From: Psilocybe cubensis
Taxonomy: Eukaryota
Direction of reading: 5' to 3'
Assembly: GCA_017499595.2 (NCBI GenBank)
Contig: CM039010.1
Coordinates: 1,488,001 to 1,552,000, forward strand
DNA length: 64,000 nt
Shown here: positions 1 through 64,000 of the stretch, piece by piece
Layout of the letters: each line of letters starts with the position of its first letter
Numbering within the stretch: the stretch's first letter is position 1
Program-made: the position numbers and the translations under genes
Notes under the pieces: generated by a model
What the model saw: the letters and a program-made list of their open reading frames with translations, nothing else
Database searches by the model: none
What the model was told of the DNA's origin: nothing

Positions 1-578
1 TTCATAATGAGGAGATGCAAGTGAACATAGGTGATGTTAAGCCTCGTGGGTGAGGCGTTTTCCCCAAGAGTTAATGGCCCATCCATATCTTCAGGGTGAA
101 TATATAGATCTTCTAATAAAGACGGTCCTTCAATTGCCGAGAATCGTGACATCGTCATCGATGTTAGCTGGTTCAAGTCAAGGACGCGACACCGACCGAG
201 ATGTTGATTAATGATATCAACCAGTGGGAAAATGAGCGGTTCAGTATTTATCTTGGGATAGCATATTACAGCCATGATGTATATCTCCAAAGGCAAGTTT
301 CCTGATCGTGTGATCCATTCGATAGCAAGATCTACCTTGGTCTTCGTTGTGCCGGAGGTCAAAACGAAATAGAGAACAGTCCAAAGCGAAGGGGTGCTCC
401 ATGCAACGTTCCTCCATAGTCTGCAAACAGCACCGATGGCCAGAACGATAGGAGCGTCACAAAAGCTTGTCGAAATCGCAGTCTGACCCACGTAGGCTTC
501 AAATATACGCGAAATAACCTCGACAGGTAGCTTATTTATGAGGCACCTTTCCTGATCATTGTTGCCGATTGTCGCCAT
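1..578 (-). CDS. F-box-like domain protein, agaricomycete type; runs off the left window edge, start uncertain
   Basis: Minus-strand frame open from ATG 578 to the window edge, so absent from the ORF track: ...CLINKLPVEVISRIF...IGAVCRLWRNVAWSTPSLW...EWITRSGNLPLEI, the typical basidiomycete F-box signature. Confidence 0.75.
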   Translation of the reverse strand, partial: MATIGNNDQERCLINKLPVEVISRIFEAYVGQTAISTSFCDAPIVLAIGAVCRLWRNVAWSTPSLWTVLYFVLTSGTTKTKVDLAIEWITRSGNLPLEIYIMAVICYPKINTEPLIFPLVDIINQHLGRCRVLDLNQLTSMTMSRFSAIEGPSLLEDLYIHPEDMDGPLTLGENASPTRLNITYVHLHLLIM

Positions 579-3008
579 CAGATGCAAATCTAAGTGAAAT
601 GAAATTCTCTAATGAGGCGGGGGTGTCGAATGACTTCGCTTTCTTCGATGGTTGGAATCACGTCGAAGCTGTATGCTTTTTAACACGAACAGACATAACG
701 CCAGAAGGGATCGATACCACTCACCTTTTCAAGGAAATCAGATGGAAGATGATATAGGGACTTTTTGGGAGAAGTCGAACGAGATGATTGAGGCTTTGAG
801 GGTCACTGTGTTAAGATTTTCATGTAGTGACAGTTGTTCAGCGCTCTGATGCATCCGACTTGGATGGTCGACTTAAATAGTTCGGAGGTTCAATTGTTTG
901 ACAGGCCCAGTGAACAGAGACGGCGGCGAGGCCGAGCACTGTAGCTCTTGTATCATTTTACTATGTCATCGGTTGCTTCGTGCATGATAGCTAGTGTACC
1001 GAATAAAGTCAATCCGCAGTCATTTTGCATAAATATAGATTGGAAACCGTCAAGTTCTACAACTGTTCAACAGAAACACTCACCGCCGTGATAAATAACT
1101 TCAAGACCCCACCGTGCGTTGGCCCCTCGCTTTGGCAGAGTCAAATGCAATGAAAGAATGAGGATTTAAAGTAGAATGAACGGTGATAAAATCTTCTGGG
1201 GAGTGTGTATTCTCCACTGTGCTCTGCGGTTGGCTCAAATGAGAATCATGGATCGTGACCACAGTAGTAGGGGGATTTCGTGTAATCAAGGTTCCTTGGG
1301 GAGCAGCCATGGTCAGAAACGATGAAAAAAATTTGACCAAAAGCCGAGTGGTTGGAACGGTTGTCTTGCATGATGGTACTGATCACTATTTCTTAAGTTA
1401 TGAGCCGAACGAAGAGTTAATTAGGAGCCATAACTCAACATCGTGCTCTCTGGAGGCGTACCGATATATTGCTGATGTGCTCAGGAGTCACCGCGTTAAA
1501 CGATGTGTCACCGAGTGGACTTCATTTGGCTACCTTGGGTCCATAGGGTTGAATATAAAGAGTAAAGGTGGAAAGTACAGTATTTCATAGAGAGGATATG
1601 ACAAAGGAGCTCGACAGAGAGACATCGGGCCTCAGCAATGAAAATAGGGGTTGTTGAACCAACGAACGTCGTACGCCACCACGAACAAATTATTATAAAT
1701 AATACAAAACATACATCGATTATTTTCCTCTTTTACCAAACTTTTACCTTTCCTCATTTGTATGGATTTTCCTTTTACTCCGCTTGCTGTGAAGCACATT
1801 GATACACTGCATTCTATCCGATCTCAAGTTGTGTCAACTTGGATCTTTGAAGTTTGGCGCGCCTGCAGAGTCCAATCAACCTCGGAGCCAGAAAAGGTTC
1901 TTCAACGTGAAGACGATGATCAAACTAAGGAAATTCTACTGGAATCTCATTGAACGCGAAATCTACTCGCCCGAAGAGATGTTTCTTCAATGAATCAACA
2001 ATCACCAACTTCGCCCACCGAGAAGTACAACGCTTACGCAACTTTGAATTCAGCATTCCACCGTTTACAGTCGATGTCACTTCAACAAACTTGGCGTGAC
2101 ATCGTGTTTTGCTCTATCGTGGTTTGTTTTTTTACAGAATCTGCTTCTCCGAAGTACCCTACCCCTGGAGACTTGTCCTCTTGCGTATCTGGTTCAAAGT
2201 TGTTTAGGAAATTTTAGAAAGCGGTGAGGGGCGAGGATGACTCGGTCTGCGTAACACGTTTCTATTTTGAAATTTTAGATCCGCTCAGGCCGACAAAAAT
2301 CGCGCACATCAACGCATGGCCCAGGGTCTTCGATAACGGGGTCTACCCTAAAGTACAGCTATTTTCCCCTTGTCGAATCTCAAAGACGCCACTATATGGC
2401 TTGTTTAGCAGTAATATGCATATGCACGTCGGTGAGACTGAAGCTTTTCGGATCGATGTTTTTAAGTTTGTCGAAATTGGCGCTTCTGGACTTTGTCCAT
2501 CGCTGTTCATCGTGAACGGAAGCGTCGGAAATCCGAACACATGCATTCAAGCGACGTTCAGAATGCCATAAACACCGCTACCCCCTACCAAATGTGAGTA
2601 AGTCGGTCTCGGCAATGCATGCGCGTTGGCAGCTGCGGTTGCCTGCAGGTTTCATCTATGGTTGAATTTGGACGAATGCGAGCTATACGCATCACTCTGT
2701 TGATGTGTCCGGACTTTCCCGGGAAAGACTTACCATTGCGGGAAGGGCTTATAGCGCATCTTGAACCCGGAAAGTTCACAGGGCTGGTCTCTACAAGGTA
2801 CGTCTTCCTGTCCTCCTGAATGAACGTGTACAAACTTTAATTTGCATGCAAGCTGTTTCCCCTTACTTGTTGACGAGTAAACCGAACGTATAATAAATAC
2901 AGGTAGCGCTGGTCGCTTCCTTCTTTATCCCGACCCCAGTACACTCTTTCCCTCCCCTCCGCCGTTTGGCAGGAAACAAGCAAAAAAACCAGAAAAAAAG
3001 TCTATACC

Positions 3009-4503
3009 ATGCAGTCGCCAACATCTTCGATCACGCCCACTAAGCCATCAGGCGACGATACCCCGCCCGCTAACGTCGAACTTCCAACATTAGCTTCGTA
3101 CTTTCCGCCTCAGAAGTCGCAGAGCACCATGAGCCGCCTTCGGTGAGCTTCAATGCCAAGAATACATCGAAGCTATTGATGTATTAACACCAACCTCTAG
3201 ACAATTCATTCGTGAACCTATGGCTGAGTTCTTTGGTGTCGCCCTTTTCGTTATCTTCGGTACCGGTGTCGATTGTCAAGTCGTTTTGTCCACCAACAAG
3301 GGTGTGGCTGCATCCCCCAAAGGAGTGCGTCACCATCTCAAACGTGTATCATGTTTACATCTGATGGTATATCTCCCAGGATTTTCTCTCAGTCAACTTT
3401 GGATGGGCTATTGGTGCGCATGAAGCATCTATCAGTTCTTAGTAAGTCTTAACTCGGTGTTGCGTAGGTCTGGCCATGGGCGCTTGGGTTAGTGGAGGAA
3501 TTTCTGGTGGTCATTTGAACCCAGCTGTGAGCAATTTTTTGCTATCCCACACTATGAAAGAAGTCAAGTTTACGCGATGTATCGTTTAGGTTACCCTGGC
3601 ATTAGCTACTTGGCGAGGTTTCCCGTGGAGGAAGGTTCCTGGTATGTCATTTTGAGGTCTTCTTCGGCATCAGCATCCGTGTTAACGATCGTGTTAGCGT
3701 TCATTTTTGCTCAGGTCATGGGAGGACTTGTAGGCGCTGCCATCGTTTACAGGAACTATATTAACGCCATCGACATCTTTGAAGGCGGTCGAAGCATCCG
3801 CACACAAGCTACTGCCGGTTTGTTTGCCACATATGCTGTAAGTTCATTCATTCATTTAAAATTTGTCTAAATTGTTTATTTTCATTACAGCAAGATTATA
3901 TGACCGCTGGATCTTGCTTCTTTGTTGAGTTCCTGGGTACAGCCATTCTCGTCTTTGTGGTTGTTGCAGTCACAGATAAAAACAACAACGCGCCACCGAG
4001 TGGCTTGCTACCTGTTTCTCTGTTCCTCGTGCTTCTGGGGCTCGGGGCTTCTCTCGGAATGCAGACATGTGGGTTTTATGAGATATGTATAACACTATTT
4101 TACTGATAAAATATAGCTTATGCATTCAACCCTGCGCGAGACTTCGGACCTCGTCTCCTTCTAACCTTCGCTGGGTATGGGAAACAATTATACTCCTACA
4201 GACAGTAAGCCGTGATCACCACTCGTGCTTGATACAAACTGATGTGCTCCCCTGATCATGTAGCCAATATTGGCTTTGGTGTCCCATCATCGCTCCATTC
4301 GTAGGTGCTCAAGCTGCTGTCGGATTCTACGATCTTTTCCTGCGGGAAGAAGACCCATTCAACCGATTCGAGTCTCCGTGAGATTTCCATCCGTTTAGCA
4401 TCTATCGACAAGATACTTACGTTATTTTTTTCTCAGTAAATCTATCACAAATGATGAAAGCGGTACTCAAACTCCAGCTGCAAATGGGAGCAGCCCGGTA
4501 TAG
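3009..4503 (+). CDS. Aquaglyceroporin (MIP family) AQP-A, ~10 exons
   Basis: Spliced exons give [61 protein letters not shown]. Two NPA boxes, GT-AG introns of ~50-63 nt, ATG 3009, TAG 4501-4503. Confidence 0.93.
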
Positions 4504-5136
4504 ATTTATTTTCATGTCTTGGCAATCTTCAGTCTATCACAACGGCACTAGTACTGGTCAGACGAGTCTGATGTCCATTTCTAATCATTTCCTCACTACT
4601 ACTATGGGTTCTACGGTTTGATGGTGTAATAGTTTACTGTTGTGTTGTTGTATGGCATATGTATGTACATTCACATTTGCTATCGTAATTTACGAAGATT
4701 TCCACTAGACTTCTTTGGCGTATCGACGAAAGAATCAGAAAAAAAATGAGATTAGGTAGTTTCTCTTCCTCAATCTCTCATACTATGTGACATTTAACCC
4801 GCTCAACCCGCGATTGATTACCAGTCATCCTAGTCCTGGAAAAGTCCAGAAAAAAGGTGTGTACGTAAAGAAATAGGGGCGTTCACGTGACCTATGATTA
4901 CAACGAAATTGATCTCTGAGCTTAAAGCTTTACAGACGACTTTGTTCTTGCTTGAGCTTCACCGCCGTGCGCAGTGACTTGCACGATTTAAAGTCGAAAG
5001 TCAACAAACCAGCCAGAGCTTGCTGGCCACATTCACCATACGTATTGCATCTAGGAAGGTCGTAAGGACCGTATACAGTTCTTTTGCGGCAGCAGCAGCA
5101 TCGTGTCTCGCTTACCGACTACTTTCCTTGCGAGAG

Positions 5137-6635
5137 ATGCCTTCGAGGAGCCCTCTTCGCCGTCTCTCTGTCGCTCTTCGACTAGCAGAAGCATATAAGC
5201 CTCCTGAAGCAGCAGCAGCACTTACGACTTCGACTTCTCTCAGTCTATTCTTGACCCATGCGAAAACAAATTTTCTCAAAGACGCAGAAGGAGATCAGGA
5301 AAAGGCAGCAGACTGGATTGTGGTTATGGGAAATGAAGCTGGAGGTATGTTTTTCTGCTTGTTTTGGCTGAGCTGACATTGAGGGGATCAGATTTGGACA
5401 CCCTCGCGAGCTCGATCGCGTATGCTTGGATTGAATCTGAAGTTCACAAGAAACCAGCCGTTCCCTTACTGCAAATGCACCGAAACGACCTGGTACTTCG
5501 CGCAGAAAATTTGCATGTTCTAAAACTTGCAGGTCTTAGTGGGGAAGAGCTACTCACCCTGGATGATATTTCTCAAGATCGACCGTTTCCTGCCCACAAA
5601 TTTGCTCTCGTGGACCACAACCGCCTCGCAGACGCCTTTTCACGCAACAATCCTGAAGCTCAGGTTGTCTCCATCCTTGATCACCACCAAGACGAAGGAG
5701 GCCACCTAGACGCCAACCCGCGCGTGGTTACCGCGTGTGGCAGCTGTGCCTCACACGTTGTGCCCTTCTGTCCTGCGGAAATGCCTGCAGAACTCGCGAC
5801 GCTCCTTTTATCAGCCATCCTCATCGACACAGATGGTCTTGTCCCCGGGGGGAAGGCAACGTCAGTTGACCGCGAAGCGGCTCTAAGCGTCGCACCGAAA
5901 TCGACCATCGGATACACCATACCACCTCCTTCCGCTCTTTCGCCCATTGACCACGCTAATCCCGACGCCCTCTCTGAAGTCCAGAGCATCAAGGACCTGA
6001 CAGCTATCCTTATAGAGAAGAAGGCAGATGTGTCACATCTTGGAGGCCTGGACTTGCTCCGCCGAGATTACAAGGAGTATAGCCACAAACTTCTCTGGGC
6101 CACTGGGCAACCTACGATCAAAGTCGGATTGTCTACCGTTCCTACTGGGCTAAAATCGTGGGCGACCGATGGAAGGCTGGAGAAGGCAGCTGTTGAGTGG
6201 ATGAAGACTCGCGGGTTGACGATCCTCGGCGTCCTCACTTCGTTTCGCGATGGCAAAAAGTCGTTGGTTGGGAAGAACAAGAAGGGAAAGCATAAACGAG
6301 AGATGGCGTGGATCATCTTGGAAACTTCTGATTTGGCCAAGACATCTAATGAAGGTCTGACTGCATCGTCGCTCGCGCGTAGGTTATGGAAAGGGTTGGA
6401 GGCCAACGCGGGGATTGATGTCAGCCCACACAAGAAATTCGACTTGGAGAAATCAGAGGGTCTTCCAAAAAGTTCACATGCCCGTGTTTATAAGCAGGGC
6501 AACGCCAGTGTAACGCGTAAGGCCGTTGCTCCTCTTGTCAAGGAAATTCTGGAAGGCAACATCATGAAGCCTGCCGAGGAACCCAAGAAGCAAGACGAAC
6601 CGAAGCCGACACCGACGACAATCGCTACGACATAA
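5137..6635 (+). CDS. PPX1: Exopolyphosphatase (DHH/DHHA2 phosphoesterase, Prune/PPX1 family)
   Basis: Intron 5345-5391 joins VVMGNEAG to DLDTLASSI. Motifs LVDHN, ILDHH, GSCAS, AILIDT, LLRRDYKE. Confidence 0.88.
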
Positions 6636-7154
6636 ATGATCACGGAGACGGACAACTCTCTACTGCTATTTACGAATCACCATCTTTGAGACTCACAGAT
6701 ACACGCCGAACGGACAACCTACGCTGATGCTTGCTATTCCCCCTTCCCATCTCGATACCCATTTGTTAACCCATAGTGACAATTCTGACGATAGATATGC
6801 CTTTTTCGATACCAATGGCTTTGCACTCTTTTATGTTTTTCGCTTTCTTCAGGGCAATTTGATCAGGTCATGGACAGGTTCTATGGTTCTATAGACTATA
6901 TTGAATCCTCGTGTGCGATAACGGCGAACGAACAAATGAATATGGGTAGGTTAATATTGAAACAAATAGCAGGGATAGAACGGCATTCCATATTCGTACA
7001 GATGGGGTACAAATCACAATAGGTGATATTGATGAGGTGGTGGTTGTCGTAAAAAGATGGACACTTTGAAAGCATTCGGGCCTAGGTGTCGTACGATGAG
7101 GATAATGGATAGTCCAGAAGAGTGATGATATTAGGTGCAGACGATGGAGGGGCG

Positions 7155-7931
7155 TTAGATGTCGTCAAAGTCGCTTTTGGCTGTGCTATATGAAGTTTCG
7201 CTGTCTGGTCTTTTTGATGGAGATGACTTCGGTCTTGGTTGAACCCATTTTTCTTTATCGCCATTTTCTACGGTATTCAGCTCATCTTCGTCTCCACCCT
7301 CCACACTTGTCGTAGGCGTAGTCGGTTCCTCGAAATGATGGCCTTCAGATCGACTAGACTGCAAATCCGAAGACGAATGCGAATGGGCAGAACCCGGGGA
7401 TGCTGGCGAGTCAAATGACGTCGTTTCATTGTCAGACGCGTTCGAAGCGAACAACTGTTGAGCATGAACGGCAAAGTCCCGTTCAATACTCGGAGTTCGG
7501 AGTAACTGCCGTCGCCGTCGCCTGAGCGATTTGGGGCTCATACTGGTAGAGCTGGACACGTCACGACTGTGGGATGTGGAAGCCATGGTCTCCCGTGACG
7601 CTTCGTGTATCACAATTAAGCGCTGCTGCTGTGCAATAGGCGAGGAGAATAGGGGCGCTGTGGAAGGCACCTGCTTCGACGGCGATCCTTCAGGGAACTG
7701 GGAGAGGAGTGGGCAAAAGGATGGTGACGGCGGGAATAGTAGCTTTGAGTTCGCGTAGAATCTCGTATATCCTCCCATCACTACTCGAGGGAACGGTGTA
7801 TCTGGAATTGCACTCCAGCGAAGCAGATCGGGGGCGTCCTGTACACATTCTGCCAGCACTTCCGTCCATGCCTCTGACGTTGGTTGTGGAAGTGACTGTC
7901 GGCGTACTCGTTTCGCGACTTTCGAGAGCAT
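7155..7931 (-). CDS. Hypothetical Ser/Pro-rich protein (start uncertain)
   Basis: 258-aa ATG-initiated ORF, low complexity, no recognised domain. Confidence 0.5.
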   Translation of the reverse strand: MLSKVAKRVRRQSLPQPTSEAWTEVLAECVQDAPDLLRWSAIPDTPFPRVVMGGYTRFYANSKLLFPPSPSFCPLLSQFPEGSPSKQVPSTAPLFSSPIAQQQRLIVIHEASRETMASTSHSRDVSSSTSMSPKSLRRRRRQLLRTPSIERDFAVHAQQLFASNASDNETTSFDSPASPGSAHSHSSSDLQSSRSEGHHFEEPTTPTTSVEGGDEDELNTVENGDKEKWVQPRPKSSPSKRPDSETSYSTAKSDFDDI

Positions 7932-10900
7932 GATGGTATGAGGGTAAGAAGTGATTAGAGGATTGGATATAGGCTCGCAGGTATGACAGGTGTGGGAGAT
8001 AGTTTAGATATGAAGGACGGTAATCGTATGCGGGAGCGGGTGGTTAAATTGACGGTATCCAAGCATGTATGGCGTGGCCATTTGAGTATAGCGGTACTAC
8101 CGCTATGTCTCAGGCCGAAGGAAGAATGCATTGGGAATTTGATATCCGAAAACCAGGATTGGAGTCTAGTATAGGAGATAAGAATAAGTCGTCTATGACG
8201 AAAATCAGAGATATATATCCCGAAACCAAAGCGAAAATGCGCACACCTATACAGTAACACCGCAATAGAAGACTTCTGTAAAATCAATCAAGCATTGAGC
8301 ATTCATTGCGATAGCGGTATGTAGGCAGCTGACGGCGATCATGCTGGCCATTTGCACCGTCCATGCTTTCAAATCTTATCAGCTGGAAGACTGAAGTGAT
8401 GATCATGTGGATAGGCGGACTACAGAAAAGACTAGGACGGGACCTTCCAGAATCGACGTCATGTGATACTTACATCCACTGAGGAGACTTTGGTCAGAAA
8501 ACCCAATCCAACATTGGAATGGGAAAAAAAAAGAAGACGACCAAAGTATCTTGGTTTATTTTTGCCACGGTAGCTCTAAATTTGCTGTGATTCCACGAGA
8601 GCACGCTCCAAAGGGATTAGTGGCTTGACAATTCCTGCTCGGTCTCGGAGCGTTCCCGGATGATTATGGCTACTTTCCGGGTAATTAAAGGCGAGGAAGA
8701 AAACGTCTTATTGAGGCAACTTTGGAGCGGTTTTTGCTTCTGTTGTATTCTGTCAATAAAAGCTTCGTGGTAAAATCGAATGCTGCGCTTCGCAAGAGTT
8801 GATTAAAGTAACATTGATGTCCACGGTCGTGGAAAGACTCAAATCACTGGGCATATGATGTATCACTATCAGTAAATCCAGATCAAAAGAGAGAGAAAAA
8901 AGGATGGCTTACTGCGATGAACAAAATTTGAAGGTATATGCTGATAGTGGTGATATGATCTCCGTAAAGCCCACACGAGCAAAGGTTTCACCGATTCCCG
9001 TTACACTGCAGAAGGATGCCGTTTACGCCTTGTCAAGGAACGCCATCCAATGTCGCCTTGACTGATGAAAATCAATACAGGTACCCAGCTCTAGAAGTCT
9101 GCAATAGCACCAAAGGACCGCGAACGAGGCACCCAAGTCCGAGAAACACCCACCACTGGGAACCCAACAAACCCGCGTGCGCCGTGCCTGCACAGATACC
9201 CATGCACATTCAATCGATTCGATTCCCGTCACACAGCCTCTGATCTAACAACAGCACACGCCCAACAACAACGTCGACAGACAACGCTAGAAGCACCACT
9301 TCTGACATTCCGCAAGAGGGTTTCAAGGCTCGGAAAACGTTCACATAGCAGGCCAAAAAGTACTCGTTTCCCGGTCTTGAGTTGGCCGGGGAGCTGGGTG
9401 GGAGAGCAGGCGCCAACAGTGATAGCGGCATGAGACAATATGAAAGGTGGAGCCGTGGTGGGACTAGGGTAAGGATACTGGAGCGGTTTCGACGATAGCA
9501 GGGACCTTGTCCTATTCGATAGATGTGCCATAGGTGTTCCGGAATGATGGATGACTACGCACATTCAAAATATCTGTGTTTTACATTTGAGAGGTTTTAG
9601 TGTCCTGAAGACAGTCCCGGCCTGAACCTGTTGAATTCAGATCTTTGATGGTCTTGTACAAGGTACTAGATCCTTCGGGGACCAGACCGTCGAGTGTGCA
9701 TACCGCTCGTTCGATTTACTCAACGAGCAAGTTTACAAGAAAAGTGAGCTGGAAATTGAAGGCATCGATAACGTATGAGAAGAAGGAGGGATTCGCCAAA
9801 GTACAAAACGCGTGTCAACAGTCCACGACGCGTCCTCGCGGTGTTCCAACTTCCTCTGGTCACGCGTAGCCATTTAACCAACCAGGGTCGTATCCGCGTA
9901 AAAATGGGGGAATCATGAATGTAAGTGTTGGACAATATGCTGCCGCATTGATTTATTGAGGGTGAGTACTGAGTATTGAGTGTCGATGTCGATGTCGATG
10001 TCGATGGTTGTCAAAGGGGTGCAAAAAAGGGTTGTCTGTCAAATGGCTTGTGCATCTCTCAATAAAATATTGATCCGCTGGAACCAATTGAACGAAACGT
10101 CACGTTGATTGAATGGGATTTGAGGGCTCTTCAAGATGAAAATTAAGCTTCAGCAAACCGGCAGCCAATAGGTAGAGGCAAAGTGCATAGAATACAAAAT
10201 TGAAAACGATGCATATGTACGTATATATAGATACAAGTATTGAAGACGAAAAGGGGCATCCAAAAGGATGACCAGGGGTATTCTCTAGATCGTAAGCAAT
10301 ATCATCACAGGAAGGTCCGAATCCGCACACACAGAGAGAACCGACTAGACAAAGATCAGAGGCATGATAACTGATATCCATACCGTAGCACACAGTTTCG
10401 TAGTAAAAATACAATGAAGCATACCAAAAAAGAGTTTGTTCCAATCCCACCAACAATAACCTCCCCACCGCCTCATACGTCGAAGGAAACATCAGAACAG
10501 AACCAAGAAATCACCCGCGTTCGCCACCAATAGATCCCCAAATCTGCCCTCGAACCTCCTAGAACACTCTTCCTCCCTTCCACACCCAAGTGCTTCCCAC
10601 CGTCCATCCAAGAGCGTGATATCCGCCACCATGGCAAAGCATCCACGTCAATCATATGTCCAAGCGAGGGATTCGCCCACACCCGCATGCAAGTATATGT
10701 ATTGTGAAGGGAGAGTCGGGGGACCGGACCTGCAGGGGCGGTCGACCCCGCATCAAGAAAATTACCGCGCATGCAATCAAATATAGTCGAGAATGTTGCG
10801 TATCATCGACCCTTCATGGGGTCACTGGGGAGGAAGGGATTGCAGGGAATAGTCGGCAAACAAAGTGTAAGTATGTATTGTTGTCATGGAGGATCACGTG

Positions 10901-10955
10901 TGTTGAATTGCAAGAGGGAGAGTTAACCGCGGGTGTGTAGGGTAGAGGCTTGTGT

Positions 10956-12863
10956 TCAAATGAGCTGCGATGCAGCAAGATTTTCTCGTAAGACTCCGTC
11001 TCGCACGGTCTCAAGGGTTATTGCTGTAGCGTTGGTATCCTAAAAATGCAATTTTTATCAAATCAAAGATCGTACATAACGATCAGGAATTGAACGTACA
11101 GTGACAGTTGTCGGATATATGTACACAGCACGTTGCTCAGGGGAGTTTTGTTTTTGAATGTCTTTAAACTTTTCGCGGAAATCTTGGAGACAATTTCAGC
11201 GCCAATGTCAGGAAAAAATGAAGAAAACACGTACATTTTACAACGGGTATAACTTCGTTTGGTCGATCTCCAAAGCTGGGAAGATAATGGTTGACTTTCA
11301 CACCTCGCTTCAGTTTTCGACGCAACAGATCACATTTGTTGAGGAAGAGGATCAGTTGAGTTTTAGATAGAAGTTTAGAAGAACAGATTGAGGTCCAAAG
11401 AATGATTGAGTCCTCCAATCTATTCACAGAGGGGTCCTCTTCCAGGCGCTGATCGAAAACAGACACAGGAGAAACTGTATGTCATGAGTCAGATGATATT
11501 CATCAAGCAGTTTGTACATGCGACACATACGGAAGATAATAACGTTAACATTGTCAAAATATGGGAGCCACGCAGTGCGCTACAACAATCAATCAGCTTC
11601 AGACGGCAACCTTGAACGATATGATACACATACACTGGTTCTGCATCCACCAACATCAAAGATACGCCATTCCCATCCTGATTCTCGACCGGCTATTTGA
11701 TAGTACTTTGAGATACAGAGTGTGAGTAGACTAGAATGTATGCTTACATTTTGAATTGTCCCATGGCCCTTGCTTGAAAATAAGCTGATGTTCCTGGATC
11801 CCAACAGTCCTAAGCCGGGCGCGCATGATATCGTCATCTGTAACAGTGTAGTCTCGAGAAGCGACCCGGTCAAGGTCGTTCAAGAAGCTGTATCATAGAT
11901 TAAGTAAAACAAGAATTAGGAGGTGAGATGAAGGGACATACAAGCCGGCGGTATCGTTCAACACTAGTTTCCTCCGCTTTAGCGTCAAACGAACAGTCTT
12001 GTCCTCCCATAGAGCCTTCATATCGTCCTTGCATCCGGCGATAGTTAGTGTAGCAGCCTCCATAGCCCGGTTCGAGCTTTCCGCGCTCTCCCCTGTTTCA
12101 CGATCCAATACATCCTTCCATGACCGCACGGAAAACTCGGGTTTCCTTCGAACATTACTGTTGGTTTCCAACGACTCGAATGGAGTGGCAGACAACGACG
12201 CGAATGACGGAGTAAGGGGCTCAGTGCCAGCTCCAAGACGTCGCTTCAGCTCGGCCTCTACACCGTGAAGGGGTGCCAGCCGTATCATCAGCAACTGATG
12301 ACGGTCGGAGAACTTGACTGGTTCGACCCCATTCGCGTCATCCGGGACCGTCAAATCGTCTTCGTCTGAGTCTAAGGGTACGTCCCCGTTCATTTCCGCC
12401 TCGATGACTTTGAGAATGGTGATGATGGAGCGGACAATGTTCAGCTGGACAACCGAACGCCAACCATTGCGCTCCCTCTCCCATTCTTCATGGGCAAAGC
12501 GCATGCGAAAGTCTGGTCCGCAGGCTTGTTGAGAAAAATGGCGGAAAACGTGACAACATGTTCAGACCTACTTTTGAGGGTAGTCGACTTGCCTATAGAG
12601 CGGCTCGGTGAGGTTGTTGCACGGTAATGTAATATTGTCCCCGACTCACCACTTTCTGATTGACCCAGCAACAACACTTTTATGATCTTTTTGCTCTTCC
12701 TGGCCTTGGCCCGCTCCTGTTTAATATCCTCGTCAATAATATCATTAATTCGTTGCGCGTCGGCCTCTCGCTTTAGACGAGCAGTCATTTGGGCGGGAGT
12801 CTCGTCAGGCGGTGGCTGCATAAGCTCGTAGAACGGGTCCGCGGGTCCAGGTTGGAAGCCCAT
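10956..12863 (-). CDS. Heterotrimeric G-protein alpha subunit, atypical agaricomycete-expanded type, multi-exon
   Basis: KVLLLGQSESGKSTT (G1), DIMRARLRTVGIQE (G2), FDVGGCRT (G3), ILFLNKCD (G4); C-terminus TVRDGVLRENLAASQLI* with TGA at 10956-10958. Confidence 0.9.
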
Positions 12864-14340
12864 GGCGGCGAAGGGGAGGAGGAGCGGGGAGGGGGAGGTG
12901 TGGCAGGGGATTGAAACCGATGAGAATGATCAGGATATTTGAGAGATTTGATGCAGTTTGCTGAGTCAGCGGCTGATCCCAAGCCACGCACCGTCCACCC
13001 AGGGTCAGGCACCACTTTCCGACTTCCCCCAATACAAATACTCGGTCAATTATCGCGGTCGCAAATGGATGGAACACTTTCAGATGTGTTTCAAATGCAA
13101 GAATAGGTTTGCTAATAAGCCAGTTAGGCTGCTTTTTAATTGTGATCATGTTCCACTAGTACTTGCATTTCACCTTACCAGATGCCCACACCGCTGCCTG
13201 AGTCTACACATGCAGGCTGGAAGCACCGAGGTGGATACCTGGATGTCATTCTCTGTCACTCAAAATTGCAATTGATTTGACCCATGAGAAAGGTTACCAC
13301 CAGGAAGGATGCCATGCATGCCTCCTACCCTCAAACACTCGCAAACCAATTCTATTTTTTCCTTTGACGTAATATAGTATATCATCCTTCCCCATATCGC
13401 TCAGAGCGTTCTTGGAATCATAGATGCCTGGAAATGATTAATGGATGGCAACAAGTCTGAAAGGCGGTGATCTAGAGTCTAAGACTCCACAACTTATTTA
13501 TTTACTCGTAACCTTCCACCAGTACAGTACTTTCGCCCAATTGTTCGACAAGTCTTTGCTGCCTTCACGTTAAGCAACTTGTCGATCCATGATACCGTAA
13601 ATTGGCTCGTGAATGATACGCAACGACTGGGAATAGCACAATAGAATCCGATGGAACAGGGATTAAACTATTCATCCCACCCGATCGAAATCGGTCGACC
13701 AGCTCCTGTCACGATTCAACTCCGGCGTCCGACGCGCGAAGTCCCTGAAGTAACAGTTTAAAAGGTTATAGAACACCATCATTAACATCCCAACGGCAAG
13801 TTGGATGGGTGTGTACCGCGATGCATCACCATCGTGGAATCTCAATCGCGGCTTTTCATCATTATGTTCGTTGCCAGAATGAGAATGAAGTGCAACTACA
13901 ACAATCCCTCAAACGACGAGTTACAACTCGGCATTAAAACGGAAAGTATGCGCTGAAAATCTGATAGAAAGATTTTACCTTGTGTCCTCCTCGACTATGG
14001 TACATACCACCCCTCTAGGATCATGAATTCCGCGCCTCGATAGATAGGGGCAATAATTCAGCTTGAGTCGAATCCCCGGCCTCCACATCAGATTGTTAGC
14101 CGGTCAACTCTTATTGGTCCTCGGAATGATGTCACTATATTCCCTGCACATAAAAGAAAAAATTAGAGTAAACGTGAGTATCTCGAGGTATCTAGATACA
14201 CATTCCAAAAGCTCGCTTAACGCTTAACGCCGAAGGAATCAGAACAACATGATTCCTGTCAAAATGAAAGGGAACGGAAAACACATTCACAGCTGCTGAT
14301 GACGACAGGAAATCTCACCTCCGCCGGTCAAGGCGCAGGC

Positions 14341-14720
14341 ATGATATCGTACTGCGCTGCTGCGGCCTATGCGCTGAAAATGGACCCTAGAGTAGGAGAA
14401 CACAGCCAGTACTGATTACTGGCTGTACTGCAATGATTATAATGGCAAACGGGAAAAGCCGGCTAGTATACTACAAATGAAAATTTGTAACACGCTTACG
14501 GGACACAGAAAATTCCCCTCCTTTACGAAGGATCAAGGGAGCGCGAGACTGCGAAGAGCACCCGTGTTTATCCAGGTCTATCCTCTATATAGTGAGATAC
14601 ATACCCAACCCCTGGAGACTGCGAATTATCAAAAAATGACTCACATTGTACGGGTATGAACTTGGCGCCCATATTCCACCAGGATAGAATCAGACGCAAG
14701 CCAAATTCACGGCGCACGCG
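14341..14720 (-). pseudogene. Degenerate 3' fragment of an aquaglyceroporin
   Basis: Reads RREFGLRLILS (cf. [11 protein letters not shown]), then frameshifted LVEYGRQVHTR (cf. [11 protein letters not shown]), then QYWLCSPTLGSIFSA*AAAAQYDI (cf. [24 protein letters not shown] at 18.6 kb). Contains a frameshift and a stop. Confidence 0.75.
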
Positions 14721-15519
14721 TGGTACTGGATGAAAATGCTGCAAACTTAGGAGGCGTAGGACCCACGCAAGTAGCGACCGCTTAAGAAACCCGCGTCGTG
14801 GGAATTTAATACGACATCCGGCGGGAAGAAGCGTTCGGCGTTCGCACACTCGAAGTTGACATCCAATCTGCGATGAAAGTGTCATCGGTGTATCCATGAT
14901 TTTCGACATTGCCTTACTTTTGCTCCGAGGCGACCTTTCGTACACCATATATTCTTTTCAGGATTCATGGCCGCTAAATGCCACAACATGATAGTCATGA
15001 TAATTTGTAATAACACCAGTAGGATTTAAGAATATCCCTCGAAATTTTTAGCGAGGTTGCAGAATGGAGTTCACAATGAAATAGTAGAGCTCGCGCAATC
15101 GGATCACGGAATTTACAATTGGGAATGAATACTCACAACTGCCGACGACTACAATTCCGATGCGGACCTCCGCGACGAGGGTGCAGTCGCGTTCGCACAG
15201 AACAAATGTCATAAGAAAGCCCAGCTGTGGCTTGTGCAGGTGTTCCCAGGATATACCACATCATAGAATCCCAAAGCTAGTACTGGCTATATTCGAATTT
15301 GAGTATGGTCAGTGTCATACTGTAAATATAAATTGAACATGAATGGCAAAGCATCCCGAAAGTTTATTATTTACAAGAAGCCGTCCCTAAACGAAGTCTC
15401 ATCCTGAGGCAAAAGAGAAACAACATATTTATGATAGATTTACTGAAACAAAAATAAACCGAAAATCCACCCCCAAAGATACCGCAATTTTAGCTACGTA
15501 CAGAAGACCACAACAAAGT

Positions 15520-16289
15520 TTAGTATATTCCTGGTATCAGCCGATAAGGCACTTTGCTTGCCCATTCATCCCATTTCTTTCCAAATCTCTTCTTCAACGC
15601 CCTATCTTCATTTGGCATCCTTGAAAGCGTCATGGCGGGAATTGGGATAACAAAAAATATGACAAATGTGGCGAGGGCAATGCGTCCTCCCGCGGAGTCC
15701 AGAAGCGCAGACTCCCTGATCCAGGATCCTTTCGTCCCATACCACAAGCCCCATCCAAGGTCGGCTAGCACGATACCGCTGTAGCTGGGATGTCGGACAT
15801 AAGCGTAAAGACCTGTTGTTACGAGTTCATGGTCTTTTTGAATACTGATGTCATAGCGGAAGAAACGGCCTAGATCCTGGTAGGTGTGCATCCTCATTAA
15901 ATATCCGCATATCCAAAGGAACGCCGCGAGGTAGCTCAACGGGTAGAGCTTGAGGTTGCTGGGGTTTCTTTTGTGGAAATAGCAGAGGTATAGTATCTGC
16001 TGTGACAAAGGCGACGAGGGATATGCATTGGCGATTATTGAGATAATCTCAACAGCACCGAGAACTGTCTGTGCAAGCTGGAACAGAATGGCTGTGAGCA
16101 CTCTAACATTGTCACCCAAGAGAACAAGTTTACCCTTGACATCTCAACTATGAAATTCCTGCCGGCTATCCAATCAATTTTGGAGCTAGCTACCAAATCT
16201 TCCTTTGCAGGTGCAGGGTTTGGAGCGGTAAACATAGCATTGAAAGTAAATGTTAAGATGCAGATGAGAGGGATCTTGGCAATCGACAT
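15520..16289 (-). CDS. Isoprenylcysteine carboxyl methyltransferase (ICMT/PEMT-family) membrane protein, 2 exons
   Basis: LGRFFRYDISIQKDHELVTTGLYAYVRHPSYSG and EDRALKKRFGKKWDEWASKVPYRLIPGIY. ATG 16289, intron about 16078-16133. Confidence 0.88.
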
Positions 16290-18450
16290 TGTGGGCCAAG
16301 TGAGGAATACGATGTAAATGTAACATTTTATATATGATTGAAGTACTGGACTGTGTGACCTCACTACAACATCTTCTCATGGACTTACAGCCGATTCCCG
16401 GGTGGGTTAAAATATTTTGCTGCTTCTTCCTTGAAGGTAAAAATTTCGGCTTTCAAGACCCAATAATGATAGTAAAAGAATCGAGCACTTCCGACATTGG
16501 TGTGAGATTTCTCAAAGCTAGACTCCCAGGCAACTCGTGAATAGGTGCCAAAAGTTAGAGTTGTGTCTTATTCTAAAATCGTACATTGTGTATCCGACCA
16601 ATGTAAGCTTGTGCCGAAGGGTACAGGTATGATCCTTGAACAAAATCTCTTGGCCTTAGATTATTTTAGTTCAGTCCGGCGGACAGGCTCTTGAATCAGG
16701 TACAGTTATTCACTTGTATCTTGAAATAGTTTCGCAATTTGGGCACGGATACATCAGCAAAGATTAGAAAATTCTTCTACGAGCATTACGACTGCCTGAA
16801 CTGGTCCAATCGGATCTTGGAAAAACATAATTAACCAGTACCCTACGGTTGGTTGGTATCGCGTACACTTGTTTTGCTCACTGCCATATCACTAGAATTC
16901 CAGGGAAAAGGTACAAATAACATTCTGTGTATATGCTAGGCCAGTGTTTGAATACTGTCTTGCAGTCTATCGGAGATGTATGTATTGACTTACATCGCCG
17001 CCTAAAAGAACCATTCAGAGAGATCCATTTTTACTGTCAAAGCCGGCAAAGGCGCTTTCGAGTGTTGTGATAACCATCAATCCCCGCCGCCATACCCTTA
17101 CAGATAACAGTTTTATCAAGGCTTATGTTTCGCTATGATAAGGTTTGCTATTTTCGCGCGGCAGAAATGTGCAATCTAGCATGTACGAAGTTCATTCCCC
17201 CACGCCATGCCGGGTCACACACTAACATTCTCCGACGTGCCGAAAAAGAGCCACCGAGTTCATATCACCCATACTATCTTCAACCAAACTTGAGGTTATA
17301 TCAAATATTTGCGTATCAGAGACCCCATTCCGACTGATGCACTCGGTAGAATTTCCCCCCTTGCATCATCCCAGACCAAATCACAGACTCTGTGCAATTA
17401 TTTTCGGCACGGTTGGCACATTCTCCCACGCGTATGATGGCGGCAGCGTGTCTCGACCTTGCTCTCCCAACTTAAAAGCAAGGGCCAACAGCACATTTCT
17501 TCACGGTCCTCCTTGGAGCCTTGAAACTTTATTTCCCAACACAGGACACTTTTTCTCAAATTTAAATTTGTAATCATGTACTACAAGCAGAATCCTGTAT
17601 CTAATTATATTATGGTAAAAAAGTATTTTTAAAAAGAACGGATTGCTGATTATGCTCTTTTAATATCGTTCAAAATCAGCTCTCAAGTGGTCTCTGTCAT
17701 CAGCCGTTTTTGTTTATTTTCGTAAAATCTTGCTTAGCCACGTATCGGCATGGTTAAAAGCCCTATCGGGCGTACAATGGGCCGTGTCCTACATCATTTT
17801 GTGGAAGCATATTTCACATCTACACATCAATCTTTGCGGTCTGATATTGAATCGCGAATACTACAACTAGGTAGACGGTCTACCTAGTTTTCAGTATCCG
17901 GAACACATCAATCTAATGTTTTCCACCACTAAATAAAGGCAAAACCCTTGTTGAGTACCGCTGTGCTGTGTGATTCCTATAAGAAATAGACTCCATGTCA
18001 AATTCGCGCAGTATACAGCTGGAATCTGACTTACGGCTTCCAAGTTTCTCATCATTATTATGTTTGTTGACAGAGTCAAATAACAGTTAAACCCAACTAC
18101 GACAATCCCTCAAGCAACAAGGTACAGTCCAACAATAAACCATAAAGATTAATAGGGGGTGGACAGTGTACACCTGATGGAACCCTCTTCGCTTTCTATG
18201 TCCTCCTCTTCAATTGCTCCACCACCGCTTCCAGTGTCATAACTTCCTAGAGATAAGTACGAATGTATAGGTTCCAGAAGTACCAGTCCACCTCGAATCG
18301 AATCTGCTGTCCCGCGAACGACAGAAATGAACTTGGTCGCCGGATGACTCTTATTGGTGACAGTCCGTCGCAATCCTCTTGCTACTACTAAGCATATGAT
18401 ATCCACAGAAAAAAAGTGTATATGTCAGTATACACACATCCAAAAATTCC

Positions 18451-20692
18451 TTATCGCCTAACGCCGATGGACTTCAACGTGCAAATGGGAATGAAAGAAT
18501 GGTCATGGAACACACTCACAGCAGCTGACACTGGCGCTGGCAACGACGCCCCCGGTCCAGATGCATACCTCCCTACCCCATCTCCGCCGCTCAAGTCGTA
18601 CTCCCACTCCTGCAAAGTGATGTCGTACAAAGCGGCTGCGGCCTGTGCGCCAAGGATGGACCCTAGAATAGGACACCACAACCAATATTGACTGTTATAT
18701 AAGTGTATTATAGTGGATGATTAGCATCATGCTGTAAGTGCCTATATGCAATTTTGTATGCATGTGTGTCAAGGCAATGTGAATGTAAACGGGAAACTCC
18801 GTTTGATCTGCACTGTCACCACAAATGAAATTGGGTAACGTAGATGTGCAAACATTGAATATTGAATATTGACACCTTGAAAGAGCCTTACAGCCCTGCA
18901 GAGACAATTTGCCTGCCAGCCTCATGATCAAAGGATCAACGGAGAGTTCTATCAACCCCAGCAACCCAAATGCAACAAATTGAAAAAAAAAAAACGAAAA
19001 CAACTCACTTTCTATACGTGTATACCTTCCGTCCATATCCAACCATGGACAACAACAACCTAGGCCCAAAATCTCGCGCGGGGTTGAACGAGAACGCTAT
19101 CAGTCATTGTCATGTTATTACCAGTCATTTTTTATCATTGTCAATGCCCCGTTCGCAAAGTCGACGAACGCACCTGTCTGCATACCCAACGCCGCCCCAA
19201 GCCCAAGTAGCGTGAGAAAGAGCACGAGGGGGAGAAGACCGCGCGGGGGCGCGGCGCTGTTCTTTTTGTCTGTCGTAGCTATGATTGTGAACGCTAACAC
19301 GGCTGTACCGAGAAACTCGGAGAAGAAGCATGATGCGGATGACATGTAGTCTAGCTGGGCTCGGTCAAAAAATACGGAGGAGGAGGAAAAAGAAAAGGGA
19401 TTAGGATTTGGGATTTTGGATTTTGGATTGAGATCGAGAATGGGGTGGTCGGGGTGCTTACCGCGAAACTCGAGAAAAATCCAGCGGTCGCTAACGTTCT
19501 CACACCGCGCCCGCCCTCAACAATATCAATCGCGCGCGCGTACTGCGCGTACACCAGTGCTGCGCCCACGAGCGCGCCCATAGTCTGCGCGAGGATGTAC
19601 ACTGCCGACAATTGAATGAACAAAGTGAATAAAATGTATGAAATGAATAAAATGAATAAATCGGGGTTAATGCTCGATGCGTTATCCAAGTACTCGAGTA
19701 CTGGATATGTTTTGAATGCATGTATAGGTGTGGGTACGTACTTGGAACTTTACGCCATGGGAATCTGCGTCTGGCTGCTAGAGCTAGAGTAATCTACGAC
19801 CGACCGACCAACCAAAAAGAGCAGGAATGCAAGACCAAGACGGTATACGATCATCGCGATGTAAATGAAAACAACCTCTGTATCAGTATTGCGTTTACAG
19901 CGTATAGTACTACTAGTACTATTACTAGCAATAGCAAACGGTGGGAGGTTGGACTGACTCACCGATGGGTTAACATGCCCGCCTGAGATCCCGCCGCTGA
20001 TCCAAACAGCCATCGCCAGCCCTATAATATAAATATCCATACCATGATATAACAGTAAACAGTAAGCATACGAGAACGAGTATACACATATACGTAGTAG
20101 CAGTCCAACCAACGCGCATTCGAGAATCCCAAAAGAATCGAAACAAACAAAGAGTAAAAAGTAAGAATAAAACTCACCGATCCCCCATCCAAAATTCGTC
20201 GATATATATTCCTACACGTACAAAAAAAAGTACAACTATAAGTAGTAAGGTACTCAAGTAAACTTGTAAAATGCCTACATACCCCTTTCCTAGAAGCTAC
20301 GACCCTGGTATCAGCCGACACCCCGACCTGCGCGTCCGCGCCCGCTCCGAAAATTACGAATATGGCGACTGCAAGGAACTCTGCCATCGGCTCACGGAGT
20401 GCGTTTCTATACAGTAGATTAAACTCAGTTTCAGTTGAGTAAGGTGTGAATTGGAAGTTGAAGTTGAGAGGTGAAAGGTGAAAGGTGAAGGGTGAGAGGT
20501 GAAAGGTGCAATGAAGGGTGCGTACCGTATCCTCGAAAGCATTGACAACGCGCCCCGGCTACGGCTGGTGGTGGTAGGTTTACTCGTGCGGATACCAGTG
20601 ACACTGACAGCAGGCATCGAATTTTCGGGTTCGTACTTGAAAGTCTTCGATTCAAATTCAGACTTGGAGATATCAATGTCAGAGGAGAGCAT
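18451..20692 (-). CDS. Aquaglyceroporin (MIP family) AQP-B; 3' end uncertain
   Basis: Exons [62 protein letters not shown]. Intron positions match AQP-A. A further intron after ~18520 is possible. Confidence 0.88.
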
Positions 20693-21819
20693 GATTAGCA
20701 GGTGTAAACGGAGAAAGGAGAGAGAACCAAAGTGCGTCTCTGCGACTCTGCGTATGCCTGTATGTAAGTTTTAGTATCCACTCATCAGACGCCGATAATT
20801 CTCAAGCTCTTAAATACACTCGGACTCGGACTCGGATTCGAACTTGAATCTGACAAGAAAGCAAAGGCAGCAAATGCATCGTGCATCGTGCATCGAACAG
20901 GGCAGCCTGAGTCTAGTCCGAAAAATCCAGCACCAAAGCCAGAATGCCACACACGACACAGCACAACACCACACTGTCTTGTGCCCTGCGTCTGACATCT
21001 TGCGTCTTGCGTCTTGCGTCCTGCGTCTGGTACATCGAAGGACAAACACCAACGCTGCCCACATTCCTTCCGCCCGAATATTATCTATCATCTGGATTGT
21101 GTATTCAGCCTGTCGACACTGTTCTCTTCTGTTCTCTTCGCTAGGTAAGACGGTCGGGTGTGTGGCAATGATAAATTGGTAATCGAGGGTAGTACGTGCG
21201 GTGGACTGGCGATAGCTTTTAGTTTAGTTTGCAGCAGCTTGTAGTAGATTGCAGCCCAAATACACCTGTAAAACCGCGCACGACCACGACACAGCACGAC
21301 AACGACAACGACGCAAAAGGTGCACAAATTCCAGAACCTAGAGCATCCCGGCTCTTTTTCTTGTTCTTGCTCTTGCTCCCGCGTGCCATGTGCAGTGTGC
21401 CATGTGCCATGTGCAAATTGTCAGATTCAAAAAGTGAAAGAAAGGAAAGAAAAGGATCGACGACTCTGAAAATAGAATGTTCATTTAATCGATGAACCAC
21501 GATGCAGATGCACGACGATGTGATGTGATGTGCACGATGTGATACTATATGCGATAAACGATGAGCTCTGAGCGTCGGATAAGCAGATGGCTCTAACCTC
21601 TCACACCTAAACTTCAAGTTAAACTTCAAGCTCCAACATCAATTACAAACTCTCTCGAACACCCTCTCGCGCTAAAAGTTAAAAGTTAATAAAGATTAAA
21701 GGTAAAACAGTCTAAAAAATTAATTTGACATTTACATTTACATTTTACATTCACATATGTGCGCGGAATTTTTGGAGTGGAAAGTGGAAAGTGGATTACG
21801 ATTCCTACCCCGCGATAAT

Positions 21820-22610
21820 CATAGTGTTCACACCACACTACAAAGTGCACACTACACACTACACACTACACTACATAGTGTATTGTGCATTGTGCATGGT
21901 CAGCAGTGTGCATGGTCAGCGGTGTATAAAGTGATCACGATCGCAAAATGATGAATCAGGACTCGGAACTGGGAGTCGGAAATTGGGATCGATGGTTCGG
22001 TCAGGTTGAAGTCCTGAAGCGAAGTCCTGAAGCGAAGTCCTGAAGTTTGAAGTTTGAAGTCTTGAGGCCTGAAGCTTGAAGTCCGGAAGCCTGAGGCCTG
22101 AAGCTTGAAATCCTGAGGCCTGAAGCTTGAAGTCCGGATGCCTGAGGCCTGAAGCTTGAAGTCCTGAAGTCCTGAAAATTCGGGACACCAGCCTCCACAG
22201 ATAATTTGTTTGGATCGATCAAATCTCCCGAGGCTGAGTCCGAGTCCGAATTTCAACATTTTTTCAGTATTAGTGTTCACAGTTCACACCACACTCTGCA
22301 CACTACACAGTGCACAGTGCACAGTGCATGGTGCGTGGTTAGAAGTGTATAAAGTGATCACAATCGCAAAATGATGAATCAGGACTCGGAACTGGCAGTC
22401 GGAAATTGGGATCGATGGTTCGGTCAGGTTGAAGTCCTGAAGCGAAGTCCTGAAGTTTGAAGTTTGAAGTCCTGAGGCCTGAAGCTTGAAACTTGAAGTC
22501 CGGATGCCTGAGGCCTGAAATCCTGAAGTCCTGAAGTCCGGAAGTCCGGAAGCTTGAAGAAGTTCGGAAGTCCTGAAGCTTGAAATCCTGAAAATTCGGG
22601 GCACAAGCCT
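21820..22610. repeat. Internally duplicated composite repeat built from GAAGTCCT/GAAGCTT/CCTGAGG units (second copy at ~25110-25880)
   Basis: Two ~420-bp subunits, each with gtgtataaagtgatcac..caaaatgatgaatcaggactcgg followed by a gaagtcct/gaagctt/cctgagg array. Confidence 0.85.
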
Positions 22611-22709
22611 CAACAGATATTTTGTTTGTTTTCGTGCAGGGTGGCGCGTGGCTTCACAGAATCACTGAAATTAAATCACAGAGTCAGAGTAAGAGTCACA
22701 GAACCAGGA

Positions 22710-23120
22710 TCACACATCTCGGACACATCGACACATCGACATGTCTGAATATCAACATCAACATATCGAAGAGTATCATCATCGACATATCGAAGCATCG
22801 AGATATCGAAGGATCGATGTATCAGGCGTGGATTATGGATTATGGATTAAATCTGATATCTCTGAGCACGGAGAATGTGACGACTCACTAGTCGAGCTGC
22901 CAGTGTCGTGTGCCGTCCAGAAATCCAAAACTCGCAAACTCGAAAATTGAGTCACATCTCGGACACATCGACATATCGAAGAAATTGCCTCGTCCCATAT
23001 CAAAGTATCGACATCGACATCTCGAAGAAGTACCAACATGGACATATCGAGGTATCATCGTCGACATCTCGAAGAGTATCATCGTCGATATATCGAAGGA
23101 TCGATGTATCAGGCGTGGAT
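22710..23120. repeat. TCGA-rich composite repeat (second copy at ~25960-26490)
   Basis: Dense acatcgacatatcgaag / gaaggatcgatgtatcaggc units in two subunits. Confidence 0.8.
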
Positions 23121-23657
23121 TATATCGGATATCTCTGACCATGGCGCCATGGCGAGTGTAACGACCAGTCGAATTGAGGCTACTAGGTCGTGTCGAGTCG
23201 TGTCGTATGCTGTCCAGAAATCCAGAAATCGAAAACTCGAATCGTAAATCGTGGATGATGTTGATCGCCGTGCAAGTGAGGTTCAAGTTGAAAGCAAAGA
23301 CTCAAGCCTAGAGAGAGGGGCACAGTAGCAAGCCAATAACCTCAAATATCAACAGAGCCAAATACAAATTACAAATGACGACCCGCGTGCCGAAAGGCGA
23401 AGAGGGTTTGTCTCCGAGTTTGTCTCCGAGTCCAAACGCTGCTTTCTTTCTTGGTCATCAGCTTCTTGCTCCTAGTCCTCGTCTCCAAGGGGGTCCAATC
23501 TCTCCAGAAGCCAGAACCAATCTACGCCAATTCAGTTAAGTTAAGTAAGATGTGAATTGGACGTTGAAGTTGAGAGCAAGTTGAGAGGTGAAAGGTGAAA
23601 GGTGCAGTAAAGGTGCAGTAAAGGTGAAAGGTGAAGGGTGCAGTGAAGGGTGCGTAC

Positions 23658-23824
23658 CGTATCCTCGAAAGCATTGACAACGCGCCCCGGCTACGGCTGG
23701 TGGTGGTAGGTTTACTCGTGCGGATACCAGTGACACTGACAGCAGGCATCGAATTTTCGGGTTCGTACTTGAAAGTCTTCGATTCAAATTCAGACTTGGA
23801 GATATCAATTTCAGAGGAAAGCAT
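23658..23824 (-). other. Duplicate of AQP-B exon 1 (orphan or alternative first exon)
   Basis: 167 nt, only 2 substitutions versus 20526-20692; ATG and GTACGC donor retained. Confidence 0.85.
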
Positions 23825-24720
23825 GATTCGCAGGCGTAAACGGAGAAAGGACGAAAAGTGCGTCTCTGCGTATATCTGGCTGCCTGTGTGTCTGTTCTAG
23901 TACCCACTCATCAGACGCCGATAATCCTCAAGCTCTTAAATACACTCGGAAACGTATTCAAACGTGAATCCGACAAGAAAGCAAATGCATCGAACAGGGC
24001 AGCCGGAGTCTAGTCCGAAAAATCCAGCACCAAAGCCAGAATGCCACACACGACACACGACACACTCACACTCACACTCGTGTCTTGCGCCTTGCGTCTT
24101 CCGTCCTGCGTCTGGTACATCGAAGGACAAACACCAACGCTGCCCACAGTCCTTCTGTCCGAATATTATCTATCATCTGGATTGTGTATTCAGCCTGTCG
24201 ACACTGTTCTGTTCTGTTCTCTTCGCTAGGTAAGACGGTCGGGTGTGTGGCAATGGTAAGTTGGTAATCGAGGGTAGTACGTGCGGTGGACTGGCGATAG
24301 TTTTTAGTTTGTAGCTTGTAGCCTGCAGCCCAAAAAAAGACGCGGAAAAGACACGGACAAAAACGCACACGAGCGTGAGTCCGTGACGCGAAAGATGCCC
24401 ACAGCATAGCACAGACGTGCTCAGTGACAGATACAAAAAAAGAGGATCGAGGATCGACGACTCTGAAAATAGGATGTTGGATGTTGATTTAATCGATGAA
24501 CCACGATGCACGTTGATGCGATGAGCGTCGAATAAGCAGACCGTAGATGGCTGTTCAACGTTCAAGCTCCAACCATCAATTGCAAGCTTTGTTGGGACAA
24601 CCTTTCGCGCGCTAAAAACTAGAAGCTAAAACTTAAAACTTAAAACTTAAAATTAATCCAGTCAAAAAGTTAGTTTGCATTTACATTTACATATATGCGC
24701 TGAATTTTTGAAGTGGAGAG

Positions 24721-24769
24721 TGGAAAGTGGAAAGTGGAAAGTGGAAAGTGGAAAGTGGAAAGTGGAAAG
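24721..24769. repeat. (TGGAAAG)7 heptamer microsatellite
   Basis: Seven perfect units; the paralogous site at ~21775-21793 has only 2-3. Confidence 0.95.
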
Positions 24770-26922
24770 TGGATCGTACCACGCGATATTGCGATATTAT
24801 AATCGCAAAATGTCGAGTTCGAGTACGAGGCTGAGGCTGAGGCTGAGGAGCCTGGCGTGCCGCGTGCGCCCGTACACATGCATACATACCGCTAGGCTCT
24901 AGCGCCGTTTTGTCCTGCTTTTTTTTAGCGCTTGATCATCGATCGAGTACAATGGGACGATGGTACGATAACCACACGAGAACCAGCGAGCTCGATCTCC
25001 AGACCTGTACACTGTACACTGTGCACAATCCAGAAGTCATCAAATCGATAAACCGATCGATCAAATCTCCCGAGGCTGAGTCCGAGTCCGAATTTCAACA
25101 TTTTTTCATTATTAGTGTTCACACCACACTACAAAGTGCACACTACACACTACACACTACACTGCACACTATACAGTGCACAGTGCATGGTCATGGTGCA
25201 TGGTGCGTGGTTAGCGGTGTATAAAGTGATCACGATCGCAAAATGATGAATCAGGACTCGGGACTCGGGACGCGGATCGGAAATTGGGATCGATGATTCG
25301 GTCAGGTTGAAGTCCTGAAGCGAAGTCCTGAAGCGAAGTCCTGAAGTTTGAAGTTTGAAGTCCTGAGGCCTGAAGCTTGAAGTCCGGAAGCCTGAGGCCT
25401 GAAGCTTGAAATCCTGAGGCCTGAAGCTTGAAATCCGGATGCCTGAGGCCTGAAGCTTGAAGTCCTGAAGTCCTGAAAATTCGGGACACCAGCCTCCACA
25501 GATAATTTGTTTGGATCGATCAAATCTCCCGAGGCTGAGTCCGAGTCCGAATTTCAACATTTTTTCAGTATTAGTGTTCACAGTTCACACCACACTCTGC
25601 ACACTACACAGTGCACAGTGCACAGTGCATGGTGCGTGGTTAGAAGTGTATAAAGTGATCACAATCGCAAAATGATGAATCAGGACTCGGAACTGGGAGT
25701 CGGAAATTGGGATCGATGGTTCGGTCAGGTTGAAGTCCTGAAGCGACGTCCTAAAGTCCGGAAGCCTGAGACCTGAAATTTGAAGTTCGGAGGCCTGAGG
25801 CCTGAAGACATTCCTGAAGCCTGAAGACCTGAAGACCTGAAAACATAATCCTGATAATTCGGGGCACCAGCCTCCACAGATAATTTACCTGTTTTCCGTG
25901 CAGCGTGGCTTCACAGAGTCAGAACCAGAATCACAGAAAATCAAATCAAATCAAATCAAATCACATCTCGGACACATCGACACGTCGACATGTCTGAGTA
26001 TCAGCATCGCCATATCGAAGTATCGACTCGAGAGTATCAGCATCGACATATCGACATATCGAAGCATCGACATATCGAGATATCGAAGCATCGAGATATC
26101 GAAGTATCGATGTATCGAAGTATCGAAGGATCGATGTATCAGGCCTGGATTATGGATTATGGATTATGGATTAAATCTGATATCTCTGAGCACGGAGAAT
26201 GTGACAACTCACGAGTCTCGTCGAGCGCGAGCTGCCAGTGTCGTGTGCTGTCCAGAACACCAGAAATCGAAAACTTGAAAACTTGAAAACTTGAATCACA
26301 TCTCGGACATCTCGGACACATCTCCACATCGACATATCGAAGAAAATGCATCGTCCCGTATCGAAATATCGACATCGACATCTCGAAGAAGTACCAACAT
26401 GGACATATCGAGGTATCAGCATCATCGTCGACATCTCGAAGTATCGGAGTATCATCGTCGATATATCGAAGGATCGATGTATCAGGCATGGAGTCGAGGA
26501 TACGTCGTGTAGTGTGCTGTCCAGAACTCGAAAACTGCTGACCAGAAAAGATCGTGTGACGTGCATCGTAAATCGTGGGATATGGAGTAAATTGCATCCT
26601 TGTCCTTGTCCAGAAATTGGGAAGGATGGAGGTAGGATGTAGGATGTAGGATGGGCAAAGGATGGGAAGATAAAGATCCGGCAGCAAGCCAACAGCTTTA
26701 AATAGCAACAGAGCCAAATACAAATGACAAATGACGACCCGCGTGCCGAAAAGCGAAGAGGGTTTGTCTCCGAGTTTGTCTCCGAGTCCAAACGCTACTT
26801 TGTTTCTTTCTTGGTCATCGGCCCTCGTTCTTGTTTCTCGTCTCCAAGGGGTCCAATCCCCAGAATCCATAATCCAGAACTCAGAACCCAGAAGCCAGAA
26901 GAAGCCAATCTACACCTACAAA

Positions 26923-27309
26923 ATGTCTGTCGGTACACCAAGCCGCCAGGCGATTCTGAGCCTGTACCATAACATGCTGCGCACGTCGCAGTCGTTCAGC
27001 TCGTACAACTTCCGCGAGTACTTTGTGCGGCGCACAAAGGACACGTTCCGCGCTATCCAGGTGAGCGTCGCTCTCTCTCTACACATCCCGCACAGCGTGG
27101 TGCTGAGCTGAGCTGGTATTTGATTTTGCTTGCAGAACGAATCGGACCCTGAGCGCGTACGCTCGCTCTACTCTGACGCCGTCAGAGAAAGCACTGTGCT
27201 CCGCCGCAGTGCCATCGTCAACCAGCTATATGGTGGTTGGAAGCTCGCTGTCGAGGTCCAGGATAAGCAGAAGCAATCGGATTCGACGCTTGAGCGGGCG
27301 GACTCGTAA
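26923..27309 (+). CDS. ISD11: LYR-motif protein Isd11/LYRM4 (Fe-S cluster assembly), 2 exons
   Basis: AILSLYHNMLRTSQSFSSYNFREYFVRRTKDTFR, intron 27061-27135, then VLRRSAIVNQLYGGWKLAVE. Confidence 0.92.
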
Positions 27310-27608
27310 ACACTTTTTCTTTGGTGGAAGCTTGACAATATGGCTGGGACCGGAGCACGCAGGGAAGGGAAGGGAAGGGAAGGGCAGAGAGGAGAGATAC
27401 GCAGCAAGTTCCATGCCGGATGGAACGAGACGCAAAGCCTCGAATACAAGTCGTCGACTCTTTGCACAAAAAATCTGTATAGACAAGTGGTGTATGATAA
27501 CTAGCAGCGCCTTGCAATTTCACTTGCTCTTCCTCCCCTCCTAAGTATCAAACTGGCAAATTACATGCGATGCGCCTTTTAATGTATTCAACATCTCCCC
27601 TCTTTTTC

Positions 27609-28415
27609 TTACGATGTCTTAGTCGATGAAGTCGAATCAGCACCATCTTTACCCTCCGCACTCGGACTCGGACTCGAACTCTTACCCCCCCAAAAACGCC
27701 ACCCACCGCTCTGCTTAACCGCCTCCGTCGTGCTCGTGCTCGTCGCCGTCGTCGGCTCCTTATCCTCCTTGGGCTTATTCACCACCGGCCCCTTAACAGT
27801 CATCTTCCCACCCTCAACACCAACCGCCTTCTCCATCCTCGTCACCTCCTCCGCATTCCTCAAGCGCTCCTCAAACTCCCGCTTCTCCTGCGCCTTCTTG
27901 TGCTTCTGCGCCTCCGTCTCCGTCTCCTTCCCCGTCTCACCCGCAGAAGAGGAAGAGGAAGAGGAAGAAGCAGACTGCGACCGCGCCGACTCGATCCCAA
28001 ACTTCTCCTTCATCCACTCACGGCCCCACGTCGAGCCGAGAAGGAGCGCGCCGACAGTGAGCCCCTGCAGGCCGACCCGCGCGCGCAGCCAGTAGTTCAT
28101 GTCTTTGGGCTTGCCTGCGCGGAGCTTTGCGGCGGACATGATTAGGGCGCCGCATGTTGCTAGGCATCCTGTGTGGGAGGGGGGTGTGGGTGGGGAGGGG
28201 AGGGGGGAGAGGGGGAGAGTGTGAGTCAAGCAAAAAAAAGCGTGTGCACGCAAGGCAGGAAGGTGAAAGAAAGACGTACCGAGAGGGACCCACGGGTTCT
28301 CATTGAACTTGCGCGCAAACTTGTCGCTCCACGTCTCCAGCGGGTCCTGGTACCCTCCCGAAACGGAAGCGGGAGCGGAAGTTGTTGTTGGAGGTGGGGG
28401 TGGGGGTGTAGACAT
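27609..28415 (-). CDS. RCF1: Respiratory supercomplex factor 1 (HIG1 domain), 2 exons
   Basis: KFARKFNENPWVPLG, intron 28169-28279, then CLATCGALIMSAAKLRAG..MNYWLRARVGLQGLT. Confidence 0.85.
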   Translation of the reverse strand: MSTPPPPPPTTTSAPASVSGGYQDPLETWSDKFARKFNENPWVPLGTSFFHLPALRAHAFFCLTHTLPLSPLPSPPTPPSHTGCLATCGALIMSAAKLRAGKPKDMNYWLRARVGLQGLTVGALLLGSTWGREWMKEKFGIESARSQSASSSSSSSSAGETGKETETEAQKHKKAQEKREFEERLRNAEEVTRMEKAVGVEGGKMTVKGPVVNKPKEDKEPTTATSTSTTEAVKQSGGWRFWGGKSSSPSPSAEGKDGADSTSSTKTS

Positions 28416-29906
28416 TTTTGTGGCCTTTTAGTTATATAGTATGTCCAAGTCGAGTTGTAGTCGCAGTTTTACTCGAGTTGTGTCGATTCAGAGAGGGGAG
28501 GCGAGTCGTACTTGGATCGTATCGTAGCGTCCTTCCTACTCAAAGCGAAAGCGCAAAAACGACCCTATAAAAGGTGACATTGACAAAAGATACAATGTGA
28601 GCTCAATATGCGCGGTCCATGTTTTAGTAAATAAAAAACAAGCTCACAGTATCGTATTGTCTCGGTATTATCACCAATGACTAGCAAAGCTCTAAGCTCT
28701 AAGGGTCCTAGATCCCTTATACACGTCCCAAGCTCGCGAAAAAGCTGCGCAAGTTATACAATGTCGTTGTGGTAGTGGTGGTTCCAGATGGTGGTAGTGT
28801 GAGGACGGAAGGCAAGCCGTGTTGCGCTCGCACCCGCTCCCGTTCCCGCACCCGTTCCTGCTTCGGGTTCCCTTTTAGGAAACCGCGAGATTTTCTTAAA
28901 TTTTATTTTTTCTGACGGCAGGCAGGCAGTGGTTATTTTCGTAAAACCGACTCGGAGCTCTCCTCCGCGTTCGCGTTCGCGTTCGCACTCAGCGCTTTAT
29001 TTTCAACGCTCGATATCTGGATATCCATCGCATACAATATACAGTATATATTTACATCACAGATAAAAAGCGGCGTGTCTGGATCTATCGTGTCAACTAA
29101 CTTGAATAATCGCATATGTAACTTGAAGTAGATTGATCCAAGATAGAATTATTCGAGATTCGAGATTCGAGCTTCCTTTTTTCTACTTGTGTTTATTATA
29201 TTACAGCGGGCAGTCAGTCAGTATGTAAGTATACATAACCAATCTAATCCAAGGGGGGCGGTGGGTGGTTGCACCTTGAAAGGATCAATAACAATGAATA
29301 AATGGATAAAAGGATGGATGGATAAATGGATGGATGGACAGTAAACGGGTGCACTGGTGCGTGAGTGATTCAGAAAACAACGAAGAAAACTTTCGAGGCA
29401 ATCGACAATCGACAATCCTAATCGTAATCGTAATCCATATCCGAAATATCTGATTCCATCCAATCATCCAATGATCCAATCTAGCGTGTCGCGACGGTCA
29501 AGGGTTACGGGTAGATAAGGTACTTGAATGGGTAGACGGTTAGGTTGGATTAGGGAGGGTAGGGTAGGATGGGATAAGGAATGGCGGGGTAGAGTAGGGT
29601 AGGGTAGAGTAGGGGGGTAGAGTAGGGTAGGGTATCATGCAGCATCGACAACTGTAACTGTCCCATCTTCCTATTATACTAGAGAAATCAGCTATACAAT
29701 CAACTGGACGCATAACGCATACATACAGAAACGTTATTAAACTCACCACCACCATCATCATCATCAAAAAACACCAGCGATCGCACACTCGCACTCGCAC
29801 TCGCACTCGCACTCGCACTCCACCCGCACCCGCACCCGCACCCGCACCCGCACACACAAACGCAAAAGGCAAACGCAAAGCACGCCCACCAACCACCAAC
29901 CACCAA

Positions 29907-30628
29907 TCACCCGCCATGAAGCGTAGAAATAAACACGACCTCATCTCCATTCTTCAGCTCGTACTCGCCCTCTCCCTCGAGTTCCCAGTCGGTGTCGTTG
30001 ATCAGGACGAGGATGCCTGGACGGCTGGTGTTGGCCATGTCGATATCGATATCGATGCGATATTGATATTGATATTGATTCGATGTGTAAGTGTAAGTAT
30101 AAGTGTAAGTGTAAGAGTAAGAGTAAGAGTAAGAGTAAGAGTAAGAGTAAGAGTAAGAGTAAGAGTAAGAGTAAGAGTAAGAGTAAGAGTAAGAGTAAGA
30201 GTAAGAATAAGAACAAGGTCGTCAGTTATTTGAATCCGGTGTCGAGAAGCAAAAAGAAACAAAGCACAGATCACTCACACAGTACCCTTCTCCATGAACA
30301 GCTCAACGCGCTCGGTAAGCATGTGGTCGCGCATGTAATGGATCAGATAGGCCACGTCTACGTTTTTCGTTTCTTTCTCTATCACCGTCACCGTGTCCGT
30401 GTCCGTCTCTGTTCCCGTCCCCGACGTCGTTCCTGTTCCCGTCGTCGTCGTCGTCGAGGAAGAAGTAGATGCGGAAGCGGAAGCGGGGTAAGGAGAAGGA
30501 GACAGGGAAAGAGAAGTAGAATTATCAACAGGGACAACAGCGGGTATATCAACGCGGTACGACCGCTTGTTGGCGAAGAGGAGCTCGAGGCCGCCGCCGA
30601 ATTCGAGTTTTATGGAGATTGTTGACAT
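29907..30628 (-). CDS. URM1: Ubiquitin-related modifier 1, 2 exons, with a low-complexity insertion
   Basis: [13 protein letters not shown]...ELFMEKGTV, intron 30025-30278, then [17 protein letters not shown]...[10 protein letters not shown]. Confidence 0.95.
30111..30206. repeat. (GTAAGA)16 microsatellite inside the URM1 intron
   Basis: Sixteen perfect hexamers preceded by GTAAGT variants. Confidence 0.95.
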
Positions 30629-31269
30629 TGGATGTTGAGGCTCTGGTTTTTTTTGGGGGGGAGGGGGGGTTTTGGTTTTTGGGGGGTATGGTGGTGGTGG
30701 TGGTTCGGGTTCTGGTTTTTGTTTTTGGTTTTGCGCTTTCTGCTTTCTGATTTGTTTTCTGCTTTGTGTGTTCCTTTTTTCGTGTTTTGTATTTCTTTTG
30801 TTTTGTTTTGTGTTTTGGTTGGAGTTAGAGCACAGTAGACGGCCGAGAGCCGAGGGCGGAGGTGAAGATGAAGGCGAAGACGGATGGACGGATGGATGGA
30901 TGGATGGTAGAGGATGAAGGATAGGTTGTGATTAGATCATTTGACGTCTGATTCGATTTCGATTTTAGATCTGAGCTGAAGGACGGGATATGCCGGTGAT
31001 TACGTGATACGCTACAGTAAAGCCGCAATTGGCCAATCGCGACGCGCGTCGGGAGTTGGTCGAGGGGCCGAGTGCGCAGAAGACGCGTTGGGTTGGGTTG
31101 GGTATTTTGTGGAGATTAGAGTAGAAATTAGGTGTATTCTAGAAAGCATGAAAAATATTTGTGGGTATAGCTAAGAGTCCGCCCGACTACTATGAAAGCA
31201 CTTGTGATAGCGTGTAATGTACTATTACTATTACATTTATTATGGGTATATCGTACAAGGGCATAAGCA

Positions 31270-33484
31270 TCAAGATTCCAAAGCGTGTTTGCGCATTTTC
31301 AGTCAGAAGCCGACTGCCAGTGAGACAGCGATCAGCAATCAGCAACCATGTGTGCGCTTGTAAAGTAAAAAACGTATTCGTACCCAACAAACAAAGACTG
31401 AGCGATTCCTTGTCGAGTCTTCGAAGAAATCTCTATTCTCTTCAACCTCGCCGTAATCTTCCTCTCACGTCAGGATATCGCTGCATTCCTCGAAACCTCG
31501 TAGCGTCTGCACAATACAGGGGGGTGTCAGCCACAGCCACACCGGCAAAACAAAGCCAAAGCCAACGAAAGCAGCACTTGTGACTTACTGATTCTCGACA
31601 CCCACCCATCTCTGCGAAGATGCACCCCAGCGCGCAGTAATCTACGGGGTAGGTGTACCTCGTACCCCCTCATGCGGATCTTCTCAGGCGCCATGTATCT
31701 GTATCCGCGCGTGCCCACTGCCGCCTGCGCGCGAGGCGTACACCGTGTCACGGTGCGTCGTGGATGTACGGCACTTGAGCTAGCTCGACTCGAGGGAGCT
31801 TGATTGTGGACGTGGCCGTGATTGTGCCGCAGCGTGCGCAGGACGTGTGCGGGCTTCAGGTCGCTGTGGATTACTTGGAGAGTCTTGAAGCCTGTGGGTT
31901 GGGTGTATGGTGAGTATAACAAGGAGCGGATGGCGGGAAACGGGGAAAGGAGGAGATTCAGAACGAACGTACGATTTTGGCGATCATGGTATGATGCGAT
32001 GGGTCTCCGATATCGCGACTCGGCTGTATCGTGTGCAGTGGGAGGCTATCTAGCACATCGACCTGATCCGTCTATATCAACGGCTACGATGATATGGCGG
32101 AAACGCCTCAGCCTACCCGCGCTCATTGAGCGTGCGGTGTCCGAGATGGCGATGGATCACACTTGCTCCATGCGCGCGGTCCCGATGTCCGACCCGGTAT
32201 CGCGCACCTTGCGCACGATGAGTCCTTTTCTTCAGAACTCTCGGACGTCCTTGAATCCCTGGATTGGTGGGGGGTGTCCCTCCCGTGTTCGACGCCGCGT
32301 GTGGGGGGGGGGGGGCAAGATACTCTCACACCCCGCTCGATGCGCGTTGAGGAGGTTAAGGAGTTCGTCCTTTTCTCTGCACGCGAAACGCGGAAAAGTC
32401 AATCTTCATCACAATACCATCTTTGACATCCGGCTTAGCAACACCATGCCTACACAAAAATAATTCATCAAGTGATCCATAGTGTGCACATACGAGCAGA
32501 TTACGCACTCTTTGATAAGATGCCTTCTGAGGGTGACAGTATTGCCTGGCTTGAAGCATCGGGCGCAAGCCAGACCTTCGTAATCGGCCGCTGCACGCCT
32601 GAGTTCTTCTTCCTCGGTCAGCCGGGCCCTGATCGTCTCTGCATCTCGCGCGTTCCACATCGATCGTCTGGGCTGCGAAAGACATAGAGCCGGTGCTCGA
32701 GCCGCAGATGCTGGCGGTGATGCATTTTCGGTAGCAATGCTTTGCTACCGTATGTAATGTTTTATGTATCCGCTTCGTCTGCGGCGGAGTATAGCTGTGT
32801 AGTCGTGGTATCGCTGTGGTTGCTGACTCTGTTTTTTGAATGGATCTGAGGTGGGATATAAATGTAGATCTAGGTGTGAAGGTGTTGGAAAGATGTGGGT
32901 GTGGGTGTGGGTGTGGGTGTGCGATGATGCGCGTTGGTGTATCCTGCTGCTGCTTCTGCTTCTGCTGTGGCACTGGTCTAAGGGAAGGAAATGACCTTGG
33001 AGGAGATGCCACGGGTGCTGGAGGGGAAAGCGAACAGCTTTGGTGTCAACGTCTCCTCAGCCTCGTCGGTTTATAACGTGCGTCAGCGGAGCTGTGTGTC
33101 GAGTGCGCGCTGGTGGGAACACACGCCCCAGATGCTGCTTGTGTGTGAAGAAGAGGAAGAAGAAGAAGGAGAGGAATAAGAATAGGAAGCGGTGGAACAT
33201 GCTGGGGTATTTGAACTGGGTCCTGAGTCTGATCCTGAGTCAAAGGCGTTTGTTTGGTTAAGATCTATTCCGAAATTAGAGGATGTCGGGCTCTTTAGTG
33301 TTAACAAAGGGTGGGGTTGTGAAGACGAGGTTGATTCCGCCGCCGACAATGAAGATGATGATACTGACGACGCGATTTGGCACGCGAACGACGACGGAGT
33401 CCGGACGACACTGGATAGTACTTGCGCCAGGGTCTGCCGCCCCGCGTACCTGTGGTACATTAAGTTACCGCCTGGCTGCGGCAT
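31270..33484 (-). pseudogene. Kinase copy K1, pseudogene
   Basis: Retains [59 protein letters not shown], but has stops, frameshifts, deletions (no DFG, no last exons) and a foreign insert. Confidence 0.88.
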
Positions 33485-34319
33485 GGCGCGAGCGTGTCTG
33501 CGCCACTCGGAAAGAGGGTTATAACAATGCAGTAAGCAAGGGGGCAATAAAGAAAGGGAAAGGGAAAGGGAAAAGAAAGGGTGCGGTGGCGCATTTGTCG
33601 GTGCACGGTGGGTGGTGATCGCGAAAAAGTTACAAAGAGGTTTATCGATTGCTGTTGTAGGTATATGCCACTGCGCTTGGAGTTCATTGTAAAGACGCTA
33701 TTTTTTGCACGGTTCCGTAGATTGATGCACGCGAGCAATGATGGCAAAGTCTTTGAACTCACAACAGATTCTACATAATAACTGTCATTGATTCATGTGA
33801 TACTTTACATTCTAGTGTGTCTACCTGGTTGATTTATTAATGCATGTATATCTTTGCTACTCAATGTGAATGAGCTTCTGGAATTGACCAATGTGTTCGT
33901 TGTAAACGGGAGCATTGCTTATTTTCTTTGCTTTATCTTCAATGCTTTGATTTCTGTTTTGTGTGGTTGTTTGATGTTTTGTTGTTCCCTTCTGTCATAG
34001 CTTTCGGCGAGAGTGGAGGGTGAAGTGGGAGAGGTGAATCGTATGGATGATAGAGAATTATTAGAACAGTGACGCGCATCCGCGCATCAAGCCTTGAGAT
34101 GTGGAGGCGCATCACCTTTGGGTTAGATGCTTGTGCTAAAATTGTTCAGTCAATGTAAAACTATATTTGTACGACATATTTGTGGATATATGTAGGATTT
34201 TAATGGGATGATAGGTTAGTCCGTCCGACTATTAAAGTATTACAATAGCATGTAGTGTACATTGTTTATGTTGCTATCGTACAAGGCTATGTGAAATGTC
34301 CCATCCACGAGTTTATAAT

Positions 34320-37122
34320 TTACCAGTGTGACATATATGGTCCGTATGGGTTGATCCAACGATACATGGTATCGTTCGTTGGATCCGATGTCTCGATTGG
34401 GTGTGTTGGTGTTGACTTGTCGCCCGGATTTGGCGAGTCAACGATAAGGAAGTTTTCTGGCTCTGTGTAATAGTAAAATATAAAAATGTTGTCAAGGTTA
34501 TGGTGTATGAGAAACGTACCCGTTTCGGCAATTTTGTCGAACTCGGAGAAATCACTGTGGAGGGTGTCACAATGTCAGGTTGAAAGTAAAGTGATGCCAA
34601 AAAATGATCAATTCTTACTCAGTGATTTTAAAGTAGGGGTGGGAGATGAGTTCCCAAAACCCGAAGCGTGTCTGTGGGTTGGGATCCAGGAGCTGGAGAC
34701 AGCGATCAACATGCAAGTTCGCGGTTTCACAAAAAAAATAGTGTTACCCCACAAACGAGACTGAGCGAATCTTCGTCGAGCTCTTGGTCCTCGAAGAAAG
34801 TCCTGCGCTCCTCGACGTCGCCGTAATCTTCCTCCCACGTCAGAATATCGCCACACTCCTCGAAACTTCGCAATGTCTACACAACACAGGGGGTGTCAGC
34901 CACACTGGCAAAACAAAGCCAAATCCAAATAAAGACCACATACCCGATCCTCGACTCCGGCCATCTCAGCGAAAATGCAACCCAGCGCCCAGTAATCTAC
35001 TGGGTAACTGTAGCCCCTTGTACGCACTTTTTCTGGCGCCATGTACCCGCGCGTCCCGACTGCGCGCGAAGCGTACACCGTGTCGCGGTGTAACGGCGCC
35101 ATGGTGGCCGTGCAATGGCTCAGCCCGAAGTCGGTGAGCTTGATGGTGCCGGTGGGAGTGAAGAGGATGTTGGCCGGTTTGAGGTCGTTGTGGATGACCC
35201 CAATGCTGTGTAGGGTGGCTAGCCCTGTAGCCTGCGGGAAAGTGGGTCGAGGTGTGGTGAGGAAATGAAGGAAATTACGACTAGGGGGGGAAACGTACAA
35301 TTTGCGCGATAATTCGGCGTGTATCGCGACGAGCCACGATCGTGCGTCTGCTATCGAGCACATCCGCGAGATCGGTGGCCATCAGTGGCTAGAAACGAAG
35401 AAAAATAGTAAGGCAGTTACTCGTGTTTTGACTATCGATCGCGCTTACCAACAGGAGACAGTGCTCCCCGCGGATGGTCAGCGTTGCGACCAAATTCATT
35501 ATGAACTCGAACCCAACTTTACCCTCCCTCGGCGCTTCCGCGATGCGCCTGTAGACTTCACACTCGCGTTTTAGCTGCGAGCGTGCGCGAAGGCCGTCGG
35601 CGAAGGCCACATCGCGGGTTTTGAAGCGCTTCAGCGCCCATATGCTGTCGGTTTTGAGGCCGACTTCGCCCCGACTCTCCGTCCCAACGCTGCTCGTTTG
35701 CCTGGCCTGGGGAGAGGGAGAGGTAGGGAGGGGGACCGAACGCACGGTCTCGATACGCGCCGTCCCATTGCCGGACCCGATAGCACACACCTTGCGCACT
35801 GCGATGCTGCGCCCTTTCAGCATCGCGAAGCCGTTTAGAGGCTTCGGCGTCTCCACTGGGTTGGATACGACATGCGGAGGGAGAACGCTCTCGTATCCGG
35901 CGAGATGCGCGTCGAGGAGGTTGATAAGCTCATCCCTCTTCTCCTCGTACCTCCGCCAAGATCCACTCGCCTCGGATGTCGGCTGACGGTGTGCTTGTGC
36001 TGATGGTACTCCAGCAGCATGTTTTTCGGTTGAGCTGGACGATTCCCTTCTCGGAGAGTGGATAGAACTCGCCCTACTTGGGGAAGAGGTTTGGTTTGCG
36101 CCTTCAGTATTGGCGGTCTGGTCTGGATGAGACACAGAGCCGGTGCCGAAGCCGCAGACGCTGTCGCTGGGGGAATTCGGTAGCAAGGAGTCGCTACCGT
36201 AAGAATGTTTGCCAACCAGCGCCTCGTCTGCGGCGGAGTATACCCGTGCATTGTTGCTGCCGTTGCTGCTGCTGTTGTCTCCATCTCTGGATGAATCTAA
36301 TTCGAAATCTGAAGCTGAATCTAGGTGTAAAGCTCGTGGAAAGGCGCGGAAGCTGGTACGCGGCGACGCGCGCTGGCGGATGCTGCTGTGTGTGTTGCAA
36401 CTGCTGCTGTTACCGCTAACTTTTTGACTTGCGTCGCGTCCTGACTTGGTTTTGTCGAGATGTGGTGACTCGAGCTTGCTGAGTCGTGGCTGTCTGGCGC
36501 TCTTGCTGTGGCTTTTGCTGTTACTGCTGCTGCTTCTTTTGCTGTGGCACTGGTCTATGGAAACAACCTTGGAGGATACGCCACCGACACTGGAAGGGAA
36601 GGTGAGCTGCTTTGGTGTCAGTGTCTCCTCAGGCTCGTCGGTGTAGAGCGTGCGTCCACAGAGCTGTGTGTCGAGTGCGCGCTGGCGGGAACACACGCCC
36701 CAGATGCTACTTGTGTGTGAAGAAGTGGAGGAAGGAGTGGAAGAGGTGGAACACGCTGGAGCATTTGAACTGGGTCCTGAGCCTGAGCCGGAGCCTGATC
36801 CTGAGTCAAAGGTGTTTGTCTGGCTAAGATCTATTCCGAAATTAGGAGAGGTAGGGCTGTTGATTGTCAACAAAGGGTATGATTTTGAAGACGAGGTGGA
36901 TGATGATGCCACCGCCGACGATGAAGATGACGAGGACGGGGACGACGCGAATGGGCACACGAATGAGGACGGAGTCGCGTACGACACTGTGGACAATACC
37001 TGCGCCAGCGTCTGCAGCCCAGCGTACTTGTGGTACAACGTGGCCCGGGCCTTGCGTGCAAGTGGCCCTGGCTGTGGTATGGCGCGAGGAGACTTGTGGC
37101 CTTGATCGATCTGCTGTGGCAT
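34320..37122 (-). CDS. Ser/Thr protein kinase K2 (non-RD, HND), 7 exons, long Ser-rich N-terminus
   Basis: [51 protein letters not shown]. All six introns splice in frame; ATG of MPQQ at 37122. Confidence 0.9.
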
Positions 37123-37958
37123 TGCGACGAAAGTGGAGATATAGGTAATAAAGACGCGTCTGGTGGGGGTGTTTTGTGTCGCGTGAGCGTGTCTGCGCCA
37201 CTTGGCAAGAGGAATATCCCAATGCGGTAAGGAGGGGGTCAATAAAGAAAGAGAAAGGGACAAGGAAAGGGAAAGGGTGAGGCGGCGCGTTTGTCGGTGC
37301 ACGGTGGGTGGTGATCGCGAACTTAATTGTGTTCTCTCTCAAGGGAAGATAGGTCGGATGCGCTGGACAAGTGGATGGTTATGACTATGGAGGTGTTGAG
37401 TAGCTAGAAATAATATTTTATTGCATCCGTCTGACCCACCACCCACATTCGTCTCTATTAGGCAGGTAAGGTCTTTACTTTTGGCTTCGTCTGATTTCGA
37501 AAGCTTTGAAAGTTTACGGTGGAGCACATGGTCCAGACGCTATGCTCTGTGCCGGTTCGTAGGCCGATGCGCAGGAGTGATAATGGGAAAGGTTGATTAA
37601 TTAATGGACGTGTGTAGTTTCTACATTCATTTAATGTGAATGAACGACTAAGTTGATGTGTTTGTTGTAGAAGCAGAGCATTACTTGCTTTATTAACTTT
37701 ATCTTCAGTGCTAACTCTGTTTCATGACAGTACTGGAGCTGCTTACGACGCTGGATTCTGGTTACCTTTTGCTCATTGTGGGAAGAATCCACACTGCTTA
37801 GAGATGAAACCAAATACTACTGAATTTAGACGTAAGTATCTACTGTCTAGGTGGTTTGTAACATGCTCTCTTCGCCGTTTTTGTTTTATGAACGGAGATT
37901 GTTCTTGAGGCGAACGAAAAGCAAAGAGGCTAACTAACAGACTATATCCACCAGCATG

Positions 37959-38337
37959 CTATTGAGCTGGACATCTTGAGTTGTCTGCTACCTTATCACG
38001 ACCGGTTTTCATGAAGGTCTCGTATAGACTTCATTAAATCCAATGTGGAAGAGTAATCCATATCCCCAGATTTGTCGATCTGTTCCTCTAACGACAGAAT
38101 TCCATACAACAAATTTTTAGCTAAATAGTCTAATGAGTCTTTTTGATCCTTTAACAATTAGGCAGGACATACGATGGACCTGATTAGGGGACCCTTGTCT
38201 TCGGTGGTAAGACTGCTTTCAATCTCATTCGAGGTGTGGGCAGGCGACTGTATTCTGGCTTCGAGTTGTGCGTTGACTACAGATCCTTTAGACTGTGAAC
38301 CTTTGCGCGCAGCTGGTTCCTTGTGAGAGTGTTTCAT
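37959..38337 (-). pseudogene. Small partner gene S2, frameshifted
   Basis: MKHSHKEPAARKGSQSK start, conserved intron, and YETFMKTGRDKVADNSRCPAQ* end, but frameshifts near 38190 and 38030. Confidence 0.8.
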
Positions 38338-38892
38338 TTAAGGGCATACTTAAGGTTTGGGGGAAAAATCACAAAGTTGTAGGGCGCTTTATATGTGTAG
38401 ACAGGATACCGATATCACATCCGCATGTACTGGCCGCACTGACGTTACACTATATTTTACAACGCCCGTCATTGGTGGCCTGGGTGTCATCGTTGGAAAT
38501 TATCAAGACCATCTACTCGCAGCTCAAACTTCAAATCTAGGTACACAATATTAAGCGGACAGTTTAATCCTGAGTGACATTGGAGCTAAAGATGTATATT
38601 TCGATTCGATCTGCAGCGCGGACGCGTCACCGGGTTGGGTTGTGTGCTCTTACTTAAATCTTGGGGTTAGCGCTAAATGTAGGTACATTTCAGGAATTTG
38701 CAAGACAATTGGGGTATAAGTATGCCAGTGTGTTGTTTTACAATTAAATAATGCGATAATAGCAAGATAACAGTTAAGATCTAAGAGTCCGTCCCTACGA
38801 AAGCATTGCAATAGTTGTGTATAATGTACATTAATTGATGAGGGTATATAGTAGAAAGTCCGGGTAGTTACTCTTACAATGCATGTGTAAAA

Positions 38893-41673
38893 CTAGGAGT
38901 GTAATACGTAAGGCCCGTAGGGATTGATCCAATGGTACATTGTATCGTTGGTCGGATCCGATGTTTCGATCGGATGTGCTGGTGTCAACTTCTCGCTGGG
39001 ACTTGGAGAGTCCACGACGATAAATCTTTCTGGATCTATGTGATAGTTTAGTATAATCAGGGTCATCGAGTTTTTGGTATGTGCAACGTACCCGTTTTGC
39101 CAATTTTGCCAAATTCGGAGACATCACTGTGAAAGGTGAATGTCAGATTGAACGTAGAGCACAGGAAAAGGATCGATGCTTACTCTTTTATCATGAAAAA
39201 CGGATGAGCGATGAGCTCCAGTATTCCGAAGCGCGTCTGGGGATTTGGGTCCAGAAGCTGGAGATCGAGCGATCAGCACATTTGCTCGTGGTTTCATAAA
39301 ACAACACATAATTACCCCACAGACCAGACTGAGGGAGTCCTCGTCGAGCTCTTGGTCCTCAAAGAATGCTCTGCGATCCTCAACACCACCGTAATCTTCC
39401 TCCCATGTCATGACATCGCTGCACTCATCAAAACTTCGCAGCATCTACATAGGGGTGTCAGCCACAATGGCAAAACAAAGCCAAATCCTAACAAAGACCA
39501 CATACCCGATCCTCCACGCCCACCATCTCCGCGAAAATACACCCCAGCGCCCAGTAGTCTACTGGGTAGCTATACCCCCTTGCAAGAACTTTCTCCGGTG
39601 CCATGTATCCGCGCGTCCCGACCGCGCGCGAGGAGTACACCGTATCACGGTGCAGCGGTTCCATAGTGGGCGTGCGGTAGCTGAGCCCGAAGTCGCCGAG
39701 CTTCACGGTGCCGCTTGGGGTGAACAGGACGTTGGCAGGCTTCAGGTCGCTATGTATGACGCCAATGCTATGTAGGGTGGCCAGCCCTATGGCCTGTGGA
39801 AGTGGTTGAGTATGTGGACAAGGTTGATGATGGAAAAGATGGAAAAGACAAGGGAGAGAAAACGTACGATCTGTGCGACAATTCGGCGGGTATCGCTACG
39901 AGGCAGAATGGTCCGCCTACTGTCTAGCACGTCTGCCAGATCAGTTGCCATCAATGGCTACAATGGCAAAGAAGAACAATCAGTAAGTTACTCGTGTCTT
40001 GACCGCCAGATATCGCTCGCCCTTACCATCAACAAACAATGCTCCCCGCGGAACGTCATTGCTGCCACCAACTCCATGACAAATTCAAATCCAACTTTGC
40101 CTACTTTTGGCGCCTCTGCGATGCGCCTGTAGACCTCGCACTCGCTTTTCAGTTGTGAGCGTGCGCGAAGGCCGTCCGCGAATGGTACATCACGCGTTCT
40201 GAAGCGCTTTAGCGCCCAGATGCTATCCTCCTTGAGACCGAACTCACTCTCCATCTCCTTCTCGACAGTTTTTGTTTGCCTGGCCGATGGAGAGATGGAC
40301 GCAGGTAAGGGTACCGAACGCACGGTCTCAATACGTGCGGTCCCATTACCGGAGCCGATATCGCGCACCTTGCGCACGGCGATGCTGTGCCCTTTCAGCA
40401 TCGCGAAGCCATGCAGAGGCTTCGGTGTCTGCTCTGCGTTTGATACGATATGTGGTGGGAGGATATTCTGGTACCCAACCAGGTGCGCGTCGAGGACATT
40501 GATAAACGCCTCCCTCTTCTCCGCGAACCTGCGTTTGAACCCTCCTGTCTGGGACGTCGGCTGGCGTTGCCGTTGTGTTTGTACTGGGGACAACTGAGCA
40601 GCGCGCCCTTCAATTGAAGAAGATAATGTTCTCCCCACAAATTGAACGGGTCTCGCACCGCTTGCGGAGGACCTGCCTTTCGCGCATTCCGCATTGATGG
40701 TTTGGCCAACGCGAGACACATAGCCGGTGCTGGAGCTGCAGGCGGACGCGCTGGCACTGGAGTATGTCGGTAGCAAAGAGTTGCTACCGTAAAAATTAAT
40801 CCTTTCCAACGCCTCGTCTGCGGTGGAGTATAGCCGTGCATTGTTGCTGTTGTTGTCGCTTCTGGTTCTGTTTCTAGATGAATCTCGTGGAAAGGTGCGG
40901 GTGCTGGTACGTGATGATGCGCCCTGTCCAATGTTGCTACTGCTGCTCTGTGGGTGGCGACTCCAACTAAAATTACTGCTGCAATCTTTTTGGCTTACGC
41001 GGCGTGTTGACTTGGTCTCGTTGGCGCGTGGTGATTCAGTCTTGCTGAGTCGTGACTGTTTAGTGCTTCTGTTGTGGCTTTTGCTGTTACTGCTACTGCT
41101 TCTTCTGCTGTGGCACTGGTCTGTGGAAATCACGTTGGAGGTTATGCCACCAGCACTGGAAGGGAAGGTGAGCTGCTTCGGAGTCAGTGTCTCCTCAGGC
41201 TCGTCGGTGTATAGCGTGTGGCCACGAAGCTGTGTGTCTAGTGCTCGCTGGCGGGAGCACACACCCCAGATGCTGCTTGTGTGAGAAGAAGAGGAAGAAG
41301 AAGAGGAAGAGGTGGAACACGCTGGAGCACTTGAACTGGGTCCTGAGCCTGAGCCTGAGCCTGAGTCAAAGGCGTTTGTCTGGCTAAGATCTATTCCGAA
41401 ATTAGGGGAGGTCGGGCTGTTGATTGTCAACAAAGGGTATGATTTTGAAGACGAGGTGGATGCCACCGCTGAAGATGAAGATGACGACGACGACGACGCG
41501 ATTAGGCACGCGAACGAGGACGGGGTCGCGGACGACACTGTAGACAATACCTGCGCCAGCGTCTGCAGCCCAGCGTACTTGTGGTACAACGAGTCCCGGG
41601 CCTCGAGTGCAAGTGGCCCTGGGTGTGGCATGGCGCGAGGAGACTTGTGGCCTTGATCGATCTGCTGTGGCAT
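38893..41673 (-). CDS. Ser/Thr protein kinase K3 (non-RD, HSD), 7 exons
   Basis: Same motifs and exon structure as K2; IHSDLKPANVL; ends [15 protein letters not shown]. Confidence 0.9.
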
Positions 41674-42154
41674 TGCGATGAAAGTGGAGATATAGTAAAG
41701 ACGCGTCTGGTGGGGGTGTTTTGTGTCGCGTGAGCGTGTCTGCGCCACTCGGCAAGATGGTTATGACAATGCGGTAGGGAGGGGGTTAGTAGAGAAAGAG
41801 GAAAAGGAAGGAAGAGTTAGCGCGTTTGTCACTCCACGGTGGGTGGTGATCGTGAAAACGTTTATCGATCGGTGGTGTAGGTATATGTCACAGCGCTTGG
41901 GCCTTTGGGTGTGGCGGTACCGTGTGTAAACCGCTGTTTTTGGGAAGGAGCAAGCTGACTTTAATCTTATCAGTGTACCCTTTTGCGCTGGTGTCGACGG
42001 TATACCACAGTATTGTGTGTGGGGTATGAATTGGGTATATTCTTACGCGGAGAAGGATTGGATTTGCTGGACAAGTGAATGGTTATGATTACGGAGGTGT
42101 TGGGCTGCTTGAAATAATATTTTATAGTATCCGACCGACCAATCATCCACAGAT

Positions 42155-42171
42155 GTCTCTATTAGGCAGGT
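42155..42171. promoter_or_regulatory. Conserved 17-bp motif GTCTYTATTAGGCAGGT (also at 37451, 47176, 54197, 59852)
   Basis: Near-invariant in five units, 475-484 bp upstream of the kinase ATG in K3-K6; function unknown. Confidence 0.5.
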
Positions 42172-42670
42172 AGGGTCTTTACGTTTGGCTTCGTCTGATT
42201 GCGAAGTCTTCGAAAAATTGTGCTGAAATTCTTGGTAAAGACGCTATTCTCTGTGCGTTTCGATGGGTCGATGTGCGGGAGCGACTATGGTAAAGAATGT
42301 TTAATTAATGGCAATTTGCACCTTTGGTACTCGATGGGAACGAGCTGTTAGATTTTGTCGGTTTGTTCGTTGTAAAAACAAACTTTGCCTGCTTTGCTTC
42401 AGTGCCTACTATTTCATGAGAGTTCTTACGAGGCTGGATTCTAGTTACCTTGTGCTGATTGTAAGAGGAACCTGTACTTCTTGGAGATGAAAATAAGGAT
42501 GAATTAGAGTAGTAAGGATCGACAGGCGTGCATGTTCTTTTAATATATCACTTTTCTTTAGGTGGTTTCTAACATGTTTGCTTCGCCGTTTCTGTTCTTA
42601 TGAAAGGGGATTGGTCTCAAGGCAAACAAAATTTAAACAGAATACCTAGCATGCTACGTCCACCGTCGTG

Positions 42671-42984
42671 TTATTCAGTTGGAGAATCTGAGTTGCCTGC
42701 TACCTCATCACGACCAATTTTCAAGTATTCGTTCAACCAAGCCACCTTGGAGAAGTACTTCATTTCCTCCGAATCGTAGACCTGTTTGTCCAATAAAAGA
42801 ATTCGTGGGCATCTTCATTCAATACATATGCAGCTAAATAGTCTGATGTCTATTTTAAACCTTTTAAAAATTAGGTAGGACTTACGATGCCTGATTAGAC
42901 CCCTTTTCCTCTGTGACGAGACTGATTTTCCCCATTCAAGGTGTGGGCAAGCAGCCATTTATTAGTGTTAAGAGAGTATTTCAT
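42671..42984 (-). pseudogene. Small partner gene S3, deleted and frameshifted
   Basis: ATG AAA TAC TCT start, early TAA, conserved GTAAGT..TATTTAG intron, and LKIGRDEVAGNSDSPTE* end. Confidence 0.75.
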
Positions 42985-43118
42985 GAGAAGGCAGCTTTGA
43001 GGAAGTGGAAAAGAATTAAAAGGTGGTAGGTAGTTTTATTTGTGTAGGTATTACTGTGACCCGTGTCTGCGAAAGGGGTTGAACGGGAACATTCAGGCCC
43101 GTCTATTGTCATTGGTTT

Positions 43119-43520
43119 GCAACAGGAAACGTCAGTGCATTTAGTCCATGTTGGTGAATCTCATAACCTGAAGTGCACTGACATATGGCGTTAGGACATA
43201 TGAAATTGCATTTGGACATAAAATTAAATTTGGTTTACCATGATGGAGAGATTGTGAATTGAGGCGCCTGTGCAGTTACTCCTACACAACCGTTCGTTTT
43301 CCTGATATCTATGCTCAATTTAGTACAAGAGATTGCTACTTTACATTCGATTACTATCCTTTGTTAATTAGCCATGCCTGACCCAGGAAACCTGTACCGA
43401 GTGCTTCAATCCCACCCAGCCATCACGCAATGCACTGACCTTCACAGATGATTAGAAAGATGTAATGAGATGACACCGATATCACATCTGTATACTATAC
43501 TGACCGCACTGAACTTGCAC
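43119..43520. mobile_element. Short relic of the TCAGTGCA-repeat TIR element, opposite orientation to 55216-56290
   Basis: Starts gcaacaggaaacgtcagtgcat (matches the reverse complement of the 56290 end) and ends actgaccgcactg (reverse complement of the 55216 end). Confidence 0.45.
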
Positions 43521-43959
43521 TACATTTCTCAGTACCCGTCATTGCTGGCCTCCCTGCCATCTGTAGAAATAATCAAGACCATCTACTCGCAACTCAATCT
43601 TCAAATCGAGGTACACAATCTTTAGCGGGCTGTTTAATCTTGAGTGACATTGGGACCAAGGATGCATATTTTGAGTCGATCTAAAGCGCGGATGCGTCAC
43701 TGGGTTGGATTGGGTGGTTGTGCTTAAAATTTTGGATGAGAGTTAAGTGTAGTTATATTTCAGAGAACTGGTAAGACAATCTGAGTATATGCTAGTGTGG
43801 TATTTTATCATTAAATAATGCGATAGCAGCAAGATAACAGTTAGGAGTCCTATGAAAGCATTGTGATAGCTGCGTATAATGTACATTGGTTTGGTGATTA
43901 CTTAATGAGTGAATATAATGGACAGTCCGGGTCCTTACTTTTACAATGTATATCTGAAA

Positions 43960-46701
43960 TTAGCAGTTTGATACGTAAGGCCCGTAGGGATTGATCCAAC
44001 GATACATGGTATCATTGGATGGATCCGATGTCTCGATCGGATATATCGGCATCGAGTGTATGTCCTTGGGACTAGGAGAGTCCACGACTAATAAATTTTC
44101 TGGCTCTGTGTGTGATGGCTTAGTATAAATATGTCGTCAAGTTTTTGGTATGTGGTACGTACCCATTTCGCCGATTTTTTCGAACTCGGAGAGATCACTG
44201 GGGAAGATGAATGTCAGATTGAATGAGGAGCTCTGGAAAAGAATAGATGATTACTTGTTTTTGAAATACGGATGAGCGACGAGCTCCAGTATTCCAAAGC
44301 GCGTCTGGGGATTTGGGTCCAGAAGCTGCAGACAGCGATTAGCATATATGCGCGATTGCACAAAAAAACATGTTCTTACCCCACAAACCAGACTGAGCGC
44401 GTCCTCATCGAGTTCTTGATCCTTGAAGAAGCTCCTGCGCTCCTCAACCTCACCGTAATCTTCGTCCCACGTCAACAGATCGCGACACTCCTCAAAGCTC
44501 CTCAGCATCTACACAAACAGGGGCCGTCAGCCACAAGCAAAACAAAGCCAAATCTAACGAGACCACCACTCACCCGATCCTCGACGCCCACCATCTCCGC
44601 GAATACGCACCCTAGCGCCCAGTAGTCGACGGGGTAGCTGTACCCCACCGCGCGGATCTTCTCTGGCGCCATGTACCCGCGCGTGCCGACAGCGCGCGCG
44701 GTGTACACCGTGTCTCGGTGTAGCGGCGCCAGGGTTGGGGTGCGGTAGCTCAGCCCGAAGTCGGCGAGCTTCACGGTGCCGCTGGGCGTGAAGAGGATGT
44801 TTGCGGGCTTGAGGTCGCTGTGGATGATGCCTATGCTGTGTAATGTGGCGAGTCCAGTGGCCTGTGGGAGAATGGGTTGAACGAGTGCGTGCGGCAAGTA
44901 AGGGATTGATGACGATGATGGAAAAGAGGAGGAGAAAACGTACGATTTGTGCGATTATTCTGCAGGTATCGCGACGAGGCATTACTGTGCGCCTGCTATC
45001 TAGCACATCTGCTAGATCGGTCGCCATCAGCGGCTGCGATGACACGGCGAAGAAGAAGAATGGTAAGTAACTCTGTCTTGTCAATGACCACCAGATAGCG
45101 CTTACCAAAAGCAAACAGTGTTCCCCGCGGAACGAGACCGTTGCCACCAACTCCATAATAAACTCAAGGCCGATTTTGCCCTCCCTCGGCGCCTCCGCGA
45201 TGCGCCTGTAGATTTCGCACTCACTTTTCAGCTGTGCGCGCGCGCGCACGCCGTCTGCGAATGGAACATTGCGGGTTTGGAAGCGCTTCAGCACCCAGAT
45301 GCTGTCGCGCTGCAGCCCCATCCCCGAGGCTGAGTGAGAGTCCAAGAGACAGGCGGCGCGCACGCTCTCGATGCGCGCGGTGCCATTTCCCGAGCCGATG
45401 GTGCGCACCTTGCGCACGGCAATGCTTTGCCCTTGCAGCTTTGAAAAACCGTGCAGAGGCAGAGGGGTCTCCGCTGCGCTCGACACGAGGTGGGGTGGGA
45501 GGATACTCTCGTATCCTGCAAGGTGCGCGTCGAGGAGATTCAGAAGCTCGTCCCTCTTCTCCTCGTACCTTCGTCCCGCCTCGGATGATGGTTGACGCTT
45601 TGCGTGTGCTGATGGTAATCGAGCAGCACGCTCTTCGAATGACGAGCATGATTTGCTCCAAAGACAATGGACAGACGAGCTGCGCTTCGCGCCGTCCGCG
45701 TTGATGGTCTGGTCTGGGCAAGACACAGAGCCGGTGCCCGAGCCACTGGCGCTGGCGCTGGGGGAAGTCGGTAGCAAAGAGTTGCTACCGTAAAAAAGTA
45801 TACCACTAAGCGCCTCGTTGGTGGCAGAGTGTAGCCGTGCATTGCTGCTGCTGCTGCTGCTGCTGCTGTTTGCGTATCTGGAAAAATCCAATTCGAAATC
45901 GAAATCTAGATCTAGGTGTAAAGCTTTTGGAAAAACGCGGGGGCTTGCGCGCTGGTGGTTTCTGCTGCTGCTGCTGATGATGCTGTGTGTCTTGTGGCAG
46001 TCGTCAAAGCTGCTGCTGCTGCTGCTAACCCTTTGGCTTGCGACACTTGTCGACTTGGTCTTTTCGGCGCGCGGTGACTCGGACCTGCTGAGTCGCTGCT
46101 CTCTGGTGCTTTTGCTGCGGCTTTTGGTGTTACTGCTCCTGCTTCTTCTGCTGTAGCATCGGTCTGTGGAAACAACTTTGGAGGATATGTCACCGGCACC
46201 GGAGGGGAAGGTAAGCTGTTTCGGCGTCGGCGTCGCCTCAGGCTCGTCGGTGTATAGCGTGCGTCCGCGGAGCTGTATGTCCTGTGCGCGTTGGCTAGAG
46301 CAGACACCCCATATACTAGTTGCGTCTGAATAAGAGGAAGAAGCTGAGCTTGAAGAGTACGCTGGGGAACTTGAGCTGGGGCCTGACTCTGACCCTGATG
46401 TTATGCTGAAGTCTGATTGTGAGCTTAGGGCGATTGTCTGGTTGAGATCTAGTCCGAAATTGGGGGAGATGGGGCTGTTGATTGTGAACGGTGGGTATGG
46501 ATTGGGCGATGCCGACGACGCGATCGGGGACGCGATCGAGGACGCGATCGAGAACGGAGTCGCGGATGACAAAGGGGACAGTAACTGCGCCAACGTCTCC
46601 AGTGCAGTGTACCGCATTGAGGCCCGGGCCTCGCGTGCAAGTGGCCTCGATTGTGGTACGGTGCAGGGGGTCCTGTGGCTTTGATCGATCTGCTGTGGCA
46701 T
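43960..46701 (-). CDS. Ser/Thr protein kinase K4 (non-RD, HSD), 7 exons
   Basis: [37 protein letters not shown]; ends [15 protein letters not shown]. Confidence 0.9.
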
Positions 46702-47697
46702 TGCGATAACGGTGGAATCTAGGTAAGAAAACGCGTCTTTTTTGTCTTTCGCGTCGCGTCTGCGTGTATGTGCCACTCGGCAAGGGGATTGGGACAATAG
46801 GTTAGGGAAAATTGGGGAAGAGAAAGAGCAGGAGGCAGAGAAAGGGTGGGGTGGGGGCCTTGTCCGGGCCACGGGCGGGGCGATTGATGAAAGGTCACAA
46901 AGAGATGTATCGATCGTTGGTTAGGGTGTGTTTACGGCGCTTGAGCCCTTTGGGAGTGTGACGGTAATGTTTAAAGAGATGTTTGTGAAAGGGAGAGCCT
47001 GCCTTTGATCTTATCAGTCCGCCCTTTGTGTTCAAGTTGAAGGGCTGTCACAGCACGATGTGCGAGGTTTGGTTTATCTCAAGGGGAGATGGGTTGGATG
47101 TGCTGGACAGTGGATGGTTATAATTAGCGAGGTGCTTGAAATCTTATAGCACCCGCAAATTCAGACTCCAGAGTCGTCTCTATTAGGCAGGTCAGCACCT
47201 TTGGGCTTCGTGTGAATGTGGATCATTTGGTGTTTTTGGACTGGAGCTGATAGTATTTTAGTAAAGACATTATTCTATGTGCTGTTGGGTGGGTCGATGC
47301 GCGGGAGCAGCAACGGTAGGTAATCATTGAATGTGTCAGCCTTTGGCAATTATATTGAGCCATAGACTCTGCCAGGGTGGTAAAAGGAGCTTTCTTGTGT
47401 TGTTATTTGACCTTCAGCTTCCGAGTTTGCTGTTTCATGAGAGTTCTGGAACTTGTTACAACGCTGGGTTTTTGTTACCTTGTTCAAACACCAATGAAAA
47501 CAAAGATGATTTTTTTGTAATCCTATTTTATTCTCATGATGTGGCCGCTGGAGAATCATATGGTAGAGAGTGGTACTACGTGTTGGATCCATAGGATATA
47601 TATATTATATTTTATTTGGATGTCCAGCTGGTTTGTAAAATGATCCCCTCGCCATTTAGATAAAGTTAACTCGCATGTTACACCCACCAGCACGTTA

Positions 47698-49345
47698 TTA
47701 AGTTTGACCATCGGAATTGTCTGCCACCTCATCGCGTCTGGTTTTCATAAATTTCTCGTAGCGGCTCTGCCAGTTGCAACGCTGAAAGTATTCCTTCATG
47801 TAAGCCACCTTGGAGTTGTGGTCCATATCCGGGCCCCGCAACTCGTATATCACTTCATCTAATACAACAATTCGTTCTGCTTCTTCATCCAAAGTATAAT
47901 TGGCTGAATGATTTGTTAGTTTTTTTTATGTTTGTATAAAAGAAATTAGACGAGGCTTACGATGATTTTGAATAGGTCCATTGTTGTCTGGGCCGATGAT
48001 GAAGGCAGTGTTGCTCATCGGCAAAAGTGACCAAGTCCCAAAATGCCTTTGCTGCCTTTTAAGGAAGGCCAATGATTCATGTGACATAATTATGTCACAC
48101 AAAACATTTGGGTAAAATTTGGAGGCACCCAAAACATTTAGAAGGCATTTGGAGGCTCCAAAAACATTTGTAGAGCCCAAAAGTTATTACTAAATATTTC
48201 ACATACTTACACTTATTTCTCAATTATTGGTTTGCTATAGAACTTAGAGTGAATGATTGATCATAAATAAAAAGAAAAAGAAAAGCTTGAGTTCAACTTG
48301 ACATGCACTCAAATGATTACCGGCCTTAGAGTGCGCAAAAAATGATTTTTCAATGTAAAAATTTATTCACAGTATCATCGCACAATGTCAATTTAAGGCA
48401 AAGTCCACCGTTTCTGTCTAGCCATCGACAAAGAGCCTCCCAGGTCTGATTACAAATTAAGTCGGAGATTGAATCAATGTTATGTGTATAATAACTCGAG
48501 ACATGCCCCGAATTCCTTTCTTTCCTCACTCTCATGTCTCCTGGTTCTGACAACACAATCTTCTGGTGTCCCATGCACATGACATAGGCCTGAAAGTTAA
48601 ACTCACAAGGTAAATCAATTATCCCCAACTGCCAGTGCAACCCAACTGACAATTTCTTTTATGTCTTTGCTCCTCCTTCGACTTTGATACATCTTTCCAT
48701 CAAGTATAGATTACAGTCTTACGGACATGCATGTTGAATTAATTGTGAGTATATGCGCATCAAATGCGCATACATTTTGCATTTTGCTTACCATGACTCA
48801 CTGTGACACATCCAGATCCAGATCTCAAATCACACGAGTTATTGTGACCTGGTCACACGGAGTCTCCCAGGGTCTGGTTGACCATTATCGTCATCTGTAC
48901 TCGTTTCTATGTACCCTCCATTGTAGTCAATCAAATTTTATTGTGTTAGTATTTCCAAAGTGTGTGATTATTGGGAAATGGCTGCTATAAATAAGAATAA
49001 ACAAGCTGTAGCATTGTGTGAACCTCAAATCTTTTTTGGGTCTCTCAAATGCAACTCAAATGTTGTCCAAATGTTTTTGGGTCTCCCAAATTTTACCGAA
49101 ATGATTTCATTAAATTTAGATTTTGATAAAACATTCATTCTAGTGAAGGATTTGTAGCCTTTCAAAATTGCGAGTCTCTACTTAGTCGATATAAAAGGCC
49201 ATTTGCGCCTTGGGGCCTTTGGGCGTCCCCAAATGCCTTAGTAAGGCATTTGGGGACTTGGTCACTTTTGCCGATGCTTTTCCCGGTCATTGATTAGGGT
49301 CAAGTAGTGGATTTGTGTTTGAGTCTTTAGGCTGGGCTCAGTATT
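47698..49345 (-). pseudogene. Small partner gene S4, split by a TIR element; the 3' part may still be translated (47698-48018)
   Basis: 3' part: TLDEEAERIVVLDE..MDHNSKVAYMKEYFQRCNWQSRYEKFMKT with intron 47904-47960. The 5' remnant AQPKDSNTNPLLDPNQ* lies beyond 49277. Confidence 0.8.
48016..49276. mobile_element. Non-autonomous DNA transposon, 1261 bp, 34-bp TIRs, 2-bp TSD (CACTA/CMC-like by structure)
   Basis: Left TIR CATCGGCAAAAGTGACCAAGTCCCAAAATGCCTT matches the right end with 1 mismatch. CT is duplicated at 48014-48015 and 49277-49278. Subterminal ccaaaacattt/ggcatttgg repeats and a 16-bp-arm palindrome at ~49225-49257. No transposase ORF seen. Confidence 0.85.
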
Positions 49346-49719
49346 TATAGAGATTCCTGAAATAAAAAAGACATGGTCGAGCATTTTATAGCTGTGGCCC
49401 GTAATGTGTTCAGTTTCTGCGAAAGGAAGGATGAGAAAATGAAGGCCCGTTGTCATTGGTGGCCTTGGTAGTCTTTGTATGGTTTGACCTGGTTTGACGG
49501 CCACCGTGCTCAAACTTCGTATCTTATCGAAGTACAGCATTTGGACGAGGCTCCTATACTATTACCAATGGTAGTTCAATGGTACATAAAAGTATAAAAG
49601 AGTCACAAAAATGAAATTGTAACTCGACCTTTGGTCAGAGTGAGGCTGCTCGTAAAATTAAGTCAAAATAGTAAATGGGATTTTGTGGCCGTTCAGCTGG
49701 GCATTAGAGTTATTCAGCT

Positions 49720-50230
49720 CTAGTTTTCGTCAGCACGACTGCCTTCTGGACCATTTTGTCCATCCATCCGTACTAAGCCACGAGAAATACGAGCCATCAA
49801 AAAATCTCCTGAACTTCCCTGTGTGTCCATAATGTCCTTATTTTGACTCCAAGACATGGAGACAAAATACAGGTAGACACCTGATAGGTGCGCAACGCGG
49901 CACATGCATTGGTGGAGATTGAGGTATCTGCTATCCGGAAGTGGCATTTTTGACTTCGTGGTGAGAGTTACAATACGAGGCTCGGATAAGCCGGCTAGTA
50001 TACCATTGTGGTATGTTTGAATGATGTACGTGTTCAATTTTCCCTGACAGTATTTGAGAAAAAAAAACCTTAGTGGAGAGTCTCAAGAAAAACTCACTGG
50101 AATTTCTTCAAACCACAGGGATAATACATTGAAATATTCCCTAAGCATGATTGATAGTGTTATGCTATTGGACATTCTGTATGCCAGTGTCCCGCTCAGT
50201 TCGGTTGGTGAACCAATGGACTATTGTATA
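49720..50230 (-). pseudogene. C-terminal part of a fungal HNH-endonuclease-like protein, probably degenerate
   Basis: ELSGTLAYRMSNSITLSIMLREYFNVLSLWFEEIP, intron, then GKLNTY...LPDSRYLNLHQCMCRVAHLSG, resembling the NxxTL..HxxFDxLxLWFE and LPDxRxLxLH..RVAHxSG motifs of agaricomycete HNH proteins. Confidence 0.55.
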
Positions 50231-50899
50231 TTACCACCTCCACCACAGAATGTACTCCCATGGAAATTTACACATACACGCCTCGTGGGACACATACAAT
50301 TGATCACTTATTCCCAAGACCCTTTGTTGGGATTTCGTCTGCGCGTACATCCGCCCGAGAAACCTCACCGGGATATTTGGTTCAATCCCACCCTCCAAGC
50401 CACTGAATCTACTCATGACTGAGCTGTTTGATGGGGCTTCGGCGTAAAATGTCTGCTGCGTGAATTCCTATGGAGCGTGGACCTAATTTCACTACTTAAC
50501 AGCATTCTGTCAACAGCTAATTTCATGCCCACTGTACGATAGCTAGAACCTGTTGAACCTGTACAAACTTTAGCATACAATCGATCTACTCCACCGAGTC
50601 TGCATTCAGACACGAGAATTGTGGCTGAAGTGCATCCGGGGGGAGGGGGGGATCATCCTCCGCACTTCCATCGGTCGCCTATGCCCTGGAGAGAAAGCGG
50701 ACTCCTAGCCGTCGCCCTCTTCATCACACAGAACGTGCTACCTGCCTATCTAAAAATACTAGGCGCAACACACCAAAAATGAGAACAAAATTTAAATGTC
50801 TGTGCAGAGGAAATGAGTGGTGTGTATACATTGTTGCTAGATCTTCCATGATTAATAATACAAATGCCAGAGAGAATCTGAGTCCGTCTAATGCAAATC

Positions 50900-53716
50900 T
50901 TAAACATTAGATTCTACATATAATCCATAAGGGTTGATCCACCGATACATAGTATCGTTTGATGGATCCGAGATGTCGATCGGATGCGTTGATTGTTTGT
51001 CCTTCGACGATTTGGGAGGGTCTACAACCATCCATCGATCCGACTCTGTGATTCGTTGTTCAGTACAAACATAGTAAAACTTTGGTGCTTGTGGAACGTA
51101 CCCATTTCACGGATTTTGTCAAACTCCGAGATATCACTGGAAATTTCATGATTGGATTAATAACGAATTATAGAGCACTGGAAAAAATTCGATGCTCACT
51201 CGTCTATCTTGAAGTACGGATGCACGAGGAGCTCTAGTATCCCAAAGCGTGTCTGTGGGCTGGGGTCCAGAAGCTGAAGACAACGATTAGAATGTGTGTG
51301 CATGGTTTCAGAAAAGAAAATGAGACTTGCCCCGCAAAGCAGACTAAGAGAATCTTCGTCAAGTCCCTGGTCCTTGAAGAATTTTTTCCTCTCCTCATGC
51401 TCGACGTAATCTTCATTCCACGTCAAAACATCACTGCTCTCCTCAAAACTCCGCAGAACCTACATTCAGGGAAGTCAGCCATCACACATCAAAACAAAGC
51501 CAAACCCAAACCAGAAAACCACTCACCCGCTCCTGCACCCCGACTATCTCCGCAAACACACACCCCAGCGCCCAGTAGTCTACGGGGTAGCTGTACCCAC
51601 CCGCGCATATCTTCTCAGGCGCCATGTACCCGCGCGTGCCTACCGCGCGCGTGGTGTATACAGAGTCTCTGTGCAGCGGCGCCAGCGCGGGCGTGCGGTG
51701 GCTCAGCCCGAAGTCGCCCAGCTTGACGATGCCGTTGGGCGAGAAGAGGATATTAGCGGGCTTGATATCGTTGTGGATTACCCCTATACTGTGGAGTGTG
51801 GCGAGCCCGGTAGCCTGTGGGTGAGGTGTGTGTCAGGGGTTGGTGATGGGGATGATGGCAAAAGGAGGAGAAAAACGTACGATTTGGGCGATGATGCGTC
51901 GGACGTCGTGACGCGGCAGCAGCGTACGCAGGTTGTCCAGTACATCGGCTAGGTCGGTGGCCATCAATGGCTGAAATGGCGAAAAGGAAGAAGAACGGTA
52001 AGTATCGATTTACACGGATATGTACAGTCTGAAAGCACTTGCACTTACCAACAGCAAGCAATGCTCCCCGTGGAATGTCGTCGTCGCAACCAACGACATA
52101 ATGAACTCGAAGCCGATTTTACCCTCCTTTGGTGCCTCCGCGATGCGCTTGTATACCTCGCATTCGCTCTTCAGCTGCGCGCGCGCCCGTAAACCATCCG
52201 CGAGCGGTACATCGCGCGTCTTGAAACGCTTGAGGACCCAGATGCTATCCTGCCTCAGCCCTATCTCCGACTCCATATCGACATCCGTCGCCTTGCTCGT
52301 TGCTGGCGGTGTGGCGTCGGATTCGGGGTCGGAGAGGGAGACGACGCGCACGGTCTCGATACGTGCGGTGCCGTTGCCTGCGCCGATTTTGCGCACCTGG
52401 CGCACGGCTATGCAGCGTCCTTGCAGCTGCGTGAAGCCGTGTAGCGGCAGCGGGGTCTGCGGTGCGTTTGATACAATGTGCGGGGGGAGAATGTTCTTGT
52501 ATCCAACGAGATGTGCGTTTAGGATGCGCACCAGATCCTCCGTCTCCGCGCACCCGCATTCTCTCACCTCGGATACCCGCCGCCGGTGTGTGTATTCTAC
52601 TGATAACACAGCAGGTTTCTCCGACGGTGAGGAATTCCTGAGAGACTTGGCGGTATCTGCCCTGCTGGGGCAGTAGCTGCCTTTCTCGTCGTCCGTGTTG
52701 ATGATATGATCAGGCGGTGACACAGATTCGGACCCACTGGTGCAAGATTGTGGAAGTGAGTCGCCGCCGTGTAAAGTTGCGCCGTCCAGCGCCTCGTCTG
52801 CAGTGGTGCGTACCCGCGCGTTGCCCATGCCATTGTTCTCCCAGTTGCTGGATAAATCGACATCGAGATTTGAGTCGACATCGATTTCCCCAGCTAAATA
52901 CTTGGGAGCTATGTGTGGGCTTGCGCGCGATGACGCGCGCTGGTGGATGTCGCTCGGGCGTGTACTGCGTTTGTAGTCGAAGCTGCCGCTGCTGTCTTTT
53001 TGACTTGTGTCGCTTGAAGACTTTGTCTTGTCGGCGCGTGGAGACTCGGGCCTGCTGAGTCGTGGCTGTCTGGTGCTTTTGCTTGTGGCTTTGCGTTTGA
53101 TTGCGCTAGTGTTTTCGCTTTTGCTGCGGCCTTTGGAATCGCACTTGGAGGTTTTGGCACCGGCACCGGCACTGGAAGGGAAGGCGTGCTGTTTTGGTGT
53201 CGGCGTCTCGTCTGGGTGGGCGGAATACAGCGTGCGGCCGCGGAGCTGTGTGTCGAGCGCGTGCTGGCGGGAGCAGACGCCCCATATGCTGCTCGCGTTG
53301 GAGGAGGAGGAGGAGGAAGAGGAAGAGGTGCACGCTGGGGCGCTTGGGCTGGGGACTGATCCTGAGCCCGATCGTGCGCTGGAGCTTGATTTTGATCTTG
53401 ATCGCGAGTTTGATCTTGAGCTCGAAGTACCTGTATGGTTTAGGTCTACTTTGAAATTCGGAGAGGTGGGGCTGTTGACCGTGAACAGAGGGTACGACTG
53501 GGCTGACGACGACGCCGACGCGGACGAGGATGACGAGGATGACGCGAACGACGCGAAAGACGCGAATGACACGAACGAGGAGGACGATAAATGTGTCAAC
53601 GTCTTCACCGCGGCATGTCTGTAGTGCAAGGACGGGGTCTTTCCCTCGCGTGCAAGTGGCCCCGGCTTGGGAATGGCACGGTGGGGCCAGTTGCTTTGAG
53701 TCGTCTGTTGTGGCAT
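50900..53716 (-). CDS. Ser/Thr protein kinase K5 (non-RD, HND), most divergent copy, 7 exons, one GC-AG intron
   Basis: IGAGNGTA, WVLKRF, IHNDIKPANIL, DFG, APE, DYWALG; ends [16 protein letters not shown]. Confidence 0.88.
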
Positions 53717-54623
53717 TACGATGAAGGTGGAATGTAGGTAAGAAACGCGTTTGCTTTGTCTATGTGTATGTGCCACTCGGCAAGGGATTCTGACAATGTG
53801 GGGTAGGGAGGATCAGGGGGTGGCCTGGGGGGATTTGGGTTATAAAGCGGTGTCGCTGGCGTAAGGGTTGTGTTTATGGTGTATGACTCGGCGTTACAGT
53901 TTGGGCCCTTGCCTGTGTAACGGTAACGTGTAAACAGTTGTTTGTGTTTGTGAGAGGATAGTACAATCTATTCAACTCACCTTGCCGATGTCAATGAGGT
54001 TGAAGCAAATGCCACAGCGTGCAGTGCGTGGTTGGTTTTGGTTTGGTTTTATGTTTTCAAGCGGTGATCGGTTTCGAGATTGGAAGTTTGTGGAAGAGAG
54101 GTGAATGGTTATTTTTATAACGGTGTTGAATTGCTTGAAATATTGGTTTATAGCACCCGCTCGCCCATCCGTCTGATGGTATGGCAAATCAGTGTCGTCT
54201 TTATTAGGCAGGTCAGGTCAGTTCAGGTCACAGCACGATTGGGTTTCGTGTGACATTGGAAGATCGAATTATGCGGACTGGAACTCATGGTTTTATCGCA
54301 AAGACGTTATTCGGTGCGCAGGTGGGTGGGTTGATGCGCGAGAGCAGCAACGATGGATAAGATTGATGATTCCGAAATGGATGCCGCGTGTACCTTTGGC
54401 AGTGTTAATGAGCCGTTAAACTTTTGAGCTCACCAGGTAGTAAAGGCGCTTTGCATGCTTTATATTTTGACCTTCAGCCTTTACTGTTTCATGGGAGTTC
54501 CGGTGCAAGTTCTTGCGAAGCTGAATCCTGGTTACTCTGTTTAAGCGGTAGGAAGCATGCACAATAAAAACAACGATGAATTGAAGGTAAGAAATTATAG
54601 GATCTATATTCTGTTGGGGCTCA

Positions 54624-55133
54624 TCAATTGCCTAGGTGGCCTGTAAGATGGGCCCTCGTTGTTTTGATAAAGGTAACTACTATGTTACACCCACCATTCT
54701 GTTGTTTAGATTGACCATCGGGTTTGTCTGCTACCTCATCACGACCGGTTTTCATAAAAGTCTCGTATCGGCTCTGCCAGTTGCAACGCTGGAAGTATGC
54801 GTTCATGAAAGCCACCTTCGAGTCGTGGTGCATACCCCGCGAATCGTGTACCAGTTCATCTATCATAAGAATCCGTTCGGCTTCTTCTTCCAAAGTATAA
54901 TTGGCTGGATTATTTCTTAGTCTTTTAAGTTTGCAGATCAAAAAAATTAGAGGAGGCTTACGATGGGTTTGAACGGAATCCTTGTCTTCGGGGCCGATAG
55001 CGAAGACGAGATTACTTTGCCCATCTGTGGTGTAGGCAGGTAATTGCTGATTAGGGTGAAGTAGTTGGCTGCTGCTAGTGGTTTTAGGCTGGGACCCTTT
55101 GTGCGCTGCCGTTTTCTTCTGAGAATTCTTCAT
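54624..55133 (-). CDS. Small partner protein S5, unknown family, ~150 aa spliced
   Basis: ATG 55133, predicted intron 54905-54961, core YTLEEEAERILMIDE..MHHDSKVAFMNAYFQRCNWQSRYETFMKTGRDEVAD. Confidence 0.75.
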   Translation of the reverse strand: MKNSQKKTAAHKGSQPKTTSSSQLLHPNQQLPAYTTDGQSNLVFAIGPEDKDSVQTHRKPPLIFLICKLKRLRNNPANYTLEEEAERILMIDELVHDSRGMHHDSKVAFMNAYFQRCNWQSRYETFMKTGRDEVADKPDGQSKQQNGGCNIVVTFIKTTRAHLTGHLGN

Positions 55134-55215
55134 GTAACCCAATTTTTAATTTGAGAAGATAAAGAGATTGTACAAAATAAAAAGACGTGGAGAGTTTTAT
55201 AGCTGTAGCCCGTAT

Positions 55216-56290
55216 GGCAATGCGGCAGTGCGGTCAGTGCATGTCAGTGCATACCGTGGTGGTGTCAGTGAAATTTCAGTGCATGTTACCAATAATTAAT
55301 GAATTGATCAGTACGTGTCAGTGCGCGAGCAGAATGTGTCAGTCTATTGCCGTTGGCCCAGGAGGGGGCACAGAAACTTCGAGAGAAGTGCAAGGGACGT
55401 GCACTGTAATGGGACGTGCGTGAATGCTGAGCGCTGAGCGCTGAAGCGCTGAAGACGTGCGCCAGTGGCTTCATGGGCGTGCGTGGTGAGGGTTCGAACC
55501 GTGTTCTAGAGGGAAGTCGCCGTGATGGAGCGTGTGAATAATTAACTTCAACAAATTTTGTCATCTCTCTTGGACTCTTCGCTCTATATTGGACGAGACT
55601 TGCACCACTAAGGTTTAAAAAGTAGTTTCCGATCAAAATTGTAATGTAAATTGTCAAATAATAGTACATTTGAGCACAGCTAAAGTTGATTGAGGGTTTA
55701 AGGTTTAGAACCCGGCACCTCAAGTCCCCATTGCATTTTATTTAGCTCCCAGTAGCGTGAATAAGAAAGATATGATGGTCAGAACTCAGTGCAGGTTTAC
55801 TAGTGTCAGTGCACTTACTTTTTGTATTCAGTGCAAAGACATCCTTTATATGCCACCGAGCGCGAGGTTTTTACTAACTACACGCGAAATAAGAGACAGT
55901 TCTTCCAGTTTTTTCACGGAGTTTTTCCACGGAAACAATCAGAGACATGAGAAATCTATACCATTTGTCCATACTATTTACAGTATCTTTTGACATTACA
56001 CAACAGATACCTTAGGCGTAAATGCCCAAAGCTTTCTTTTTATTCTACTAATCGCACAACCGCACAATGATACAAAAACACACCCTGTTACGATGTGCGA
56101 CAACCTTAATGACTTCGTCACAATTTTGTTGCAATGTAAAATTTTGTCCAAACACATTTTCGTGTATCCACAATGTATTTCAGCGCACAGTGATGTCAGT
56201 GCAGTCAGTGCATATACATTATATGTCTGTGCGTTGCAGGTAATGAGCTACACTGATGTGCACTGACATGCACTGACATTTCTTGTTGCC
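55216..56290. mobile_element. Probable non-autonomous TIR element with TCAGTGCA subterminal repeats, just upstream of S5
   Basis: GGCAA..GTCAGTGCATGTCAGTGCA at left and TGCACTGACATGCACTGAC..TTGCC at right. The segment is absent from the paralogous positions of units 4 and 6. No clear TSD. Confidence 0.6.
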
Positions 56291-56765
56291 CAAAAATAAA
56301 ATTTCCCGTCCCATTGGTGGCCTTGGTGGACTCGTTATGTCTCATCAAGGCCATCCTCAATCTTTGAACTGAATTAAAAAATCTGGAATGAGCCATCAGA
56401 CTCTTGGATACAGGTTTGGCCAATGTACATACGTAAGAGCAAAGATTGAATTGTAAATTCGACCTTTGGTCGGAATAAGCCTGCTTGGAAAATCAACTTG
56501 AAGTCGAAATAGTAGATTCAATTTCGTAAACGCTTCAGCTTCGAAAACCCTAAAAAAAATTGGTTTGCCCTTGGATCTAACCCTTCTTATGCATTTTAAA
56601 ATCCTTCTTTCAATTTGAAAGCTGAGCACTAAATGTTATCGCTTGTCCATGGTCCCTATAAACACATTGTGATGGCGTTTAATGTACATAAATTTTGGTT
56701 TATCATACAAGAAAATAATACAATAGAAATTCCGAGTCGTTACGCGTCTAATGCAGACATAAAAA

Positions 56766-59368
56766 TTAGCAATGAGACACATATGGACCGTAGGGATTGA
56801 TCCAACGATACATTGTATCGTTGGTTGGATCCGATGTTTCGATCGGATATGTCGGCGTCGACTTGTCGTCGGGATTTGAGGTGTCGACGACAAGGAACCT
56901 TTCTGGCTCTGTGTAATAGTTTAGTATAAAAATGTTGTCAATATTATACGTGGAACGTACCTGTTTGGCCGATCTTGTCGAACTCGGAGAATTCCCTGAG
57001 GAGGGAAGAATGTCAGGTTGAATGTAAACTGGTGACAAAGGATTGAAACTTACTCGTCGATCTTAAAGTATGGATGAGCAATAAGCTCCAATATCCCAAA
57101 ACGTGTCTGGGGATTTGGGTCTAGCAGCTGAAGACAGTGATCAGCACATAGGCGCGCGGTTTCGCAAAAAACAAAATATTACCCCACAAACAAGATCAAG
57201 AGAGTCTTCATCGAGCTCCTGTTCCTCGAAAAAGTTTCTCCTCTCCTCAACGTCGCCATAATCCTCCTCCCACGTCAAAATGTCCCTGAACTCCTCAAAA
57301 CTCCTCAACACCTACACAGACAGGGGGGTCAGCCACATCAAAACAAAGCCAAATCCCAACAAAACCACACTCACTCGATCCTCCATGCCCACCATCTCCG
57401 CGAATACACACCCTAGCGCCCAGTAATCCACAGGGTAACTGTACCCACCCACGCGGACCTTCTCGGGCGCCATGTACCCGCGCGTGCCCACTGCGCGTGA
57501 GGCGTACACCGTGTCTCGGTGCAGCGGCGCCATTGTAGGTGTTCGGTGGCTCAGCCCGAAGTCGCCGAGCTTGACGGTGCCGGAGGGGGTGAAGAGAATG
57601 TTTGCGGGCTTCAAATCACTGTGGATGACGCCGATGCTATGCAGGGTGGCCAGCCCTGTTGCCTGTGGGTTAAATGTGTGGTGAGTAAAGGATTGATCTT
57701 GGAAATGATGGAAAAGAGGAGGTGAAAACGTACAATTTGTGCAATTATGCGACGGGTATCGCGACGAGCCAATATCGTCTGTCTGCTATAGAGAACGTCC
57801 GCCAGATCTGTGGCCATCAGAGGCTAGATACAAAGAAAAATAGTAAGTGAGCTACCCGCGTCTTGATCATCGATTGTGCTTACCAATAGGAGACAGTGCT
57901 CCCCGCGGAAGGTCATCGTTGCCACCAATTCCATAACGAATTCAAACCCGACCTTTCCCTCCCTCGGCGCCTCCGCGATGCGCCTATACACCTCGCATTC
58001 GTTCTTTAGTTGCGAGCGCGCTCGTAGGCCGTCCGCAAAGGGCACGTCACGGGTTTTGAAGCGCTTCAGCGCCCAAATGGTGTCGTTTTCCAGACCTATT
58101 GCAGATCTGGACGCGGAAATGGATACAGAGCGCACGGTCTCAATGCGCGCAGTACCGTTTCCAGACCCGATGTCGCGCACCTTGCGCACGGCGATGCTTT
58201 GTCCTTTGAGCATGGTGAAGCCATTCAGCGGCTTTGGCGACTCCGCTGCATGCGACACAACATGCGGGGGCAGGACACTCCCATACCCAGCGAGATGGGC
58301 GTCGAGCAGGCTTATCAATTCGTCCCTCTTCTCCTCACACCTGCGATGAAACCTCTTCGTCTCAGAGGAGCTTCTCTTTGCGCCTTGAGTGTGGATGGTC
58401 TGGTCCGGACGAGACTCAGAGCTGGTACCCGAGCCGCAGGCGCTGTCGTTGGGGAAAGTCGGTAGCAACTCCTTGCTACCGTAGAAATTTTTACCATCCA
58501 GCGCCTCGTCTGCGGCGGAGTATGCCCGTACATTGCTGTTGCTGTTGCTGCTATCTCCATTTCTGGAGGAATCTATTTCAAAGTCCAAAGTTAAATCTAG
58601 GTGTAAAGCTTGTGGAAAGGCGCGGGTGCTGGTACGCGATGATGCGTGCTGGCGGATGCTGCTGTTAACGTTTTGGCTTGCGTCGCGTGTTGGCTTGGTC
58701 TTGTCGGCGCTCGATGACTCAGACCTGCTGAGTCGTGGCTGTCTGGTGCACTTGCTGTGGCTTTTTCTGTTACTGCTGCTGCTTCTTTTGCTGTGGCTCT
58801 GGTCTATGGAAACAACCTTGGAGGACACGCCACCGACACTGGAAGGGAAGGTGGGCTGCTTCGGTGTCAGTGTCTCCTCAGGCTCGTCGGTATATAGCGT
58901 GCGTCCACGGAGCTGTGTGTCGAGTGCGCGCTGGCGGGAGCACACACCCCAGATGCTGCTGGTGTGTGAAGAAGAGGAAGAGGTGGAGCACGCTGGAGCA
59001 CTTGAGCTGGGTCCTGAGCCCGAGCCTAATGCACTGCTGGAGCCTGATCCCGAGCCAAAGGTGTTTGTCTGGTTAAGATCTAGTCCGAAATTAGGGGATG
59101 TGGGGCTGTTGATTGTCAATAGAGAGTATGTTTTTGACGACGACGAGGTTGATGCCACCGCCAACGATGAAGATGACGATAACGACGCGATCGCGGACGC
59201 GAACGAGGATGCGAAAAAGGACGGTGTCGCGGACGTCGACAATACCTGCGCTAGCGTCTGCTTCCCTGGGTACCTGTGGTGCAACGAGGCCCGGGTCTTT
59301 CGTGCGAGTGGCCCTGGCTGTGGCATGGCGCGAGGAGGCCTGTGGCATTGATCGGTCTGCTGTGGCAT
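56766..59368 (-). CDS. Ser/Thr protein kinase K6 (non-RD, HSD), 7 exons
   Basis: [37 protein letters not shown]; ends [15 protein letters not shown]. Confidence 0.9.
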
Positions 59369-60304
59369 TGCGATGAGGGTGGATATGTAGGTAATAAAAA
59401 CGCGTCTGGTCGGGTGTTTTCTGTCTCGTGAGCGTGTAAGCGCCACTCGGCAAGATGGTTATGACAATGCGGTAGGGAGGGGGTCAGTAGAGAAAGAGGA
59501 AGAGGAAGGGTGAATTAGCGCGTTTGTCGCTGCGCGGTGGGTGGTGATCGCGAAAAGGTTTATCGATCGCTGGTGTAGGTATATGCCACAGCGCTTGGGC
59601 CTTTGGTATGGCAGTACCGTGTGTAAGCCGCTGTTTTTGGGAAGGAGAAAGCTATCTCTGATCTTATCAGTCTACCTCTTGGTGCTGGTGTCGACGCTGT
59701 GCCACAGCACGGTGTTCGGGGTATGGATTGTCTTTTATCTCAAAGGGGGATGCTTTTTCTGCGCTATACAAGTGGATGGTAATGATTATGGAGATGTTGG
59801 GTCACTTGAAATAATATTTTATTGCATCCGTTCGTCCAATCATCCACAGATGTCTCTATTAGGCAGGTAAGGTCTTTACCTTTGGCTTCGTTTGATTTCG
59901 AAAGCTGTAAAAATCACTGAAGCTTATGGTAAAGACACCATTCTCTGCGCTGTTTGGTGGTCCAATCCCCTGGAACTTCGATGGGCAAGATCGGTTAATT
60001 AATGGCAGTATGTACCTTTGACATCCAATGTGAATGAGCTGTCAGAATTGGCCAGTTTGTTCGTTGTAAAACCAGCTATTCTTACTTGATTAGCTTGACT
60101 TTCAATGTTCAATGCTTACTGTTTCATGGGATTTCTGGAGCTTCTTACCCTGGTTACATTGTCGAATATTCTGTTTGAGTTTATCACTTATCTAGATGGT
60201 TTGTAACATAATCGCTTCACCGTTGCTGTTTTTATGGCAGGACATTGCTATTGATTCAAAAGGGATGCAAAGAGGCTAAGTAGATCACTGCGTCCACCAG
60301 CATG

Positions 60305-60733
60305 CTATTTGGCTGGACATTCGGAGTTGTCTGCTACTTCCTCACAACCGCTTTTCATGAAGATTTCGTACCGACTTTGCCACTTGCTTTGCTGGAAAAA
60401 TTCGTTCATTAAAGCGACCTTGGTGTTGTGATCCATATCCCCCGAATCATGGATCTGTTCATCTAGCAAAAGAATACGTTCAGCTTCTTCATCCAACGAG
60501 TATGAAGCTAAATAGTCTTGTGAATCTTTTGATTTAATCAAACTTGGGTAGGGCGTACGATGGTTTTGGGTAGATTCCTTGTATTTGGAGTCAATGACGG
60601 TTCCGGGATTACTTTGGCCATTCGAGGTGTTGGTAGCTGGTTGTTTATCATTTTCGCCAACTGGTGGACTACCTGCAGAGTTTTTAGACTGTGCGCCTTT
60701 GCGGGCAGCTGCTTTCTTCTGAGAGTGTTTCAT
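60305..60733 (-). CDS. Small partner protein S6, unknown family, ~125 aa spliced
   Basis: ATG 60733, predicted intron 60508-60558, core YSLDEEAERILLLDE..MDHNTKVALMNEFFQQSKWQSRYEIFMKSGCEEVAD. Confidence 0.78.
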   Translation of the reverse strand: MKHSQKKAAARKGAQSKNSAGSPPVGENDKQPATNTSNGQSNPGTVIDSKYKESTQNHRTPYPSLIKSKDSQDYLASYSLDEEAERILLLDEQIHDSGDMDHNTKVALMNEFFQQSKWQSRYEIFMKSGCEEVADNSECPAK

Positions 60734-61432
60734 CTGAAGGCGAGTTTTAGGCTTTCGAGGGGATAAGATGATTGCAGAATTAAACAGTTGAGGGGCGTTC
60801 TTATATGTACAGCTAGAACAGTGGCCCGTTTATTTGAAAGTAGGTTGAAGTGCCTGGATATGGAGGCCCGTTCATTGTCATTGGTGGCTAGGGTGGTATC
60901 TTTGTCATCCCGACTCAATCTTCGAATCAAGGCACACAATAATGAAATGGCTGTTAGTTGAAATACTAACGACTACTTTTGCGCGATATTTGGGCCAACA
61001 ATGCTATATACCTACTATTTACTAAGGTATGGATCTGTCGTTCAACCAGCTTCGACCTTCCATTGGAGTAAGGCACCTTGTAAAAAGAGGCCAATCAAAA
61101 AGTTCGGTTTTATAGGCTTCAGGATTCTGAAGAAAAATTACTTTTCTCCAGTTCTCTAGTCTTGAGTATTTTCCAGGTTTCAAGGCTGAGTTCTGAGCAT
61201 CATCCCGTGCGACCTGTCTTTGAAGTTTGACCGTGGGACAGCGGCAAGCCCCTTTTACATGTGTCGGCGCGTCAAGAGTAACGTGACCACTTATTCGTGT
61301 AACGTGTCACCCCAAGCCTTTGTCGCTACGTTTCCCCAACCCTACAATTTACCAGCTTACACCCATATCCTCCTCTCAACAACTTGAACGAACAGAGAGA
61401 AAACTTGAGGGTCAAGGGTACATCTGCTCACT

Positions 61433-62276
61433 ATGTTCACCGAAGAACTCAAAGCGTTCAAACGACTGGGTTTCCGACATGTATGTCGTTGTCAAGTGTC
61501 TATCTCACACATCTAGTTTTATTCATAATCTTCTTGTTTTCGGTATAGGTTCTTCTACAAATTCTTAACTTTGCGTCTGTTATTGCCTCGGGACTCATGA
61601 TATGGAAAGGACTTGGGATTATCACCAATTCTGAATCACCGATCGTAGTTGTCTTGAGGTACGTCTGCAAAACATATATTTCGCCTCGAGCCGGAGCAAG
61701 GAACACATCGCTAACCGTAATCGACTGACTTTAGTGGATCAATGGAACCAGCCTTCTATCGCGGAGATTTGCTTTTCCTCACGAATCCTCCAAATGAGCG
61801 CTATCAAACCGGTGACATCACAGTGTACAAGATCCCTGGCGCCGATATCCCAATTGTCCATCGTGTGCTAGAGACGCACGATGTCTCACCGAAGACCAAG
61901 AAGTCGAAGAAAGCTGCTGCAGAAACGACGATATCTGTCCCAACCCTCCCTCACCAACGACTACTAACCAAGGGTGACAACAATTATGTCGACGATATTG
62001 AGTTGTACCAGGGATTGGAATGGCTGGAACGAAAGCACATTGTGGGCAAGGTTCGAGGGTGAGTTATATTCATTGCGTGTATCTGTGCATCTTTTGACTG
62101 CATTACTTCTGAAGGTTCCTCCCATATGTTGGTTACGTTACAATCGCTATGGTTCGTCTGTTGACAATTGTTCTTCCATGCTGTGATTTTAACTTTCATC
62201 ATAGAACGATTTCCCGCAGCTGAAATACGCGTTGCTCGGCGGTCTGGGTCTTTTAGCACTAATACAACGGGAATAG
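61433..62276 (+). CDS. SEC11: Signal peptidase complex catalytic subunit Sec11
   Basis: [53 protein letters not shown]; ends LIQRE*. Confidence 0.95.
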
Positions 62277-62846
62277 ACGCATTCTGTTAAAAGCATTATC
62301 CCACTGGCCCCGAAAGGATCACATTAATGCAATACATACCCGCCTGTACTATTACTCATAATTTAACAGATATTTGTGCTGCCGGATTCAATTAATTTCT
62401 GTTCGATGGCCTCTCAAGCACGTTTTCAGGTTTTTGATCCATTATTTTTCGACAACCGTGGAACTCGTAAAGCCGGGGATCTCGAAATGCCGTCAATTGC
62501 GCGTCTGACGTTATCATGGTCCACATTCTTGCAGAGGACAAAAACGAAGTGTGGCATCACTTCAAGTTTGTCTGAGGACAGTCTCAGTTGTCGATGTTAT
62601 CTGAAAAACTGCTATAAATCAACTGCAGTCCAAGATCCGGCGTCGAATCTTTTTCCTGGCTCTAATCGACTTCAATTGTCAAGTAATCGACGTTCAACAT
62701 TTGGTTTGCCAAAGCATTCAGCATCGGGTATTCCTGTCAATTTGATGCCTTCTGATTGTATATTATTGAACGCTAATAATGATACATGATGTACAGCTTA
62801 CACAAGTTGCTAGGATTCATCATTCGGACAACATACTGTAAATAAC

Positions 62847-63830
62847 CTAAGCAAGCTGGGTCTTCACTGTTTGGCTGCTGATTGACCGCATTGTACTAGT
62901 TGTAGATAACCTCGATGGTGCAGTTTTTACACGTTTCATTCGTCCTGCAGAAGGCGACGTTTCGAGGGGCTCTTCCTCTGATTCTTTCTCTTCTTCTTGG
63001 AATATCTCCAGGTTTCGCTTTCCACCGACTCGGCCATAACATGCAGAATCGTTTTTCCAAGACCATTTATCGTCGTCCGGAAGGTTAAGCATGTGTTTAC
63101 GCAGAATCGCAATGACAGCTTTATGCGTGGGTTTGGATCCATGGATTGACTGAAGAAAGATCAACTGACGTAGCTCCTCCATGCATGGAGCCAAGTCTTT
63201 GAAGTAGGGCGTGAAACAGTCGGTAATGCCTACTTTGAAATCTTCTGGAGATGGTGTCTTCATGAGCACGCCTTTTGTAACGGCAATGAGTGTGAAGTCG
63301 CTGCCGTGTCATACTTTTTTTTTTTTGGTGGAGCCACGTAGTAAACGACAGCTTACAAGAGTTAGTTTCGAGTACTGGCCAAAGGGTGCGAGGGTTATAA
63401 ACCCTCACTAACAGTAGTGATTGAGAGATTGAAGAGAATGCCGACCCGGAGGAATGCTTTAGGCACATCGTATTAAAGGCAGTGTGGGACTTTGACATAG
63501 GTTTTGTCCGCGTCCGCGAAGACGCGTCATTATGCCTGTACCCACTACAACCCCCTTCATTCTAGTCCAATCCTCGTGCAGGTATTCCTCATCTTTGAGG
63601 TTCCCTGCCACGTCTTTAGGACGGTCTCGAAACAGTTCATTTTCAAAAAGGGCAGCATAAAGATTCCAGAAACTGGCGCTGAGGTTAAAACGGTGATCCA
63701 TTCCAAATTCAATCGTTTTGAGTTGCCAGCTTTTTATTCCTCCGCGGCGTGCTGTAGCCAGTTCATAATGGTTATTGATAAATAACGAAACTAATAGCAT
63801 ATGGGCTCGTCATAAAGGCGCTGTATCTAG
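62847..63830 (-). pseudogene. Probable 3' part of a fungal-type (FunK1-like) protein kinase, disrupted; may continue beyond the window
   Basis: FTPYFKDLAPCMEELRQLIF..PTHKAVIAILRKH resembles FunK1 C-termini. Upstream TAPF(M)-like and HCL*YD segments show a frameshift and a stop. Confidence 0.45.
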
Positions 63831-64000
63831 CAATTTAAAGTCTATGTAGTTGTGCCTTGCAAAAAAGCACATCATAATTTTGGGAGGTTTGGACATGAAT
63901 AAATAAGATTGAGTTACAGTATCAGTATTAAGGTCAAGGAACAGTGTAACGAAACAATGGTAGAAAGCGAGATAGCAGGAGGGGTTAACGATACGGTGAA

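Follow-up and report, generated by a model that had tools for sequence, protein, structure and literature searches.

A tandem array of non-RD protein kinase genes in Psilocybe cubensis, with a small orphan gene as its probable passenger

The kinase array between URM1 and SEC11 of Psilocybe cubensis is probably a two-gene segment expanded in tandem by birth-and-death evolution, in which the kinases have been retained and a small neighbouring gene, S, has been carried along as a passenger. The segment would be ~4.5–5 kb long and comprise S and a gene for a divergent, lineage-restricted, putative eukaryotic-type Ser/Thr protein kinase. S would have been copied with the kinase merely through its position inside the duplicated segment, and appears to be on its way out: two copies are intact, one is split by a transposon, two are frameshifted and one is absent.

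The position of the array, for which the preliminary description had named these two flanking genes, was confirmed in the window (the whole stretch of DNA analysed, 64,000 nucleotides). The single-copy low-coordinate flank, URM1 (29910–30931, minus strand), matches Pfam PF09138 (E = 4.4e-18 and 5.4e-09), and the high-coordinate flank is an exon of SEC11, the catalytic subunit of signal peptidase (61724–62062, plus strand; PDB 7p2p_A, E = 1.5e-24). Near SEC11, RNA-like contigs with high cover begin at ~61325. Every gene of the array lies on the minus strand. Direct-repeat families of five to six copies, spaced 3.4–7.0 kb apart, extend over ~31.4–59.4 kb, and tblastn with the K2 model as query locates six kinase copies. 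The six-unit amplification that had been described is thus borne out in its copy number, with the correction that K1 is a decayed relic and five kinases are intact. Both genes are intact in only two of the six units (units 5 and 6).

Projecting exon borders across the copies yielded models of K2–K6, and intact seven-exon reading frames (747–810 aa) are present in these five of the six kinase copies, with GT/AG borders conserved throughout and a single GC donor, in K5. K1 (31190–33514, minus strand, as for all copies below) has many stops and frameshifts, at least eight stops in each frame of its exon-1 equivalent, no exons 6–7 and no upstream S; peptide remnants of its exons 4/5 are present in the list of open reading frames. 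K2 (34320–37122) has an HND catalytic loop and is modelled at 810 aa (annotated 807 aa, P0002), K3 (38893–41673, HSD) at 801 aa (annotated variant P0003) and K4 (43960–46701, HSD) at 784 aa (annotated variants P0005/P0006); splice choices are the sole difference between these three models and the annotated P. cubensis proteins. K5 (50900–53716, HND, 809 aa), the most diverged copy, has its GC donor in intron 4 and differs from the annotated protein P0007 in one terminal residue, and the model of K6 (56766–59368, HSD) is letter for letter the annotated 747-aa P. cubensis protein P0004. Of the six K6 introns, three (3, 5 and 6) coincide exactly with CT..AC joints in contigs of the RNA-like run X4; K6, at least, is transcribed and spliced.

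The features reported earlier for the seven-exon kinase, a disordered, Ser-rich N-terminus of ~400 aa, a GSGNGTA Gly-loop, an HSD/HND catalytic loop and a conserved tail, are all seen in the K2–K6 models; the Gly-loop reads GAGNGTA in K5 and the motif of the aromatic C-terminal tail is NDTMY(R/H)WINPYG. Residues 427–685 of K6 match PF00069 (Pkinase) with 136.3 bits (E = 1.6e-39, cut-off 31.7), which places the protein in the eukaryotic protein kinase superfamily; K5 and K2 score similarly, and exon 3 by itself gives E = 7.6e-28. In a seven-sequence alignment that includes distant relatives, E457, D541, K543, N546, D559, F560 and G561 are invariant, and the Lys of (A/V)LKRF and the GTRGYMAPE motif occur in all five intact copies. 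The catalytic core appears complete and activity is predicted. An RD kinase is excluded, the Arg before the catalytic Asp being replaced in all five intact copies (by Ser in K3, K4 and K6, by Asn in K2 and K5). Assignment to the MAP kinases was also rejected: in the HMMER alignment the T-E-Y of ERK1 falls on S-R-A of K6, which has no T-x-Y. FunK1 fared no better, since its family PF17667 was reached by K4 exon 3 only, at E = 0.39 and 9.8 bits (cut-off 24.1), and the full-length kinases gave no PF17667 (Pkinase_fungal) match at E 0.01 or better. Pfam gave no Pkinase_C match that would indicate an AGC C-terminal extension. The Atlas's own kinase model agrees with models of RSK, SGK, S6K and PKC over residues 395–743 (TM 0.74–0.75); the AlphaFold model of the kinase is poor (mean pLDDT 32.5).

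The kinase domains of K2–K6 are under strong purifying selection, with dN/dS of 0.06–0.16 at dS of 0.86–1.76 in all ten pairs; the N-terminal region gives 0.41–0.54. Comparing K2–K4, which have a broken S alongside, with K5 and K6 by dN/dS revealed no relaxed constraint. The five copies would thus have been retained as working signalling enzymes, whose activity, because the Arg of HRD is lost, may be independent of activation-loop phosphorylation; the N-terminal region and tail may exert control instead.

The array would be continually reshaped by unequal crossing-over, by gene conversion on a local scale and by the insertion of transposons. Sequence identity of the 5′ flanks is 84–90% among units 2, 3 and 6 and 57–70% between these and units 4 and 5, and units 4 and 5 themselves have mixed histories, with a dS of 0.31 for S4–S5 exon 2 vs 1.07 for the K4–K5 kinase domains. 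A 1.26-kb non-autonomous DNA transposon with subterminal repeats (48016–49276, no strand assigned) sits in S4, bounded by 34-bp terminal inverted repeats (48016–48049 and 49243–49276); it is multi-copy by depth and missing from other-strain contigs. The same contigs skip 853 bp of K4 exon 1 (45654–46506) and give no cover at ≥ 90% likeness over 49468–54779, a stretch that includes K5 and some of S5. These differences amount to one comparison, runs X1 and X2 coming from one study and carrying the same variants, and they stand alongside the low kinase-domain dN/dS among paralogues. Continued reshaping of the array would explain why the strains differ in its structure. The transposon insertion, the pseudogenization (K1, S2 and S3 decayed, S4 broken) and the turnover of the locus (seen also in the kinase-domain dS and, within that one comparison, in the strain differences) all stand as first described.

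An S-like segment is found in five of the six units, unit 1 having none. Its anatomy is the one given in the preliminary description, a two-exon gene of 125–150 aa some 0.9–1 kb upstream of the kinase; its presence in every unit did not hold up, and only S5 and S6 are intact. The intron measures 51–57 nt, and in all three measurable units S lies on the strand of the kinase and terminates 907–996 bp before its start codon. S2 (37959–38337, minus strand, as for the others) is a pseudogene in which 2 nt inserted in exon 1 put the frame out of phase and exon 2 lacks 29 nt. S3 (42671–42984), likewise a pseudogene, has lost ~64 aligned columns of exon 1 and 39 nt of exon 2 and has a stop before the donor site. 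What is left of S4 (47698–48015) is exon 2 (47698–47903), the intron and the 3′ portion of exon 1; the transposon removes the 5′ end, and the sole in-frame ATG (48087) falls within it. S5 (54624–55133, 150 aa, intron of 57 nt) reads past a stop position common to the four other copies and was not found among predicted proteins. S6 (60305–60733, 125 aa, intron of 51 nt) is identical to the hypothetical protein P0001, annotated as JR316_0013223.

Judged by the coding constraint and the confident predicted fold of exon 2, S encodes a real protein or did so until recently. The dN/dS of exon 2 is 0.10–0.46, substitutions are in excess at third positions in each of the three pairwise comparisons among S4, S5 and S6 (p = 0.0006–0.045), and AlphaFold predicts three helices for residues 61–111 of S6 (pLDDT 86–91, from three sequences only). 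The product would consist of a disordered, basic N-terminal half, as in the S6 model, and a three-helix C-terminal domain of ~50 aa. An unlikely alternative is that S does nothing today, being a decaying or proto-gene reading frame conserved through the common ancestry of the duplicated DNA or through promoter or UTR elements, at a locus that is purely a kinase array. The three broken copies of five and the lack of S in unit 1 would agree with this, as would exon 1, in which no codon-position bias was found (p = 0.51–0.80). Nucleotide identity in exon 2 (67–84%) barely exceeds that of the adjoining intergenic DNA (60–75%), the ~60 nt past the stop codon are conserved as well as the coding part, S6 is the sole copy ever predicted as a protein and ESM models S poorly (pLDDT 0.40). 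Such a reading frame is, however, hard to reconcile with the constraint and the third-position excess in exon 2, with a GT..AG intron kept in all five copies, with a stop position shared by four, or with the confidently predicted helical domain.

S appears to be a taxonomically restricted orphan at the level of the predicted proteins searched. Searching 5.8 billion predicted proteins for relatives returned its own record alone (one of 12 candidates), a profile run against 1.84 billion representatives gave one match, again its own record, and none of 184 matches from a pattern search in metagenome contigs was confirmed. It has no Pfam family and no match by fold in the PDB at E ≤ 0.001, in line with the earlier statement that it could not be assigned to a family, and no similarity to the kinase was found. 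Two RNA-like runs, both shallow contig sets, gave no cover of the S region. Basidiomycete lipopeptide pheromone precursors are tens of residues long and end in a CaaX box. S6 ends in C-P-A-K and the corresponding frame of the S2 relic has C-P-A-Q, but the Cys is missing from S3, S4 and S5; with this, and with protein lengths of 110–150 aa, the identity was rejected.

It is quite unlikely that kinase and S form a two-component module, with S as regulator, substrate, trigger or antidote and the array devoted to non-self recognition, immunity or meiotic drive, S5 and S6 possibly acting in trans. The fixed strand and distance of S in the three measurable units would suit such a module, as would purifying selection on exon 2 with its confident fold and the restriction of the kinase family in P. 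cubensis, among the predicted proteins searched, to members of the array. All five intact kinases are non-RD where relatives elsewhere have HRD, and strains vary in structure, unit 5 being without cover; a non-RD change together with presence/absence variation would fit recognition loci. Yet three of the five intact kinases, equally constrained, lie beside a broken S, which rules out an obligate one-to-one pair of the toxin/antidote type; with K2, K3 and K4 kept whole under constraint and the S beside each of them broken, the array argues against an obligate kinase-partner system. Co-duplication of neighbours is, moreover, the default result of segmental duplication. The linked kinase/partner system proposed in the preliminary description is not upheld; the closest relatives of the kinases in other genera, too, are ordinary HRD enzymes. 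Its suggested check on adjacency across Agaricomycetes found no S relative at the protein level reached by the searches; because S has no relatives outside the locus, conserved S-kinase adjacency is impossible at that level and no conserved pairing is demonstrable. The dN/dS check it suggested, made here between paralogues, divides between the two genes: S exon 2 is constrained, but the kinase domains are conservative, not diversifying as is usual at recognition loci.

S5 and S6 could act in trans, as protectors or otherwise, on every kinase of the array. Less likely still is the reading of S as a recently arisen helical protein, perhaps born de novo, that modulates the neighbouring non-RD kinases in trans or is their substrate, with the array, variable in copy number, as a Psilocybe-specific recognition or drive locus; if recognition or drive were the function, strains differing in units, such as unit 5, would be incompatible or show transmission bias. 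A toxin-antidote or killer-protector pair was rejected, K2, K3 and K4 looking functional without an intact cognate S (S2 and S3 frameshifted or stopped, S4 split). Returning to the expansion with S as passenger, we infer that S and the kinases are functionally unlinked. The array would then represent a well-resolved case of mushroom kinome growth, with constrained kinases beside a decaying passenger gene, and S, an orphan that is constrained as coding sequence and whose helical fold is predicted with confidence, would be a candidate for work on how genes are born.

The closest kin of the kinases outside P. cubensis are P0008 of Hypsizygus marmoreus (35% identity over 81% of the catalytic region), which bears the source name ‘Cyclin-dependent kinase 1’, and P0009, a hypothetical protein of Panaeolus cyanescens (38% over 69%). 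Both have the VDYWALG, GLL-P-P-RFG and HPYF motifs in common with K2–K6, and P0008 also has the WINPxG tail; in contrast to K2–K6, both retain HRD and have shorter N-terminal regions of unrelated sequence (proteins of 546 and 604 aa). The whole local family has moved from HRD to HSD/HND with its catalytic residues retained. Among PDB sequences the top matches are CMGC kinases (ERK1/MAPK3, ERK5 and CDK6; E = 6.6e-20, K6 residues 470–617), limited to the catalytic core of K6. The source name of P0008, and the name ‘SSN3’ of K5, which arises from this weak CMGC likeness, are probably misleading. Non-RD kinases are said, in work by Dardick and Ronald of 2006, to act in plant and animal innate immunity. 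Like K2–K6 they have lost the Arg preceding the catalytic Asp, whereas K2–K6 have no receptor or death-domain architecture. The literature matches listed for non-RD kinases concern plants or a crab, with none on fungi among them. On present evidence neither the HRD switch nor the orphan S amounts to a new kind of system. Agaricomycete kinomes are described as enlarged in a preprint (bioRxiv 10.1101/349894). The lineage-specific expansions of FunK1, Agak1 and TKL and the tandem duplication of signalling gene families are the closest parallels: as in the array, mushroom-restricted, eukaryotic-type kinases were locally amplified, with old, diverged copies under purifying selection; the array differs in occupying one site, in being non-RD throughout and in having co-duplicated an orphan gene within its units.

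The array is laid out as families of direct repeats (five or six members each, spacing 3.4–7.0 kb) spanning about 31.4–59.4 kb of the window, and the minus strand carries every long reading frame within it. Its placement between URM1 and SEC11 in the preliminary description is confirmed, the URM1 flank being identified by Pfam PF09138 and the SEC11 flank by PDB 7p2p_A (E 1.5e-24). Six units, each of a kinase gene (K1–K6, with K1 at the low-coordinate end) and an upstream small two-exon gene (S, copies numbered by unit), had been proposed; the six-fold array stands, but unit 1 has no S and both genes are intact in just two of the six units. The inter-unit open reading frames at 48350–48658, 48688–48990, 49720–50082, 50048–50422 and 55286–55741 match no Pfam family. 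Within URM1 (29910–30931), a (GTAAGA)21 microsatellite at 30087–30212 separates the two coding blocks, the first of which includes an extended low-complexity stretch rich in Ser, Thr and Gly. At 27612–28427, on the minus strand, is a gene that encodes a HIG_1_N (hypoxia-induced protein) domain (E 2.9e-16). No publication on the URM1–SEC11 kinase array was found in the portions of the literature accessible to our search.

The K2 model was built by hand from the sequence and its seven exons were transferred to the other copies via DNA alignment. K2–K6 have open frames of 747–810 residues and conserve their splice sites (K5 has a GC donor at intron 4), and six annotated P. cubensis kinase records (P0002–P0007) match translations of the window. 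The K6 model is exactly P0004, the K5 model is P0007 except for one terminal residue, and splice choices are the sole difference between the K2, K3 and K4 models and the annotated records. K1 is a relic, its pieces lying in differing frames, with the last exons missing and at least eight stops in each frame of the exon-1 equivalent. X4 and X5 are contig sets of one study that an automated guess classes as RNA; X4 joints at 56908/56961, 56994/57053 and 57308/57372, with minus-strand GT..AG ends, coincide exactly with introns 6, 5 and 3 of K6, and K5 also bears short RNA-like contigs. Cover on the Ser-rich exon 1 of K4 and K6 ends loosely on both sides and probably consists of low-complexity cross-matches.

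Residues 427–685 of K6 match Pfam Pkinase (E 1.6e-39). All five intact copies (K2–K6) retain the catalytic Asp, the Asn, the DFG motif, the β3 Lys and the αC Glu, and in all five the HRD motif is replaced by HSD or HND. They also share a glycine loop GSGNGTA (GAGNGTA in K5) followed by a variable insert, and a C-terminal tail, NDTMY(R/H)WINPYG. The N-terminus (about 400 residues, Ser-rich) has no family match in Pfam.

A search with the N-lobe region returns P. cubensis copies only (6 of 570 candidates). With the query widened to the full catalytic region, these copies are followed by proteins of Hypsizygus marmoreus (P0008, 35% identity) and Panaeolus cyanescens (P0009, 38%), and those in turn by generic kinases. 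Unlike K2–K6, both relatives keep HRD; the Hypsizygus protein has a WINPxG tail in common with K2–K6. Membership of the FunK1 family was rejected, its profile not being matched. Run against metagenome contigs, the kinase alignment gave 597 matches, 570 of them verified as kinases; all 80 loci that were retained lack S-like, N-terminal-like and tail-like sequence, and they are thus generic kinases. Among solved structures, ERK1 and further CMGC kinases match best by sequence (E about 1e-19 to 1e-20), but the ERK1 TEY motif is aligned to S-R-A in the array kinase. For the ESM Atlas kinase model the nearest match is a Basidiomycota kinase cluster (TM 0.83), with AGC kinases next (TM 0.74–0.75, residues 395–743), a hint that the tail may pack against the kinase in the manner of the AGC group. 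An AlphaFold model of full-length K6 from a seven-sequence alignment is unusable because of its mean pLDDT of 32.5.

Across all 10 pairs of intact copies, the kinase domain has a dN/dS of 0.06–0.16 at a dS of 0.86–1.76; the copies are therefore old and have been retained as enzymes. In the N-terminal region dN/dS is 0.41–0.54 and dS is 0.30–0.88, below the kinase-domain dS of the same gene pairs, a gap that suggests either gene conversion confined to the 5′ half or a constraint from the Ser-rich composition. Immediately 5′ of the start codon, a 250-bp flank is 84–90% identical among units 2, 3 and 6. Judged from these sequence comparisons, conversion tracts or a conserved promoter may lie behind both the lower 5′-half dS and the similar flank, and the earlier characterization of the copies as mosaic is reasonable.

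S corresponds to a conserved block 907–996 bp upstream of the kinase start codons, and in the five-copy alignment conserved donor and acceptor sites bound an intron of 51–57 nt. S6 encodes 125 residues, identical to P0001 (hypothetical protein JR316_0013223). S5 is intact and longer (150 residues), running past the stop position common to the other four copies. S2 has a 2-nt insertion that disrupts the exon phase, and has lost 29 nt elsewhere; S3, whose exon 1 contains a stop, lacks a large segment and a further 39 nt. In S4, exon 2 and the intron are intact, but the 5′ end is truncated by an element at 48016–49276, inside which the sole in-frame ATG falls. This element (1.26 kb) has 34-bp terminal inverted repeats and subterminal repeats, and is multi-copy by DNA depth (176–326 versus about 57 nearby). 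Its plus strand bears RNA-like contigs with splice joints (GT..AG) at 48607/48708 and 48744/48816, yet no frame of the spliced product is free of stops; the element may represent a transcribed non-coding transposon family. None of the datasets listed as containing the stretch is registered as RNA, and cover by X4 and X5 is absent over S4, S5 and S6, which has no bearing on expression either way. The stretch of about 60 nt right after the S stop codon (37951–37990, 60290–60304 and equivalents) is as conserved as the coding part in all five copies, and may be a 3′ UTR or a regulatory element.

S is an orphan. It matches no Pfam family; a search of 5.8 billion proteins returned one match, its own record, a three-sequence profile gave one match among 1.84 billion representatives, and none of the profile's 184 pattern matches in metagenome contigs was confirmed. 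At an E threshold of 0.001 the S6 model has no Foldseek match in the PDB (the 48 rows beyond it are helical hairpins of a generic kind), and ESM Atlas gave no usable feature match and structural rows all at TM 0.37 or lower. Two candidate identities were rejected: a kinase fragment (BLASTP E 1.8, hhalign probability 0.2%) and a pheromone precursor (S3, S4 and S5 have no Cys at the CaaX position, and the products are 110–150 residues long).

Monomorphism across strains, which the preliminary description had named as evidence against its proposal, does not hold, the one available comparison differing structurally. It uses two contig sets of about genome size (X1 and X2), counted as one since they come from a single study and carry the same variants. 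Divergence from the window is uneven along the array, with 1 difference in 1561 bases at 59840–61400 and 80 differences and 17 gaps in 2993 bases at 55804–58796. Two segments are skipped, 853 bp of K4 exon 1 (45654–46506, with 45653 joined to 46507) and 1298 bp that are essentially the transposon (47977–49274), and 49468–54779 has no cover at a likeness of at least 90%. As 853 bp is not a multiple of three, K4 may be broken, a pseudogene or differently built in the other strain. Contigs of that strain also link 59179–59187, in the 5′ coding part of K6, to the homologous K3 position 41500–41505, separated by 7–20 additional letters. The junction may mark a copy that is chimeric or has undergone conversion in that strain, or the contig may stem from a paralogue beyond the window.

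The simplest account, which we consider probable, is that a unit holding two genes by chance underwent segmental tandem duplication and then birth-and-death evolution. It is rather unlikely that S has ceased to be a functional gene or has yet to become one: exon 1 has no codon-position bias, exon 2 is barely more identical between copies than the adjoining intergenic DNA, RNA data yielded no evidence for S, and S6 is the sole copy ever predicted as a protein, but exon 2 of S4, S5 and S6 has a dN/dS of 0.10–0.46 with an excess of third-position substitutions in each of the three pairs (p 0.0006, 0.009 and 0.045), the intron signals are kept, and AlphaFold models from three sequences have helices at 63–79, 85–99 and 101–111 (pLDDT 86–91) behind a disordered N-terminal half. 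A functional kinase–partner module for allorecognition, immunity or toxin–antidote action, as first proposed, is improbable, since constraint on K2, K3 and K4 equals that on K5 and K6 though the S copies beside the first three are dead, which a one-to-one pairing of the toxin–antidote type does not allow, and the differing histories within units (dS 0.31 for S4–S5 versus 1.07 for K4–K5) also argue against it, although S5 or S6 may act in trans.

Under tandem duplication with birth and death, each K protein would be an active Ser/Thr kinase, whose activity would be independent of activation-loop phosphorylation because the HRD arginine is absent. Control would more likely operate via the extended Ser-rich N-terminus, serving as a platform for phosphorylation and docking, and via the conserved aromatic C-terminal tail. 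The paralogues probably divide expression or targets among themselves; such partitioning is described in general terms for the enlarged kinomes of Agaricomycetes (bioRxiv 10.1101/349894). The array belongs to a known kind, the lineage-specific tandem kinase expansion; it is modestly unusual in two respects, in that the whole family has become non-RD and that an orphan gene was amplified along with it.
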